Origin: an uncultured Acidobacteriota bacterium
Lineage (GTDB): Bacteria; Acidobacteriota; UBA6911
Reading direction: 5' to 3'
Assembly (NCBI GenBank): GCA_963809485.1
Contig: CAWEJX010000020.1
Coordinates: forward strand, 544,001 to 608,000
Length of the DNA stretch: 64,000 nucleotides
The notes below the pieces were generated by a model, which searched no databases, was not told where the DNA came from, and worked only from the letters and a program-made list of their open reading frames with translations. A program made the translations under genes and the position numbers. Positions 1 to 64,000 of this stretch are shown piece by piece (the stretch's first letter is position 1; each line of letters opens with the position of its first letter).

Positions 1-9
1 GCAGTAATT

Positions 10-1566
10 TTGATGCTCCTTCTGGCTGTCTGCGGCTATGCGGACGGATACCTTCGGCAACCCGCCATCGACGTGGTCCACTACGACCTTTCCCTGGAAC
101 TGACTGACACATCCGATTCCATCGCCGGGACGGCCCGCCTGCTCATCCGCATGCGTGATGCGGGCGTGCCGGGCATGTGGCTCGATTTCGCAGATATGGA
201 GATCGACCGGGTCCGTGTCCGGGGAGTCGAAACCCGCTTCACATACGGCAACGGCCGCCTGTCCTTCGACTTCGGCCGGCCCTGCTCCAGGGACGAAATT
301 GTCGTGGTCGAGGTTCAATACCACGGCAAACCTTTCGGCGGAATGTTGTTCGGCAAAAACAGCTATGGCCGCAGGGTCATCTTTGCAAACAACTGGCCCG
401 ATCAGGCCCACCACTGGTTCCCCTCGGTGGACCACCCTTCGGACAAGGCCACGGCCGAAATCGCCATAACGGCCCCGGAGAAATACAGTGTCGTATCCAA
501 TGGGCGCCTCGTACAGAAAGAATCCCTGCTCGATGGACGCCGGCTAACCCGATGGAGGGAAGGCAAGGACATTCCCGCCTACTCGATTACCATCGGTGTC
601 GCCGAATTTTCGATCCTGCACCAGCCGGAAATGAACGGCGTGCCCGTGGACTGGTACGCCTATCCCCAGGACGCGGAGACGGCCGCGCGCAAGTTCGCCC
701 GGACAGCCCTTGCCCTGTCCTACTTCACCGGCTTGATCGGCCCCTACCCTTACGAAAAGCTGGCCCAGGTTCAAGCCACCATAGGACCGGGCGCGATGGA
801 GAATGCCAGTGCAATTTTCTATGATGAATCGCTTTTCCGGGGCGTGCCCTTGGCGGAGAATCCCGTGCCCCACGAAATCGCCCATCAGTGGTTCGGCAAT
901 TCCCTTTCAGTGAACGATTGGGATCAGCTCTGGCTGAGCGAGGGTTTTGCCACATATTTCGAGGCGCTGTTCTATGAGCATCTCAATGGTCCGGAAGCTC
1001 TGAAACAGGCGATGGCAGCCTACTTTCAGGCAATCGGCAAGTACGATCACTCCGCGCCGATTGTGGATCCCGGCCTCAAGGATTTGATGAAGAAACTGAA
1101 CCCCCTGAATTATCAAAAGGGAGCTTGGGTGCTTCATATGCTTCGCGGCATGCTGGGAGACGCCAAGTTTTTTGAAGGAATCCGCCGGTACTACGCGCTG
1201 CACGAGGGAGGCAACGTCTCGACCGAAGACTTCCAGAATGTGATGGAATCTGTGAGCGGGACGAAACTCAGTGCCTTTTTCCGGCAATGGCTGTACCAGG
1301 GGGGGTGGCCTGAGTACCGTGTCGTCTGGCGATGGAATCAGGCCGCGGGCAAGGCTGAGGTCGATGTGAAGCAGACGCAATCGACGGGGCTTTTCGATAT
1401 GCCCCTGAGCCTCGTTTTCTCCGAAGGATCCCGCCGGGAGTTGCGAAGCATCCGTGTTTCGAATCAGGAGCAGACTTTCCGCATTGCGCTGCCTTTCAAG
1501 CCCTCATCCCTGGAAGTTGACCCTGACGGATGGGTGATGAAATCCCTATCCATCGGAAACAGGTAG
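10..1566 (+). CDS. M1 family (aminopeptidase N-like) zinc metallopeptidase, probably exported; may start upstream of window
   Basis: GAMEN and HEIAH...E motifs, YQKGAWVLHMLR segment, hydrophobic N-terminus. Confidence 0.9.
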   Translation: MMLLLAVCGYADGYLRQPAIDVVHYDLSLELTDTSDSIAGTARLLIRMRDAGVPGMWLDFADMEIDRVRVRGVETRFTYGNGRLSFDFGRPCSRDEIVVVEVQYHGKPFGGMLFGKNSYGRRVIFANNWPDQAHHWFPSVDHPSDKATAEIAITAPEKYSVVSNGRLVQKESLLDGRRLTRWREGKDIPAYSITIGVAEFSILHQPEMNGVPVDWYAYPQDAETAARKFARTALALSYFTGLIGPYPYEKLAQVQATIGPGAMENASAIFYDESLFRGVPLAENPVPHEIAHQWFGNSLSVNDWDQLWLSEGFATYFEALFYEHLNGPEALKQAMAAYFQAIGKYDHSAPIVDPGLKDLMKKLNPLNYQKGAWVLHMLRGMLGDAKFFEGIRRYYALHEGGNVSTEDFQNVMESVSGTKLSAFFRQWLYQGGWPEYRVVWRWNQAAGKAEVDVKQTQSTGLFDMPLSLVFSEGSRRELRSIRVSNQEQTFRIALPFKPSSLEVDPDGWVMKSLSIGNR

Positions 1567-1774
1567 GCGCTGACCGAAATCCGCAGATATCAGGCCAAAA
1601 TGCGCCGGCCGTTCCGGCAGGATATCAGACCTTCAGACGGCTTTCTTCCTGATTTCAATTCACGAATATAAAAAAGGATCATTCAGAGGGGATTAAAGAA
1701 GGCACACGTATATTTCTCAGTGGAGAAATGCGATGTATCCGATCCTGCCGTGCTGCCTTTTACAGCAAATGCAC

Positions 1775-1803
1775 GGAGGTTCCGGCTGGGCGCCGGAACC
1801 TCC
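1775..1803. terminator. Hairpin between convergent peptidase and csp genes
   Basis: GGAGGTTCCGGC-TGGGC-GCCGGAACCTCC perfect 12-bp stem 15 nt past csp stop. Confidence 0.6.
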
Positions 1804-1818
1804 CCATGGGAAATCAGC

Positions 1819-2022
1819 CTAGAGTTTCACAACATCCTGGGCCTGGTACCCCTTCGGCCCTTTTGCCACGTTGAATTCCACGTGATCGCCTTCGTTCAAC
1901 GACTTGAAACCACTGGCCTGGATAGCGGAATGGTGCACGAAAACATCATCCCCGGAATCGCGCCGGATAAATCCGTAGCCTTTTTCATTGTTAAACCACT
2001 TAACTACGCCTTGTTCTTTCAT
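1819..2022 (-). CDS. cspA: Cold-shock protein (CspA family)
   Basis: [13 protein letters not shown] (RNP1), DVFVHHSAI (RNP2), 67 aa. Confidence 0.95.
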
Positions 2023-2203
2023 TTTTCCTCTTCTTTGTTAATTACATCAAATCCTGCGCGAAGCGCAGAGACTCTAATCCTGTCTGTTTTCGTTCCATTC
2101 GAGACCCACGGGGGATCGAAACCAAATGGTGGAGATGTTTCCACATCCAGACTCTACGGACCCTTTTCTTTTCAGGTATATACCTTGATTGAGGTCGCCC
2201 ACG

Positions 2204-2232
2204 AATATACACGTAACTTCTTCAAAAAGCAA
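2204..2232 (-). promoter_or_regulatory. sigma70 promoter for csp, giving a long (about 175 nt) 5' UTR
   Basis: TTGCTT-N17-TATATT on minus strand. Confidence 0.6.
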
Positions 2233-2390
2233 TATCTACAAAAATTTTCCGGGGACAGTCGAGGCAGCCGCCCGTTCGCGAAAGAGAATCGCTTCACGCC
2301 TGGCGTCAGCATTTCATTTTTGTCGGCATTGCGAACTCCGGAACCGAATGACGGCATTGTTTTCCCGGCCAATTTGGATTTGCCGGTGAA

Positions 2391-2747
2391 TCAGGCTTCG
2401 AAAGCATCCGGAGGCGATATCATATCGGGCGGTTCTTCCAGACCTCGGGGCAGGCACTGGGAACACGGGCAAAGCTTGCGCAGATAATCGAAAGTATAGA
2501 TGCCGGATTTGTGGCCGTCGCTCCAGCCAAATTGCAGAGCATAATTGCCCACGGGTTCGACACTGACACGTTCCAGACTGGAAGGGATGCTCCCATGGGC
2601 CACTTTCCGCTCCCCGGTAAATTCCTCAACGCAATCGGCGCACTGGCAATTTTCCCGCAAATACCATGAGGGGTAAGAGCTGACATGACCGTCATTCCAG
2701 ATAATGTCGGTCTGCTTCGGACTGACGCGCTTAACGCGTGAGGGCAT
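2391..2747 (-). CDS. DUF971 / gamma-butyrobetaine hydroxylase-like N-terminal domain protein
   Basis: YLRENCQCADC, VGNYAL, WSDGHKSGIYTFDYLR motifs. Confidence 0.85.
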   Translation of the reverse strand: MPSRVKRVSPKQTDIIWNDGHVSSYPSWYLRENCQCADCVEEFTGERKVAHGSIPSSLERVSVEPVGNYALQFGWSDGHKSGIYTFDYLRKLCPCSQCLPRGLEEPPDMISPPDAFEA

Positions 2748-2814
2748 AAGATATGGCAAATGAACCTCCTTTTCCCGCTTTCTTAACAACGCGGCGAATC
2801 TCTTAAACCAGACT

Positions 2815-4632
2815 CTACCGGCGGAGGGTTTCTCCAACGCGATCGAGCGCCCGGTTCATCTTGTCGAGGAAAACATCCTTCGGCTCGAAACCGTTCCCGC
2901 GCAGATCCGGCATTTCCTGCCCATTGGGATCCAAAAACACAAGCGTCGGCACACCCCGGACCTGGTATTTGCTTCTCAGAGCCTCCGTCCGCGGATCTTC
3001 CTCGGAAGTGAGATCTACCTTAAGCATCACAAATTGCCTCGACCGTTCCACAACCTCGGGCGCTGCGAATGTGTGTTTATCGAGTTCCTTACACGGAGCG
3101 CACCAGTCTGCGTAAAAATCGATGAAAACGGGCTTCCCTTCACTGGAAGCGCGGCGCAGCTGTTCTTCCGAGTAGGGCAACCATTCTATAGCGCTGCCGA
3201 GGTTCTTTCCGCCGGGCTGAATGGCCGGTCTCTCCATTTGCTGAATGCCGGTCACCGCGGCGTAAAGAGCAATGGCAAAGAAAACGATGCCGACCACATT
3301 CCGCAGGATCTGGAATGCCTTGCCTGCGGCCTCGACGGGATCGATCCACGCCAGATAGATGCCGGCCAGAAGCATGATCAGGGCAAGGGTCAGCTGGTAG
3401 GCCAGTAAGCTGGGGAAAAGAGTTTTGAGAAAAAACGCGGCCATGGCCAGCAGTATGAATCCGAAGATTTTACGCACCCAAACCATCCAGGCACCCGAGC
3501 GCGGCAGCCGGCGGATGCTCCCTGAAAATGCCCCGAGGATGAGAAAGGGGAGTCCAAGTCCGAGCGCCAGAACAAAAAAGAGCGAGAAGCCCAGGACTGC
3601 GTTCCCTTTGTTGCCCACATAAGTCAGGAGCCCCAGGACGAATGGCCCTATGCACGGCGCGGCGACGATTCCCACCGTCAGGCCCATGAGAAAGGTGCCG
3701 CCGAGGCCCTTCTGAGAGCCGCCGGCCAGGCGGTTCAGGAACGCAGGCAGCCGCAATTCATAAAGGTCGAACATGCTCAATGCCAGCAGCACCATCACGA
3801 GGGCTATGGCAATTAGCACCGGCGGATGCTGGAACGCGGCGCCAAAAAGCCCTCCGGTCATTGCGGCAACCACTCCCAGGGCTGAGTATGTCCCCGCCAT
3901 GCCGATGACATAGAGCAGCGCATGCAAAAAGATGCTTCCCTTTTTCCCCTGCGCCTGCCCTCCGAAATAGCTGATCGTGATCGGGATCATCGGGTAAACG
4001 CACGGCGTCAGGTTCAGCGCCAGGCCACCGAGGAACACCAGCAAAAAGGTTGCCAAAATTCCCCGGTCATCAAAATTCACGGGCGCCGATGCTGCAGCGC
4101 CTCCTTCTGTTCTCTGCGGAACAGAGAGCGGTGCGCTGCCCGCTCCGGTGGCTGCCCCGCCGGCGGGCAAATCAAGGCTGAAACTCAGATAGGCCGGTGG
4201 AAGGCAAGCAAAATTGTCACAAGCCTGGTAGCGGACTCTGCCTTTGATGGAGACCGTCTCTGCCGCCAGATCCGCAGCCGGAACAATTTCCACCGATATC
4301 CGGACAATACCTTCGTAAACGGACATGGGCGTTTCGGAAAACGGCAGTTTTATTTCGGGCGCGTCAGGAAAAACGGGCTTGCCGAATGTGACGCGAGGAT
4401 TGGGCCCAAATTCCAGGGTCGTTGGAATGAGAAAATCCTCCAAGGGCCGATCGGAATTAATGTGATAGGGGCTGGCTATGGTGAGCTCAACCGTCAGGGT
4501 TGCCGGCTTTCCCGGCGCCAGAGGTTCGGCGGGTGCGATGGCCCGGACAGATACAGCCGGAACTGTCTTCGCGGCAGAATTACCCACACCCAGAACCAAT
4601 ACAAACAGAATGGCGGCAAGTATTTGTTTCAT
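2815..4632 (-). CDS. dsbD: Thiol:disulfide interchange protein DsbD
   Basis: N-terminal QACDNFAC, TM domain LTPCVYPMIP / AAPCIGP, C-terminal thioredoxin WCAPC. Confidence 0.92.
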   Translation of the reverse strand: MKQILAAILFVLVLGVGNSAAKTVPAVSVRAIAPAEPLAPGKPATLTVELTIASPYHINSDRPLEDFLIPTTLEFGPNPRVTFGKPVFPDAPEIKLPFSETPMSVYEGIVRISVEIVPAADLAAETVSIKGRVRYQACDNFACLPPAYLSFSLDLPAGGAATGAGSAPLSVPQRTEGGAAASAPVNFDDRGILATFLLVFLGGLALNLTPCVYPMIPITISYFGGQAQGKKGSIFLHALLYVIGMAGTYSALGVVAAMTGGLFGAAFQHPPVLIAIALVMVLLALSMFDLYELRLPAFLNRLAGGSQKGLGGTFLMGLTVGIVAAPCIGPFVLGLLTYVGNKGNAVLGFSLFFVLALGLGLPFLILGAFSGSIRRLPRSGAWMVWVRKIFGFILLAMAAFFLKTLFPSLLAYQLTLALIMLLAGIYLAWIDPVEAAGKAFQILRNVVGIVFFAIALYAAVTGIQQMERPAIQPGGKNLGSAIEWLPYSEEQLRRASSEGKPVFIDFYADWCAPCKELDKHTFAAPEVVERSRQFVMLKVDLTSEEDPRTEALRSKYQVRGVPTLVFLDPNGQEMPDLRGNGFEPKDVFLDKMNRALDRVGETLRR

Positions 4633-4674
4633 GGCTGGCAATTATAGCGAAAATAATCTTCCCGTTGGGTGATT

Positions 4675-4876
4675 TCATCCGCAGAGCCAACAACCTCCGA
4701 TTTTGGAGGCTTGACTGCATAAAGCCTAAAGCATTTGGATAGGCTCCGCGGGCAAGGGTTGTGCTGACCTTTGTCTTTGGCATCGGTGTTTGTCAGCGTT
4801 TTATCAGCGTCGGTCAGCGTTCAATAATCCCGGAACTGTCTGGCTCTGTTAGTACCCCAGCAAAGATGTGGGATTA
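4675..4876 (+). repeat. Highly diverged relative of the palindromic MITE-like element
   Basis: CCTCCGA-TTT-TGGAGGCTTGA hairpin, GTTTGTCAGCGTTTTATCAGCG core, GGAACTGTC..GTACCCCAGCAAAG end. Confidence 0.5.
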
Positions 4877-4908
4877 TGGATATATTTAATAGAGACGGCC
4901 TTCCCGGA

Positions 4909-6042
4909 TCAGGTAAGCACAAAGACGATGATCATGAAAATTACGATGATGGCCTGACCCAGCCTGACTCTGTCGGGATATTTCTTTTTCAGATCGTGCC
5001 AGCGCCTGGCGAGGTAAAGCATAAAAATAATGATGAGCAGGCTCATGAGAAAGCAGCCTGCGTATCCGGATTGAAGCCCGAGGACCGCCCCCAGCAGTGT
5101 CCCCCTCAGGAGAGCGAAGATGATCCAGAGATGGACACCGTAAACCAGGAGGGATTCCTGGCCTGCCAGCTGAACCGGCTTGGGGACATTTTTCCCGCGG
5201 GTTTCCAGAACGTAAAGCAGTGCACAGACAAGCAGAACGCATCCCAGCCTTATGATGAGGTAAAGCGGGCTTGTGGTGTAGAAGTCCGACTTGCCGGGGA
5301 GCGTGTATTCGGAATTGCGCAGCAATAGGCCCGCCAGAATCATTCCGCTCCCCAGGCAGGCGATGCTCCACATGTAAAGCCGGGTTTTGCGCGCTTCCAC
5401 CGACCGCAGAAAAAAACAGGCGGCACAACTCCCGGCAAGCAGGAAGCACGTCCACGGGAAAACGGGAAAAAGCGAAATCCCGTGAGGATTCAGATATAAA
5501 GCGAGCGAAAGCGGAAGTGAACTTCTGAAATCCTGAGCCCACATCCACGGAGTCACAAGGGCCATCGCGATCGCCAGAAGCCCTGTCCCCCAGGGAAGCA
5601 ATCCCTTGCGGCGCAGGATGAATATGAGCAACAGTACAAGGAGCAGCGAGAACACGATGCACTGCAGGATATCAACCCGAAGCGCCCTGGCCCAGAAGGT
5701 ATAGTCGTTCCAGTTCTTCAAATACCTGCGCAGGCCGAAACCCTGCAGGTGCGTGTAATATGCCACGAGCAAAATAAAGCCGATGCGGCGCATCTGTCTC
5801 CAAAACGGCGCGCGAAAGTGCAGCCAGTTATCCCATTGATGGTTACTCTGCAGGACCAGGGAAAATCCGGACGCGAACAAGAAGGCGGGGGCAACCAGTC
5901 CGTTTGTGAAAGCAAGATAGAAAAAGAATGTGGAGCCTTTCCTCAAAGCCAGCGGCAGATACGCATTGACCACGTGGGTCTCGATCATCAACACCAGCGC
6001 AAAGCCCCTCAGCAGGTCTATGAATCCATACCGCTGCGCCAT
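4909..6042 (-). CDS. DUF1624 / heparan-alpha-glucosaminide N-acetyltransferase-like membrane protein
   Basis: IDLLRGFALVLMIETH, DILQCI, FPVFPW, SLLVYGVH; multiple TM segments. Confidence 0.8.
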   Translation of the reverse strand: MAQRYGFIDLLRGFALVLMIETHVVNAYLPLALRKGSTFFFYLAFTNGLVAPAFLFASGFSLVLQSNHQWDNWLHFRAPFWRQMRRIGFILLVAYYTHLQGFGLRRYLKNWNDYTFWARALRVDILQCIVFSLLLVLLLIFILRRKGLLPWGTGLLAIAMALVTPWMWAQDFRSSLPLSLALYLNPHGISLFPVFPWTCFLLAGSCAACFFLRSVEARKTRLYMWSIACLGSGMILAGLLLRNSEYTLPGKSDFYTTSPLYLIIRLGCVLLVCALLYVLETRGKNVPKPVQLAGQESLLVYGVHLWIIFALLRGTLLGAVLGLQSGYAGCFLMSLLIIIFMLYLARRWHDLKKKYPDRVRLGQAIIVIFMIIVFVLT

Positions 6043-6173
6043 TCGATGCTCCCGATAATCCGGCCTGGAAACAGGAAGCCACAAATTAACACGAATTCCC
6101 CTGATCCGGATTCGGAATCCGTAAAATTCGTGGAATTCGCTGCCGCATTTGGCTATTTTTTATTGGAAAACAA

Positions 6174-7250
6174 ATGAGCAAACTGCCGATTCGCGAAAAT
6201 GTTCCACTTGCGCCATACACAACCCTGGGAATCGGGGGTCCCGCTCGTTTTCTGGTTGAGGCGGACAGTGAAGAAAAGATAGAGCAGGCTCTGGATTTTT
6301 GCCTCTCCCGCAGTTGTCCGCTGTTTGTCCTGGGAGGAGGAAGCAACATTGTGGTCGCCGACTCCGGCTTCCCGGGATTGGCGCTGAAAATCAGCCTCCG
6401 GGGCATTCAGCCGGTCGATGACGAAGACCGCGGAAGAATCGAGGCCGGTGCGGGAGAAAGCTGGGACGCTTTTGTGCAGCACTGCGTGAGTCGGGAACTT
6501 GCAGGTCTGGAATGCCTCAGCGGCATCCCGGGAACTGTCGGCGGGGCTCCCATACAGAATATCGGCGCATACGGCGAGGAAGCCGGCGAAGTGATCCTCT
6601 CGATACGGGTTTTCGACCGGGAAGCCCTTCGGGTCACCGAGCTGAGCAATGCCGCGTGCCGGTTCAGTTACCGGTCCAGCATTTTCAACACAACCCACGA
6701 AAACCGCTACATCATCCTGAAAGCCGCTTTTGCCCTGCGCCCATACGGCTATGCCCGGATCCACTACAAGGATCTGCAGCAATGCTTTTGGGGACGCACG
6801 CATAATCCATCCCTGGGCGAGGTGCGCGAGGCGGTTCTGCGGATCCGCAAAGCAAAGGCCATGGTCGTAAGCAAGGACGATCCCGATTCGAAAAGCGTCG
6901 GATCCTTCTTTAAAAATCCCGTCCTGAGCCCCGAGGAAGCCATTAAGCTTGAAGATTTGGCACGCGCCGCCGTTAGCCTGGCCGATTCGGAGGGCATCCC
7001 GCGCTTCCCCGCACCCGAAGGCAAGGTAAAGCTTCCGGCAGCCTGGTTTGTCGAGCACGCCGGATTCCACAAAGGGTACCAATACGGAAATGCGGGCATT
7101 TCCAGCAAGCATGCGCTGGCGATCGTTAACCGCGGCGGGGCGACCGCCCAGGACATCGTCGACATGATGCACAGGATCCAGAGCCGCGTCCGGGAACTGT
7201 TCGGCATAGAACTCAAGCCGGAGCCCGTTCTTATAGGATTCAGCAAATAG
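6174..7250 (+). CDS. murB: UDP-N-acetylenolpyruvoylglucosamine reductase
   Basis: LGGGSN, GIPGTVGGAPIQNIGAYG, GSFFKNP, KHALAIVN. Confidence 0.96.
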   Translation: MSKLPIRENVPLAPYTTLGIGGPARFLVEADSEEKIEQALDFCLSRSCPLFVLGGGSNIVVADSGFPGLALKISLRGIQPVDDEDRGRIEAGAGESWDAFVQHCVSRELAGLECLSGIPGTVGGAPIQNIGAYGEEAGEVILSIRVFDREALRVTELSNAACRFSYRSSIFNTTHENRYIILKAAFALRPYGYARIHYKDLQQCFWGRTHNPSLGEVREAVLRIRKAKAMVVSKDDPDSKSVGSFFKNPVLSPEEAIKLEDLARAAVSLADSEGIPRFPAPEGKVKLPAAWFVEHAGFHKGYQYGNAGISSKHALAIVNRGGATAQDIVDMMHRIQSRVRELFGIELKPEPVLIGFSK

Positions 7251-7308
7251 CGAATCCCGCGATTGAATGGGGAGCTTATTCGGTTTAACATTTCCAGCAT
7301 AATAGGGG

Positions 7309-7710
7309 AGTCAGGTACCTCCGGCAAAGCCGGAGGCTTGAAAGATTTGAACCGCTCAAAGCGGTTAGAGGAGTTACGCCGGTCTTGAACGCTGAATTAC
7401 GCGGGCAAAAGCCGATGAGGCGCTTCCGATCCCCGCAGGGGCCAGCGCTCCGCGCTGGACAGTTTTCTGCGGCGGCACTGTGGCAAGCGCCGTGCGGCAA
7501 GGGGATGAAGGGTATGAGAAACCGGGCGTTTGCCACAGTGCCGCCGCAGAAAACTTCATCGGAAGCGCCTCATCGGCTTTTGCTCGCCGACCCTCGCCGA
7601 ACAAATCCGCGTTTGTCAGCGCTTTTATCAGCGTTTCTCAGCGTTTCAAAATACGGAGCTGTCAAACTCTTTGAGTCCCCCGGCAGAGCCGGGGGTTTGC
7701 CAATGTAATT
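7309..7710 (+). mobile_element. Non-autonomous palindromic element (IS200/IS605-like ends), full-length copy A
   Basis: 402 bp; terminal hairpins CCTCCGGC-AAA-GCCGGAGG and CCCCCGGC-AGA-GCCGGGGG; near-identical to 37884-38285 and 43444-43845. Confidence 0.8.
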
Positions 7711-7742
7711 GTGGTGATTGCCCCTTTTTCCAGGAGGATGCA

Positions 7743-8345
7743 ATGAGCAAAGGTCTGCTTGGCTGTCTCGGAATCATCGTGATCGCAGCGATCGTTCTCG
7801 GCTTCATGGCCTACGGAACCTACAATGACCTTGTCGCCCAGCAGCAATCGGTCGACTCGCAGTGGGCCCAGGTTGAAAACGTTTACCAGCGGCGCGCGGA
7901 TTTGATCCCCAATCTTGTGGCGACCGTCAAGGGCTATGCGGCTCACGAGAGCCAGGTGTTTGAAGCGGTGACGGCCTCACGGGCCCAGGTAGGGACGATT
8001 AAGGTAACGCCCGAAATGCTCAACAACCCTGCGGAACTGCAGAAATTCGAGCAGGTGCAGTCCGGGCTGACCAGCGCGCTCTCACGCCTGATTGCCGTCG
8101 CGGAAAATTACCCGGATTTGAAGGCAAACCAGAATTTCCTCGATCTTCAAAGCCAGCTTGAAGGCACGGAAAACCGAATCACCGTGGAACGTAAACGATT
8201 CAACGAGGTGGCCCAGACCTACAACACCAGGGTTATGCAATTCCCGGCCAACATTTTCGCCCGGTTCTTCGGATTCCAAAAGAAGTCATACTTCCAGGCT
8301 GCGCCCGGAAGCGACCGGCCGCCAACGGTAGATTTCACCAAGTAG
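7743..8345 (+). CDS. lemA: LemA family protein
   Basis: YQRRADLIPNLV, ENYPDLKANQNF, LEGTENRI; RBS AGGAGG. Confidence 0.93.
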   Translation: MSKGLLGCLGIIVIAAIVLGFMAYGTYNDLVAQQQSVDSQWAQVENVYQRRADLIPNLVATVKGYAAHESQVFEAVTASRAQVGTIKVTPEMLNNPAELQKFEQVQSGLTSALSRLIAVAENYPDLKANQNFLDLQSQLEGTENRITVERKRFNEVAQTYNTRVMQFPANIFARFFGFQKKSYFQAAPGSDRPPTVDFTK

Positions 8346-8352
8346 GCTCACG

Positions 8353-9240
8353 ATGCTTCGATTTGCGATTGCTGCGGTATGGCTTTTTCTCCAGGTTGCC
8401 GGAGCGCAGGCGCTTGACGTCCCTAAACTCCGGGACCGGGTAACGGATCTGGCGGGAGTATTGACGCCCGATCAGATATCCAGCCTGGACACAAAGCTAA
8501 AGGAACTCGAGACAACCGATTCCACTCAGGTTGCCGTTTTGATCATCCCCAGTCTCGAAGGAGAGCCGCTGGAAGACTACTCGATGCGGGTCGCCGGCGA
8601 ATGGAAAATCGGGCAGAAAGGACGGGACAACGGCGCGATTCTCTTGATCGCCATGAAAGAGCGCCGGATCCGCATCGAGGTGGGATACGGGCTGGAACCG
8701 ACCCTGACCGACGCGCGCAGCTCGCAGATCTGGCGGAATGAAATCGTGCCGCGATTCCGCACAGGAGACTTTTATGGCGGGATCGATGCCGGAGTGACCG
8801 CGATCATCCAAACTGTGCGCGGCGTCTATCAACCGCCCCCGCAGCAATCTCGCCGTCCCTCCGGGGGCTTTTCAAACTTTCCCATCATCCTGCTGATACC
8901 GCTCTTCTGGATCCTGAGTTCCGCCGGGAAGTGGGGCGGCGCCTTGGTCGGTACGGCCGCAGGGGTGCTCCTTCCCTATACCCTGATCAGCCACAACTGG
9001 ATGCTTCTGCTTTTCGGCGGCGTGGCCGGCGGCTTCCTGGGTCTCCTTATGGGCTCGCTGATCCAGGCCGCAGCCAGGTCCGGGCGCGGCGGCAGAGGGG
9101 GATCCGGGCCTTTCGGCCCGGGAGGTTTCGGAGGACCCATTACCTGGGGCGGAGGACACGGGGGAGGCTTTGGAGGCGGAGGCGGCTTTTCGGGAGGAGG
9201 CGGTGGCTTCGGAGGAGGCGGCAGCTCGGGCAGCTGGTAG
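8353..9240 (+). CDS. TPM domain (YgcG-like) membrane protein with Gly-rich tail
   Basis: RVTDLAGVL, RIEVGYGLE, C-terminal GGGFSGGGGGFGGGGSSGSW. Confidence 0.9.
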   Translation: MLRFAIAAVWLFLQVAGAQALDVPKLRDRVTDLAGVLTPDQISSLDTKLKELETTDSTQVAVLIIPSLEGEPLEDYSMRVAGEWKIGQKGRDNGAILLIAMKERRIRIEVGYGLEPTLTDARSSQIWRNEIVPRFRTGDFYGGIDAGVTAIIQTVRGVYQPPPQQSRRPSGGFSNFPIILLIPLFWILSSAGKWGGALVGTAAGVLLPYTLISHNWMLLLFGGVAGGFLGLLMGSLIQAAARSGRGGRGGSGPFGPGGFGGPITWGGGHGGGFGGGGGFSGGGGGFGGGGSSGSW

Positions 9241-9299
9241 CGCTTCAAGCCCGAAGCAAAGCCGATCGAGATCAACCCCATCCGGCGAATGAGTAAACC

Positions 9300-9938
9300 A
9301 TGAGACCACTAAGCGACGAAGATAACAGGCGGATTGAGGAAGCCGTCAGGAAGGCGGAGGCTAAAACTTCGGGGGAGATTGTCGTTACGGTCGCCGATGC
9401 CTCGGGCAATTACGGTTCGGCCACTCTCCAGGGTGCGCTGATTGGTATGGCAATTGTAACAGCCGTCTTTCTGATGCTTCCCCTCCCGCACACGATGACC
9501 ACCCTCCTGTGGACGGAATTCATTTCCTTTGCCGTTTTTTATACGATCCTTCCCTATTTGCCCTGGCGGCGCTGGCTTATCTCAAAGCGCAAACTTGACG
9601 CCCGTGTCCGCGAAGCCGCTCTTATGCAGTTTTACTCCAGCGGGCTTTACCGAACCCGCGAATCCAACGGCGTGGAAATATACCTTTCGCAATTTGAGAG
9701 AGAAGTCGTGGTTATCGGCGACCGCGGAATCCATGAAAAAATGGGAGTTCAGCACTGGCATCAGGTACGGGACCTCATAATCAGCGGAATAAAGCAAGGA
9801 AACCTGTGCGGCGGCATCTGCGCGGCCGTTGAAAGCTGCGGGGAAGCGCTCGCAAAGCATTTCCCGCACAGGGCGGATGATGTCAATGAGCTGCCCGACA
9901 ACGTGATCCCGCGGCCCGTGAAGCCGGAAGCGTTGTAG
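9300..9938 (+). CDS. TPM domain-containing membrane protein
   Basis: AEAKTSGEIV, RTRESNGV, NELPD; typical lemA operon partner. Confidence 0.85.
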   Translation: MRPLSDEDNRRIEEAVRKAEAKTSGEIVVTVADASGNYGSATLQGALIGMAIVTAVFLMLPLPHTMTTLLWTEFISFAVFYTILPYLPWRRWLISKRKLDARVREAALMQFYSSGLYRTRESNGVEIYLSQFEREVVVIGDRGIHEKMGVQHWHQVRDLIISGIKQGNLCGGICAAVESCGEALAKHFPHRADDVNELPDNVIPRPVKPEAL

Positions 9939-9944
9939 CAGTGT

Positions 9945-9997
9945 TTAGGGATTAGGGATTAGGGATTAGGGATTAGGGATTAGGGATTAGGGATTAG
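9945..9997 (+). repeat. (TTAGGGA)7 + TTAG perfect heptamer array
   Basis: Seven perfect units read directly. Confidence 0.97.
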
Positions 9998-10053
9998 ATG
10001 GCTAAGCCCAATCCGCGGCATAGAGATGCGATTCGGGATGAAGCGGGGACGAT

Positions 10054-10284
10054 TCAGTTCTTGCAGCCGGCGCAGCTCGATGCATGGCATGAGGAGCAAC
10101 CGGAAGACATTGTATGCGTACTTCCGTCGCTGGAACGGGAGACACCGTTGAAGCTGGAAAACAATCTTTCGATTTCGCTGGACTGGCAGTCAGGGCAGCT
10201 TATCCCGTTTTCGGAAGATGCTCCAAACACGAGCTTTTCAAATTCAGAGTCGCATTTTAAGCACTTAAACTCAAATATAGGCAT
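10054..10284 (-). CDS. FmdB family zinc-ribbon protein
   Basis: MPIFEFKCLKC...CPDCQS, Cys-rich tail CSSC...CAGC. Confidence 0.88.
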   Translation of the reverse strand: MPIFEFKCLKCDSEFEKLVFGASSENGISCPDCQSSEIERLFSSFNGVSRSSDGSTHTMSSGCSSCHASSCAGCKN

Positions 10285-10433
10285 ATCACCCTCATCACCG
10301 TTTCATCTCACACCTTATCGTAGCCAATCTGGTCCAAGACTTCAAGCCGCCTGAAATTTCAATCGCCTATAACTAACTTGAACCAGATATTATCGAGACT
10401 TTTTCCGGCGATTGCCGCGCTGCTTTGCAGGAT

Positions 10434-10491
10434 CTAATCCCTAATTCCTAATCACTAATCACTTCTCGTTAACCGCTAACCACTAACCGCT
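10434..10491 (+). repeat. Degenerate CTAAYCN heptamer array, reverse-complement counterpart of 9945-9997
   Basis: CTAATCC CTAATTC CTAATCA CTAATCA CTTCTCG TTAACCG CTAACCA CTAACCG in 7-nt phase. Confidence 0.85.
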
Positions 10492-10492
10492 G

Positions 10493-11947
10493 CTATGGAT
10501 CAGAACCGGCGATTTCCCTGAAACTGATCTGCGACGCAGGAATCAGGCCTATCGCCATTCTAACCGCGTCCCTATTGGCCGTGATCCGGGAACTCCCGCC
10601 TATGGAAAGCCCCGGCACCCCGAAAGAGATTTCCTCGCCGGTACCGGAAAGATTTGCCAGAAATATTGCTCCGGTTATGCCCGGACCCGTTCCAGCAGCA
10701 GACAATCGGCCCGTACCGAGTACCATAATCAGGCCGCAATAACTGAAGGGTCCCGAATAGGACAAATCGCCTGTCACGACAAGCAGTCCTCCGCCGGAAA
10801 AACTGCCGCTAATATTCAGGTTGCCGTTCACCACGATCATCCTGGGATCCTGACCCGGAGCCTGGACCGGTTTGGCCGGATCATAGGCACCGGCATACGG
10901 GGTCATTCCTTCCATCCAGTCCTGGTCTCCGCCGTAAAAGTCATCGGCCATGCGGGGAGCTTTGTTGCGAACGAAATCCCACAGGTAACCCGGATCCAGC
11001 AGAAGACGTTCATCCGGCCCGGACAAAATCCTACCCGTTATGTCCTGAACGGACGGATTCGCCAGACCTCCCCCCGAAATCATCTTCCCTTCCCCCGCCG
11101 CGTCGCGGATAAACTGTTCCGGAAGCACCAAATCCGTCTGATTCGGGTCTATAACCCCAATGCCGGGAAACAGCCCTCCTGAAATTTCGCAGGTTTCCTC
11201 AAAATGTGCATCAATGCTGTTGCCCTCGACAACAAGCGCGGGGCCGAGATCAAAAGTTGAACGACGCCTGAACCGCGCTTCAAAGACAACCGCGGAGTTG
11301 CGTCGAAGAGACGTCTCTGTCATCTCCGATATGGTTCTGGCGATACCGATCGACCGTACAATGACCATTCCGTCACCGTCAAAAAAAGGATTGTCATCGG
11401 GGTCAAGGGCCAACTCGGAGGCTTCCCGGTTGTTATCCGCAACTTTTACAAAATAGCGGGACGTTGTTGTCGTACCTCCGCCATAAGAAGCCGTCTCGCT
11501 CTGGCTTATACCCGTCAAAGGGATCAGAACGGTACCGCTGGTCCCTTCGTAGAAGCCCGTGTTCAGGATGCCGTCATCGGAGAGTTCGGACAGATCACTC
11601 GCGGGATCGGAGATATCGAGAGAAAGGGCCAAAGAAACCGGAAGCGGATTGCGAAAGGCGAAGCTCCTGGCTTCCTCCCAGGATGCGGCGCTGACGGCAT
11701 GAGCGCCGTCCGGCCCCTTCAAAAGATCGTTGAAATCCAGGCCCCGCAGCAACGCACGAGCATGATTTAAACCCGCCAGCGCGGCATAGGTTGCCTTCAG
11801 ACGGCCTTCGTGATTATGGCTGATTTTCAAACCGGTTGTGGCCTCAAGAGTCATGTAAAGCCCGAGGAGCGAAAAGACAGACAGGGCTATCAGCGTTACC
11901 AGCAATGCAATTCCCTTTTCATCGGTGAAAATGCGAGGCTTTGACAT
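10493..11947 (-). CDS. PilX-like type IV pilus minor pilin / assembly protein
   Basis: EKGIALLVTLIAL prepilin-like N-terminus, ATYAALAGL, C-terminal G-rich beta repeats. Confidence 0.7.
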   Translation of the reverse strand: MSKPRIFTDEKGIALLVTLIALSVFSLLGLYMTLEATTGLKISHNHEGRLKATYAALAGLNHARALLRGLDFNDLLKGPDGAHAVSAASWEEARSFAFRNPLPVSLALSLDISDPASDLSELSDDGILNTGFYEGTSGTVLIPLTGISQSETASYGGGTTTTSRYFVKVADNNREASELALDPDDNPFFDGDGMVIVRSIGIARTISEMTETSLRRNSAVVFEARFRRRSTFDLGPALVVEGNSIDAHFEETCEISGGLFPGIGVIDPNQTDLVLPEQFIRDAAGEGKMISGGGLANPSVQDITGRILSGPDERLLLDPGYLWDFVRNKAPRMADDFYGGDQDWMEGMTPYAGAYDPAKPVQAPGQDPRMIVVNGNLNISGSFSGGGLLVVTGDLSYSGPFSYCGLIMVLGTGRLSAAGTGPGITGAIFLANLSGTGEEISFGVPGLSIGGSSRITANRDAVRMAIGLIPASQISFREIAGSDP

Positions 11948-12281
11948 GGGAACCCAATTCACACAACTATTGTTTCGCGATCCCCGAAAATATTTCACAT
12001 TATTTCATCTATCCAATGGATTCCGCGATCTGGATGGAAACTCCGGGGACAGCTCCGGAACCGCTGGTCTGCCGATAAAGGCGCTGGCAAACGCCGACTA
12101 TGGCCGTAAGGTCCCGCAGAATTATTTATTTGCTCCGAAGGGCTTCATTCATTAACAAGGAAATCCCGGATACACAGTACGGATTGCGTGTTTTGGAGAC
12201 TTATGATAAGCATACTGCTTTGACTCCCACATGCCGCGTTCCCGTCAGTGCCCGGAGTCTGGGAAATGGAGATACGCAAAG

Positions 12282-13079
12282 ATGCAGAATTGGCTTAGGA
12301 GGCGCTCTCTCGGATCGGAGTATCCACGCTCGGATCGATGCTTTTTCCCCTCTGGATCCTGCATGGCGTTGACTGCCGCCTCGGCGATTCTCATCCTGGT
12401 GCTTCAATCCGCCTGCATCCTGCCCTGGCGCCACAAGAAGCCCAAAGCCGCGCCTGCTCCTCCGCCGGTTGTGCAGGTGGCGTTTTTGCCCTTCAATGTG
12501 GCTGCTGCCGACAATGAACTGCGCTGGGTGGCCATGGCGGCGCCGGTCATGCTGGCGAAAGTGAGTGAACGTGCCCGGGAAATCGAGGTGATCCCTCTCT
12601 GGCAGGCGATGCCGATTGCCCTGGATGCGGCCGGCGCATCGCGCACGCTGACGGCCGATTCAGGTGCGCAGATTGCAGGCTATCTCTCGGCCAAATGGGC
12701 AACCATTGGAGAGTTCACCCGGACCAAGTATGGGGTATCCATTGTTGGGGATTTCATCCCGGCGCAGCGGACTCAAGTCCCGTTCCGCTTTATTAAAAGA
12801 GGCAGCATGGAAACGGTCGGATCCAACGTACCTGTCGCGATCAGTCAGTTCCTTCGATACGTGGCAGCCAGGCCGCTGTTGCCGGAAGTACACAAGACAC
12901 CGGATTTCCTGTCCTTGCGAACCCTGGCGGAAGCGCTTGACCGCGAATATGGCTGGTTCGTGGAAGCCCAGCCGGGGAAAGCGGATGAAATTGTATCGGA
13001 GTTGGCAAATTCGGATGAGCGGCTTGCCCGCCTGCTCTTCAGCCCGACCCTTTATCCTGCATTAGCCAAAACAAAATGA
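12282..13079 (+). CDS. Hypothetical lipoprotein (start uncertain, 12282 or 12363)
   Basis: Hydrophobic stretch ending LQSAC lipobox-like; VAFLPF motif. Confidence 0.6.
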   Translation: MQNWLRRRSLGSEYPRSDRCFFPSGSCMALTAASAILILVLQSACILPWRHKKPKAAPAPPPVVQVAFLPFNVAAADNELRWVAMAAPVMLAKVSERAREIEVIPLWQAMPIALDAAGASRTLTADSGAQIAGYLSAKWATIGEFTRTKYGVSIVGDFIPAQRTQVPFRFIKRGSMETVGSNVPVAISQFLRYVAARPLLPEVHKTPDFLSLRTLAEALDREYGWFVEAQPGKADEIVSELANSDERLARLLFSPTLYPALAKTK

Positions 13080-13314
13080 CGAATTACGAATGACGAATTA
13101 CGAATGAAACCACACTGTTGCGGAAGTGGCATGTCTCAGGCCATCAAGATTCAAGACGTTTATAGAATTCCCCCGAGTTAATCCCGTCACTCGTTTTATC
13201 CAGAATCACGAGTAAAATGCGCGAGAAGGGAAAGCGCCGCCTCCCAGCTCTTCCCTAAATCCCATCAATTAGGTCTGTTGTAATTCGTCAATCGTCATTC
13301 GTAATTCGTAATTA
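13075..13314. repeat. Inverted pair of (AATKACG)n heptamer arrays with spacer
   Basis: AATGACG AATTACG.. at 13075-13106 and reverse-complement array at 13281-13314; both overlap stop codons of convergent genes. Confidence 0.85.
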
Positions 13315-13638
13315 CATTTCGACCCATTTTCCATGGCCTTCCCAAATGCGTAGAGTGAACGGGAAAGGTATGTGGTCTGCCAGTTTCCGCTTTATGGCCT
13401 CGCAGATGTTTTCAACCGAAGGATATTCGAGAAGGTCGTTCAGGGTTTTATGGTCGAAATAGCTCAAACCTTCCCTGATGTTTTTTTTGAGTATGGCGAA
13501 ATCCATGAGCATGCCTGACTTCTTCTCACCCTCGATCACGACCTCGATCTTGTAGGTATGTCCGTGAAGGGACCCGCACTTGTCATGCCCCGGCAGGAAA
13601 TGGGCACAGTCGATATAATCAATAACTCCCAATTTCAT
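13312..13638 (-). CDS. queD: 6-carboxytetrahydropterin synthase
   Basis: CAHFLPGHDKCGSLHGHTY, FDHKTLN, PSVENI. Confidence 0.9.
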   Translation of the reverse strand: MKLGVIDYIDCAHFLPGHDKCGSLHGHTYKIEVVIEGEKKSGMLMDFAILKKNIREGLSYFDHKTLNDLLEYPSVENICEAIKRKLADHIPFPFTLRIWEGHGKWVEM

Positions 13639-13731
13639 AGTATGCTCCCCAGGATAATCGCAATATTTGATTCTATCATGTTAAAGCGTGGAACGTTGAA
13701 ACGTTGAACGTTCAACGCTCCACGGCGGTTA

Positions 13732-13760
13732 TTGACAGAGTCTGGCGGCTTTGCTAAATT
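13732..13760 (+). promoter_or_regulatory. sigma70 promoter for tRNA-Leu-tig-clp operon
   Basis: TTGACA-N17-TAAATT with extended TG. Confidence 0.7.
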
Positions 13761-13860
13761 GCCTGTTTGATTCAGTTTGATTGCAGGCTCGCCATTGTTT
13801 TTGCCTCGCCGGCTGCGGTTAATGCCAGACACCCGGAAGCAGGATCCAAATAGGAAGACT

Positions 13861-13945
13861 GCGAAAGTGGCGGAATTGGCAGACGCGCTGGACTTAGGAT
13901 CCAGTCCCGCAAGGGGTGGGGGTTCAACTCCCCCCTTTCGCACCA
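13861..13945 (+). tRNA. tRNA-Leu(TAG)
   Basis: GCGAAAG/CTTTCGC acceptor, CTGGA-CTTAGGA-TCCAG anticodon arm, long variable arm, GGTTCAA T-loop, encoded CCA. Confidence 0.97.
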
Positions 13946-13950
13946 GACGC

Positions 13951-14088
13951 AATTACGAAATACGAATGACGAATGACGAATACAAACATACACTTCAGGC
14001 GACTGAAATAGACGGCGGAATCGACAGCAGGCGACCCCACGGCACTTTATTTTTAAATTCGGCATTCGTAATTCGTCTTTCGTCATTT
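13951..14088. repeat. Inverted pair of (AATKACG)n heptamer arrays between tRNA-Leu and tig
   Basis: AATTACG AAATACG AATGACG AATGACG ... ATTCGGC ATTCGTA ATTCGTC TTTCGTC ATT. Confidence 0.85.
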
Positions 14089-14101
14089 TACAGGACAGGC
14101 G

Positions 14102-15379
14102 GTGAATAACTTGACAGTCGAAATCGTTGAAGTCAGCAGCTGCAAGAGAGATCTGGCGGTAGAAGTGACCGCGGAAGAATTCGAGCGGGAAATTGATGAG
14201 CTCGCGCGGGAATACTCCCGCAACCTCCGAGTTCCCGGATTCAGACCGGGCAAGGTGCCCCTGAACATCATCCGTCATCGATACGGTGGCGATCTGCAGA
14301 AGGAAGCCACTCAGAAAATTATTGAGCGGTCGTGGAAAAGTGCCATCGAGGAGCATAAGCTTCGCCCCCTGGCACAGCCTTCGGTAAAGGAACTGGACAA
14401 TACGTCTGGAAGCCCCCTGAAGTTCAAAATGAGCTTCGAGGTTCTTCCTGAACTGGAAGTAAAAGATTACAAGGGAGTTGCTGTTACATTGCCCGTGGCC
14501 CAGGTTACCGACGAGAATGTGGATCAGGAACTGGACAGGCTGCGCGAACAGCATGCCCAGTTTGTCCCGGTGGATGGCGCTGAAGCTCGTGACGGCCATT
14601 ACCTGACGGTAACAGTCGATGGGCAGTTCGAGGGAGAAACCAAGACAAATCATGAGGATGACGTAACGCTCGTCATTGGAAACCCTCAGACGAATGCCGA
14701 GTTTTCAGAGCGCCTGCGCGGCGCAAAGGCAGGGGAAACCAGGGTTTTCGAGGTTACCTACCCGGAGGACTCTCACAGGAAGCGTTTTGCGGGCAAAAAA
14801 GTCCAGTATGCGGTTCTTGTCAAGGACATCAAGGAAAAGCAACTGGCCGAGCTAAATGATGATTTTGCTAAAGATATTGGCTCGGAAAGCCTCGAAGCGC
14901 TCCGGGTCAAGGTGCGCGACGAATTGGTAACGCAAGCCCGGCAAAATGCCGAAAAGAAGGCGAGGGAAGAGTTGCTGGATTCAATCATACAGCGTCACTC
15001 TCTGGAAGTTCCGGAATGCTTGATCCAGGACGAGTTGGAGGCGCAGGCTCAAAGGATTGCCCGCAACCTTGCCTACCAGGGGATCGATATCAACAAGACC
15101 GCCATCGACTGGAAGAAGGTGTTCGAAGAGGAGCGACCTCGCGCCGAACAGTCTGTCCGCCGGTCGATCATCCTGGATGCGATTGCGCGTCAGGAAGAGA
15201 TAGAGATGACCAAGGAAGAAGTCGATGCGGAGTTTGAGAAGCTGGCAGAGGGGACCAGCAAATCGGCTGCAGCCTGGCGGGCTCAACTCGAAAAAGAGGA
15301 ACGGATTCAGGGTTTTGAGCAGCATCTGCGCCAGAACAAGGCGCTTGATTTCATCTATCGCAATGCTAATATAACCTAG
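14102..15379 (+). CDS. tig: Trigger factor
   Basis: VPGFRPGKVP motif; context. Confidence 0.96.
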   Translation: MNNLTVEIVEVSSCKRDLAVEVTAEEFEREIDELAREYSRNLRVPGFRPGKVPLNIIRHRYGGDLQKEATQKIIERSWKSAIEEHKLRPLAQPSVKELDNTSGSPLKFKMSFEVLPELEVKDYKGVAVTLPVAQVTDENVDQELDRLREQHAQFVPVDGAEARDGHYLTVTVDGQFEGETKTNHEDDVTLVIGNPQTNAEFSERLRGAKAGETRVFEVTYPEDSHRKRFAGKKVQYAVLVKDIKEKQLAELNDDFAKDIGSESLEALRVKVRDELVTQARQNAEKKAREELLDSIIQRHSLEVPECLIQDELEAQAQRIARNLAYQGIDINKTAIDWKKVFEEERPRAEQSVRRSIILDAIARQEEIEMTKEEVDAEFEKLAEGTSKSAAAWRAQLEKEERIQGFEQHLRQNKALDFIYRNANIT

Positions 15380-15391
15380 GGGTGACAAGGA

Positions 15392-15979
15392 TTGGCACTT
15401 ATACCGATGGTGGTCGAGCAGACCAACAGAGGCGAGCGCGCCTATGACATCTACTCTCGCCTCCTGAAGGATAATATTATCTTTTTGGGAACTCCGATCG
15501 ACGACAACGTGGCAAACGTCGTAACAGCCCAACTGCTTTTCCTGGAAGCCGAGGATCCGGAAAAGGACATCCATCTCTACATTAATTCGCCGGGCGGATC
15601 CATTTCAGCGGGCATGGCTATCTATGACACCATGCAGTACATCCGCCCGAACGTGTCGACCATCTGCATCGGTCAGGCTGCCAGCATGGGAGCCTTGCTG
15701 CTTGCCGCCGGCACTCCGGGAAAACGTTTTGCCCTTCCAAACTCAAGAATCCTGATCCATCAACCGTCTATGAGCGGCCTGGCGGGCCAGGCGACGGATA
15801 TCGACATCCATGCGAAGGAGATACTCAGGCTTCGGGAGTCGATGAATCAGATTCTTGCCAAGCATACCGGCCAAAACCTCGACCGGATCGAAAAGGACGT
15901 TGAGCGGGACTATATCATGAATGCCAGCCAAGCCAAGAACTATGGCATCGTGGACCTGGTTATCTCAAGAAAAGAGTAG
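15392..15979 (+). CDS. clpP: ATP-dependent Clp protease proteolytic subunit
   Basis: [27 protein letters not shown]. Confidence 0.98.
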
Positions 15980-16009
15980 GGTAGCCTACCTGTACTCCGG
16001 AGGACTCCT

Positions 16010-17260
16010 TTGAGAAAAGACGACGAGAGAGATGATGTCCTAAGATGTTCGTTCTGCTCTAAGAGCCAGAACGACGTCAAAAAGCTCATTGCCGGACCCA
16101 CCGTCTACATTTGCGACGAGTGCGTCGATGTCTGCAACGAGATCATTGCTGACGACGTGGTAACCTCTCCCATCGGCGAAAAGCTTCCCAAACCTCAGGA
16201 GATCAAGGAGTTTCTCGACCTGTATGTCATCGGGCAAGAGACGACCAAGAAAAAGCTGGCTGTAGCGGTCTACAACCACTATAAACGCCTGGAAATTTCC
16301 AAGAAACGCGGCGATCTCGAACTGCAGAAAAGCAATGTGCTTCTCATAGGCCCGACAGGTACGGGGAAAACTCTTCTGGCTCAGACGCTGGCAAAAATGC
16401 TGTCGGTTCCGTTTGCGATAGTGGATGCCACCACGCTGACCGAAGCGGGTTACGTAGGCGAGGATGTGGAAAACATCATTCTCAAACTGCTTCAGAATGC
16501 CGGCGGCGACAAAGAAAAATGCCAGCAGGGGATCGTTTACATCGACGAGATCGACAAGATAGCCCGGAAGGACGAGAATCCCTCCATAACGCGCGACGTA
16601 TCGGGTGAAGGAGTGCAGCAGGCCCTGCTTAAGATACTGGAAGGGACGGTCGCCAACGTACCGCCCCAGGGGGGCCGGAAGCACCCTCATCAGGAATTCA
16701 TACAGATCGATACCACCAATATCCTGTTCCTATGCGGCGGCGCCTTCGTCGGCCTTGAAAAAGTCATCGAGCGCCGCATCGGCAAAAAGAGCATGGGCTT
16801 CCTGATCAACGAGAAGCCCTCCAAAGTGCTGAAGAATCCGAAGAAGGATATGCCTGCCAACATCCTGGAAGCCTGTGAGCCCAGAGATCTGATCAAATAC
16901 GGCCTGATACCGGAGTTCGTCGGCAGGCTGCCCGTCATCGGTTCGCTCTCGGAACTGGATCACGCGGCGCTGATAGAAATCCTCACCAAGCCGAAAAATG
17001 CTCTTGTGCGCCAATACCAGAAACTTTTTGAATTTGAAAACGTCAAACTTAAGTTCACCGATGATGCGGTCGGTGTCGTGGCCAGCCTTGCTTTGGAGCG
17101 CAAGATGGGGGCTCGAGGTTTGAAAATCATCCTCGAGGATCTTATGTTGGATGTGATGTATCAACTGCCATCGCAGAAGAAGATTAAAGAATTTATGGTT
17201 ACGCGCGAAATGGTCGAGAATAAAGACATCGCTTTCGCGCTATTGGAAAAGGCCGGTTAA
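16010..17260 (+). CDS. clpX: ATP-dependent Clp protease ATP-binding subunit ClpX
   Basis: CSFC..ICDEC zinc finger, [11 protein letters not shown] loop. Confidence 0.98.
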
Positions 17261-17268
17261 CTTTAAGA

Positions 17269-19665
17269 ATGACAAACGAAATTGTGCAGAAAAAAACTGA
17301 ACGTCTTCCCATGATTCCCATACGGGATGTGGTGGTCTTCCCCCACATGATGATCCCGTTTGTGATCGGGCGGCCCACCTCAGTGCGGGCCCTGGAATTC
17401 GCCCTCGAGGGTTCCAAGAGGGTTTTCCTGGCCACGCAGATGGACGCGTCGATCGACGAGCCCAAGGCTTCGGACATCTACGCGGTGGGAACCGCGGCGA
17501 ATATCGTCCAAAGCGTCAAGCTATCCGATGGAAACATCAAGGTCCTGGTCGAAGGCGTCCAGAGGGTCCGGGCAATCCGCTATTCGAATGAGCCGGGTTT
17601 CTTCGTTGCGGACGTCGAATTGCTCGAAGACACATCGGCTTTGAGCGCGCGCACAAACCTCCTGATCAAGCGGCTGCAGACGGTTTTTGAGCAGTTTTCG
17701 AAGCTCAGCCATCACGTGAATTACGACGCGATACTGAATGCCATGAAGACGCTGGAACCCTCCAAGCTGGCGGACAATATCTGCGCGAACCTCCCGATCA
17801 GCATTGAGGAAAAGCAGCAGCTTCTGGAAACGGTCGATCTCTCCGAAAGGATCGAGAAGATCAACGAGATCATCGAGATCGAGATGGAGAAGATCAAGGT
17901 CGACCGCAACATCCAGGGGCGCGTCAAACGCCAGATGGAGAGGGCCCAAAAGGAATACTACCTCAACGAAAAGATGAAGGCGATCCAGAAGGAACTGGGA
18001 CGCAAGGACGAAAAGACCGAGCTGGACGACCTGAAAAAGCAGGTTGAAGCCGCAAAGATGCCGAAGGATGCGCACGAAAAGGCGACGAAGGAGATTCAGC
18101 GCCTCGAAATGATGCCGCCGATGTCGGCGGAATCCATCGTCTCCCGGACCTATCTCGATTGGCTTCTGGCGATGCCCTGGAACAAGAAGACGCGGGAGAT
18201 ACGCGACATCAACTGGTCCAAGAAGGTGCTCGAGGAAGACCACTACGGTCTGGAAAAAATCAAGGACCGCATCCTTGAATTCCTGGCGGTACGCAGCCTG
18301 GTCAAAAAACCGCAGGGCACCATCCTCTGCTTCGTGGGGCCTCCAGGAGTCGGCAAAACATCCCTGGGAAAATCCATAGCGCGGGCTACCGGCCGGAAAT
18401 TTATACGGCTCTCTCTCGGCGGAGTCCGGGATGAAGCGGAAATCCGAGGACATCGCAGGACCTATATAGGAGCGCTTCCCGGCCAGATTATCCAGTACAT
18501 GAAAAAGGCGGGAGCACGCAATCCTGTATTCATGCTCGATGAGGTGGATAAAATGAGCATGGATTTCCGCGGCGATCCCTCGGCAGCTCTGCTCGAAGTG
18601 CTCGATCCCGAGCAGAACCACATGTTTGTGGATCACTATCTCGACACCGAATTCGACCTGTCGATGGTGATGTTCATCGCGACCGCGAATGTCCTGTACA
18701 CCATCCCCAGGGCTCTCCAGGACCGCATGGAAGTCATCCAGCTTTCCGGCTATACCGAGAACGAAAAACTCGAAATTGCCAAGCGGTTCCTGGTCAAGAA
18801 GCAGGTGGTAGCCAACGGGCTCAAACCGAAGCAAATTCAGTTCACGGACGAGGCCCTGCTGGAGATCACCCGCAAGTACACCCGTGAATCCGGGGTTCGC
18901 AATCTTGAGCGGGAAATAGCCAATGTCTGCAGGAAAACAGCCAAAAAGATCGTAACCTCCGAATTCAAGAGCGACTCGATCACTCCCGAAGTGATAGAAA
19001 AATTGCTGGGCCGGCCCAAATTCAGGATGCAGGGGATCAGCGAAGAAAACAATCAAATCGGCCTGACGACGGGTTTGGCCTGGACGGAAGTGGGCGGGGA
19101 AGTCCTGCAGACGGAAGCCACACTGATGGAAGGCAAAGGCCAATTGACACTCACCGGAAAACTGGGCGAAGTCATGCAGGAATCGGCGCGTGCGGCGTTA
19201 TCCTTTGTACGGACACGCGCGGCCGAATTCGGCATTGGCCGGGAATTTCATCGGAAAATGGACATACATATCCATATCCCGGAGGGAGCTATTCCCAAAG
19301 ACGGGCCTTCGGCGGGAATCACCATGGCTACCACAATCGTTTCCGCACTGACAAAAATACCCGTGCGCAGAGACGTGGCGATGACGGGTGAGATTACCCT
19401 GCGTGGTAAGGTTCTCCCTATTGGCGGAGTCAAAGAAAAACTGCTGGCGGCTCACCGCGCTGGAATCAAGAATGTCATCCTTCCAAAGGAGAACGAGAAG
19501 GACCTCCAGGACCTCCCGCCGGAAATTCTGGAATCCCTCAGCGTTAGTCTTGTGGAAACCATGGATGAGGTCCTGCAGATAGCATTGGAAAGACAGCCTG
19601 TCCCGAGGCCCGTGTCTCCGATTGATCTCGAGGGATCCCGTCCGAACGAGAGTGTCGCGCACTGA
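17269..19665 (+). CDS. lon: Lon protease
   Basis: [24 protein letters not shown]. Confidence 0.98.
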
Positions 19666-19685
19666 AGCCAAACCGCAAAACCCCG

Positions 19686-20261
19686 GTGATCCAAGCTGAA
19701 TTTATCATGAGCGCCGTTTCCGGCAGCAATTTCCCTCGAGAGGGGATTCCCGAGATCGTGTTTGCGGGGCGGTCCAACGTCGGAAAGTCGAGCCTGATCA
19801 ACCGGCTGGTCGGCAATGAGAAGCTTGCCCGTACCAGTTCCACACCGGGCAAGACTCAGAGCATAAATTTTTACCGGATCAACCGGTCTTTCATGTTTGT
19901 TGATTTGCCGGGTTATGGATATGCGAAAGCGCCAAAGGCGGAGATCCGGCAGTGGAAGCAGCTTGTCGATCGGTATTTTGAGGAACGGCCGGCAGTTGTC
20001 CTGGCCGTTCAGCTTGTCGATGCAAGAATGCCGCCTACGAGGCTGGATCTGCAGCTTTCCGGATGGATTGAGAGGCTGGAAATACCTCGCATGATCGTTG
20101 CTACAAAATCCGACAAACTGTCCGGCAACCAGAAAGCCATACAGATGCGCCTCATCTCCGGTTCGCTGAGCGGACAGCCGGTAACTATGTCTTCGGCCAA
20201 AACCGGGGCTGGCTGCAGAGAGATATGGGAACGGGTGCTGAAGGCGGCTGCGGTGGGTTGA
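19686..20261 (+). CDS. engB: Ribosome biogenesis GTPase YihA/EngB
   Basis: GRSNVGKSSLIN, DLPGYGY, TKSDK. Confidence 0.96.
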   Translation: MIQAEFIMSAVSGSNFPREGIPEIVFAGRSNVGKSSLINRLVGNEKLARTSSTPGKTQSINFYRINRSFMFVDLPGYGYAKAPKAEIRQWKQLVDRYFEERPAVVLAVQLVDARMPPTRLDLQLSGWIERLEIPRMIVATKSDKLSGNQKAIQMRLISGSLSGQPVTMSSAKTGAGCREIWERVLKAAAVG

Positions 20262-20486
20262 CCCCGAATGAGGGATGAATGAAAGGTGCCCGGGAAAAGC
20301 CGCGGATGCCATAAAAAGAATACACAAATTATGCCATGTTCCGGCAAAAGAGAACTCTGAACGTGCAGCTCCTTTTTCAAACCAGCAAAGGTGATTTACT
20401 TCCGGTTTTTGGCGCAGGCAACCTCTGTTTGAAATTTGGAATAGCGTTTTAACCTACCTTTATACTCCCCCTGGAGAGAATCATTC

Positions 20487-21788
20487 ATGCCTGAAACGAC
20501 GCAACGTCGCAATTCCAACGGCCGCGAAAACGGCCATCTGAACATTCTTGAACTCAAGGAGATGAATATCTCCGCCCTGACGCAGGTTGCCAAGGATTTA
20601 AATGTCCCGGGCTACACGGGAATGCGCAAACAGGAGCTGATATTTCAAATCCTGAGGGCGCAGACCGAGCAAAGCGGCCTGATCTTTTCCGAAGGGGTTC
20701 TGGAGTGCCTGCCCGAAGGCTTCGGTTTCCTCAGGGCGCCCGACTACAACTATCTGCCGGGGCCGGATGACATCTATGTCTCCCCGTCGCAGATCCGCAA
20801 GTTCGACCTGAGAACCGGGGATACCGTCTCGGGGCAGATTCGCCCGCCCAAGGACGGAGAACGGTACTTTGCACTGATCAAGGTCGAGGCGGTGAATTTC
20901 GAGCACCCGGATGCGGCCAAGGACAAGATCTTCTTCGACAACCTGACGCCCCTCTACCCCCATGAGCACCTGAAACTGGAGACGGTGCCGGACAACCTTT
21001 CCGGAAGAGTGATGGATATGCTCGCGCCCATTGGCAAAGGGCAGCGCGGCCTGATCGTATCTCCGCCCAGGACGGGGAAGACGATGCTGCTGCAGTCGAT
21101 CGCCAACTCCATCTCCAAAAATCATCCGGAGGTCGTTCTCATTGTCCTGTTGATCGACGAGCGCCCTGAAGAAGTGACCGACATGCAGCGCTCCGTCAAA
21201 GGCGAAGTGATCAGTTCCACTTTCGACGAGCCCGCCTCGCGTCACGTTCAGGTTGCCGAGATGGTGCTGGAAAAGGCGAAGAGGTTCGTGGAGCACAAGC
21301 GGGATGTCGTGATACTGCTGGACAGCATTACACGCCTGGCCCGCGCCTACAATACGATCGTGCCCCCGAGCGGCAAGGTCCTCTCCGGCGGTGTCGACAG
21401 CAATGCGCTGCAGAGGCCGAAGCGCTTTTTCGGAGCCGCCCGAAACATCGAGGAGGGCGGAAGCCTGACCATCATCGCGACGGCGCTGATCGACACCGGC
21501 AGCCGGATGGATGATGTCATTTTCGAAGAGTTCAAAGGCACCGGCAATATGGAGCTTCACCTGGACCGCAAACTGGTCGACCGGCGCGTCTTCCCCGCGA
21601 TTGATATCAACAAGTCCGGGACGCGCAAAGAAGAATTGCTCATTCCGCAGGCCGATCTGAACCGCATATGGGTATTGCGAAAGGTGCTGACGCCGCTGTC
21701 CATCACCGAAAGCATGGAACTGCTGCTTGACAAGCTCTCCAAGGCAAGAACCAACGGCGATTTCCTCGGTTCCCTGTCCGGAGGATAA
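20487..21788 (+). CDS. rho: Transcription termination factor Rho
   Basis: [38 protein letters not shown]. Confidence 0.98.
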
Positions 21789-21820
21789 GAAAGCCGCAGA
21801 TTTCGTCGATGTCAACTTCG

Positions 21821-22086
21821 TCCGGCAGAGCCGGAGGCTTGATTGTTTGCCGCTCAAAGCGGCTGGATGAACGGCACTGCCTCCAAGCGCTGACAAATGC
21901 TTGCAAGAGCCAATGAGACGCTTCCGATGCCTGAAGAGGAAACGTCTCATTGGCTCTTGCAGGACGGACGTTTCCTTTGTGATCAGCCTTCATAAGAGTT
22001 TTGTCAGTGTGGGTCAGCGTTCAATGACCCTGGAACTGCCAAACTTTGTGAGTACCCCATTAAAGCTCCGGGGGACTCCCGGTTTA
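21821..22086 (+). repeat. Diverged sibling of the palindromic MITE-like element
   Basis: TCCGGC-AGA-GCCGGAGGCTTGA..CCGCTCAAAGCGG start, internal GCAAGAGCCAATGAGACG / CGTCTCATTGGCTCTTGC stem, GGAACTGCCAAACTTTGTGAGTACCCC end. Confidence 0.7.
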
Positions 22087-22351
22087 TGTATTTCCGAAGC
22101 GTTCCCCGCTCCGGTCATGGGCTGCGACCTGCGGGGCTGCGGCCTCGAGTCTTCCGGGCGCGTATTCATGCCTGCCCTCAACCGCCCTGCCGCGGGAATC
22201 TGTTAAGGACCCGGAGCTCAGGATTTGCCTCCGCCGAAGATTTCCCTTGCTCTGCCGATCTCTCCCGATATAGAAATTTGCGGCGGAAGCAATTTTACTC
22301 ATACTGAATCAGTTGAACCATTCGCGCAATTGCCCGAGAAGGAGGAGGGAT

Positions 22352-23650
22352 TTGGATAACGACCGCCCGATAAAAACCCAATTTTACGGTTGGCGATTGC
22401 TGGCTGCATTCTGGGCAATCTCCGTCGTCAACCTGGCGTTTCCTAATTACGGATCCAGCGTCATGAATCCTTACATGGCGGCGGATTTGCAGCTGGACCG
22501 CAGGATGCTGGGGCTTCCATTTTCTGTCTTTGTGCTTATGTCCGGACTCCCGGGGCCTCTCATAGCCCTCTTGATTAACCGGAAAGGAGTCCGGTTGACT
22601 CTGGTGATTGGAGGCTTGCTGGTTCTGGCGGGATCCCTGGCAATGGCCCTGTTTGTGAACTCCGGCATGCAAGCCGTTCTTGCCTTCGGCGTCATTGTCG
22701 GCATTGGCGTGATTGCGGGCAGCACCGTCACGGCCCAGGCCGGGATCGCGCGATGGTTTGTCAAAAGGCGGGCCCTGGCGCTTGCCGTACTGTATTCGGC
22801 GAATAATTTCGGCGGTGTCATCGCTGCGCCGCTTCTGGACCGCATTATTTCCGCGGCAAACGGCAACTGGCGGATGGGATGGTGGCTGCTCGCAGGGCTT
22901 GCCTGCTTTTCAACCGCCATTGCAGCGCTGTTTGTGCGCGAGCGCCCTTCAGACCTGGGGCAACTGCCTGACGGAGGAGCGCAGAAAGATCCGGCGGCGG
23001 CCGGCAAATTGAGGAAGTCGGGCCGGTTCGCGGTGCAGGTGACTTCCGAAGAGTGGAAATACAGGGAAGTCCTTCGGTCGCATACCTTCTGGCTGATGCT
23101 GGCTAGCATGCTCGGCGCAAGTTCCGCAAGCTCCCTCTTTCTCGGACAGGGCGTTGCGCACTTGAAGGATATCGGCCACACTCCGGCGGCTGCGGCTCTG
23201 TCGATTTCCGTGAATATGGTTTTCAGCTTTCTGGCGAAGGTCGCCATTGGAGCGCTGGGAGACAAATACGATCCCCGGTATCTTTGGGCCGCGTCTTCGG
23301 CTTCCGCCGGCATGTCCATGTTCCTGCTGGCCCACGCCGGCGGCGCCTTGGGCGTCTACCCGTTCGCGGCATGCCTCGGATTCGGTTTCGGGGGATCGGT
23401 TGTGTGCATGATGGCGGTCTTGAGCAACTATTACGGTCTGTCGGTCTTTCCCTCGATAGCCGGGTTGGGCGTGGCCATTCAGACGACGGTCAGCGCCATC
23501 GTTCCTTACGCCGCAGGGCACTTATATGACAGCTACGGCTCCTATAACGCAGCGTTTTACATCGTCGGAGTATGGGGCTTCCTGGGAGCCATAACGCTTT
23601 TTCTTGTGCGCCCGCCCCGGATTCACTCGCCGGCGCTAGCAGATCGGTAA
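22352..23650 (+). CDS. MFS transporter (OFA/MCT-like)
   Basis: FYGW start, RWFVKRRALALA, about 12 TM segments; RBS GGAGGAGG before TTG. Confidence 0.88.
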   Translation: MDNDRPIKTQFYGWRLLAAFWAISVVNLAFPNYGSSVMNPYMAADLQLDRRMLGLPFSVFVLMSGLPGPLIALLINRKGVRLTLVIGGLLVLAGSLAMALFVNSGMQAVLAFGVIVGIGVIAGSTVTAQAGIARWFVKRRALALAVLYSANNFGGVIAAPLLDRIISAANGNWRMGWWLLAGLACFSTAIAALFVRERPSDLGQLPDGGAQKDPAAAGKLRKSGRFAVQVTSEEWKYREVLRSHTFWLMLASMLGASSASSLFLGQGVAHLKDIGHTPAAAALSISVNMVFSFLAKVAIGALGDKYDPRYLWAASSASAGMSMFLLAHAGGALGVYPFAACLGFGFGGSVVCMMAVLSNYYGLSVFPSIAGLGVAIQTTVSAIVPYAAGHLYDSYGSYNAAFYIVGVWGFLGAITLFLVRPPRIHSPALADR

Positions 23651-23757
23651 GCATCCTCCGCAGAGCCGGGGGATCTTTCCATTAATTGGAGAAAGTCCTG
23701 ATCTCCGGGACGGTCTTCAATAGCTAGAGGTCTAAACCTACACAGGAGGTAGATAGA

Positions 23758-24813
23758 ATGCCGAACAGATATCGAATGCTTGCTTTTGCGGTATTGCTGA
23801 CCCTTTTGACGTCGGCGGGAGTCACGCTGGCTCCGAAGTTGGCGGGCGGACAAGGTTCGAGTCCCTATGCCAAATATTTCGTCTGGGACTACCTCATGCA
23901 GCCCCTGACTCCGGAAATGGAAGCCAAGAGGAAGGAGGACCGGATCAAACAACAGACAACCGTGGAGGCGACCCGCCTGCTGAATATGAACACGAAGCGG
24001 ATCGAGGGAAGCCCCTATCTCGATTTTGTGTGGCTGTGGAAAGGAAACGCGAAGGGCTACAACGAAAAGCAGCATTACCATGAATTCGACGAATTTATCG
24101 GATTCATCGGCACCAAGGGCGGCCAGCAGGATCCGCAGGACCTGGGGGGAGAGATGGAGGTCTGGCTGGGCAGCGAAAAATACAGCATCACCAAGAGCTG
24201 CCTCATTTATGTGCCGAAGGGGCTCAACCACTGCCCGATCCGGTTTGTCCGGATCGACGCCCCCATACTCTTCTTTTCGGGGGCCGTCGGATCGTCCGCC
24301 ATATATAAGCCGATCATGACCGAATTCAAGACGGACAAGGCGGCCGAAAGAAACTACGCCAAATATATTTCCTATGACGTCAACTTCAGCAAAGTCTCTC
24401 CGGAAACCATGCAGAAAATGGGCGAGGCAAAGAAAAAGAGGGGCTCCACGATTCAGTCCACCCGTCTCCTGGACCTGGACAAGGTGGAAGGCGCGCCCTA
24501 CATAGATTTCGTGTGGCTGTGGAAAGGGACCGAAAAAGGCCCCAATCACCCGGAACACAGCCACGATTGGGCCGAGATATTCGGGTTCGTCGGCGCGCAA
24601 GGCCAGAAGGATTCTTACAGTCTCGGCAGCGAGATAGAACTGTACGTCGGCGGCGAAAAGAATCTCCTTACCAAAAGCTGCCTGATCTATGTGCCGCCGA
24701 ACGTCAAGCATTGCCCGATGCAGTTTAACCGTATAGACAGCCCGGTCCTTGTATTTACGATCGGGATGACCCATAAGTACACCTTGCAGGAATCCGAAAA
24801 GCAGCCGAAATAA
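23758..24813 (+). CDS. Secreted tandem cupin-like protein (paralog 1)
   Basis: Signal peptide; two internal repeats each with HxH..E and YVP...HCP cupin-like motifs. Confidence 0.75.
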   Translation: MPNRYRMLAFAVLLTLLTSAGVTLAPKLAGGQGSSPYAKYFVWDYLMQPLTPEMEAKRKEDRIKQQTTVEATRLLNMNTKRIEGSPYLDFVWLWKGNAKGYNEKQHYHEFDEFIGFIGTKGGQQDPQDLGGEMEVWLGSEKYSITKSCLIYVPKGLNHCPIRFVRIDAPILFFSGAVGSSAIYKPIMTEFKTDKAAERNYAKYISYDVNFSKVSPETMQKMGEAKKKRGSTIQSTRLLDLDKVEGAPYIDFVWLWKGTEKGPNHPEHSHDWAEIFGFVGAQGQKDSYSLGSEIELYVGGEKNLLTKSCLIYVPPNVKHCPMQFNRIDSPVLVFTIGMTHKYTLQESEKQPK

Positions 24814-25400
24814 GGGCCGAGTCGGTACGCAATCTTTTTAGGATAGAAATTTGCTCCCGCCTGGCCTTCGGGGCAGGCCGCTCTTCCTGGAAATCATGGA
24901 GCTCGGAAAAACAGATTGATAGAGGATTGAGGGCGAGGCTTCATGCCTTCGAAACCGCTGTGCCCCGCCCTCGGGAAAAACATCCGGACCTACCTCCGCC
25001 TCATTGGGGCGGCCATTACGTTTGCTGTTCTTTTTGTTCAGCCTGAATCTTTGCGAGCACATCCGCGGAGATATTCATCGGCTTGATATCTGTGAAAATG
25101 TACTTCGATGTCTTCATCGGCGCATTCAGCACCTCTTTGCCGGTTTCCCTGCCCGTGACCGGATGCTTGAAGCGGAAGCGCAGCATTGAACCGGTTCCCT
25201 GTCGCAGATCGGTTTTATCCATCGGAACATCGGGCTGCGATCCTTGCCGCATTTCTGCCTCCGGCGCCCTTCTCCTCCGGTCTGATGGAATTCCTATCGG
25301 CACCCGCTTTATGATTGTTCTCCGGTAACCCGGCAGGTGCCCGTGCATCGATCCCTTCCTTTTTGCTGGACGTTGCCCGCAGGGACTGCCGAACCATGAG

Positions 25401-25434
25401 TTCAAATTATGGGACAATTGTCCCATAATTTGAA
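25401..25434. promoter_or_regulatory. Perfect 34-bp palindrome, candidate operator
   Basis: TTCAAATTATGGGACAA/TTGTCCCATAATTTGAA, 8 nt upstream of a -35 box. Confidence 0.65.
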
Positions 25435-25442
25435 TAATTCTG

Positions 25443-25470
25443 TTGACATTGTAAAGGATATAAATATGAT
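25443..25470 (+). promoter_or_regulatory. sigma70 promoter for TonB-dependent receptor
   Basis: TTGACA-N16-TATGAT. Confidence 0.65.
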
Positions 25471-25666
25471 GCCCACAAGCCCAATTAAGTATTTGCTCAA
25501 CACATCGGGTAAAAAGGATGGATGCCTGCCACAACCAGTCCAGCGCATGCCCAAGCTCGAAAGGACTCCTGCTATTACTGGCGCAATGGTTTTTGGCCCC
25601 TGATACAAGACATGACGGCACGTCCTTCGGAAGCATCCAACAGACATCGTGCGGAGGATAGAAACC

Positions 25667-28600
25667 ATGCATCGAGTTTTCATTGCTGCAAGCTTTTGCC
25701 TTATAGCCTGGGCAGCGTTTGCCCAGTCCGACCGCGGCACCATAACCGGCACCATAACCGATCCGGCCGGTGCCGTCGTTCCAGCCGTTACCATTGAAGC
25801 CAAAAACACGTCCACGGGATCCATTTACCAGGCAGCGACCACAGGGACGGGCAATTACACGCTCGCACAGTTGCCTGTGGGCAGCTACCAGTTATCTGTC
25901 TCGGTCCCCGGATTCAAGAAGTATACAAGGACCGGCATCACCGTTATGGTAGCGCAAATATTGCGAATCGACATCGTTTTGGAAGTCGGCAGCATCAATG
26001 AGACGGTAACGGTTGACGCGGACGCTGCCTTGCTGAGGACCGAAAGCGGGGAGTTGAGCCACAACGTCAGTTCTGAACGCATGGGCGATCTTCCGATGCT
26101 GGGCTTCGAAGCGAACATTCGCAATCCCTATGCCGTAACCCAATTGATACCCGGCGCCGCATATGCGGATAGAAACTATGTGCGGGTCAATGGGGCTCCG
26201 GCAAATACCCAAGCTTTGCGAATCGATGGCCAGGACGCAACCTTCGGACTGCTGCAAAGCCAGACGACGATGGCACAGCCCAGCATGGACGCCATCGAGG
26301 AATTTGCCGTTCAGACCAGCAACTATGCCGCTGAGTACGGTCAGGCCGGGGGCGGGTTTTTCAACGTTACCATGAAATCCGGAACCAACCGTTTTCATGG
26401 AAGCGCTTACGACTATTGGGCTAACGAAGCTTTGAATGCCAGCCAACCTTATGTCAATACCAAGTCACGTCAGCGCAGAAATAACTACGGCTTCACGCTT
26501 GGCGGTCCCGTCTGGATCCCCAAGGTTTATGACGGCCATGACAAAACTTTCTTCTTCTTCAACTTCGAGCAGTATCGGGAGACCAGAATCTACGCCTCGA
26601 ATCCGCAGACAGTCCCCACTTTAGCCTATCGAGCGGGCGATTTCCGCCAAGCGCTAACTGGACGGGTGCTCGGCAAAGATCCTTTAGGAAGGGATATTAT
26701 CGAAGGCACGATCTATGATCCAGCAACAGAACGCATCGTCAATGACCAGCGTGTCCGCGATCCTTTTCCCGATAACACAATTCCTACGGATCGATACGAT
26801 TCAGTTGCGGCCAAGATACAAGCCCTGATTCCAGAGCCCACCAACTCCAATTTAATCAATAATTATCTGGTACCATGGGAAAGTCCTAATATCCGGACAA
26901 TTCCTGCAGTCAAGGTCGATCAAAATGTCGGCAATCGATCCAAACTGTCCTTCTATTGGTCATCCACCAGGATCGATGCGCCCTATAGTGTTGGAAGTTA
27001 CGGCGGCGATGGTCTGCCTTCTCCGGTTACCGAGGCCAAGACAACGTATATCGACTCCTATACCTCGCGAGTGAATTATGACTTCACTATGTCGCCGACC
27101 ACAATCCTTCACCTGGGAGGCGGCGTCCAATATGCTGAGATCGTCGACGACGTGGACGCAGACGATTACGATCAAGCAGCGGAACTTGGCCTCTATGGGT
27201 CTCAAACTTCCATGTTCCCCCGCATGACCAGCCTTTCGGCCGGCCGCGGCGGTATGAAGAACATGGGTGCGATGCCGGGGATTGTTAAGTCAACCATGCT
27301 CAAGCCCACCGGCAACGCCAATTTCACATGGGTTAAGAGTAATCACACCTATAAGTTCGGCGCTGAAATGCGTGTCGAAGGCTATCCGATCCAGATAAGA
27401 ACAACCGCCATGGGCAATTACGTATATTCCGCAGAACAGACCACTCTTCCCTCAACCCAGGGACAGGATTTGAAGGGTGGAACCATCGGATTCCCATACG
27501 CCAGTTTTCTTCTGGGCCGCGTGAGCAGCGGAGACATTGGATACCCCGTAAATATCAGAATGGGAAAAACCGCATGGGCTCTCTATGCCCAGGACAGCTG
27601 GAAGATCAGCCGCAAACTCACTCTCGACTATGGGCTTCGGTGGGATTACCAGGGATATCTGCAGGAACAATACGGCCGCTTCTCCAATTTCTCGCCCGAA
27701 ACACCGAATCCATCTGCTGGAAACCTGCCGGGTGCCGTGATTTTTGAAGGCGAAGGGCCAGGTCTCTGCAACTGTGATTTTGCGGAAGTTTATCCTTACT
27801 CGTTCGGCCCTCGCCTGGGCTTGGCCTATCAGATCAAGCCTCAAACCGTACTAAGGATTGGATGGGGCATCATGTACGGCCAGACATCGCCTGAAAATGC
27901 AGTGTCGTCGTCAGGCGTAGGGTCCAACAACCCGTTCACCTCAACCTCATACGGAGACCCGGCAATGGTATTGAGCGAGGGTCTGCCAACTCCCGCTCCG
28001 TGGCCCAGCCTGGATCCCGGGCTGTATCCGCGGACCGGCACGATAAGCACCCCATCGGTCAATTTTGATCACAATGCCGGACGGCCGGGAAGGATGTTTC
28101 AATGGAGCATCAGCGTCCAGCACGAGATAACCAGAGACCTGGTGGTTGAACTTGCCTACGTAGGCAATCGCGGAGCATGGTGGGAAGCGAATGCGCTCAT
28201 TGATGTCAATGCATTGACAGCCGAACGGACCGCTGAATTCGGGCTCGATATAGACAATGCCGATGATCGTAAACTGCTGACCTCTCAGCTAAATTCGCAG
28301 CTTGCCGCAGATCGTGGATTCAACACCCTCCCCTACCCGACCTATCCGGCGACAGTAACTGTCGCCCAGTCCTTGAGGCCATACCCACAATTCGGCAAGA
28401 TTAATTATTTTTGGGCCCCCCTCGGCAAAACTTGGTACGACGCTTTTCAGATAAAGGCCACCAAGCGCTTCTCGCATGGGCTTGATTTCACCACCACCTT
28501 CTCATGGCAGAAGGAACTGACCATGGGCGCGGAACAATCAACCGGCGGCATGGCGGCGGCTGTCAATGACGTATTCGACCGGAAAACCAACAAGTACATC

Positions 28601-29206
28601 TCGGGATTTTCACGGCCATTTGTGTTTGTGACGGCGCTGAATTATACAGTCCCTCGAATGAATATCTATAAACCCCTATCCTGGGCACTTCGAGACTGGA
28701 CCATCGGTACCGTTCTACAGTATGCGAGTGGGATGCCGATAAAGGCTCCCATTGCACAGAACCAGCTCAGTTCACTGCTCTTCAGAAGCACCTTTGCAGA
28801 GCGCGTCGAAGGAGAATCGCTTTTTACCAAAAATCTGAATTCAGATTACGACCCGAGCTATGATTTCGTGCTGAATCCGAAAGCCTGGGTGGATCCGCCG
28901 GCCGGCCATTTCAGCTATGGGGCTGCCTATTACTCCGATTATCGGTATCAGCGCCGCCCTTCCGAAGCCGTAAGCCTGGGACGGATTTTCAGGCTCAAAG
29001 AAGGGGTCAATCTGAGCATCCGCGCAGATTTCCAGAACATCTTCAATCGGCCCTTCCCGGCCAACCCGACATCAACCAATGCCAAAGCCACGCAGACGGT
29101 CAGTCCAACGACAGGCAAAACCATATCCGGCTTTGGATTTATCAATACGGGAACAGTTGCCGTACCGCCGCGTTCGGGCCTGATAGTCGCTCGAATCTCA
29201 TTTTGA
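25667..29206 (+). CDS. Oar-like TonB-dependent receptor with carboxypeptidase regulatory-like N-domain
   Basis: QSDRGTITGTITDPAGAVV, AEYGQAGGG..KSGTNRFHGS, YAQDSWK, C-terminal ARISF. Confidence 0.92.
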   Translation: MHRVFIAASFCLIAWAAFAQSDRGTITGTITDPAGAVVPAVTIEAKNTSTGSIYQAATTGTGNYTLAQLPVGSYQLSVSVPGFKKYTRTGITVMVAQILRIDIVLEVGSINETVTVDADAALLRTESGELSHNVSSERMGDLPMLGFEANIRNPYAVTQLIPGAAYADRNYVRVNGAPANTQALRIDGQDATFGLLQSQTTMAQPSMDAIEEFAVQTSNYAAEYGQAGGGFFNVTMKSGTNRFHGSAYDYWANEALNASQPYVNTKSRQRRNNYGFTLGGPVWIPKVYDGHDKTFFFFNFEQYRETRIYASNPQTVPTLAYRAGDFRQALTGRVLGKDPLGRDIIEGTIYDPATERIVNDQRVRDPFPDNTIPTDRYDSVAAKIQALIPEPTNSNLINNYLVPWESPNIRTIPAVKVDQNVGNRSKLSFYWSSTRIDAPYSVGSYGGDGLPSPVTEAKTTYIDSYTSRVNYDFTMSPTTILHLGGGVQYAEIVDDVDADDYDQAAELGLYGSQTSMFPRMTSLSAGRGGMKNMGAMPGIVKSTMLKPTGNANFTWVKSNHTYKFGAEMRVEGYPIQIRTTAMGNYVYSAEQTTLPSTQGQDLKGGTIGFPYASFLLGRVSSGDIGYPVNIRMGKTAWALYAQDSWKISRKLTLDYGLRWDYQGYLQEQYGRFSNFSPETPNPSAGNLPGAVIFEGEGPGLCNCDFAEVYPYSFGPRLGLAYQIKPQTVLRIGWGIMYGQTSPENAVSSSGVGSNNPFTSTSYGDPAMVLSEGLPTPAPWPSLDPGLYPRTGTISTPSVNFDHNAGRPGRMFQWSISVQHEITRDLVVELAYVGNRGAWWEANALIDVNALTAERTAEFGLDIDNADDRKLLTSQLNSQLAADRGFNTLPYPTYPATVTVAQSLRPYPQFGKINYFWAPLGKTWYDAFQIKATKRFSHGLDFTTTFSWQKELTMGAEQSTGGMAAAVNDVFDRKTNKYISGFSRPFVFVTALNYTVPRMNIYKPLSWALRDWTIGTVLQYASGMPIKAPIAQNQLSSLLFRSTFAERVEGESLFTKNLNSDYDPSYDFVLNPKAWVDPPAGHFSYGAAYYSDYRYQRRPSEAVSLGRIFRLKEGVNLSIRADFQNIFNRPFPANPTSTNAKATQTVSPTTGKTISGFGFINTGTVAVPPRSGLIVARISF

Positions 29207-29242
29207 AGCTAAGCGCGGATGAATTGAAAAGGCATGGAAGCA

Positions 29243-29273
29243 TGTGCGGGCCGGCACGCTGCCGGCCCGCACA
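29243..29273 (+). terminator. Strong hairpin after receptor gene
   Basis: TGTGCGGGCCGGCA-CGC-TGCCGGCCCGCACA; no U-tract, so possibly a stabiliser. Confidence 0.55.
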
Positions 29274-29494
29274 ACAAATCGATTCGGTTGGAGCAGCCAG
29301 ACAGACCTCTCGCTTCATGAAACAAAATCGGATGGAAAAACCGCAGAGAGTCTATAGGCCCTATTCGAACTGGCTGTTACTGCAGCGAATGACAGCGTGA
29401 AAAGCGCGTACAGGATCAACGCAGCTTTATGATGCGCAAAAGAATCCGTGCCCCGCGCCGAAGAATGAACCCTTTCTGCAGGGAGGAACCTGAC

Positions 29495-30550
29495 ATGCAA
29501 CGAAAATATCGAAAAGCAGCATTTGTGATTTTGGTTTTACTTCTGGCGTCCGCCGGCGTGGCAGTAATTTCAAAGCAGGCAACTGGACAGGCACAGGGTC
29601 CATATGCAAAAAATTTCATATGGGACTACCAGATGCCGAAGCTGACTCCGGAACAGGAAGCGCAAAGGAAGGCGGATCGGCTGAAACAACAGACCACCGT
29701 AGAATCCACGCGCCTGCTGAATATGAATCCATCCAGGATAGAAAACGCTCCTTACATGGATTTCGTTTGGCTCTGGAAGGGAAACGCAAAAGGTTACAAT
29801 GAAAAGCAGCATTACCACGAATTTGACGAATTTATCGGGTTTATCGGCACCAAGGGAGGGCAGAAGGATCCTCACGACCTTGGCGGGGAGATGGAAGTTT
29901 GGCTGGGCGGCGAAAAATACTCGATAACCAAGGACTGCCTAATATATATACCCAAGAGAATGAACCACTGCCCCATTAGATTTGTCCGAATCGACGCCCC
30001 CATTCTTTTCTTTTCAGGAGCTCCTGGGTCTTCAGTTTCGTACAAGCCCATAATGACCGAATTTAGCGAAGCCAAAGCGGCCGAACGAAACTACGCCAAA
30101 TATATCTCCTATGATGTCGACTATAAAAAGATTTCTCCGGAAGCTCAGAAAAGATCAGCCGAGGCAAAGAAAAAGAGAAGCTCTACAATCGAGGCAATCC
30201 GCTTGTTGGATGCAGACAATGTGGAGGGCGCTCCTTATCTTGACTTTGTATGGCTGTGGAAAGGAACCGAGAAAGGTCCCAACCATCCCGAACATCGCCA
30301 TGAATGGGCCGAGATATTTGGTTTTATCGGCACCGGAGGGCAGCAGGACCCCTATAATCTGGGCAGCGAAATTGAGTTGCACGTCGGCGGCGTAAAGAAT
30401 CTTATATCCAGAAGCTGCCTCATATATATTCCGCCAAATGTTGCGCACTGCCCGATGCAATTTAACAGAATAGACAGCCCAGTGCTCACATTTACAGTCG
30501 GGGCGACCCCCAAGTACACGTTGAAAGTTTCTGAAACACAGCCAAAGTAA
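29495..30550 (+). CDS. Secreted tandem cupin-like protein (paralog 2)
   Basis: Long identical blocks with 23758-24813; signal peptide; RBS GGGAGG. Confidence 0.75.
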   Translation: MQRKYRKAAFVILVLLLASAGVAVISKQATGQAQGPYAKNFIWDYQMPKLTPEQEAQRKADRLKQQTTVESTRLLNMNPSRIENAPYMDFVWLWKGNAKGYNEKQHYHEFDEFIGFIGTKGGQKDPHDLGGEMEVWLGGEKYSITKDCLIYIPKRMNHCPIRFVRIDAPILFFSGAPGSSVSYKPIMTEFSEAKAAERNYAKYISYDVDYKKISPEAQKRSAEAKKKRSSTIEAIRLLDADNVEGAPYLDFVWLWKGTEKGPNHPEHRHEWAEIFGFIGTGGQQDPYNLGSEIELHVGGVKNLISRSCLIYIPPNVAHCPMQFNRIDSPVLTFTVGATPKYTLKVSETQPK

Positions 30551-30698
30551 AGCGGCATTGCAGGATTGGGTGCCAACCGTCTGTCTGTCTTGAAAGGCAC
30601 AAGGATATTGCATATCGTTAATTCCGGGCTCCGGTAAAGCTCTCCTCGTATTGCAGGGTGGAGCAATGGAGATTTTGGGTTCGTTCGGGGAGCCTGCA

Positions 30699-30925
30699 AG
30701 TCAGGCACCTCCGGCAAAGCCGGAGGCTTGAAAGATTTGTACCGCTCAAGGCGGTTGGACTAGTTACGCCGATCTTGAACGCTGACTTACGCGGGCAAAA
30801 GCCGACCCTCGCCGAACCAATCGGCGTTTGTCAGCGCTTTTATCAGCGTTTCTCAGCGTTTCAAAATACGGAATTGTCAAACTCTTTGAGTCCCCCGGCA
30901 GAGCCGAGGGTTTACCGATGTAATT
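30699..30925 (+). mobile_element. Palindromic element, internally shortened copy C
   Basis: Both termini intact; central nested palindromes absent between GCCGA repeats. Confidence 0.8.
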
Positions 30926-30996
30926 AACCAGACATGAGCTGATTGGATGCACGATGGGAATTCAGGCTGCTGGATTGTCGGATAGGAGAAAATGCC

Positions 30997-31950
30997 ATGG
31001 AGTTTTTTATCGCGCCGAACAGTCCCGTATCCGTCGTAAAACAGCTTCAGGAACAAATCAAGCTTGCTGTTGCAATGGGAGTGATTAAAAGCGGCGATAC
31101 CCTACCCTCGATCCGCGACGTGGAGAAGCAAACCGGAATCAAGCGCAGTCAAATACATAGAGCCTACGTTAACCTGCGGCAGTCTGGCCTGCTAATTCTG
31201 ACGCACGGGAAGGGGGTGATCGTTTCCACCGCCGCAGTTTCTCCTCATGTGAAGAATGAGAAATGCCGCCAACTAAGCAAGTATGTCTTTTCTCACGCGT
31301 GCCGGTTGGGTGTTTCCCCGACTGCATTTGCCAGATATTTAGCCCAGTACGCCCAGGAAGAAGAGAGTCACACGCCCTTCATCGCCTATGTCGACCTGAA
31401 AAAAGAAATCGCGGTTGAAAGAGCGGCGGAAATCTCCCAGGTCTGGCAGGTTCCCGTAATCGGGTTGACAGCTCCGGAATTGAGGGATGTCCTTGGGAAA
31501 GGCTCCAAGCTGAAAAAAGTTCTGGCGAACCATATCATGCGTGATCAGATCCGGTCACAGCTTCCCAGCAGAAAAATAGATATTATTCCCATTGAGATGC
31601 ATTACACAGAGCATACAATCCGCGAGCTTGCCCAAATCAGGCCCAACTCATCAATATTGCGAATTCTCCCCCCGGAATTCTGGGCTCATGCTTCTTTCAT
31701 TATTGCGCAGCTTCAGAAATGGATTGTAGCCCCAGGGATCCGTATATCTCCCGTCTCGATCTCCACAAGTAACGGATTAAGCCTGGCGAAATTGATCCAT
31801 CGTTCACACTATGATTACATAGTAGTAAATCCCGGCTTAAGTGAAGTTCCACAGAAATTGCCCAAAAGGATGAAGCTGATCATTGTCAATATGCAGCATG
31901 ATCCAGCGTCCCTGGAAGCAGCGAGGATCCGTGCAGGCGTAATTATTTAG
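30997..31950 (+). CDS. GntR family transcriptional regulator with atypical C-terminal domain
   Basis: QLQEQIK..GDTLPSIRDV..RAYVNL..GKGV winged HTH. Confidence 0.88.
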   Translation: MEFFIAPNSPVSVVKQLQEQIKLAVAMGVIKSGDTLPSIRDVEKQTGIKRSQIHRAYVNLRQSGLLILTHGKGVIVSTAAVSPHVKNEKCRQLSKYVFSHACRLGVSPTAFARYLAQYAQEEESHTPFIAYVDLKKEIAVERAAEISQVWQVPVIGLTAPELRDVLGKGSKLKKVLANHIMRDQIRSQLPSRKIDIIPIEMHYTEHTIRELAQIRPNSSILRILPPEFWAHASFIIAQLQKWIVAPGIRISPVSISTSNGLSLAKLIHRSHYDYIVVNPGLSEVPQKLPKRMKLIIVNMQHDPASLEAARIRAGVII

Positions 31951-32075
31951 GCTGCGCAGTCTCACTTGATGCCTGATAATTGAAGCATGCAGGAATAATG
32001 GAGCCGGGTCTATCACGAAAAGCATAAAGTAAAATACAGGCTGACAGGACAAAACATTGCCCAGGAGAAGCAGAT

Positions 32076-32564
32076 ATGAGTACGAATGAAAATCAATCGG
32101 TATCAGGTAGGAAGCCAATTAGGGGAGCAATGACTAGAGAACAATTTCTGGAATATATTGCCTGCTTTAACAGAAAGGATTTCGGTGCCGTTGCCAGTTA
32201 CTTCACCCCAACGATCACGGTGGAGTACTACGACAACGCTATAGGCCCCACAGTGCCGGCCCGGACGCTCCATGGCCCCCAGGAATTTATCGAAAGCTAT
32301 AAACAGCTTTCTTCCGTTGTTAAAGAAGTCCTGGAATTGCGCGATTTTATGTCAAGCGAAGACCGGGTGTTCGCCGAGCTTTATACCGAATTCCATCCTT
32401 TCAAGGATACGGAACCGGTTGTCGGACGGATACAGTGGAAAAAGGGGCAACCGGTTATTTCGACCAACTGGGTCCTGTACGAAATGGCGGACGGGAAAAT
32501 GAACCGAATCCGAATCGCGCATTGGAGGCTTCACGATCCAAAAACTGCGAAATTCAAAGAATGA
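32076..32564 (+). CDS. SnoaL-like / NTF2 family protein
   Basis: YIACFNRKDF, GPQEFIESY, VLYEMADGKMNRIRI. Confidence 0.75.
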   Translation: MSTNENQSVSGRKPIRGAMTREQFLEYIACFNRKDFGAVASYFTPTITVEYYDNAIGPTVPARTLHGPQEFIESYKQLSSVVKEVLELRDFMSSEDRVFAELYTEFHPFKDTEPVVGRIQWKKGQPVISTNWVLYEMADGKMNRIRIAHWRLHDPKTAKFKE

Positions 32565-32599
32565 TCTAATTGTACGATGCCCCTCGTATGTGGATTAGG

Positions 32600-32816
32600 A
32601 GTCAGGCACCTCCGGCTTTGCCGGAGGCTTGAAAGATTTGAACCGCTCAAAACGGTTGGAGGAGTTACGCCGGTCTTGAACGCTGACTTACGCGGGCAAA
32701 AGCCGAACAAATCGGCGTTTGTCAGCGCTTTTATCAGCGTTTCTCAGCGTTTCAAAATACGGAGCTGTCAAACTCTTTGAGTCCCCCGGCAGAGCCGGGG
32801 ATTTACCAATGTAATT
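32600..32816 (+). mobile_element. Palindromic element, shortest two-ended copy D
   Basis: Both termini; first hairpin loop TTT instead of AAA. Confidence 0.8.
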
Positions 32817-32920
32817 AGCTCTTAAGGGGATACCCCTGCAGGGGATCCATCCCGACAATAATGGCCCCTTTGTCGCGCATCGAGGCCCGGGGCGAAAACT
32901 CCCAATATCCACTTGACGGC

Positions 32921-33298
32921 TCAGTCAGGCAAGGCTTCCACGCGAATGCGCGCGCCGGCATGGACGCGGCGGAGTTGTGTCACATCGTCCAGCGCCCAGC
33001 CCCAGATATTTGTCGGCTCGACCAGGCGGATCTCAGTGCCTCGGGAAACCGGCGTCGGCCCGAAACCGATCGCGATGGAGTTCCCTGCCACCCAGAAAGC
33101 CAGTTCGCCGGGCTCCACCACGTCCCGGGCGTCCGGCTCGAGCTTCGCGGTCACCGGGGTTGAAAAATAGACTTCCTCGCCCCAAGTCTCCGCGCGAGAG
33201 TCCAACGGCAGCGCAGACCAAACTGCATCGGCGGTCGGCGTGCCGTACAACTCCGCATGGACGATCAAATCACCGATCGTCATTCTGAGTCTTCGCAT
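32921..33298 (-). CDS. Cyclophilin-like fold protein (DUF369/TM1367-like)
   Basis: TWGEEVYF, GELAFW..GNSIAIGFGPTP. Confidence 0.8.
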   Translation of the reverse strand: MRRLRMTIGDLIVHAELYGTPTADAVWSALPLDSRAETWGEEVYFSTPVTAKLEPDARDVVEPGELAFWVAGNSIAIGFGPTPVSRGTEIRLVEPTNIWGWALDDVTQLRRVHAGARIRVEALPD

Positions 33299-33323
33299 TC
33301 CATGCCCCCGATTCAAAAAAAAT

Positions 33324-33364
33324 GCCACGGATTTCATGGATTTAATGTCCATGAAATCCGTGGC
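33324..33364. repeat. REP-like perfect hairpin, probable terminator of the oxidoreductase operon
   Basis: GCCACGGATTTCATGGA-N7-TCCATGAAATCCGTGGC, followed by T-run on minus strand. Confidence 0.7.
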
Positions 33365-33393
33365 TGTGTTTTCACAGGATACATCCGCCGGAA

Positions 33394-34863
33394 CTAGACC
33401 AGCGCCCCAGCCTCGGGAGATACACCGTTCGGATCGATAGCCTGCTGGATCTTCTTCCACCACAGATGGAAGTTGGATAAACCCGGCCCCATTTGATCCA
33501 CCGGCCCCATCAACACCGCGAAGTAGCGCTCATTAAAGGCCCTCGCGCTCTGCTCTTTGCTCCAGGCCTCCACGGCGGCTTTCGCCTCCAGGTTCTGGGG
33601 ATCGAATTTGCAGAAAATCTCCGTTTTTCCCAGATGCCCCTGCTCGACGCCCCATCCGAAAAAGCCTCCGCCATCGTCCACGATCAGGCCTTTTTCTATC
33701 AGAGGCATCTTCGCTTTGCCGGCTCCCACGGCCCACCGGATGGTCAAATCCCGCTGTCCCATGACGGGAATAGAGCTGAAGGCTCCTCCGGGCCGGAAGG
33801 TCTCGCGGATCGAGGCGGAAATCCTCACGCACTGGCACATGATGATTCCCTCGGTCCTGGGATCCTCTATCGATTTCAGAGACTTCCCGCCGGCATCCTT
33901 GACGATCTGCTCGAGCGCCATTTTCTTATATTCGAAGTCGGCGGCCGAGTTGCCGGCCAATATCACGAAGAAACCAGGCCCCTGCACCTCCTGGCTCAAT
34001 TTCTTGAAGAGGGCCTCCTCTTCCTCATTGTTTTTGGCGATATTGGCGGCCACCATGGCCACGTTAAAGCCCATCAGTTCGAAGGCTATCTCGTTTTCAC
34101 CGAGCCTTATTTCAGCCTGCCACATCTTTTCCACCGACGGGAAGCTGTAATACCTCGCCATCATGTTCTTCGGTATTTCGCTCAGGGAATAATCCGGCGA
34201 TACCCCTTGCACGGGAAACTGCTTGGGGCCCGGCCAGTGATAGATCTTCAGCGCTGCCTTGGTGAACACGCCGGGCGTCACTCCCGGGGGCACGGCACTG
34301 GTCAGGATGGCCCTCAAGGATGGACCCGGTCCGTCGCCGCAGAACCACTCATCGGAGGATCCCAGCGAGCCGGATTTGACAATGTTCCCCTCCGGAGTGA
34401 CCCACTCGATCGCCAGGTGGTTGCGGTCATCGCCGCTTGTGGTTTGATCCAGATGCCCGTGTCCCCTGAGCATAGCCGCGCAGTTGGCCCCGGCCCCTTT
34501 GACATTCATGTGCAGCCCTCGCTTCATCAGCTCAGCCTGAAGCTGCGCGGTGATGACATAAGGCTCCACCACGGCATACATGTTCTTCTCGTTGATCTCG
34601 ATAATGCGGTTCATCCTCCTAAGATCGAGATAGACGATACCGGGAGGAAACATGCCCGTCCAGCCGGTGCATACAGCCCGCATTTTCAGCTTGTACTTGT
34701 TGCACAGCCTGACGATTGCCTGGACCTCGGCTGTGTTTCCCGGCAGGATTACCGCTGCGTGCTCGGTCGAGTGATACGAAGGCATGATGACCGGATCATC
34801 GCAGATATTTTCCTCTCCCACTACATCCTGGAAAGCCGCATAGATTTCCTTGCTCAAAGCCAT
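33394..34863 (-). CDS. FAD-binding oxidoreductase (PCMH/VAO-type FAD domain)
   Basis: ILPGNTAEVQAIVRLCN, DLRRMNRIIEIN, AVVEPYV, C-terminal IDPNG. Confidence 0.85.
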   Translation of the reverse strand: MALSKEIYAAFQDVVGEENICDDPVIMPSYHSTEHAAVILPGNTAEVQAIVRLCNKYKLKMRAVCTGWTGMFPPGIVYLDLRRMNRIIEINEKNMYAVVEPYVITAQLQAELMKRGLHMNVKGAGANCAAMLRGHGHLDQTTSGDDRNHLAIEWVTPEGNIVKSGSLGSSDEWFCGDGPGPSLRAILTSAVPPGVTPGVFTKAALKIYHWPGPKQFPVQGVSPDYSLSEIPKNMMARYYSFPSVEKMWQAEIRLGENEIAFELMGFNVAMVAANIAKNNEEEEALFKKLSQEVQGPGFFVILAGNSAADFEYKKMALEQIVKDAGGKSLKSIEDPRTEGIIMCQCVRISASIRETFRPGGAFSSIPVMGQRDLTIRWAVGAGKAKMPLIEKGLIVDDGGGFFGWGVEQGHLGKTEIFCKFDPQNLEAKAAVEAWSKEQSARAFNERYFAVLMGPVDQMGPGLSNFHLWWKKIQQAIDPNGVSPEAGALV

Positions 34864-34877
34864 GATTGGTCACCCCC

Positions 34878-36146
34878 TTATTGAATTGCCTGTTCGACGA
34901 GTTCGACGATATCGTAGACCTTCAGGTTGCTTCCGCTCCCCTGGACCGCTTCGTTGAAAGTCCGCTCGCACCAGGGACAGGCGGTAACAATCGCCTCGGC
35001 CCCTGTGGATCGGGCTTCCTCCAATCTCTCCTGCGCGGTCCACCCGGCGAATTCAGGATTTGAGTCGCGGACACCGCCGCCGGCGCCGCAACACCACGAG
35101 TATTCCTTGACCCTGGTCATTTCGCCAAATTTCAATCCCGGAATGCGCTTGAGGATACTCCTGGGCGGCTCATAAACTCCATGGCTGCCCCGCCGGTAAA
35201 TTTTGGGCGGATCGAAAACAAACCGGTCCCCCGGCTTCTTCTTGCCTTCCCAGTGTATCCACGGTTCACCCAGCCTGCCGAGCCGGCACGGGTCGTGATA
35301 CGTAACCGCGAGGTCGACCTTCCGGGACAGCTTCAGTTTGCCGCTCTGAACCAGGCTGTCGATGCATTCGGAAATATGGAGCACCTCGAGGTTGCCCTTC
35401 AGGCCGTACTGGTCATAAAGCACTTTGAAAGCCTGGTACCCGTCGGCACAGGCCGTCACGACGGTCTTAACGCCTGCTTCCTTGATCATGGCCATATTCT
35501 TTTTGGCCTGATTCAGGAAATCTTCTTTGTACCCCATCTGATAGGCCCGTCCGCCGCAGCATGTCTCGGCGTCGCCCGCGATACCGAAATTGACGCCCGC
35601 CTTCTGCAGGATCTTAGCGGTGGCCCTGGCCAGCTTCTGCATATTCTTATCGTAGCTGGTGAGGCAGCCGACGTGATAGAGAACATCCACTTTTTCCTTG
35701 GCAGCGTTCTTCAGGTTCAGGCCGGAAGCCCAGTCGCCCCTTTTGCCCGCCACCGGGACCATGGAGCCCTGCTGCCGGAGGCCGGCGATCACCTTGTCGA
35801 GCGCAGGACTCGTTTTGCCATCCTCGACACACTTGATCCGGAACTGCTGGATGGGCTCGGTGACTTCCATGTCCATGGCATAGTTGCAGGAAACACCGCA
35901 GGCGCCGCATACCTGGCAGTTGTACACTATGTGGAGAAGCTTGTCGCTGTATTTGAATCCGTCCTTCAGCATTGCCGCCCCGATATTTACGCGGCCGCCG
36001 CCTGAATAGCTGTGGAAATTGAATCTCGATATGCTGGGGCACACATTGGCAAACTGAAATCCGGCCACCTTTTGCAAGGGTATGAATTTGCAGGCTGAAC
36101 ACCGGCAGCACATCTCCATATCGCCTTTATACTGTTCAAGTCCCAT
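34878..36146 (-). CDS. Fe-S oxidoreductase with CCG domains (GlcF/HdrD-like)
   Basis: CCRCSAC, CQVCGACGVSC, ETCCGG, YHDPC, WCCGAGGG, TACPWC. Confidence 0.9.
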   Translation of the reverse strand: MGLEQYKGDMEMCCRCSACKFIPLQKVAGFQFANVCPSISRFNFHSYSGGGRVNIGAAMLKDGFKYSDKLLHIVYNCQVCGACGVSCNYAMDMEVTEPIQQFRIKCVEDGKTSPALDKVIAGLRQQGSMVPVAGKRGDWASGLNLKNAAKEKVDVLYHVGCLTSYDKNMQKLARATAKILQKAGVNFGIAGDAETCCGGRAYQMGYKEDFLNQAKKNMAMIKEAGVKTVVTACADGYQAFKVLYDQYGLKGNLEVLHISECIDSLVQSGKLKLSRKVDLAVTYHDPCRLGRLGEPWIHWEGKKKPGDRFVFDPPKIYRRGSHGVYEPPRSILKRIPGLKFGEMTRVKEYSWCCGAGGGVRDSNPEFAGWTAQERLEEARSTGAEAIVTACPWCERTFNEAVQGSGSNLKVYDIVELVEQAIQ

Positions 36147-36189
36147 ATTCGGAACCTCCTAGGATCATTGGGTAAAGAGTCCAGCTCTG

Positions 36190-37656
36190 CTAAAAGCAGA
36201 CTTTCCCCGGATTCATAATGTTGTTGGGATCGAAAATCTTCTTAAACTTGCCCAGAACGGCGACGCTGGCCGCGTCTCTGTTCAGAATCATTCCCGCAGT
36301 TTCGCCATACGGCCGTGAAAAGAAGGCACCCCGGGCCATCAAGCTTCGGGTCGCCGAAATTGTCAGCTCCTGCACTCGCTCGACCTCTCTCGAGTTGCGG
36401 AGATCGTAAAAAAGATTGAACTCGCAGTGGCAGCTTGTGCCCTGCACGATCGGCTGTATGTAAGCTCCCATATCGGAAATGGCATAACCCGACTTGTCGG
36501 CCAGCTCATCCATGGTCTCGATTTGACTTTGCACCTTGTCGTTGATGGTCAGGAAGAATACATCCTGGCAGGCTCCTTTGCCGCGAAGCTTCCAATAGGG
36601 CTCCCGGGAAGGTTTCCGCACCACCTTCAGGATCTCGTTCGCGGAAAGCCCGCCGACAGCTTTAGCCGGTTCTATCCCCAGGCGCTGGGTCAAATCCGTA
36701 ATGTCCTTCAGGTATGCGTTAACCCTTTCCTCGGGCTTAAACTCGTAGCCAGCCACCGTGTAGAAGAGAATCCATTCCGGCAGAGCATCCTTGAGCGCCT
36801 GATAATCCGCGGGCCATTTTTCCGCAAAAATGGCCGCCAGGTTGGTGTTGTTGAGTATGAAACATTCGTTGACCATTCTGAGCCGGATCAGCCAGGAGGT
36901 GAGATCAAGCAGCGTGCCGATTTTGGCGGAACCAACCACAAAAGGCTCCTCGAGACTGGGCAGCAGTTCGCATCTCATGGATGCCCACGTGACCAGGCCC
37001 ATTGTCCCCTGAGCCCCCTGGATCAGCCTGTGCCAGGATGCCGTGCCGGGCCCATAGGGCGCTTTTTGCAGGCCGCCGACTGCCCACTGCTCTTCAATGG
37101 TTCCCGGCCCTGCGGCCTGGCCGGTTCTGAACTCCTCCCCGGATCCGAAGAAAATCCCGGTGCAGGCCAGGGGGTCCGAGATATCCCATTGATACTTGGG
37201 CATGATCACGGGTTCCCTTTCGAGTATGCTGCCCACGACAGACTTGGATTGTCGCGGAAGCAGCGGCATGTTGAGCCTTAGACCTTCCTTCTCCGCCGCC
37301 GGTATCAGTTCACCGAAAGTGACGCCCGGTTCTACCATGGCAACCCGGCGCGGCCTGTCGACCAGGATGATCTTTTTCATACCGCTGAGATCCACGACAA
37401 CAGCCCCTCCGGTGCCCGGAACGGTATCGCCCCGGAAATGGGGCGGGCCTGAACTCACTGGCACCAGCGGCGTCCGAGTTTCATTGGCCAGCTTCATGAT
37501 ATTCTGTATTTGATCGGCGTTGGCCGCCTTGACCACACACGACGGTTTCATAGCGGTGATGAAGCTTATGTCTCTGGAATATGCGTCCAGCGTGGCCTGG
37601 TCGTAACTCACGTTACCGGCCCCCAAAATGTTTACCAGCTTCTCCTTTTCAATCAT
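36190..37656 (-). CDS. FAD-binding oxidoreductase (PCMH/VAO-type FAD domain)
   Basis: VVDLSGMKKI, VEPGVTF, GAQGTMGLVT, FDPNNIMNPGK. Confidence 0.85.
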   Translation of the reverse strand: MIEKEKLVNILGAGNVSYDQATLDAYSRDISFITAMKPSCVVKAANADQIQNIMKLANETRTPLVPVSSGPPHFRGDTVPGTGGAVVVDLSGMKKIILVDRPRRVAMVEPGVTFGELIPAAEKEGLRLNMPLLPRQSKSVVGSILEREPVIMPKYQWDISDPLACTGIFFGSGEEFRTGQAAGPGTIEEQWAVGGLQKAPYGPGTASWHRLIQGAQGTMGLVTWASMRCELLPSLEEPFVVGSAKIGTLLDLTSWLIRLRMVNECFILNNTNLAAIFAEKWPADYQALKDALPEWILFYTVAGYEFKPEERVNAYLKDITDLTQRLGIEPAKAVGGLSANEILKVVRKPSREPYWKLRGKGACQDVFFLTINDKVQSQIETMDELADKSGYAISDMGAYIQPIVQGTSCHCEFNLFYDLRNSREVERVQELTISATRSLMARGAFFSRPYGETAGMILNRDAASVAVLGKFKKIFDPNNIMNPGKVCF

Positions 37657-37883
37657 CCTTGCCCCCTTTCACTCGTAACCAGTCCGATTGGCACTGGCAA
37701 AAAAAGCAGATCCGCCTTCCTGTATGATGACGGCTTCCGTTTCAGACGGCGGATTGAAATTGTACAGCAGAACAGCCAGCCGGGATTCGAAATTGTTGCG
37801 TTCCTGTGCCTTCAAAGCCCTCCGTTGCGAAATCCCGGATACAAAAGGATCTCAAATCCGAAAACAACTGAAATTCCCGGATT

Positions 37884-38285
37884 AATTACATTGGTAAACC
37901 TCCGGCTCTGCCGGGGGACTCAAAGAGTTTGACAGCTCCGTATTTTGAAACGCTGAGAAACGCTGATAAAAGCGCTAACAAACGCCGATTTGTTCGGCGA
38001 GGGTCGGCGAGCAAAAGCCGATGAGGCGCTTCCGATGGAGTTTTCTGCGGCGGCACTGTGGCAAACGCCCGGTTTCTCATACCCTTCATCTCCTTGCCGC
38101 ACGGCGCTTGCCACAGTGCCGCCGCAGAAAACTGTCCAGCGCGGAGCGCTGGCCCCTGCGGGGATCGGAAGCGCCTCATCGGCTTTTGCCCGCGTAAGTC
38201 AGCGTTCAAGACCGGCGTAACTCCTCCAACCGCTTTGAGCGGTTTAAATCTTTCAAGCCTCCGGCTTTGCCGGAGGTACCTGACT
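37884..38285 (-). mobile_element. Palindromic element, full-length copy F (reverse orientation)
   Basis: 402 bp reverse complement of copy A with few substitutions. Confidence 0.8.
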
Positions 38286-38291
38286 CAAATC

Positions 38292-40088
38292 TCAGCCCGA
38301 CATCGGGCTCGCCTCCGCATATTTTCGGCTGAAATCCGGTATGGATGCCAGCTCGATATATCCTACGCGCGAGGCAATCTGCCGGGCAAGCGCACGCTGG
38401 CTGTCGGAAATGAGCGCCAGACGCGCTCCCGTCCCTGCCGCATTGCCGACCTGTTTGAAACGCTCCAGCGGCAGCGGAGGAAGCATGCCGATCGTTGTGG
38501 CGCTCTCCACGTCGATAAACGTTCCGAAGGCACCGGCGATAATGACGGTGTCGATCTGACCTTCAGTCAGGCCTGCTGCTTCCGCCAGCGTCCTTATGCC
38601 CAGGCGTATGGCGGCTTTCGCCAGCTGAAGCTCCCGCACATCCTTTTGGGAAACCGTAATCGCATCCTTCCCCGGGCGTTCCACGAGCACGAACTCCATC
38701 TGCCCGTCTGGATTGCGTACCCTCGGGTGCGGAGCCATCCGACCCGTGACGTCCAGGATATGGTTCAGCCGGAGCTGCGCCACGACGTCCAGCAAGCCGG
38801 ATCCGCAGATGCCGACCGCCGGTTCGCCGCCGATGGTCTGGACGTCCAGCCTGTCACCCGACAGGCGCACATGCTCGATGGAGCCGGGCGCGGCGCGCAT
38901 CCCATACTTGATGTGGGCGCCCTCGAAGGCCGGGCCGGAAGCGCAGGAAACGCTGGTCATCCTGCCGTTGTGGTTCAGGCATATTTCGGTATTGGTGCCG
39001 ATGTCGATGGCAAGCACCGTGGTTTGAAAATCGGCTATCTGCGCCGCCAGAAGCATGGCCACATGGTCCGCTCCGACATATCCCGCGATATTCGGCAACA
39101 GGTGCACATAGCCGCCCGGAGCGATGCGCAGTCCGATATCCCGGGCCTTGATATCCACCGCCGATCGAACTGCCGGCACATAAGGGGACATCCCCAGCTG
39201 AAGCACCGGCAATCCCAAAAACAGGTGATGGATGGCAGTATTGCCGACGACAACCGCTTCAACGATATCCGACGGGCTGGCTCCGATTTCGGCGCACAGG
39301 CCGGAGGAGGTCTGATTCAGAGCATCCACCAGCAGGGCCTGAAGCTTGGCCGCATTCGAGGGAGCTTTGCTGGCGGCATAGATGCGCGCGACCACATCCT
39401 CCCCATAAGAAATTTGCGGATTCATCAATCCTCTGGACCCGAGGGTTTTTCCGCTCTCCATATCCACAAGGTACGCGGCAATCTTTGTGGTGCCGATATC
39501 CACGGCCAGGCCAAGCCATCGCGTGGATGACGCACCCAACGCGACGATTTCGTTGCCGCGCAGAGCCACACACGCGTTCCAATCCGTCTCGCGCAGCCGC
39601 GTTGATAGAGTTTGCTGGACTCGCAAATCGATCAGCCCGGATGGCACTCCATGCCGCTGTGCCAGCGCGGCCCAGAGGTTCTGATCATCCGACTCCGGAA
39701 CTCCGAGAGAGGGGACCGCCGGCTGCACATTCAGCGTTCGCACGGGAGGTTCCGGTTTGACGGCAAGTTCCAGGCCCTCAACCTGGGTGCGTTGCGGAGC
39801 CGTCAGGGATTCCGGCAGAACGTGCACCGTCACATCGCTCCGGGGATAGGTCCGGCAGGCCAGGCGGAAGTTCTGCGACCGTTCGCTCTCCGTGAAGATG
39901 GATGCGTCTTCCGAAGTCCGTTCCGAGACCTCTCCGGATACAACCTGCACTTTGCAGTGGCCGCATGTGCCCGCCCCACCGCAAATGCTTACAAGGTCCA
40001 CATTGAGCTCGCGGGCGCATTCCAGCAGCGATTGATCTCCGGAGCATTCGCCACGACGTCCGACAGGCTGGAAATCTATATCAAACAA
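38292..40088 (-). CDS. ASKHA-domain reductive activator of corrinoid proteins (RACo/AcsV-like)
   Basis: N-terminal 2Fe-2S CGGAGTCGHC..RLAC, VDIGTT, IDIGTNTE, SGPAFEG, AGAFG, VGNAAG. Confidence 0.9.
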   Translation of the reverse strand: MFDIDFQPVGRRGECSGDQSLLECARELNVDLVSICGGAGTCGHCKVQVVSGEVSERTSEDASIFTESERSQNFRLACRTYPRSDVTVHVLPESLTAPQRTQVEGLELAVKPEPPVRTLNVQPAVPSLGVPESDDQNLWAALAQRHGVPSGLIDLRVQQTLSTRLRETDWNACVALRGNEIVALGASSTRWLGLAVDIGTTKIAAYLVDMESGKTLGSRGLMNPQISYGEDVVARIYAASKAPSNAAKLQALLVDALNQTSSGLCAEIGASPSDIVEAVVVGNTAIHHLFLGLPVLQLGMSPYVPAVRSAVDIKARDIGLRIAPGGYVHLLPNIAGYVGADHVAMLLAAQIADFQTTVLAIDIGTNTEICLNHNGRMTSVSCASGPAFEGAHIKYGMRAAPGSIEHVRLSGDRLDVQTIGGEPAVGICGSGLLDVVAQLRLNHILDVTGRMAPHPRVRNPDGQMEFVLVERPGKDAITVSQKDVRELQLAKAAIRLGIRTLAEAAGLTEGQIDTVIIAGAFGTFIDVESATTIGMLPPLPLERFKQVGNAAGTGARLALISDSQRALARQIASRVGYIELASIPDFSRKYAEASPMSG

Positions 40089-40342
40089 TGAAATTCTCCT
40101 TTACTTTGGAGATGAACACATACCGGACTGTTTACAGCAGGAAGGTACTATCTTATATCCCATTTGACCCGAAATGGGAACCAAAACCCCCAGCGGCATC
40201 AGCGGCGCCATGCCGGATGCCCGAGGAAAGCGGAAAGCCCACGGGAGGTGAAAGACCTTGCATAAAAATTATTGATGTGTGCGCCAAAGACGGCGGTTTC
40301 ATCATGTCGGTCAGATGTCCGATGGACGACGCCAGGGCTGAG

Positions 40343-40587
40343 AGACAGGTACCGGCAAAGCCGGAGGCTTGAATGATTTGAACCGCTCAAAGCGGTTGGA
40401 GGAGTTACGCCGGTCTTGAACGCTGACTTACGCGGGCAAAAGCCGATGAGGCGCTTCCGATCCCCGCCCCTCGCCGAACAAATCGGCGTTTGTCAGCGCT
40501 TTTATCAGCGTTTCTCAGCGTTTCAAAATAAGGAGCTGTCAAACTCTTTGAGTCCCCCGGCAGAGCCGGGGGTTTACCAATGGAATC
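40343..40587 (+). mobile_element. Palindromic element, intermediate-length copy G
   Basis: Both termini slightly eroded; retains one arm of the middle palindrome. Confidence 0.78.
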
Positions 40588-40770
40588 ATAAGGCCATGAG
40601 CGACTTCACCTGCAAATATGGCGTCTACCGATCGCCCGCAGCTCTCACAGCTTTCACCCTGCAAGGCCCCAGGCGGACAGAGATGATCTCCAGAGCCGTA
40701 CGGTGAGCGAATGCCTGGTTGTGGCTTCAAAACCACTGCCCCGAAAGGGTTGAGGCGCGGGCAGGGGCAC

Positions 40771-41547
40771 TTAGTTCCCCAGGAGCCGGCGGCAGAATTC
40801 CGCTGTCCCGGATGGGATGCTGCGCGGATCTTTGATCTTTTCCATTTCCGCAACAATGGCGCTGCCCACAACAGCTCCATCGGAGATTTCCCAGACCGAC
40901 CGCACCTGCTCCGGGCTGGATATGCCGAATCCGACGGCGACCGGAAGCTGTGTGTGCTGCCGTACACGTTCAACGGTCGGAAGTATGGAGGCAGACAATT
41001 CCTGCCGGGCTCCGGTGATTCCCGTGCGGGAAACCACATAAACGAAGCCGCGCGAGCATTGCGCGATCCTGGCGATACGCTTCGCGCCGCTGGTCGGCGC
41101 TGCCAGGAATACGCAATCCAAATCATGCTTTTCCATGCACTCGCGATACTCATCGCTCTCCTCGGGAGTCATGTCCGTCACCAGCACCCCGTCGATTCCC
41201 GAAGCCCGGGCGTCGCGCGCCAGGTCTTCAAGTCCGTACCGGAAGATCGGGTTGAAATAGCTGAAAAGGAGCATCGGCACGTCCGTCTGCTCCCTGATTT
41301 TCCTGACGGCTCCGAGGTAATCCGGAAAACCATATCGATGACGCAGGGCTCGGGCAACGGCGCGCTGGATGGTCGGCCCGTCAGCGACCGGATCGGAAAA
41401 AGGTATGCCCAGTTCGATCACGTGAGATCCTGCGCGCTCGAGTTCCGGCACAAGCCGCACCGTTGTCTCAAGGTCGGGATCCCCCGCCACAATAAAAGGG
41501 ATGAAGGCCTTTTCCCCGCGCGCCTTGAGCATCCTGGAACTTTTCAC
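40771..41547 (-). CDS. trpA: Tryptophan synthase alpha chain (possible 1-nt frameshift near the start; see findings)
   Basis: IELGIPFSDPVADGPTIQ, VSRTGITG, VGFGIS, DGAVVGSA. Confidence 0.95.
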   Translation of the reverse strand: MKSSRMLKARGEKAFIPFIVAGDPDLETTVRLVPELERAGSHVIELGIPFSDPVADGPTIQRAVARALRHRYGFPDYLGAVRKIREQTDVPMLLFSYFNPIFRYGLEDLARDARASGIDGVLVTDMTPEESDEYRECMEKHDLDCVFLAAPTSGAKRIARIAQCSRGFVYVVSRTGITGARQELSASILPTVERVRQHTQLPVAVGFGISSPEQVRSVWEISDGAVVGSAIVAEMEKIKDPRSIPSGTAEFCRRLLGN

Positions 41548-41606
41548 CTATCCTCCGGGTCATGATGGCTCCTGTCGATTCGAAATGCGGGATTCGAAAT
41601 TTGAAA

Positions 41607-42818
41607 TTAGAATAATTGGTCCTTTTGAAGAATTTCGGCGACCTGGTTTGCGTCCTTGTCTCCTCGGCCGGACAGGTTCACGATCACAACGGTGTCTTTG
41701 TCCAATTCGGGGGCCAGGCGGAGCAGCTCCGCGATCGCGTGCGCGCTTTCCAGGGCCGGGATTATTCCCTCCAGGCGGCTCAGGAGCTGAAACGCATCAA
41801 GCGCGCTGTCATCCCCAATCGAGGTATATTGCACGCGCCCGCTGTCATGCAGATAGGAGTGCTCGGGGCCGACAGCAGGATAGTCGAGGCCTGCCGAAAT
41901 GGAATGGGTGCCCGCAATCTGGCCGTTTTCATCCTGCAAGACATAGCTCAGAGTCCCCTGCAGGACGCCTTTCCTGCCGCCGCTGAAACGGGCCGCGTGC
42001 TGCCCAAGGGCCGTGCCCCTGCCGCCGGCCTCAACTCCAACCATGCGGATCCCGGGTTCACCGAGGAAATCATAAAAAAGGCCAATCGCGTTGCTTCCCC
42101 CGCCGACGCAGGCCAGGAGCAGATCCGGAAGCCTTCCTTCGGCTTCCAGAATTTGGGCGCGCGCTTCCCGGCCGATCACGGCCTGGAAATCGCGAACGAT
42201 CCAGGGGTAGGGATGAGCGCCCAGCACGGATCCCAACAGATAATGAGTGCTGGATACGTTGGTTACCCAGTCGCGCATCGCTTCGTTGATGGCATCCTTC
42301 AGGGTGCGGCTGCCGGAGTCCACGGGAATCACCTTTGCTCCCAGCAGGCGCATGCGGAAGACGTTCAGCGACTGGCGGCGCATATCTTCCGTGCCCATGT
42401 AGATGTCGCACTCCATGCCGAACAGGGCTGCAACGGTCGCGGTCGCCACTCCGTGCTGTCCCGCGCCGGTTTCGGCAATGATCCGTGTTTTGCCCATGCG
42501 TCTCGCCAGCAGGATCTGCCCCAGAGCGTTGTTGATTTTATGCGCGCCGGTATGGGTCAGGTCTTCACGTTTGAGGTAGATACGTCCTTTGCCGATGTGC
42601 GCGGAAAGGCGCCGGGCAAGCGTAAGCGGCGTCGGGCGGCCGGCGTATGTTCTGAAAAGATCTTCCAGTTCCGCCTGGAAGGCAGGATCCTGAATCGCCT
42701 GCCGATAAGCTTCTTCCAGCTCTTCCAGCGGGCCCATCAGCGTCTCGGGCACAAATCTGCCGCCATAGGAACCGTAGCGCCCGCGCTCGTCAGGGCCGGT
42801 TAAGGGGGTTTTCGGCAT
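41607..42818 (-). CDS. trpB: Tryptophan synthase beta chain
   Basis: [38 protein letters not shown]. Confidence 0.98.
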
Positions 42819-43425
42819 TTCTCACCTCGTTCATGAATTCCATCAACTTTCCGGCGTCCTTTTTCCCCGGAACGATCTCGACTCCGCTGCACACATCCAC
42901 CGCGTAAGGCGATACCGCGCGTATCGCCTCCCTCACATTGTCGGGCCGAAGCCCTCCTGCAAGGATAACGGGGCGGGTTCTTTTGATATTCCGGGCAAGG
43001 CCCCAGTCAAAGGATCGCCCTGTGCCGCCAAACAGGGCGTCGTCCCTGACATCCAGCAGGAAAGCCTGCACCTGAAATTCGTCCGGATTCTCCCGGAGGG
43101 GATCGGGCCCGATGCGAAGGGCTTTGATCAGGGGCCAGTCTGCCAGCTTCCGGCAATAGCCCGGGGATTCATCGCCATGCAGCTGAATCACCTGCACGCC
43201 GGCCAGACAGGCCGTCTCCGCAACTCCACCCGGCTCCGGAACATTTACAAATAGGCCCACCGCCGTTGCGAAGGGGGGCAGTCGACGGATAACGGAGCGC
43301 GCGGCCGCCGGATCGATATACCTGGGGCTGGATGGGTGGAAATTGAATCCCAACGCATCCGCGCCCAGGTCGAGAGCCATCGCGGCATCTTCATAGCAGG
43401 TGATCCCGCAAATTTTGACCTTCAT
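42790..43425 (-). CDS. trpF: Phosphoribosylanthranilate isomerase
   Basis: [29 protein letters not shown]. Confidence 0.95.
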
Positions 43426-43443
43426 CCGGAACTCCGAATCCAA

Positions 43444-43845
43444 AGTCAGGTACCTCCGGCAAAGCCGGAGGCCTGTAAGATTTGAACCGCTCAAAGCGGT
43501 TGGAGAAGTTACGCCGGTCTTGAACGCTGACTTACGCGGGCAAAAGCCGATGAGGCGCTTCCGATCCCCGCAGGGGCCAGCGCTCCGCGCCGGACAGTTT
43601 TCTGGGGCGGCACTGTGGCAAGCGCCCGGTTTCTCATACCCTAAATCTCCTTGCCGCACGGCGCTTGCCACAGTGCCGCCCCAGAAAATTCCATCGGAAG
43701 CGCCTCATCGGCTTTTGCTCGCCGACCCTCGCCGAACAAATCGGCGTTTGTCAGCGCCTTTATCAGCGTTTCTCAGCGTTTTAAAATACGGAGCTGTCAA
43801 ACTTTTTAAGTCCCCCGGCAGAGCCGGAAGTTTACCAATGTAATC
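43444..43845 (+). mobile_element. Palindromic element, full-length copy H between trpC and trpF, central 33 bp inverted
   Basis: 402 bp; end overlaps trpC stop codon. Confidence 0.8.
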
Positions 43846-44683
43846 AAGCAGCCTTCCCTCGTAACCGGAGCAAAGCTTCGCCCGGGGACGAAGCCCGTAT
43901 GAGCTGTTCTCCCACAAGGAATCCGATGTAGCCGGCATCGGAAAGCTTGCGTATATCCTCCGCGCTGCGGATGCCGCTCTCGGCGACGGCCGTCACCTCC
44001 CCGGGCATATTTCGAGCCAGATCCAGGGATACATCCAGGCGGACCTCGAACGTCCGCAGGTCGCGGTTATTGACGCCAATCAGTGTGGCACCCGTATCGA
44101 GCGCCCGCTGGAGCTCCTCCCGGTTGTGGACCTCGACAAGCGCCTCCATGCCGTAGCGTTCTGCGTCCTCGCGGAGGTTGCGCAGCCCTGAAGCATCCAG
44201 CAGTGCGGCGATCAGCAGTACAGCATCCGCCCCCGCGTGGCGGGCTTCCAGGATCTGGTAGGAATCTATGATGAAGTCCTTGCGCAACAGCGGGATTCTT
44301 GTGCTCCAGCGCAAACGGGCAAGGATCTCGAGTCCGCCCTGGAAGTGCCTTACTTCGGTAACCACGGAAACGGCGGCTGCGCCGGCATCCTGGTATTCGC
44401 GAGCGATCGATTCCGGATCAAAATCCTTGCGGATCAAACCGGCCGACGGCGACGCCCGCTTGATCTCCGCAATTATGGCCGGCCTGTGCCTCGCCAGCGC
44501 CTTCCTGAAGGACCGTATCGCAGGGGCGCGGTCCAAAACGCTTTCGATGGACACGGCGGGCAGCTTCTGACGGGCAGCTATGAGTTCACGCACTTTATCA
44601 TGCATGATCTTTTCCAGGATAGTGTCCCTGAGCGGATCAGGCAGCCTGTAATCCAATGACGTTTGCAGTTTGTTCGTGTTCAT
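43844..44683 (-). CDS. trpC: Indole-3-glycerol phosphate synthase (start uncertain)
   Basis: IIAEIKRASPS, LLRKDFI, LVEVH, IGVNNRDL, AESGI. Confidence 0.96.
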   Translation of the reverse strand: MNTNKLQTSLDYRLPDPLRDTILEKIMHDKVRELIAARQKLPAVSIESVLDRAPAIRSFRKALARHRPAIIAEIKRASPSAGLIRKDFDPESIAREYQDAGAAAVSVVTEVRHFQGGLEILARLRWSTRIPLLRKDFIIDSYQILEARHAGADAVLLIAALLDASGLRNLREDAERYGMEALVEVHNREELQRALDTGATLIGVNNRDLRTFEVRLDVSLDLARNMPGEVTAVAESGIRSAEDIRKLSDAGYIGFLVGEQLIRASSPGEALLRLRGKAA

Positions 44684-44686
44684 GTT

Positions 44687-45262
44687 TCACGCTCCCCTCT
44701 GAAGGTTCAGGAAGTTTGAAAGCACCTTCTTCCCTGTTTCCGTCAAAATGGATTCCGGATGAAACTGCACTCCTTCGACCGTCATCTCGCGATGGCGCAG
44801 TCCCATGATGACGCCGTCCCCGGTTTTTGCCGATACTTCCAGGCAGGCGGGAAGGGTCTCAGGAGCAACCACTAATGAATGATAGCGCGTCGCACGGAAT
44901 GGATTCGGCAAATCTGAAAAAATTGTCCGTCCATCATGAAAAATGTCGCTGGTTTTTCCATGCATGATTTGCGGCGCCTGAACGACGTCGCCGCCAAAAG
45001 CGGCGCCAATGGCCTGATGGCCGAGGCAGACCCCCAGAATCGGGATTTTCCCGGCAAATTCGCGGATCAGCGGGATGATGATGCCTGAATTTTCGGGGCG
45101 GCCGGGGCCGGGGGAAAGAACAATATTTGCCGGCGTCAGGCTTTCAATCTCAGACAGACTGATGGCATCATTGCGAAAAACCTTCAGTTCCTGCCCCATT
45201 TCACCCAAATACTGCACGAGATTGAAGGTAAAGGAATCATAATTATCAATAACAAGAATCAT
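44687..45262 (-). CDS. trpG: Anthranilate synthase component II
   Basis: [25 protein letters not shown]. Confidence 0.95.
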
Positions 45263-45276
45263 GCCACCCCCCAACG

Positions 45277-45427
45277 GAATTACGAATTACGAATTACGAA
45301 TGACGAATAGGAGCACCATTCTCTATTGGAGTTGCCATTGGATTGTCCGGGAGCTTATTGAATAAATGGAGGCCGGCCCTTTTGTCATTTAATTCGTAAT
45401 TCGTCATTCGAAATTCGATATTCATTT
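45277..45427. repeat. Inverted pair of (AATKACG)n heptamer arrays between trpE and trpG
   Basis: GAATTAC x3 GAATGAC ... AATTCGT AATTCGT CATTCGA AATTCGA; overlaps trpE stop. Confidence 0.85.
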
Positions 45428-46900
45428 CAGGCCTTCGTGGGCGAATTTGACGGCCCGGATCAGCGCGCTGGCCTTGTTGATGGACTCTTCGTACTCACGC
45501 CTGGGTTCGGAGTCCGCCACGATTCCCCCGCCTGCCTGTATATAGGCCATACCGTCCTTGATGACGAGCGTGCGCAGCGCGATACACGTGTCGAGGTTGC
45601 CGGAGAAATCGACATACCCCACGGCGCCCCCATAAACTCCCCGGCGGCAGGGCTCGAAGTCCTCGATGATTTCCATGGCGCGCACTTTGGGAGCCCCGGA
45701 TACCGTGCCCGCCGGCAGGCAGGATTCCAGCGCATGGTAGCAGTCGAGACTCCCGCGCAGCTGACCTTCCACGCTGCTGACCAGATGCATGACATGGCTG
45801 TACTTTTCTATGCGCATCAAATCTGTCACCTGAACCGAGCCATACTTGCAGACCCGCCCCAGGTCGTTGCGTCCAAGGTCTACGAGCATGATGTGTTCCG
45901 CACGCTCCTTTTCGTCGGACAGTAACTCCCGGCCAAACCGCTCATCCTCCTCGGACGTGCTGCCCCTGGGACGCGTTCCGGCAATCGGTCCGTACTCGAC
46001 CCGGCCCTCGCGGACCTTTACCAGCATTTCAGGCGAAGCCCCCACGAGATGCAGGTTATCCAGACGAAGGAAGAACATGTAGGGAGAGGGATTGATGAAG
46101 CGGAGGGCACGGTAGATATCGAAGGGATCGCAGCTGATCTTCATCGCGAACCGCTGGGACAGCACCACTTGAAAAATGTCACCGGCCTGAATATAGGACT
46201 TGGCCGCCTCAACGTTGGCGGAATATTTCGACTCGCCCAGATTGGAAACGGGCTCTGGAATGCACTCCCGGGCTGCGGGCGAAGGGAGGGAAATCGGGAT
46301 CGTCAGGCGCTTCTCAATCTGCTCGATGCGCAGCAAAGCATCCTGGTACCTGGATTCCAGGCCTTGCCCGCCGCGATCGTCAATGATGTTGGCGATGATG
46401 TGAATCCTGTGCTTCAAATGATCGAAGGCAAGAATCGTGGAAAAATACATCACCTCGTAATCATCGATGTTCAGGTCATCCACGGCTCGGCAGGGCAGGT
46501 TCTCGAACTGGCGAACCAGGTCATAGGCAAAATATCCGACGCCGCCGCCCACGAACGGAGGCAGATCGGGAATGGGAACCGGCTTGAATTTCGCCGCGAT
46601 CTCCCTCAGCTTGGAAAGGCCGCGCGCTTTTTCACGGACAATTTCACCCTGGCATTCGCTCCAGACGGAATTCCCCTTGCCGCGCACAACGATGAAGGGA
46701 TCCCAGCCGATGAAAGAATACCTGGCAAGGCGCTCGCCGCCCTCAACGCTTTCCAGCAGAAAGACTCTCCGCCGTCCCTGAGCCAGCCTTAAAAATGCGG
46801 AGGCCGGCGTCAAGAGATCTCCCAGGATGTCCTTTCGGACAGGGATGACGGATCCCCGCCCTGCCATGATCAGCACTTCCTTCAGTGAAGGTTGAATCAT
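45422..46900 (-). CDS. trpE: Anthranilate synthase component I
   Basis: LLESVEGGE, GDIFQVVLSQ, NPSPYM, EHIMLVDLGRND, SGAPKVRAM. Confidence 0.96.
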   Translation of the reverse strand: MIQPSLKEVLIMAGRGSVIPVRKDILGDLLTPASAFLRLAQGRRRVFLLESVEGGERLARYSFIGWDPFIVVRGKGNSVWSECQGEIVREKARGLSKLREIAAKFKPVPIPDLPPFVGGGVGYFAYDLVRQFENLPCRAVDDLNIDDYEVMYFSTILAFDHLKHRIHIIANIIDDRGGQGLESRYQDALLRIEQIEKRLTIPISLPSPAARECIPEPVSNLGESKYSANVEAAKSYIQAGDIFQVVLSQRFAMKISCDPFDIYRALRFINPSPYMFFLRLDNLHLVGASPEMLVKVREGRVEYGPIAGTRPRGSTSEEDERFGRELLSDEKERAEHIMLVDLGRNDLGRVCKYGSVQVTDLMRIEKYSHVMHLVSSVEGQLRGSLDCYHALESCLPAGTVSGAPKVRAMEIIEDFEPCRRGVYGGAVGYVDFSGNLDTCIALRTLVIKDGMAYIQAGGGIVADSEPRREYEESINKASALIRAVKFAHEGLK

Positions 46901-46926
46901 ATCTCGCTCTCAGAATCGGATGCCGC

Positions 46927-46965
46927 AAAAAAAAAGCCGCAAACGCCTTGAGTCGTTCGCGGCTT
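46927..46965 (-). terminator. trp attenuator terminator
   Basis: AAGCCGCGAACG-ACTCAAGG-CGTTTGCGGC-TTTTTTTTT on minus strand, 26 nt before trpE. Confidence 0.88.
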
Positions 46966-46988
46966 CATCACCCTAATCGTTTCCGGTT

Positions 46989-47078
46989 TCAGGGGACTGG
47001 CGGCCAATCGACCCGGGATCTTCCTGTCACGCGCCACCACTGCCAGAAACCAATTCGATGGATAATTTCCCTGTTCAT
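46989..47078 (-). CDS. trpL: trp operon leader peptide (29 aa, MNREIIHRIGFWQWWRVTGRSRVDWPPVP)
   Basis: Clustered TGG codons (W-Q-W-W) directly upstream of terminator hairpin and trpE. Confidence 0.85.
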   Translation of the reverse strand: MNREIIHRIGFWQWWRVTGRSRVDWPPVP

Positions 47079-47302
47079 TATGCCGCCTGATCCAATTATC
47101 AATAATTTCTATCACAAGACAGCCATAGGACGCAACCGCAATGCGGCCTGCAAATTTTTGAAGCCCCTTAATGGAATCCACACTCAACTGTGTCATATTT
47201 ACAACAAACCAAAGGACAGACCGAATATTTCAAATAATTCACATTTGCCATAAATTATTGCCCATCTATTAAATAAAGGGATTTTATGCAGGAACCCGCT
47301 CT

Positions 47303-47318
47303 TGGCATAAAATTTGCT
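47303..47318 (+). promoter_or_regulatory. sigma54-type -24/-12 promoter upstream of lpxC
   Basis: TGGCAT-AAAAT-TTGCT with correct GG-N10-GC spacing. Confidence 0.55.
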
Positions 47319-47379
47319 AGCGAAGGAACTTACACGCGGGAAACCGTATCTACGGCTCATTTGACACAAGGAAAACTGC

Positions 47380-48264
47380 ATGCTGAAGCTCCAGAGGACG
47401 TTGCGCAGAGAGGTTCCGTTTGAGGGCACGGGCCTTCACACCGGCTATTCCGTCAAGCTGAGGTTGGTTCCGGCGCCGCCGGAAACGGGGATACGCTTCC
47501 GCCGTACAGACCTGAAGAATTTCGAAATCGAGGCGGTGCGCGCCCATGTAGCCAAGGTCAGCTACGCAACGACCCTGATGAAAAAGGGGGTCATGATCTC
47601 CACGGTAGAGCACCTCCTTTCGGCGCTCTACGGCCTGGGGATTGACAACCTGTATCTCGACATAAACTCTCTGGAAGTTCCGATCCTGGACGGCAGCGGA
47701 AAGCAATTCGTGGAAGAGATGCTGAAAGCCGGGATTGTCGAGCAGGCGGCGCTTCGCAACTACCTGGTGGTTGAGAAGCCCATCGAGGTACGCCAGGGCG
47801 ACAAGGTAGCCGGAGTGTATCCGGACCCGATTCCAAAAGCCACCTACATCATCGATTTCAGTCACGAGGCGATCGGGCACCAGGAAATACAGATGGAGTT
47901 GACGCCGGAGTCCTACTACCGCGAACTCGCCAGCGCCCGCACATTCGGTTTCGTTACGGACATTGAATATCTGAAAAGCCTCGGGCTCATTCAAGGCGGT
48001 TCCCTCGACAATGCCGTCGTGCTCGATTCCTCCGGGATCATCAACAACCATCTCCGCTTTCCCAACGAATTTGTGCGCCACAAACTGCTGGACCTGCTGG
48101 GAGACATTTCGCTGACGGGCTACCCCATCATCGGGCATTTGCACGCCGAGAGGGCGGGTCACGCCATTCACACCGCATTGGCCGAGAAGATTACGCGGCT
48201 AAAAAACCACTGCAGGATCTGCACCGCCCCGGAACTGGAACTCACCCTGGCCAAAGCCATCTGA
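47380..48264 (+). CDS. lpxC: UDP-3-O-acyl-N-acetylglucosamine deacetylase
   Basis: QRTL, GLHTG, TVEHLLSAL, EVPILDGS, RHKLLDLLGD. Confidence 0.96.
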   Translation: MLKLQRTLRREVPFEGTGLHTGYSVKLRLVPAPPETGIRFRRTDLKNFEIEAVRAHVAKVSYATTLMKKGVMISTVEHLLSALYGLGIDNLYLDINSLEVPILDGSGKQFVEEMLKAGIVEQAALRNYLVVEKPIEVRQGDKVAGVYPDPIPKATYIIDFSHEAIGHQEIQMELTPESYYRELASARTFGFVTDIEYLKSLGLIQGGSLDNAVVLDSSGIINNHLRFPNEFVRHKLLDLLGDISLTGYPIIGHLHAERAGHAIHTALAEKITRLKNHCRICTAPELELTLAKAI

Positions 48265-48399
48265 AAGCCGGGATCGGGCATTTTTTACCTTTTCATGCGC
48301 CGGGCACTGTATTTCGTCTGTGGTCCCCTTGCTTCCGGCTTCTGACGGGCGGAGCCGCATGAACGGGTGACAAAGGCAGGAGCCCATTATGGCCAGGCA

Positions 48400-49023
48400 T
48401 TACCTTTTTCGGAGAATGGCGCGGACGGGGGATCCGTCCAATCCGGCTAATTTCAAAGGCAGGCAAAAGAGTTCATAGTCTCCCGGCGGGACTTTTTCCA
48501 GTTGTGCGTCTTCGAGGATAACAGTTCCGCGGCCCAGCAGGATGGTGTGCGAGGGAAGGAGTTCGCTTTCGAAGGCATCGACCGATGGAGCGTCCGTTCC
48601 CACGAGATACATTTCATGACGGGCAAGAAATTCCGCCGCATCCTCTGCAAAATAAACGTAGCTGCGGCTGAACGGCTGCCCTTCCAACCCGCGGGACCCG
48701 GTCTTGAACAGTGCCCGTTCCACACCCCGCCAATCCAGCGCTTCGAGATCCGCAGCCCGTATGCATTTCTCTGCCGCTATCGAAAAAACGCGGGCGGGAC
48801 CGATGCAATTTCGTATCGGGATACTGGAGACGTCGACGCCGGAATCATCGAGGTGGAGAGGCGCATCGATGTGCGTCCCCGTGTGAACCCCCATGTGGAT
48901 TTCCGCGACATTGCAGGTTTCGCCGTCGCGAATCCGCATGGCCCACCGGGGAGAGAACTCCGGGTCGCCGGGCCAGACCTCAATGCCTTTATCAAGAGTC
49001 CGCGATATGTCGTAAATCTGCAT
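48400..49023 (-). CDS. Cyclase family protein (kynurenine formamidase KynB-like)
   Basis: VWPGDP, HTGTHIDAPLH, GTDAPSVD, DGSPVRA. Confidence 0.85.
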   Translation of the reverse strand: MQIYDISRTLDKGIEVWPGDPEFSPRWAMRIRDGETCNVAEIHMGVHTGTHIDAPLHLDDSGVDVSSIPIRNCIGPARVFSIAAEKCIRAADLEALDWRGVERALFKTGSRGLEGQPFSRSYVYFAEDAAEFLARHEMYLVGTDAPSVDAFESELLPSHTILLGRGTVILEDAQLEKVPPGDYELFCLPLKLAGLDGSPVRAILRKR

Positions 49024-49064
49024 GTTGACGTCGCACCCGGCCAAAAAGCGATCCCAGCTGAAAG

Positions 49065-49832
49065 TCATTTCGGCGGAATAGGCTTTGAGAAAAAATCATC
49101 CAGAAGATTGTTGTTGTACGTGATCTTCAGGACAAAGCTCTGAAAGGAGCGGCGCTTGTTCACGTAGCCGTCCGTCCGCAGGGGCGTATTCACTCCCTGA
49201 ACAATATGCCACTGGCTGTACTCCTGCACGTGACGCTCGCGCACGCCCTTCCCATTGACGCTCCAGTATTCCGTTTTGGCAGGAAATTTGGAAATCCGGT
49301 CAAAGTAGACCGTCACCTCGTCGTTTTCCGGATCCACGATCTTGACCATTTCGAGAGTGACGTCCCTGTCCTCTCCCGGCCCCAGGTGGAACAGCTTGTT
49401 TTCGGGATCCTTGTATCGGAAACGGAATATCGTATCGATGCTGTGCTTCACGGCGGCCCTGAATTCCTTCATTTCATCGGGAGCGGCATCGCGCGTTTCC
49501 TTCTGTCCTTCGAGAATCCAGCCCTCGTCCTTCTCGAGGTTGAATACGGTTATATCCAGTTCCTTTTTCCTGTTCCCAAGCTCGAAACGGCTCTTATCGG
49601 GAAGTTTGGTGTAGTCGGTGAATTTGATGATGCCGGAAGAATTCCCTTCCCTGTCAAACACAAAATAATTGCCCATAGACACCATATCGGTGACTTTCAG
49701 GAAAGCATCGCCTCCCATGGCTTGTATTGCGTCCTCAAACAGGGTTCGGATAATCCCATCATCCTGGCTGTGAACAAACGGCGTCCAAACGAGAGTCATT
49801 AGAACCACCAACAACGCTTTCATCCTATGCAT
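49065..49832 (-). CDS. Hypothetical exported protein (possibly LolA-like fold)
   Basis: Signal peptide, AIQAMGG motif, C-terminal YNNNLLDDFFSKP. Confidence 0.65.
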   Translation of the reverse strand: MHRMKALLVVLMTLVWTPFVHSQDDGIIRTLFEDAIQAMGGDAFLKVTDMVSMGNYFVFDREGNSSGIIKFTDYTKLPDKSRFELGNRKKELDITVFNLEKDEGWILEGQKETRDAAPDEMKEFRAAVKHSIDTIFRFRYKDPENKLFHLGPGEDRDVTLEMVKIVDPENDEVTVYFDRISKFPAKTEYWSVNGKGVRERHVQEYSQWHIVQGVNTPLRTDGYVNKRRSFQSFVLKITYNNNLLDDFFSKPIPPK

Positions 49833-50185
49833 ATCGAACGGTCTCCGGGAACAATTCGGGCCCACACCCTCTTAGGATATCACAAAGAAATGAATGGTGT
49901 TGCAGGCGGAGGTGCTGATTAACAGAAGTTTCAGCGTTCCTCAGCGCATTTTTCGGCGTAAGTCCGCGTTCCGGGATCCTGCAGCCTTCGATTTCCTTCA
50001 TTTTCCCGTCTTTGCCAGTGGTCCTGTCGATGACCGGATCTGCTTTTGAGCTGCACTATCGGCAGAAGCTGCGGATGCCTTTCCCCTGATCTAATCCAGT
50101 CGGGCCGCGATTGAGCTTGCCCGGCGCCATGGAATCGCTTATATAGTATTCAAAGCGCCGCGACTGCTGCGGGAGGGCATACGCC

Positions 50186-50707
50186 ATGCAAAGCCTTTTG
50201 ATCATGACCATCATCGGCAAGGACAGAACAGGGCTGGTGGAATCCATCGCCGGGCTTATAGAAAGCCACGGCGGAAACTGGCTGGAGAGCCGGATGTGCC
50301 GGCTGGGCGGAGAATTTGCCGGCATCCTGAGGATCCGCGTGCCCAAAGAAAAAGAAAAGGTCCTGATAAAATCTTTGCAGGAACTGGATTCGCGGGGATT
50401 AACGGTGATCATCCGCCCGGATCAGCGGGAACCCGCGATCGGACCCCACAAGATCGCTCTGCTCAGCCTGATCGGAGCCGACCGGCCCGGCATCATTCAC
50501 CAGATTTCGGCGATCCTTGCGAACAAGGGAGTCAACGTGGAGGAACTGGAGACCGAATACACCAGTGCTCCAATGTCGGGAGAGGCGATTTTCCAGGCTC
50601 TAGCCCGGTTGCAGATACCCGCTTCCTGTGTTCTCGCGGAGCTCCGCAAAGAGCTGGAGATGATCGGCAGCGAATTGATGGTCGATATTACCTTCTCCGA
50701 AGCTTAG
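50186..50707 (+). CDS. Double ACT-domain protein (GcvR-like)
   Basis: GKDRTGLV, GNWLESRM, GADRPGII. Confidence 0.85.
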   Translation: MQSLLIMTIIGKDRTGLVESIAGLIESHGGNWLESRMCRLGGEFAGILRIRVPKEKEKVLIKSLQELDSRGLTVIIRPDQREPAIGPHKIALLSLIGADRPGIIHQISAILANKGVNVEELETEYTSAPMSGEAIFQALARLQIPASCVLAELRKELEMIGSELMVDITFSEA

Positions 50708-52080
50708 CTCCCCTCAGCGGCAGCATTCGGGCCCTCGGTCTTGCGCTTCAGGATCAGGCTCAGAAGCGGTGGCGTGATCAGTGTCGTCACGATAACCATG
50801 ATGACCAGCGCCGAAAAAACGGCGTCATCCACAACCTTCAGATTCTTGCCAATGGCGGCAAAGATCAGCCCGACTTCTCCGCGCGGGATCATTCCTACGC
50901 CTATCGCGGTCCGGTTCAGGTTTTTCTCCAGCACTCCCAGGCCGCAAATCTGTTTTCCCGCGATCGCCGCAACGGTCAATGCTGCAGCCAGCCCAAGGAT
51001 GGGAATGTTGGCGAAGGATTCGAGCCGGACCTGAATTCCCATCAACACAAAGAAAACCGGCACCAGGAATGTGGAAACCGGCCGGATGAGCTGTTCCAGC
51101 TGAACCTCGCCCTGAAATCCCCGAAAATGGACCGTTTCTAGCAGCAGTCCAGCCGCAAATGCCCCGACAATCGGCGCCAGGCCGACGGCATCTGCAAGAT
51201 AAGCCAGGGCAAACGCGAAAACGAGGGCAGAGATAAGCATGACGCCGCTTGTCCGCAGCCTCGCGGCCTGTTTCATCATACGCGGGACAAGGAATGAACC
51301 CGCGGCCAGCGTTCCTCCAAGAAAGAAAAAGGCCACAAAAATCAGGCGGAGAAGCTCCCCCATCGCCAGGGATTTCCCCAGTTCGGCGGCAGACACAATT
51401 CCGGAGACAATGGCCAGGATCATCAGTCCAAGGACATCGTCGATAACGGCGGCGCCCAGGATGATTTGCGCCTCTTTCGTCTGCAGCATTTTCAGGTCCT
51501 TGAATACCCGCGCGGTTATTCCCACACTCGTGGCGCACAGAACCGCCCCGACAAACAGATGGACATAATGGGTGCTGAAAGCTGGAGGCGCGATCGAGGT
51601 GAGTCCGGCCGGAAGCTGCCGGATAAAAATCCAGCTCGCCCCGAACCCAAGAATGAAAGGAGCGATCACCCCCAGCAACGCGACAAGCAAAGATGAGGCG
51701 CCAACATTCATCATACCTTTGACGGTGGATTCAAGCCCGACCTCGAAAAGCAGAATGATGACGCCGAGGCGGGCAAGGCTGTCTATGGCAATCGGCCAAT
51801 ATCCCTGAACGGGAGTCATGCGCAGGGGCTCGAAGAGCGCCCAGCCGGGATTGACCAGAACCAGGTTTCCCAGAACAATCCCCCCTATCAATTCCCCCAG
51901 GACCGAAGGCAGTCCCAGCCGTTCAAATAATTCCCCTCCCAACTTGGCTGCGACCAGGATGGCGATCAGGACCAGAAGAGCGGTTGATATCGGGTCGTTA
52001 TGGCCCGATCCTTCTGCGGCGAATGCGGCATTGCCCGCAAAAAGGAAAGAGCCCAAGGTGAATAGCCGGCCTTTTTTCAT
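50704..52080 (-). CDS. Cation:proton antiporter (CPA2/NapA-like)
   Basis: LFEVGLE, ATSVGIT, AAVIDDV, GMIPRGEV. Confidence 0.92.
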   Translation of the reverse strand: MKKGRLFTLGSFLFAGNAAFAAEGSGHNDPISTALLVLIAILVAAKLGGELFERLGLPSVLGELIGGIVLGNLVLVNPGWALFEPLRMTPVQGYWPIAIDSLARLGVIILLFEVGLESTVKGMMNVGASSLLVALLGVIAPFILGFGASWIFIRQLPAGLTSIAPPAFSTHYVHLFVGAVLCATSVGITARVFKDLKMLQTKEAQIILGAAVIDDVLGLMILAIVSGIVSAAELGKSLAMGELLRLIFVAFFFLGGTLAAGSFLVPRMMKQAARLRTSGVMLISALVFAFALAYLADAVGLAPIVGAFAAGLLLETVHFRGFQGEVQLEQLIRPVSTFLVPVFFVLMGIQVRLESFANIPILGLAAALTVAAIAGKQICGLGVLEKNLNRTAIGVGMIPRGEVGLIFAAIGKNLKVVDDAVFSALVIMVIVTTLITPPLLSLILKRKTEGPNAAAEGS

Positions 52081-52364
52081 GACTTCAAAATATCTATCGG
52101 ACACGAAATTTTCCACCATAATCGGCATCCGCGAGACAAAAAGCGATCCGGCTCCGCTTCATCCAATAATTGTCATCGCTCAACGGCGCATCTGTCGGCG
52201 CACCTCCGTATCACCAGATTCTGAATTTCAATAAATCGAGTATTCAAGAGAGAGCTGTCCACTCTGCCGGCGCCGGCCGAATGCTATTGACACAATGTCG
52301 GTGTTGGTTATTAATTGTCGCAATTAGTGATATTTATTATTTTTGGAAGGGAGCCCTTGATCCT

Positions 52365-53270
52365 ATGGCTAAAGAGATGTTGACCACGAAAGAAGTCGCC
52401 GAGTATCTCAGCATCAATGAAAAGCAGGTTTACAGGCTCATCAAGGATAAAAAAATCCCGGCCACGCGTATTACGGGCAAATGGCTTTTCCCTAAAAACC
52501 TGATCGACGAATGGGTTATGAACAGCGCCCGGGAAAGCGTTTCTCTCGCCCCGAAAAGAAGCTCGATGGAAAATCAAATTGTCATTGCGGGAAGCAACGA
52601 TATCGCGCTCGAGCTTCTTACCAAGAACACAACCATTCAGTATCCGCGCTGCACCATTTCAATCTCCAATATCGGCAGCCTCGCCGGGCTGATTGCCCTC
52701 CAGAACGGGAATTGCCATATTGCGGCATCCCACCTCCTGGACAAGGAGACCGGCGAATACAACGGACCTTTTATTAAAAAGCATTTTCCTGAGATGAAAG
52801 TAGTGATCCTGACGCTGGCGCACAGGGAGCAGGGGCTGATTGTAAGGAAGGGCAATCCTTCAAATATCAGGTCGCTGAAGGATCTGGCCAACGAGAACCT
52901 GACCTTTGTGAACAGACAGGAGGGATCCGGAACGCGAGTGCTCCTGGATTACGGGCTCAAGGAAATCGGGATTGAACCGGCGGAAATTCCCGGATACGGC
53001 AGGATCGCCTACGCACACATGGAGGTGGCTCTGGAGGTATTCAGCGGACATGCGGATGTCGGGATCGGGATCCTTGCAGCCGCCAGGATGCTGGGCCTGG
53101 ATTTTGTGCCCCTGGCAACGGAGCGTTTTGACCTGATCATACCCTCGGAAAGCTATCAGACGGGCGCCGTCAAGGCCCTGCGCGGAGTCCTGTGCTCGGA
53201 AGCGTTCAAAACTCATATGGTGGAGATGGGCGGATACGATACGCGGGACACCGGAAAGATTGCGGAATAG
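52365..53270 (+). CDS. Excisionase-type HTH + molybdate/tungstate PBP-domain regulator
   Basis: LTTKEVAEYL..IPATRITGKW; AGSND, NRQEGSGTR. Confidence 0.88.
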   Translation: MAKEMLTTKEVAEYLSINEKQVYRLIKDKKIPATRITGKWLFPKNLIDEWVMNSARESVSLAPKRSSMENQIVIAGSNDIALELLTKNTTIQYPRCTISISNIGSLAGLIALQNGNCHIAASHLLDKETGEYNGPFIKKHFPEMKVVILTLAHREQGLIVRKGNPSNIRSLKDLANENLTFVNRQEGSGTRVLLDYGLKEIGIEPAEIPGYGRIAYAHMEVALEVFSGHADVGIGILAAARMLGLDFVPLATERFDLIIPSESYQTGAVKALRGVLCSEAFKTHMVEMGGYDTRDTGKIAE

Positions 53271-53295
53271 GAACCTAATTCATGGAGAATCCCAC

Positions 53296-54093
53296 GTGAA
53301 ATATATCCCCTTGCTTTTGATGATGCTGCTGGCGCCGGCTGCGGCCCAGGAGCGGCTGCGCCTGGCGACCACAACCTCCGTGCAGGATTCGGGACTTATG
53401 CCGTTTTTGTTGAAGGATTTTGAGAGGCTGTGCGCCTGCAAGGTGGACGTTATTGCGGTCGGTAGCGGGCAGGCCCTGAAGCTGGCTTCCAACGGCGATG
53501 TCGACACGGTTCTCGTCCACGATCCGCCCGCCGAACAAAATTTTATACGCGGGGGCTTTGGAATCAACCGGCAAACCTTCATGGTCAACGATTTCGTCAT
53601 TCTGGGACCCGCATCGGATCCCGCGCGCGTCCTCGGCATGAAGGACGCATCTGTGGCACTTTCAAAGATTGCCAATACAGGCTCTGTCTTCGTCTCGAGA
53701 GGTGACGCTTCGGGCACGCACAAGAAAGAACTGGAACTCTGGGAAAAGGCCCGCGTCAAGCCGTCGGGATCCTGGTACCTGGAGGTGGGACAGGGCATGG
53801 GCGCCGTGTTGACCATGGCTGAAGAGAAAAACGGGTACACGATTGCCGATCGGGCCACCTATCTGAGCCGCATCCGGCAATTGAAGCTCAAGGTGCTCGT
53901 GGAGGGAGACCCGGTTCTGACCAACCATTATTCGGCGATCCAGGTCAATCCTGCGCGCTTTCCATCCGCCAAGTCGGCCCTTTCAAGGCGCTTCATCGGC
54001 TGGCTCTGTTCCCCCGAGGGGCAGAGGCTTATCGGCAGCTATACGGTGAACGGGCATAGATTGTTCAAGCCTGCATACGCCGGCGGGAAGTGA
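53296..54093 (+). CDS. tupA: Tungstate ABC transporter substrate-binding protein
   Basis: ATTTS..DSGL, SRGDASGTH..E. Confidence 0.9.
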   Translation: MKYIPLLLMMLLAPAAAQERLRLATTTSVQDSGLMPFLLKDFERLCACKVDVIAVGSGQALKLASNGDVDTVLVHDPPAEQNFIRGGFGINRQTFMVNDFVILGPASDPARVLGMKDASVALSKIANTGSVFVSRGDASGTHKKELELWEKARVKPSGSWYLEVGQGMGAVLTMAEEKNGYTIADRATYLSRIRQLKLKVLVEGDPVLTNHYSAIQVNPARFPSAKSALSRRFIGWLCSPEGQRLIGSYTVNGHRLFKPAYAGGK

Positions 54094-54097
54094 CTGC

Positions 54098-54790
54098 TTG
54101 AGCGACCTGGAAAAAGCATTGGCGGAGGCCATCCGCCTGATTTTGTCGGCGGATAAGGATGTCACCACAATTGTTTTGGCATCGCTGCGCTTTGCGCTGA
54201 CCAGCACTCTGCTGGCTTCCCTCCTTGGTATCCCCGCCGGGATTGCGCTCGCCAATGCCCACTTCCGTTTCAAGCGGCTGCTTGAGGATATTCTGAATAC
54301 CCTTTTGGCCATGCCCACGGTCGTGGTAGGGCTTTTTGTCTACGCTCTGATTTTCAGCCAGGGTCCTCTCGGCCGATTGCAGCTTTTGTTCACTCCTGCG
54401 GCCATCATCCTTGGCCAGACAGTGCTGATTCTTCCGCTGGTGACTTCGCTGGCATGCGGCGCAGTCTCAGTCGTGAATCCTGTTGTGCGCGAGACGGCAT
54501 TCACACTCGGGGCGGGCAGGTTGAGAACCGTCCGGACCGTCGCCTCGGAAGCTCGGGCGGCGCTCCTGATTGCTTGCATAACCGCGTTCGGCCGCGTCGT
54601 CGGGGAGGTCGGGATATCCCTTCTGCTGGGCGGGAATATTCTGGGATATACGCGCACCATTACTACTGCCATCTCCCTGCAAACGAGCAAAGGTGAATTC
54701 GCGCTCGGACTGGCCCTCGGCATAATCCTCTTGTGTGCCGCTTTCGTCATAAGCGTTACGGTGCGCCGGCTTGGGAGAAGGTCGTTATGA
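54098..54790 (+). CDS. tupB: Tungstate ABC transporter permease
   Basis: MPTVVVGL, GPLG, GEVG..GGNI..TRTITTAI. Confidence 0.9.
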   Translation: MSDLEKALAEAIRLILSADKDVTTIVLASLRFALTSTLLASLLGIPAGIALANAHFRFKRLLEDILNTLLAMPTVVVGLFVYALIFSQGPLGRLQLLFTPAAIILGQTVLILPLVTSLACGAVSVVNPVVRETAFTLGAGRLRTVRTVASEARAALLIACITAFGRVVGEVGISLLLGGNILGYTRTITTAISLQTSKGEFALGLALGIILLCAAFVISVTVRRLGRRSL

Positions 54791-55467
54791 GCGGCGCTCC
54801 GGCATACAGCATTCGGTCTCTGAAGCACGCATATGACGGCCAGGCCGTCCTGGACATACCATTTCTCGAAATCCCTTCCGGCCGCATCGTCGCCTTCACG
54901 GGTCCCAATGGCTGCGGGAAAACCACCCTGCTCTCCATCCTGGCGCTGTTGACGGCACCGCGCGAAGGAAGCGTGCTGCTGCTCGGAACCGATACTGCGC
55001 ACGGAAATGATTTGCAGCTGCGGCGCCGGGTCACCCTGGTTCACCAGAAGCCCGTCCTCTTTTCCACATCGGTCCGGAAAAACATCGCTTACGGATTGCA
55101 GGCGCGGGGATATCCAGCACAGGAGATCAGGCAGCGCGTGCAGGCCATCATGGAAGAAATGAACCTGTCGGCGGTCGCCGAAAAGCATGCACGCAGGATA
55201 TCCGGCGGCGAAGCGCAGCGCGCCGTGCTGGCGCGAGCTCTGGTTCTGGAAACCCCGATTGTCCTCCTGGACGAACCCACGAATTCACTGGACGACGCAT
55301 CCAGGCCGCTGCTTACGCAGTTGCTCCGCAAAGCCAAACGGGAGCGATGCGCCACGATAGTCATCGCAACACACGACTTGGGCTTCGTGTCTTCAGTTGC
55401 GGATCAGGTTTTTCGAATGGACCATGGGGGGCTGCGGAGCAGCCACGAATCCCCTGAATCGGCGTGA
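54787..55467 (+). CDS. tupC: Tungstate ABC transporter ATP-binding protein
   Basis: GPNGCGKTT, ISGGEAQR, LLDEPT. Confidence 0.88.
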   Translation: MSGAPAYSIRSLKHAYDGQAVLDIPFLEIPSGRIVAFTGPNGCGKTTLLSILALLTAPREGSVLLLGTDTAHGNDLQLRRRVTLVHQKPVLFSTSVRKNIAYGLQARGYPAQEIRQRVQAIMEEMNLSAVAEKHARRISGGEAQRAVLARALVLETPIVLLDEPTNSLDDASRPLLTQLLRKAKRERCATIVIATHDLGFVSSVADQVFRMDHGGLRSSHESPESA

Positions 55468-55476
55468 TTCGTGGCT
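55441..55476. repeat. REP-like hairpin between convergent tupC and aor
   Basis: AGCCACGAATC...GATTCGTGGCT; related to 33324-33364. Confidence 0.6.
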
Positions 55477-55485
55477 GCTTTTGCG

Positions 55486-57204
55486 TTAGGAATTGTGAAC
55501 GCTGTCCAAATCTTCTTCCGGGACATCAAAAACAAATCCCGGGGGCCCGAACTTTTCCTCGGTGAAGAATTTCGGCAGGCGGTCATCTTTTTCGGTCAAT
55601 CCTGCGGCTTTGTTAAACTCTCTCTCCATCCGCAAAACAGATTCGCCGAGGTCGAGAACATAATTTTCACCCGGTTCTTCGCCTGTGAGGGCGGAGACGC
55701 AGCCGATCACATTGCGGTCCATGTGCAATGTCTTTTCTTCCATGACCGGCATGGCGAGCATCATGCAAAATCCCAGACTATCCATGGCAGCCATCCAGCG
55801 CTGCATGAACCGTGATTCCGGCGCCTGACCCGTAGGGGCGACTGGAACGTATTCGGGATGGTGCGGACCGGGCAAAACGATGCCGCTCGTATGGTCGGCG
55901 CCCATGGGCGAAGTCGCAAACGTCACGCCGGTTCCTTTCAGGATCCTGGGATCGTATCCGGACATCGCCTGGCCCTTGACGTGAGGAATCCGTTTAACAC
56001 CCAGTTTCTCGCCGGTGAATTTGACCCCGTTGCCGATCATACGGCCGTTTTCCGTTCCCCTGGCGATCTCCTTCACAAGGTTCAAGGCTGCGTCAGCGTC
56101 TCCCCAGGGAATCAGGCCCCCTTCCATCGAGACAGCCAGCGCGGCCCCGATGTCCATCGTATCCACTCCGGCGTCATTGCATACACGGTTGATCCTGGCG
56201 ATAGCATCCAGGTCCCCGATGAGGCAGTTCGAGCCGATCAAAGCGATCGTTTCGTACTCAATGCTGGCAACGATAAACTCGCCCTTTTCATCCGTGTAGA
56301 TATTGGAGCAGCTGAGGATGCAACCGTTCATGCAGTTGTGCGTGGTTGCCGCATTGGGCCTCTTCTTGAGCATCTCCTCCATGTGCTCGCCGCAGATATT
56401 TTCCGCTTGGTCGAACTGTCCCATGGAGAAGTTTTTGGTCGGAAGGGCGCCGGCGGTTTGTGTGATCATGACGATCTGAGGCGTCCCCAGATTTCTCAAT
56501 CCCAGCGAGAAAGCATTCGAAAGAACGCCTTTGGTTATAGCAGAGACGTTTTCCTTGAATTTTTGCGGATCCTTGACTTCCACAAGATTGGATCCCGTAT
56601 CGTCCACGACCACGGACTTGAGGTTCTTGGAGCCCATCACCGCGCCAAGTCCGCCCCTTGCAGCGACCCTGATGTGAAAGTCCGGCGTTGTAAAGATGAT
56701 GCTCGCCGCCGTAAGCATCATGTCGCCGGCCGGCCCGATGCATGCAAGGCAGCTCTTGTCTCCGTGCTCCGCTTTCAGTTTTTCCACAATCTCGTAACAC
56801 CCAAGCCCGGCAAGCGGAGCCGCCGAGGCAAAATACACACCCAATTGGTCAATCTTGATCGATGTCGGCTCTTTTGCCTTACCTTCAAAAATCACGGCCT
56901 TGATTCCCAGTCGGGCCAGTTTCTGGCTCATGGCTCCGCCGGTGTTGGCCTCCTTGATTCCCTTTGTCAAAGGGCTTTTGGCGCCGACAGAAAGCCTGCC
57001 GCTGCAGGGCGCAGTGGTTCCCCCCAGTATGCCCGGCGCAAACACGAGCTTGTTTTCGGGGCCAAGGGGATCACACTTGGGGGGGACTTCCTTTTCGATG
57101 ATGCAGTCCGTTAAGCCTCTGCCGCCGAATTTTCGAAAATCCTGCGAGGCATCTTCGGTCCTGGCGGTCAAAGATGACATATCGATTCTTAGAATTTTAG
57201 CCAT
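55486..57204 (-). CDS. aor: Tungsten aldehyde:ferredoxin oxidoreductase family protein
   Basis: GGRGL, KSPLT.GIKEAN, ARGGLGAVMGSKNLK, CMNGCILSC, EYET, DPR. Confidence 0.9.
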   Translation of the reverse strand: MAKILRIDMSSLTARTEDASQDFRKFGGRGLTDCIIEKEVPPKCDPLGPENKLVFAPGILGGTTAPCSGRLSVGAKSPLTKGIKEANTGGAMSQKLARLGIKAVIFEGKAKEPTSIKIDQLGVYFASAAPLAGLGCYEIVEKLKAEHGDKSCLACIGPAGDMMLTAASIIFTTPDFHIRVAARGGLGAVMGSKNLKSVVVDDTGSNLVEVKDPQKFKENVSAITKGVLSNAFSLGLRNLGTPQIVMITQTAGALPTKNFSMGQFDQAENICGEHMEEMLKKRPNAATTHNCMNGCILSCSNIYTDEKGEFIVASIEYETIALIGSNCLIGDLDAIARINRVCNDAGVDTMDIGAALAVSMEGGLIPWGDADAALNLVKEIARGTENGRMIGNGVKFTGEKLGVKRIPHVKGQAMSGYDPRILKGTGVTFATSPMGADHTSGIVLPGPHHPEYVPVAPTGQAPESRFMQRWMAAMDSLGFCMMLAMPVMEEKTLHMDRNVIGCVSALTGEEPGENYVLDLGESVLRMEREFNKAAGLTEKDDRLPKFFTEEKFGPPGFVFDVPEEDLDSVHNS

Positions 57205-57456
57205 TGGTAGTTCCTCACACTGAGTGTCGCTGACAAACATTCTCCTGCAGATACATGTGCTTGCATCTAAATCGTTATGCCGCGCCTTTGCTATATATTG
57301 GCACGGCTCCGATCTCTATCCACTATAGTCAGATCCGCTCGCTTTTGCCAGAGAAACATTAGGCTGAAATGGCGTAATTCACCCATTATTAATGACTTTC
57401 CGATGGCAAGTATCGCCTTGACGCTTCCGATGCGCACGCGGGATAATGCCCTGCTT

Positions 57457-58350
57457 ATGGCGATGAGGAAATTTGATTTTGCCGCCGTGATCGAGTCCCG
57501 GTTCCCTGGTCTGCTGGAAGAGGTCCGGAAGGTCATCCAGGAATCGGAAAGGGCCTACGAGGGGAGCGATTCAGGCCAGGAGAGTTTTCTCTGGGAACAC
57601 ACCCTGCAGGTTGCTTCCTTCGCCTGCCGCCTGGCAGAAGACCAGAATACGGATCCCCTAATCCCTATGGTCGCTGCCCTGTTCCATGATGCCGGGAAAT
57701 TTTCGGGAGGCACCTACCACAGCGATGATACGATCGAGGAGGAGGAATCCGCCCGGATAGCGGAGCGGCTCCTGGGCCGGTTCGGCATGAATGCCGCAAG
57801 TATCCGCAAAGTTCTTGCGGGATTGAGGGCCTTGTATAATGAAAAATCCAGGAGAAATTCTGTCGCCGCCATTCTTCACGACGCCGACTTCCTTTCAAAA
57901 TTCGGGGCCCTGGGGATTGCGGGTTTTTTTACCAAATCCGCGCTGCGCGGCCGGCCGCTGCGTTCCGCAGTTCTGGGATATCTCAGCAAGGAATTGACTT
58001 ACGCGGCCTGCCTTCCCCTGAATATGCACACCGCCGCGGGGCGGAAACTGGCGTTGAAGAAATCGGCGGATTCGCTGAGGTTTTTTCGTTCGCTGCTTGC
58101 GGAACTGCGCAACACCCGGATGGCCGATCTCAGCATCCGGCGCATGAGGATACCTAATCCTTCATCGGCAAACCGGTTCATAGAAATTCATTTTGTGGCT
58201 TCATCCGTCTGCACGGAATGCGGCGGAAAATGGGAGATGGCCTGGGCTACGGAGAAGGGTCTCAAATGCCAGAAACTCAATATCGACTGGGCATGCATGC
58301 ACTGCGGCGAGAAGATCGAGACATCCTTCTGCCTGCCGGAAATCAAATAG
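57457..58350 (+). CDS. HD-domain protein with C-terminal zinc-ribbon-like Cys cluster
   Basis: WEHT..ALFHDAGK..LHDAD; CTEC..C..CMHC..FC. Confidence 0.8.
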   Translation: MAMRKFDFAAVIESRFPGLLEEVRKVIQESERAYEGSDSGQESFLWEHTLQVASFACRLAEDQNTDPLIPMVAALFHDAGKFSGGTYHSDDTIEEEESARIAERLLGRFGMNAASIRKVLAGLRALYNEKSRRNSVAAILHDADFLSKFGALGIAGFFTKSALRGRPLRSAVLGYLSKELTYAACLPLNMHTAAGRKLALKKSADSLRFFRSLLAELRNTRMADLSIRRMRIPNPSSANRFIEIHFVASSVCTECGGKWEMAWATEKGLKCQKLNIDWACMHCGEKIETSFCLPEIK

Positions 58351-58353
58351 CAA

Positions 58354-58572
58354 AATTTCGAATGACGAATGACGAATGACGAATTTCGAATTGGAACAAA
58401 CACTTGAGATAATGGCAGATGAAGGACCATGGGCGGATTAGGGATTCGCCGATGTGTTCGTAGGATAGCTGCTTGACCATACGGACCTAATCATGAGATG
58501 GCATCAAAGGAACGATTAAAACGGTGTCCAGATCAGCAATTCGTCATTCGTCATTCGTCATTCGTACTTCGA
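58354..58572. repeat. Inverted pair of (AATGACG)n heptamer arrays between HD gene and moeA
   Basis: AATTTCG (AATGACG)3 AATTTCG ... (ATTCGTC)3 ATTCGTA CTTCGA. Confidence 0.88.
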
Positions 58573-58586
58573 GAAGGGGTGGCTCC

Positions 58587-59822
58587 TTGGCGGAATTTCT
58601 TCACGTGATCACGGCCGATCAGTTTATAGAGTTGCTGGGCCGTTTTGGCCGGCTCTCACCCGAAAGAGTGCCGCTGGACGCATCGCTTGGCCGGATCCTG
58701 TCCGAGGATGTCCTCGCCTGTGAAGATCTGCCCGAAGGGGCTCGTTCCACCGTGGATGGTTACGCCGTGCGGGCTGAAGACACATTCGGGGCTTCCGACG
58801 CGATCCCGGCGTTTTTGGAGGTGGCGGCTGCGGTCCGGATGGGGACTCTGCCGGATTTTGCCATTCATCCCGGCCAGGCGGCCCAGATCCCGACAGGCGG
58901 ATTCCTGCCCGAAGGGACCGATGCCGTTGTTATGGTGGAATATACCAACCCGGCAGGCCCTCAGAGCATCGAGGTGACTCGTCCTGTAACGGTCAGAACG
59001 AATGTGCTGGGAAAGGGCGAGGATGCCAAATCAGGGCAAACCCTGCTTTCCGCCGGCAAGAAGATGCGCCCTCAGGAAATCGGCTTTCTCGCAGCCATAG
59101 GAATCACGAATCTTGCAGTGTACCGGCGGCCGCGCATTGCGGTGATTTCCTCGGGTGACGAGGTGATCCCCATAGATCACAGACCGCATCCGGGCCAGAT
59201 ACGTGATGCCAATGGTCATGCAATTTCCGCGCTGGCGCGAGCAGCCGGCGCCGAGCCGGTGCTGTTTGACATTGTTCCGGATAACGCGGCCATGCTCCGC
59301 GATACCCTTGAAAAAGGCCTGAAGCAGGCAGATGCCGTAGCCATTTCAGGCGGCAGCTCCGTCGGGACAAGGGATCTGATGGTGGAAGTCGTTTCCTCTT
59401 TGCCCGACGTCGAGATTCTAGCGCATGGCGTGGCCATACGCCCCGGGAAACCGACGCTGCTTGCCGAACAGAAGGGCAAGGCGATCTTTGGCCTGCCCGG
59501 GCACCCGGTTTCGGCCCTGGTTGTCGCCCAGGCATTCTTTGAGCCCTTCCTGCAATACCTGCAGGGTGGCGAGCTGGGCAAGGGCCCGCTGGGGCATCGG
59601 GTTCAGGCAGTGTTGGCCACCTCCATCCATTCCACCATAGGGCTGGAGGAGTTTGTCCGCGTCCGCCTGGAAGAACAGGCGGATGGCATGTTCGCGGCGC
59701 ATCCGGTTTTCGGTAAATCCGGCATGCTTTCCACGATGGTCAAAGCGAATGGCATAATCCTGATTCCCATGAACGTCGAGGGCTTTTCCAGGGGGGAAAT
59801 TGTTCAAGCTGTTCTGCTATAG
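58587..59822 (+). CDS. moeA: Molybdopterin molybdo/tungstotransferase MoeA
   Basis: STVDGYAV, ISSGDE, SGGSSVG, IRPGKPT, LPGHPVS. Confidence 0.93.
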   Translation: MAEFLHVITADQFIELLGRFGRLSPERVPLDASLGRILSEDVLACEDLPEGARSTVDGYAVRAEDTFGASDAIPAFLEVAAAVRMGTLPDFAIHPGQAAQIPTGGFLPEGTDAVVMVEYTNPAGPQSIEVTRPVTVRTNVLGKGEDAKSGQTLLSAGKKMRPQEIGFLAAIGITNLAVYRRPRIAVISSGDEVIPIDHRPHPGQIRDANGHAISALARAAGAEPVLFDIVPDNAAMLRDTLEKGLKQADAVAISGGSSVGTRDLMVEVVSSLPDVEILAHGVAIRPGKPTLLAEQKGKAIFGLPGHPVSALVVAQAFFEPFLQYLQGGELGKGPLGHRVQAVLATSIHSTIGLEEFVRVRLEEQADGMFAAHPVFGKSGMLSTMVKANGIILIPMNVEGFSRGEIVQAVLL

Positions 59823-59849
59823 TTATTCATTCAAGCAGCCTGATGTTGA

Positions 59850-61781
59850 ATGGCCATGACAACCAGAAGACAGACTTACCGCAACCTGAAACCTCTCCAC
59901 GAAGCCCAGGAGATATTCTTCTCCCGTTTCAGAAATCTGCTCATGGAACCGGAAACCGTCCCGGTACGCCAGGCGCTGGGCCGCCTCCTGGTGGGCCCGG
60001 TCAAAGCTGCGAGATCGGTCCCCGCGTACAATGCCTCCGCGGTGGACGGCATGGCGGTCCGCGCGTCGGCAACTTTCTCGGCATTTCCCGAAACCCCGGT
60101 ATTGCTGTCTGCAGGCAGGGATGCCATCCAGGTCAATACGGGCGATCCACTCCCCGAGCAGACCGACGCAGTCGTAATGATCGAGAAAGTTGAGCTTTCG
60201 GATGACCGCTGCGAAATTCGTGAGTCGGTATATCCCTGGCAGAATGTTCGCAAGACAGGGGAGGATATCGTCAAAGGCGAAATCCTTCTCCCGGCCTATC
60301 ACCGCATACGTTCCTACGACCAGGGAGCGCTGCTCGCTGCAGGGATCCAGTCCGTCGAGGTATTTCGAAAACCCCGTGTGCTTATCATTCCTACGGGAGA
60401 TGAGATCGTGCCGCCGGAAGAAATCCGAGATCCTGTGCCGCCCGGAACCATCCTTGAAGTCAATGGCCAGGTCCTGGCGTCCATGGTTTCGGAATGCGGC
60501 GCAGAAGCGACCTTGGCCAAACCTGTACCCGATGACCTTGAAACGATCAAGCATGCGGTGACCTCCGGATATGCTGCCGGTTACGACGTCATCCTGACCA
60601 TTGCCGGTTCCTCCGCGGGTTCTGAAGATTTTACCCCGACGGCGTTTTCACAACTGGGTGAGTTGCTCGTCCACGGAGTCACCGTGATGCCCGGCAAACC
60701 AACCCTGCTGGCCGCAGTTCAGAACCGGCCGGCTGTGGGCATACCGGGGTATCCGGTTTCCGCCGTAATATCTTTCCGCGAATTTGTGCAGCCGCTGCTT
60801 TATCAAATGCAGGGATCGCCGGCTCCCGATCCCGAAAAAATCGACGCCTATATGGGCCGGAAGCTGCCGTCCAAACCCGGGCTTGAGGAGCATGTTCGCG
60901 TCATTCTGGGCAAGGTCCGGGATCGTGTCGTCGCCATTCCCCTTGCCGGCGGTGCGGGAATGATGACTTCACTCGTGCGCGCCGACGGCATTCTGAGGGT
61001 CACCCCGGAAATCAGCGGCTATTCCGAAGGCGAGCCGGTATCTGTGGAGCTGCTTACGCCCAGAAAGGCGCTCAACAGCAGGCTTCTGGCCATCGGTTCC
61101 CACGACCTCACGGTGGACCTGTTGGGCAGCCTGATCAAGGAAAAGTCCGAAGGCAGGATTACAATTTCATCCAGTAATGTCGGGAGCATGGGTGGGCTGC
61201 TCGCAATCGAGCGGGGAATCGCTCATCTGGCGGGCTCTCATTTACTGGATACGGAAACCGGCGACTACAATCGATCCTATTTAAAGCTTTATGTGAAGCA
61301 CACTCCCGTCAAACTGGTGACACTCGTCCACCGCTGGCAGGGATTCATGATCGCCAAGGGGAATCCCAAGGGGATTCAGGGTATCAGGGATCTCCTCCGG
61401 CCCGATATCTCTTTTATTAACCGTCAGGCGGGCTCCGGGACGCGCATCCTTCTCGATTACGAATTGCAGAAAGCAGCAATGGATTCGTCCGCCATCGCCG
61501 GATACAGGAGCGAGGAGTACACGCACATGAGCGTGGCGATGGCCGTTACATCGGGGCGGGCGGACGTCGGGCTCGGGATCCTGGCGGCCGCGAAGGCTTT
61601 GGATCTCGACTTCATTCCCGTCTCTCGCGAGCGCTACGATCTGGTCATTCCCGCGGACCTGTTTCAGGATGAACGCATCTCGCTGCTGCTGGAAATTGTC
61701 CGCTCCTCCGGCTTCATGGAGCAGGTGGTGGCGCTGGGCGGGTATGAAGTGGAGGAAACGGGCAAAATCCAGCCGCTGTAA
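59850..61781 (+). CDS. moeA: MoeA fused to C-terminal molybdate-binding PBP domain
   Basis: SAVDGMAV, PTGDE, AGSSAGSED, then GSHD, NRQAGSGTR. Confidence 0.9.
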   Translation: MAMTTRRQTYRNLKPLHEAQEIFFSRFRNLLMEPETVPVRQALGRLLVGPVKAARSVPAYNASAVDGMAVRASATFSAFPETPVLLSAGRDAIQVNTGDPLPEQTDAVVMIEKVELSDDRCEIRESVYPWQNVRKTGEDIVKGEILLPAYHRIRSYDQGALLAAGIQSVEVFRKPRVLIIPTGDEIVPPEEIRDPVPPGTILEVNGQVLASMVSECGAEATLAKPVPDDLETIKHAVTSGYAAGYDVILTIAGSSAGSEDFTPTAFSQLGELLVHGVTVMPGKPTLLAAVQNRPAVGIPGYPVSAVISFREFVQPLLYQMQGSPAPDPEKIDAYMGRKLPSKPGLEEHVRVILGKVRDRVVAIPLAGGAGMMTSLVRADGILRVTPEISGYSEGEPVSVELLTPRKALNSRLLAIGSHDLTVDLLGSLIKEKSEGRITISSSNVGSMGGLLAIERGIAHLAGSHLLDTETGDYNRSYLKLYVKHTPVKLVTLVHRWQGFMIAKGNPKGIQGIRDLLRPDISFINRQAGSGTRILLDYELQKAAMDSSAIAGYRSEEYTHMSVAMAVTSGRADVGLGILAAAKALDLDFIPVSRERYDLVIPADLFQDERISLLLEIVRSSGFMEQVVALGGYEVEETGKIQPL

Positions 61782-61805
61782 AAAGCACTCCTTGAGGATC
61801 AGTTC

Positions 61806-61901
61806 GTCAGCGCTTTTATCAGCGTTTCTCAGCGTTTCAAAATACGGAGCGGTCAAACTCTTTGAGTCCCCCGGCAGAGCCGGGGGTTTACCATTGTAAT
61901 T
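61806..61901 (+). mobile_element. Palindromic element, one-ended fragment I
   Basis: GTCAGCGCTTTTATCAGCG...CCCCCGGCAGAGCCGGGGGTTTACCATTGTAATT. Confidence 0.8.
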
Positions 61902-61941
61902 ATTTCACGATCAGGATTCGTGTCCGCTGTCTTGCCGTCCG

Positions 61942-63102
61942 TTACGGCAGGTTGAGGTGGAGCGTGTAAGTGTATCCGGGCCCGCCGCTTTCATAAAAGT
62001 CAAACACCATTACATAATAGATGCCGTCCGCAGGCAACTGCATCCGAATAAAGGAATCGTCCTGCGGGTAAAGCCCCGGCGCCAGACCGTTCTGATCGTT
62101 GTAGGCCAGATAGCCCACCTGTTGATGGTTCCTGTCGAAAACGCCCAGCACCGGATCCAGGGAGGAATCGGTTCCCTGGGTGTCACAGATTATCGAAATG
62201 ATGTGGTCCTTTTTGCCGTTAAAATAAAAGATGTCCACGTCCCCGGGAACTCCGATCTTTCCTTTAACAATCTGGGATCCCCGGATTAATTGAGCGCTCA
62301 GGTCATAATCGTTCGACTCTTCTTCCTCGATGGCCGTACCGCTCAATACGAAGGGGCCTATAATTGGGCCGCCGTCCGAGGTAATACCGCCGAAGGCCTG
62401 CAGGTCCTGTCGAAAGGCCTGCACTCCAACACCGAGAGGGCTCGAGATGCTGATGCTTCCTGTGAAATTGTCCAGGCCGGGGAACATCCCGGCTTCATGA
62501 AGGTAGGCAGCGAAGTGTTCGCCGGATCTCAGCGGTATTGTGGCAGTGGCACGAATGCTTCCATCGGGATTGATCAGGCTGGCGATCAGGGTTTCAGAGG
62601 TATTATTGTATGCCGCGGGATTGACAACGGCGAGAGAAGTGAGGATTTCCTTGGCTGAATTGATTTCCACCGGAAAAGAAAAGTGTTCGCCCTGCTCCTG
62701 CTGGGGCACTCCCACTTTGGTTGACACAACCCCTCCGCTCTCAAAGCGAAACAGCTGTGAACCGCGAACCGGGCTATAAAAATACGGATAAGTGACCAAG
62801 GCGTAGCCGGTCACCAGGCCGCTGTCGGGAGTGACCTTTATTACCTCTGTGGCGCCGGCGTTCAGGTCGAAAGTATAGCTGGATCCTTTGCCCAGGTTGG
62901 ATTCAACGGAGAGGGCCGCCCCGTTGTTGTCAAAAAAATCGACCCGAATCCCCGACACAATGGAAATACCCTGGTTGGCGAAAAAATATTCGGAAGACCA
63001 TCCCCCGCCTGAAGCAAACTGAGGAAAGACCGCACGGCGCTGCGCAAAGCCAGGCGCAACCAAAGACATGATCAGCAACGTCATCACACAAAATCTTTGC
63101 AT
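61942..63102 (-). CDS. Secreted protein with C-terminal pre-peptidase (PPC) domain
   Basis: Signal peptide, FPQFASGGGW, EEESND..GDVDIFYF..LDPVL..GIYYV. Confidence 0.7.
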   Translation of the reverse strand: MQRFCVMTLLIMSLVAPGFAQRRAVFPQFASGGGWSSEYFFANQGISIVSGIRVDFFDNNGAALSVESNLGKGSSYTFDLNAGATEVIKVTPDSGLVTGYALVTYPYFYSPVRGSQLFRFESGGVVSTKVGVPQQEQGEHFSFPVEINSAKEILTSLAVVNPAAYNNTSETLIASLINPDGSIRATATIPLRSGEHFAAYLHEAGMFPGLDNFTGSISISSPLGVGVQAFRQDLQAFGGITSDGGPIIGPFVLSGTAIEEEESNDYDLSAQLIRGSQIVKGKIGVPGDVDIFYFNGKKDHIISIICDTQGTDSSLDPVLGVFDRNHQQVGYLAYNDQNGLAPGLYPQDDSFIRMQLPADGIYYVMVFDFYESGGPGYTYTLHLNLP

Positions 63103-63329
63103 TTCACATCCCTTCCGTTATCCCCGCGCAGCCGGAATTCATTCGTAGGAAGAACCGGCCGGCGGCCGTTGTCCCGGACGCCGGGAGAGCGGCGCAGCGC
63201 AGCAACGAAGCCGCTACCGCCATAATTGTTGCACGGCATCATCCTGTATCTCCAGTTTTGGTTCAGCTTCTGTATAAGGAGATGCATCGGGGAGCGGGAC
63301 AGGTTCAAATAAAGGTCTTTATGGATGCG

Positions 63330-64000
63330 TTATTTCAGGGTTTCAAACACCGACAGTTTTCGGAGTTGGGCCATTCTTTCAAAGAAGGGGATAGCCCTCC
63401 ACGCGGTGTGGGTGCTTATGAGGAAACTGCCCAGAGCGACGGGGAGCAGCGGCCGCGCGGCGGGGCAATTCAGGCAGGATTTATAGCTTTGCAGATTACC
63501 CTGAATGTGCGCTTCCCTCAAGCGCACCATTCTGTCCGAATTCCATACCTCTTTCAGGGTGCTTCTTCTCAGGTTTCCTATAGCCTCCTCCGGATAGGTG
63601 TAGCAGCATGGAAATACGGTGCCGTCGTAATGAATGTACATCGGCCCGCGCCAGAGCAGATAGCAGGGGCGATGCATCCGCGGCCGGTTCAGATTGTCGC
63701 CCGGGATGGCGCTGCCTTCATTGTGGACTTCGTCCTTTTTGATGCGGACCTCGTCGATGCCTTCCCTGCTCCACATGCGGACCAGCGCCTGACGCTCTTT
63801 GCGGTTTTCTTTCAGCGCCACCATCTGCACGATGCAGAAGATTTTTGACCTCATCGCTTTCTTGACACGGAGGAAAGCGAGGATATTGCCGCGCACAGCG
63901 TCGAAATCAGCCCCCTTTCGGTAAGTTTCAAAAATCTCCCTGCTGGCGCCGTCGAAGGCGAAAACAATGTAGCTCAGTCCCGCTTCAATCAGCCTGCGGC
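63330..64000 (-). CDS. Radical SAM/SPASM domain protein, C-terminal part (5' end outside window)
   Basis: C..LW...YIHYDGTVFPCC...IGNL...LKEVWN...CLNC SPASM pattern. Confidence 0.8.
   Translation of the reverse strand, partial: RRLIEAGLSYIVFAFDGASREIFETYRKGADFDAVRGNILAFLRVKKAMRSKIFCIVQMVALKENRKERQALVRMWSREGIDEVRIKKDEVHNEGSAIPGDNLNRPRMHRPCYLLWRGPMYIHYDGTVFPCCYTYPEEAIGNLRRSTLKEVWNSDRMVRLREAHIQGNLQSYKSCLNCPAARPLLPVALGSFLISTHTAWRAIPFFERMAQLRKLSVFETLK

Follow-up and report, generated by a model that had tools for sequence, protein, structure and literature searches.

The window, a stretch of 64,000 nucleotides from the draft genome of an uncultured Acidobacteriota bacterium (assembly G000), contains seven close copies of a gene-less repeat: three long, three collapsed and one left-end fragment. 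An earlier note, made from the sequence alone, had located all seven, and the long ones are 94 to 98% alike in pairwise comparison. The unit it drew was 4 nt too wide, the insert being 398 nt (7310-7707), and the letters it took for the left boundary of the element belong to the target. The copies, with relics of an older sister family, are listed below; G006 is a sister genome, and X1 and X3 are metagenome runs.

7310..7707, minus strand: full-length copy of the PATE (palindrome-associated transposable element), 398 nt, with the minus strand as its active ("top") strand; in X1 and X3, contigs pass over exactly 398 nt here (7308 to 7707)
30700..30922, minus strand: collapsed copy, 223 nt, with a 175-nt deletion at a 5-nt microhomology; the orthologous G006 site is occupied by a differently collapsed copy
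32601..32813, minus strand: collapsed copy, 213 nt, with a 185-nt deletion and a flipped right-hairpin loop; G006 site empty
37887..38284, plus strand: full-length copy, 398 nt; G006 site empty
40344..40584, minus strand: collapsed copy, 241 nt, with a damaged right end; sits after TGAT
43445..43842, minus strand: full-length copy with the inner loop inverted; G006 site empty; its target TGAT starts with the stop codon of a trpC-like gene (IGPS, 43844-44683)
61806..61898, minus strand: left-end fragment, with target TAAT, hairpin and four layer-1 units
21811..22086, minus strand: older sister family copy, about 74% alike; its ends are eroded, P3 is missing, and besides layer 1 it has a P2 of variant sequence with a short closing loop
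4775..4880 (approximate), minus strand: older-family remnant, with an eroded left end and four layer-1 units

Anatomy and copy number of the element

The first full-length copy has the following parts, given from its left end to its right end.

7708..7711, minus strand: left cleavage and target tetranucleotide, outside the element; TAAT/TGAT in the family, CAAT here, TAAT at the empty site of the sister genome
7696..7699, minus strand: left guide, TAAA in the family and CAAA here, 5' of the left hairpin foot; assigned from sequence, the rule in PMC3201880 and covariation
7677..7695, minus strand: left subterminal hairpin, common to intact IS200 tnpA elements
7586..7645, minus strand: first part of layer 1, with four ACGCTGA-like and two reverse units of a resident 4+4 hairpin repeat
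7558..7587, no strand: one arm of layer 2 (P2), from the inverted-repeat pair
7461..7555, no strand: layer 3 (P3), whose arms (7461-7491 and 7525-7555) flank an invertible loop
7432..7459, no strand: two small hairpins, predicted by folding, between P3 and the other P2 arm
7401..7430, no strand: other arm of layer 2 (P2), from the inverted-repeat pair
7385..7405, minus strand: last two reverse units of layer 1, separated from the remainder by layer 2
7350..7366, minus strand: small hairpin retained from the untranslated 3' end of the IS200 parent, also in L131, L143, L149 and L161
7337..7340, minus strand: right guide CAAG, read from the sequence
7318..7336, minus strand: right subterminal hairpin, read likewise
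7310..7313, minus strand: right cleavage site TGAC, the final four bases of the element, placed by the boundary and empty-site comparison

Several claims of the earlier note hold for this structure. Both terminal hairpins have 3-nt loops, the two ends differ, an inverted-repeat scan found no end-to-end pair (that is, no terminal inverted repeats), and empty sites show no target duplication. The concentric palindromes stand for the inner layers, where the arms of P2 (7401-7430/7558-7587) and of P3 (7461-7491/7525-7555) are each 97% complementary, but not for the outer "palindrome", in which ACGCTGA-like units form a 4+4 array that the inner layers interrupt. The fold is very stable, with a z score of -13.2 as plus-strand RNA and -16.1 as minus-strand DNA, and none of 100 shuffles was equally stable in either case.

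BLASTN of the unit against the genome gave 354 loci, amounting to 1.2% of the genome; both ends are present in 252, and 304 left ends were counted. The seven repeats in the window are members of a gene-less IS200-type family of about 300 copies, with lengths mostly of 171 to 460 nt, and the insertion burst is put at about 250 to 300. None of the 252 copies lies inside a gene as called by a simple gene caller, which would miss an interrupted gene spanning a copy. Convergent gene gaps hold 60 of the 252, compared with 643 of 3,556 gaps overall, so that any REP-like preference is weak at most.

Insertion sites, guide code and the parent IS200

In the alignment of copies, conservation begins sharply at TAAT and ends after TGAC, and TAAT or TGAT is present at 128 of the 153 left ends with a clean boundary. 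Empty sites confirm this placement. The comparison with G006 covered 36 of the 252 sites (1.56 of 5.3 Mb of G006; 5 unclassifiable), of which 27 were empty, and 17 of these 27 differ by exactly a duplication-free 398-nt insert. Polymorphism among close strains, seen in the metagenome runs, was shown at the 7310 site only. At most sites one base (T) fits either side of the boundary, which the site C21:178587 resolves. The element thus inserts right after TAAT or TGAT, without target duplication. The TTAC that the earlier note proposed as a target, after IS608, straddles the boundary and is not the target, because the empty sites in G006 and the metagenomes show insertion after TAAT/TGAT. An empty site by itself may reflect either insertion here or scarless excision there. 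One of five reciprocal "occupied" calls, C8:24819, proved not to be an element and was dropped.

Under the IS608 guide rule, as given in the available text of PMC3201880, guide and cleavage site pair as C1-G2 and C2-G1 and the third base is free. The family ends follow this rule, with guide/site pairs TAAA/TAAT on the left and CAAG/TGAC on the right. In the main family, A at guide position 4 goes with T at target position 4 in 151 of 161 cases; in the older family the guide has T and the target A in 9 of 11 (TAAT/TAAA). The older sister family switches guide and target together. Covariation within the family at guide position 1 is marginal (p 0.052).

The left ends are also strongly oriented. 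The G-rich strand carries 253 of 304 (p 2e-33; 250 of 304 by third-codon skew), unlike the gene strands, which are balanced. The underlying GC skew is weak. The G-rich strand is assumed to be the lagging-strand template, the origin being unmapped. If so, by analogy, the bias matches lagging-strand-template targeting. IS608 targets that template and shows an orientation bias with replication, according to the available part of PMC5027513.

The parent type was found outside this genome. The left end is common to 41 loci in other genomes, and in 34 of these T[AG]AT lies 5 to 8 nt before the left-end motif. L149, L168, L169, L138, L133 and L143 are elements of 628 to 634 nt with an intact TnpA of 143 to 152 aa, the same right end, and TAAT or TGAT upstream; the family ends are 84 to 94% identical to true IS200 ends, and 88 to 94% over 48 to 58 nt per end to those of intact tnpA elements such as L149 and L143. 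L008, from the same genus, has the same ends around a Y1_Tnp open reading frame. The tnpA bracketed by the same hairpins that the earlier note said to look for was found in other genomes, in intact tnpA-only IS200s of about 630 nt.

No family copy contains any of the four Y1_Tnp hits in this genome, and none of the four is an intact cognate tnpA in the assembly, which is 96% complete: one has a stop codon and another left stem, a second is truncated, and the other two, bracketed by other repeats or longer, were judged not IS200-like. The copy in G006 (98% complete) is frameshifted, and a search of metagenome contigs with one exact left-end pattern returned no autonomous element. TnpB gave no hits in this assembly, with the control detected in 8 of 14; in the IscB search the control was silent. 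One X4 contig (depth 5) carries right-end/left-end junction letters, which a tandem dimer would produce identically; this assembly has no such junction.

The repeat belongs to a known kind of mobile DNA, the PATE, and is well preserved; the earlier note was right to call it a recently spread, non-autonomous IS200/IS605 element, with IS200 ends and no transposase gene in its copies. We consider it very probable that it derives from a tnpA-only IS200, having lost the transposase and kept both ends, and that it was likely mobilized in trans as a single-stranded DNA circle. In this scheme cargo would have replaced the tnpA gene, and mobilization would have come from a cognate Y1 TnpA of which this assembly keeps no intact copy. 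If movement resembles that of IS608, both hairpins would be bound by TnpA in the lagging-strand template. Guide TAAA would recognize target TAAT by base pairing, as guide CAAG would the terminal TGAC, and the top strand would then peel away and be inserted behind another TRAT. The 398-nt composite would have been the master of the burst, with some 250 to 300 insertions.

Two other accounts of the copies fare poorly. That they are an assembly artefact, as the earlier note had allowed, could be suspected of a draft with 7.3% contamination, but is practically ruled out: the copies differ from one another (5 differences in the closest pair), the family occurs in G006 at shared sites, and in independent short-read metagenome contigs the element has a summed depth of about 10^3 to 10^4 against 5 to 25 on the flanks, with contigs that cross the element junction and others in which the site is precisely empty. 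If the copies were REPINs mobilized by a resident RAYT, or a repeat that the GxxExxY protein propagates, this would explain why they are numerous and intergenic and why layer 1 is the repeat that flanks GxxExxY, and L002 is indeed an intact Y1 gene with REP-like palindromes of its own on both sides. However, those palindromes are unrelated to the element (no BLAST hit), and the ends are asymmetric IS200 ends rather than inverted doublets. The precise boundaries and the pairing of guide with target are those of IS200, and the strand bias is pronounced. Together with the empty sites in G006 and the guide covariation, this largely refutes such an origin, which we regard as very improbable.

Nested cargo, collapse and end decay

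Layer 1 is a 4+4 ACGCTGA hairpin resident in this genome: its motif was hit 187 times outside the family and not at all in two shuffles. The arms of this hairpin bracket the only GxxExxY gene of the genome, a small nuclease-like gene. Among relatives, 23 of 30 GxxExxY loci exceed the 95th percentile set by 400 control genes for inverted flanks. The outer layer is shown to be a gene-less form of the GxxExxY-bracketing arms, and it is likely captured cargo, because the repeat stands alone in the genome and also brackets that gene. A sister form of 10 copies has the same IS200 ends around the plain 4+4 hairpin. At one shared site G006 has the plain form and this assembly a collapsed long form, so interiors can be swapped. 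The plain form could itself be derived.

P2 and P3 would have been added inside layer 1. Away from element ends there were 0 of 304 hits for P3 and 3 of 325 for P2, at least 2 of these in eroded copies; viral contigs held no P2 pattern. Among 30 genomes of the genus, just 2 contain the interior. The earlier proposal of successive insertion of REP-like units is thus borne out for the outer layer, a captured resident repeat; the inner two were not found as independent elements. Layer 3 presumably resembles an IS6-family MITE; an IS6-like origin was dropped after PF13610 gave 0 hits (control detected in 5 of 14) and the motif 0 occurrences outside the family. A literature search returned nothing on nested small repeats.

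The short copies are shown to have arisen by collapse in place, repeatedly and at microhomologies. Deletions of the 161- and 175-nt classes are present in all three haplotypes and do not cluster (own-class nearest neighbours 5 against 6.5 expected, and 2 against 3.0, respectively), and sites shared with G006 carry different deletion junctions. An apparent "103-nt deletion" class has a different interior and is not a deletion. After insertion, the long hairpin collapses by slippage between 4- to 5-nt repeats at its base, and its arms are likely homogenized through arm-to-arm copying; an entire subfamily (26 of 28) carries the inner loop in inverted orientation.

The ends decay as well. The left guide and hairpin are changed at 7.9% compared with 2.9% in the unpaired interior (2.7-fold, p 4e-18), and both ends are intact in 11 of 252 copies. 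Scarless excision can remove intact copies, so those with a mutated left end are likely the ones that remain, and the excess fits such a loss of excisable copies. In the PATE-like ISGst elements of Geobacillus stearothermophilus, excision without TnpB far exceeds integration, according to the part of PMC10055086 available. The left-end excess could also reflect damage to single-stranded DNA or shared descent: C>T dominates, and some alleles recur 12 to 16 times.

The nested hairpin may be selected cargo within the same PATE, its stem of about 190 nt bringing the ends together on the lagging-strand template or stalling the fork; the deletion-prone long form would then have spread because fold-back raises transposition. 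Long copies outnumber every other class (104 of 252) and are one another's nearest neighbours (45 against 20.9 expected), the common collapsed forms give no sign of spreading independently, and other PATEs of the same IS (L144, L153, L163, L017) have unrelated palindromic interiors with z scores of -3.8 to -7.9; IS608 targets stalled forks in the available text of PMC5027513. However, of 9 short derivatives among the loci in other genomes that share the left end, 6 have an interior no more structured than shuffles (z above -2), and one coding interior likewise reached -6.4; the plain 4+4 form has also spread (in 10 copies, 5 own-class nearest against 0.4 expected), and one burst from one long master yields the same pattern without any benefit. 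We find selected cargo rather unlikely. Far less probable is a functional structured RNA carried by IS200 ends, be it a guide scaffold of omega-RNA type or a small RNA with a regulatory role, and the large structured RNA cargo proposed in the earlier note gained no support. The fold is indeed stable, the arms are mutated at 0.6% (P2) and 1.1% (P3) compared with 2.5% in the loop, with 2 of 2,698 and 7 of 2,688 double changes, PATEs often encode omega-RNAs in the portion of PMC10055086 available, and RNA run X20 (share 0.06) has contigs on the element. Those contigs, though, give neither strand nor ends and their library may hold DNA. No Rfam family reached gathering level (generic miRNA-hairpin models alone appeared, far under their cut-offs), and no TnpB was found in this assembly. 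The core is lost in 148 of 252 copies (at least 55%), the loop inversion throughout a subfamily points to arm exchange at the DNA level, and the interior is as narrowly distributed as stated above.

Relation to known elements and implications

In the available parts of the cited papers, several known systems come close. They include the PATEs of Haloquadratum walsbyi (PMC3119063), which also lack terminal inverted repeats and target duplication, have IS200/IS605-like near-terminal palindromes, are too short for a transposase, show strain-specific insertions, repeat-mediated core deletions and nested small palindromic repeats, and spread although the tnpA copies are pseudogenes. Here one family has about 250 to 300 copies, compared with 177 to 194 PATEs of six families there; unlike there, the parent is a tnpA-only IS200, and the nested repeat is interior and amplified with the element, whereas in H. 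walsbyi it sits in terminal palindromes as a proposed inactivator. As in the "peel-and-paste" of IS608 and ISDra2 (PMC3201880, PMC5027513), guide tetranucleotides 5' of the hairpin feet pair with cleavage sites, the left site lies outside and the right site inside the element, both sites have T1 and A3, and orientation bias is linked to replication; the target here is TAAT/TGAT rather than TTAC, the right site TGAC rather than TCAA, and tnpA and tnpB are absent. The PATE-like ISGst of Geobacillus stearothermophilus (PMC10055086) is likewise gene-less, with predicted movement in trans and natural guide/target covariation; here no TnpB was found, omega-RNA evidence is absent, and copies are about five times as many. 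REPINs and RAYTs (PMC3116915, PMC3337134) share the high copy number, intergenic location, long hairpin and Y1-type enzyme, but the ends of the element are of IS200 type and asymmetric, not REPs paired as an inverted doublet, and no domesticated transposase has these ends.

The bolder reading, to which we give a modest chance, is a hitch-hike of two families: a hairpin of the GxxExxY system was captured in IS200 ends, the 190-nt fold-back made a better single-stranded substrate and drove a TnpB-less burst of 300 copies, the survivors record selection to lose the left end, and PATEs of the same IS200 elsewhere independently captured host palindromes. The GxxExxY-nuclease repeat system is termed undescribed in that reading.

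As a PATE the element is ordinary in kind, and as a natural data set it is unusually clean. Its roughly 250 insertions reveal the target and the guide code, including a compensatory switch that arose naturally, and they mark replication direction through their strand bias, which could serve to orient the contigs of this draft genome. The end-mutated survivors offer a test case of how a TnpB-less IS200 derivative persists under scarless excision, and the cargo is linked to the uncharacterized GxxExxY repeat system. If fold-back does raise transposition, the element would also supply a design rule for the cargo of single-strand transposons.

Copies, boundaries, and insertion sites

The element at 7310-7707 in the window, with its top strand on the minus strand, is a 398-nt gene-less IS200 derivative, or PATE, from a family with long and collapsed copies. 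Its seven copies and their palindromes are present as the earlier note described, and the unit folds far above shuffled sequences (z of -13.2 as RNA and -16.1 as DNA). BLASTN of the unit against the full source genome (6.04 Mb, 21 contigs) found 354 loci. End-specific searches gave 304 left ends and 285 right ends, of which 254 were paired, and the 252 pairs under 600 nt total 75,013 nt, or 1.24% of the genome; with a simple gene caller, no gene contained any of the 252. The element is real: its summed depth in metagenome contigs is very high, and such contigs span its junction. Other features observed in the window were as follows.

9936-10495: AGGGATT-type heptamer arms, inverted and intergenic, around a 118-aa ORF (9998-10354) with no Pfam match
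13054-13313, 13944-14007, 45271-45422, and 58340-58572: ATGACGA-type heptamer-unit repeats, inverted sets between genes
13861-13942: tRNA gene (Rfam RF00005), directly followed by heptamer repeats
23758-24813 and 29429-30550: paralogous cupin-domain genes with 70 to 79% similar DNA and an internal duplication in either one; a TonB-dependent receptor gene lies between them

Three near-identical stretches each occur on two contigs of the assembly (C2:8714/C16:3445, C7:306630/C11:6840, and C2:3182/C5:4608), in line with its 7.3% contamination or with strain duplication.

On the top strand, conservation begins at TAAT and stops after TGAC and a preferred T. In the sister genome (G006, about 90% identical; 1.56 of its 5.3 Mb was fetched), both flanks were orthologous for 36 of the 252 elements, with 27 sites empty, 4 occupied, and 5 unclassified. 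Seventeen of the empty sites had exactly the length predicted for a duplication-free insertion of the unit as first described less 4 nt (398 nt in long copies), and empty sites keep the tetranucleotide except where diverged. Contigs from metagenome runs X1 and X3, representing strains about 96% identical, likewise skip exactly 398 nt at 7308 to 7707. One contig in run X4 has the letters of a right-end/left-end junction, which a circle or a dimer would both give. The left target, which lies outside the element, was TAAT in 101, TGAT in 27, and another tetranucleotide in 25 of 153 cases; the TTAC formerly proposed as target spans the element boundary instead. The TAA or TGA of the target is the stop codon of the upstream gene in 23 of the 252 copies, as at 43844.

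Target recognition and the parent IS200

According to PMC3201880, each cleavage site of IS608 pairs with the four bases 5' of the corresponding hairpin foot, the first and second crosswise and the third free; its AAAG/TTAC example implies that the fourth bases pair with each other. By this scheme the family's guides, TAAA and CAAG, predict TAnT and TGnC, and the observed sites agree at both ends. An older sister family has guide TAAT or CAAT and target TAAA or TGAA. Guide and target switch together, with T facing A in 9 of 11 parsed older copies versus A facing T in 151 of 161 main-family copies; covariation at guide position 1 inside the main family is marginal (p 0.052). The top strand is the locally G-rich one for 253 of 304 left ends (225 to 253 over eight choices of window and skew), unlike genes, of which each strand has about half. 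If GC skew has its usual meaning, this bias fits targeting of the lagging-strand template, as reported in PMC5027513.

The left-end pattern matched 41 loci in other genomes. Among them are 628- to 634-nt elements with an intact TnpA of 143 to 152 aa, its HUH and YxxxQ motifs visible, that share the family's right end and have TAAT or TGAT upstream; these represent the autonomous partner type with matching ends that the earlier note suspected. Nine gene-less derivatives of 209 to 409 nt were also matched, and in the same genus the family ends enclose a Y1_Tnp ORF (locus L008). The source genome gave four Y1 hits and, in the search made, no TnpB gene. The closest Y1 hit, 50% to the TnpA of locus L149, has a stop codon, no right end, the same guide and target, and a left stem differing from that of the family; its sister-genome counterpart is frameshifted. 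A second IS200 type with the same guide and target and the other stem has four left ends (C6:298401, C8:428890, and on C16 and C20). Because the PATE copy at C7:755140 bears this other stem, a chimeric end, the dead Y1 element may once have mobilized the family. Elsewhere, an intact 153-aa Y1 gene (L002, C15:225627-225971) is flanked by numerous palindromic repeats of its own in a RAYT/REP-like arrangement, and repeats of the same kind adjoin locus L027 in the sister genome.

Collapse and decay of copies

Long copies make up 104 of the 252. Deletions of 161, 175, 185, 195, or 145 nt define the main short classes, with breaks at microhomologies of 3 to 5 nt. Each of the three haplotypes has copies with the 161- and 175-nt deletions, these copies are mutual nearest neighbors no more than by chance, and junctions differ between the two genomes at shared sites; collapse is therefore recurrent and in place. 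Among long copies, 71 of the 76 A copies have the inner loop of P3, the third layer, in forward orientation, and 26 of the 28 B copies have it inverted. The least changed parts are the arms of P2, the second layer (0.6%), and P3 (1.1%), and arm-to-arm copying would explain this without an RNA function. The idea of a large structured RNA as cargo was not upheld, Rfam giving nothing at the gathering level and only generic hairpin models below it. RNA run X20 also has contigs on the element, which may come from DNA in the library.

Change in 73 long forward copies was highest at the left guide and hairpin (7.9%), followed by the right (4.5%), the unpaired interior (2.9%), and the small interior hairpins (1.7%). 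Eleven of the 252 copies retain two intact ends, and left ends comprise 161 distinct alleles. Since excision without TnpB is described, in the portion of PMC10055086 available, as scarless and outpacing integration, survival of end-crippled copies would be a natural reading of the excess end mutation; the changes might instead come from DNA damage or shared descent.

Origin of the layered interior

Layer 1 consists of ACGCTGA-like units arranged 4+4. Its strict motif has 390 matches in the source genome and none in two shuffled genomes; 187 lie farther than 450 nt from every family end, including 21 with an eroded left end and 72 with reverse units. The 4+4 ACGCTGA hairpin also stands alone, with an AT-rich spacer, as a family at C7:765010-765600 (L171) and about 166 other places; these are dense in C7:716-784 kb and C8:614-671 kb, and at C8:627.6-628.3 kb about five units follow one another in tandem. 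The only GxxExxY (PF13366) gene of the genome (C7:765123-765437) lies between layer-1 arms, and the sister genome had no GxxExxY match. In relatives, inverted flanks exceeded the 95th percentile of 400 control genes at 23 of 30 GxxExxY genes among the loci listed, kin being counted, so that these are not independent. Ten paired copies hold a plain 4+4 hairpin between family ends, and this, with the free-standing repeat, shows that layer 1 was captured from a resident repeat.

Building from captured repeat units, as earlier proposed, stands for layer 1; searches found neither P2 nor P3 as a free element. In the long form, P2 separates the second reverse unit of layer 1 from the third; P2 of the older family is a variant, closed by a short loop in one case (21811-22086) and frequently collapsed. 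We lean toward P2 and P3 having been added stepwise. This is weakened by one shared site, with a collapsed long interior in the source genome (C20:631656) versus a plain 4+4 in the sister genome (L126:18025), which shows interiors to be exchangeable; the mismatch suggests that one copy converted another or that insertion happened more than once.

Of the nine other PATEs of the same IS, three have unrelated palindromic interiors, as does L017, and the remainder are plain; L144, L153, L163, L017, and L010 are independent gene-less derivatives of this IS200 with such interiors in other genomes. The family described here shows every testable defining feature of PATEs in the available text of PMC3119063, and shares with the PATEs there small nested repeats and core deletions. 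PATEs are also known in cyanobacteria and Salmonella, according to the part of PMC4853749 consulted, and the present family is a PATE, a kind of element already known.
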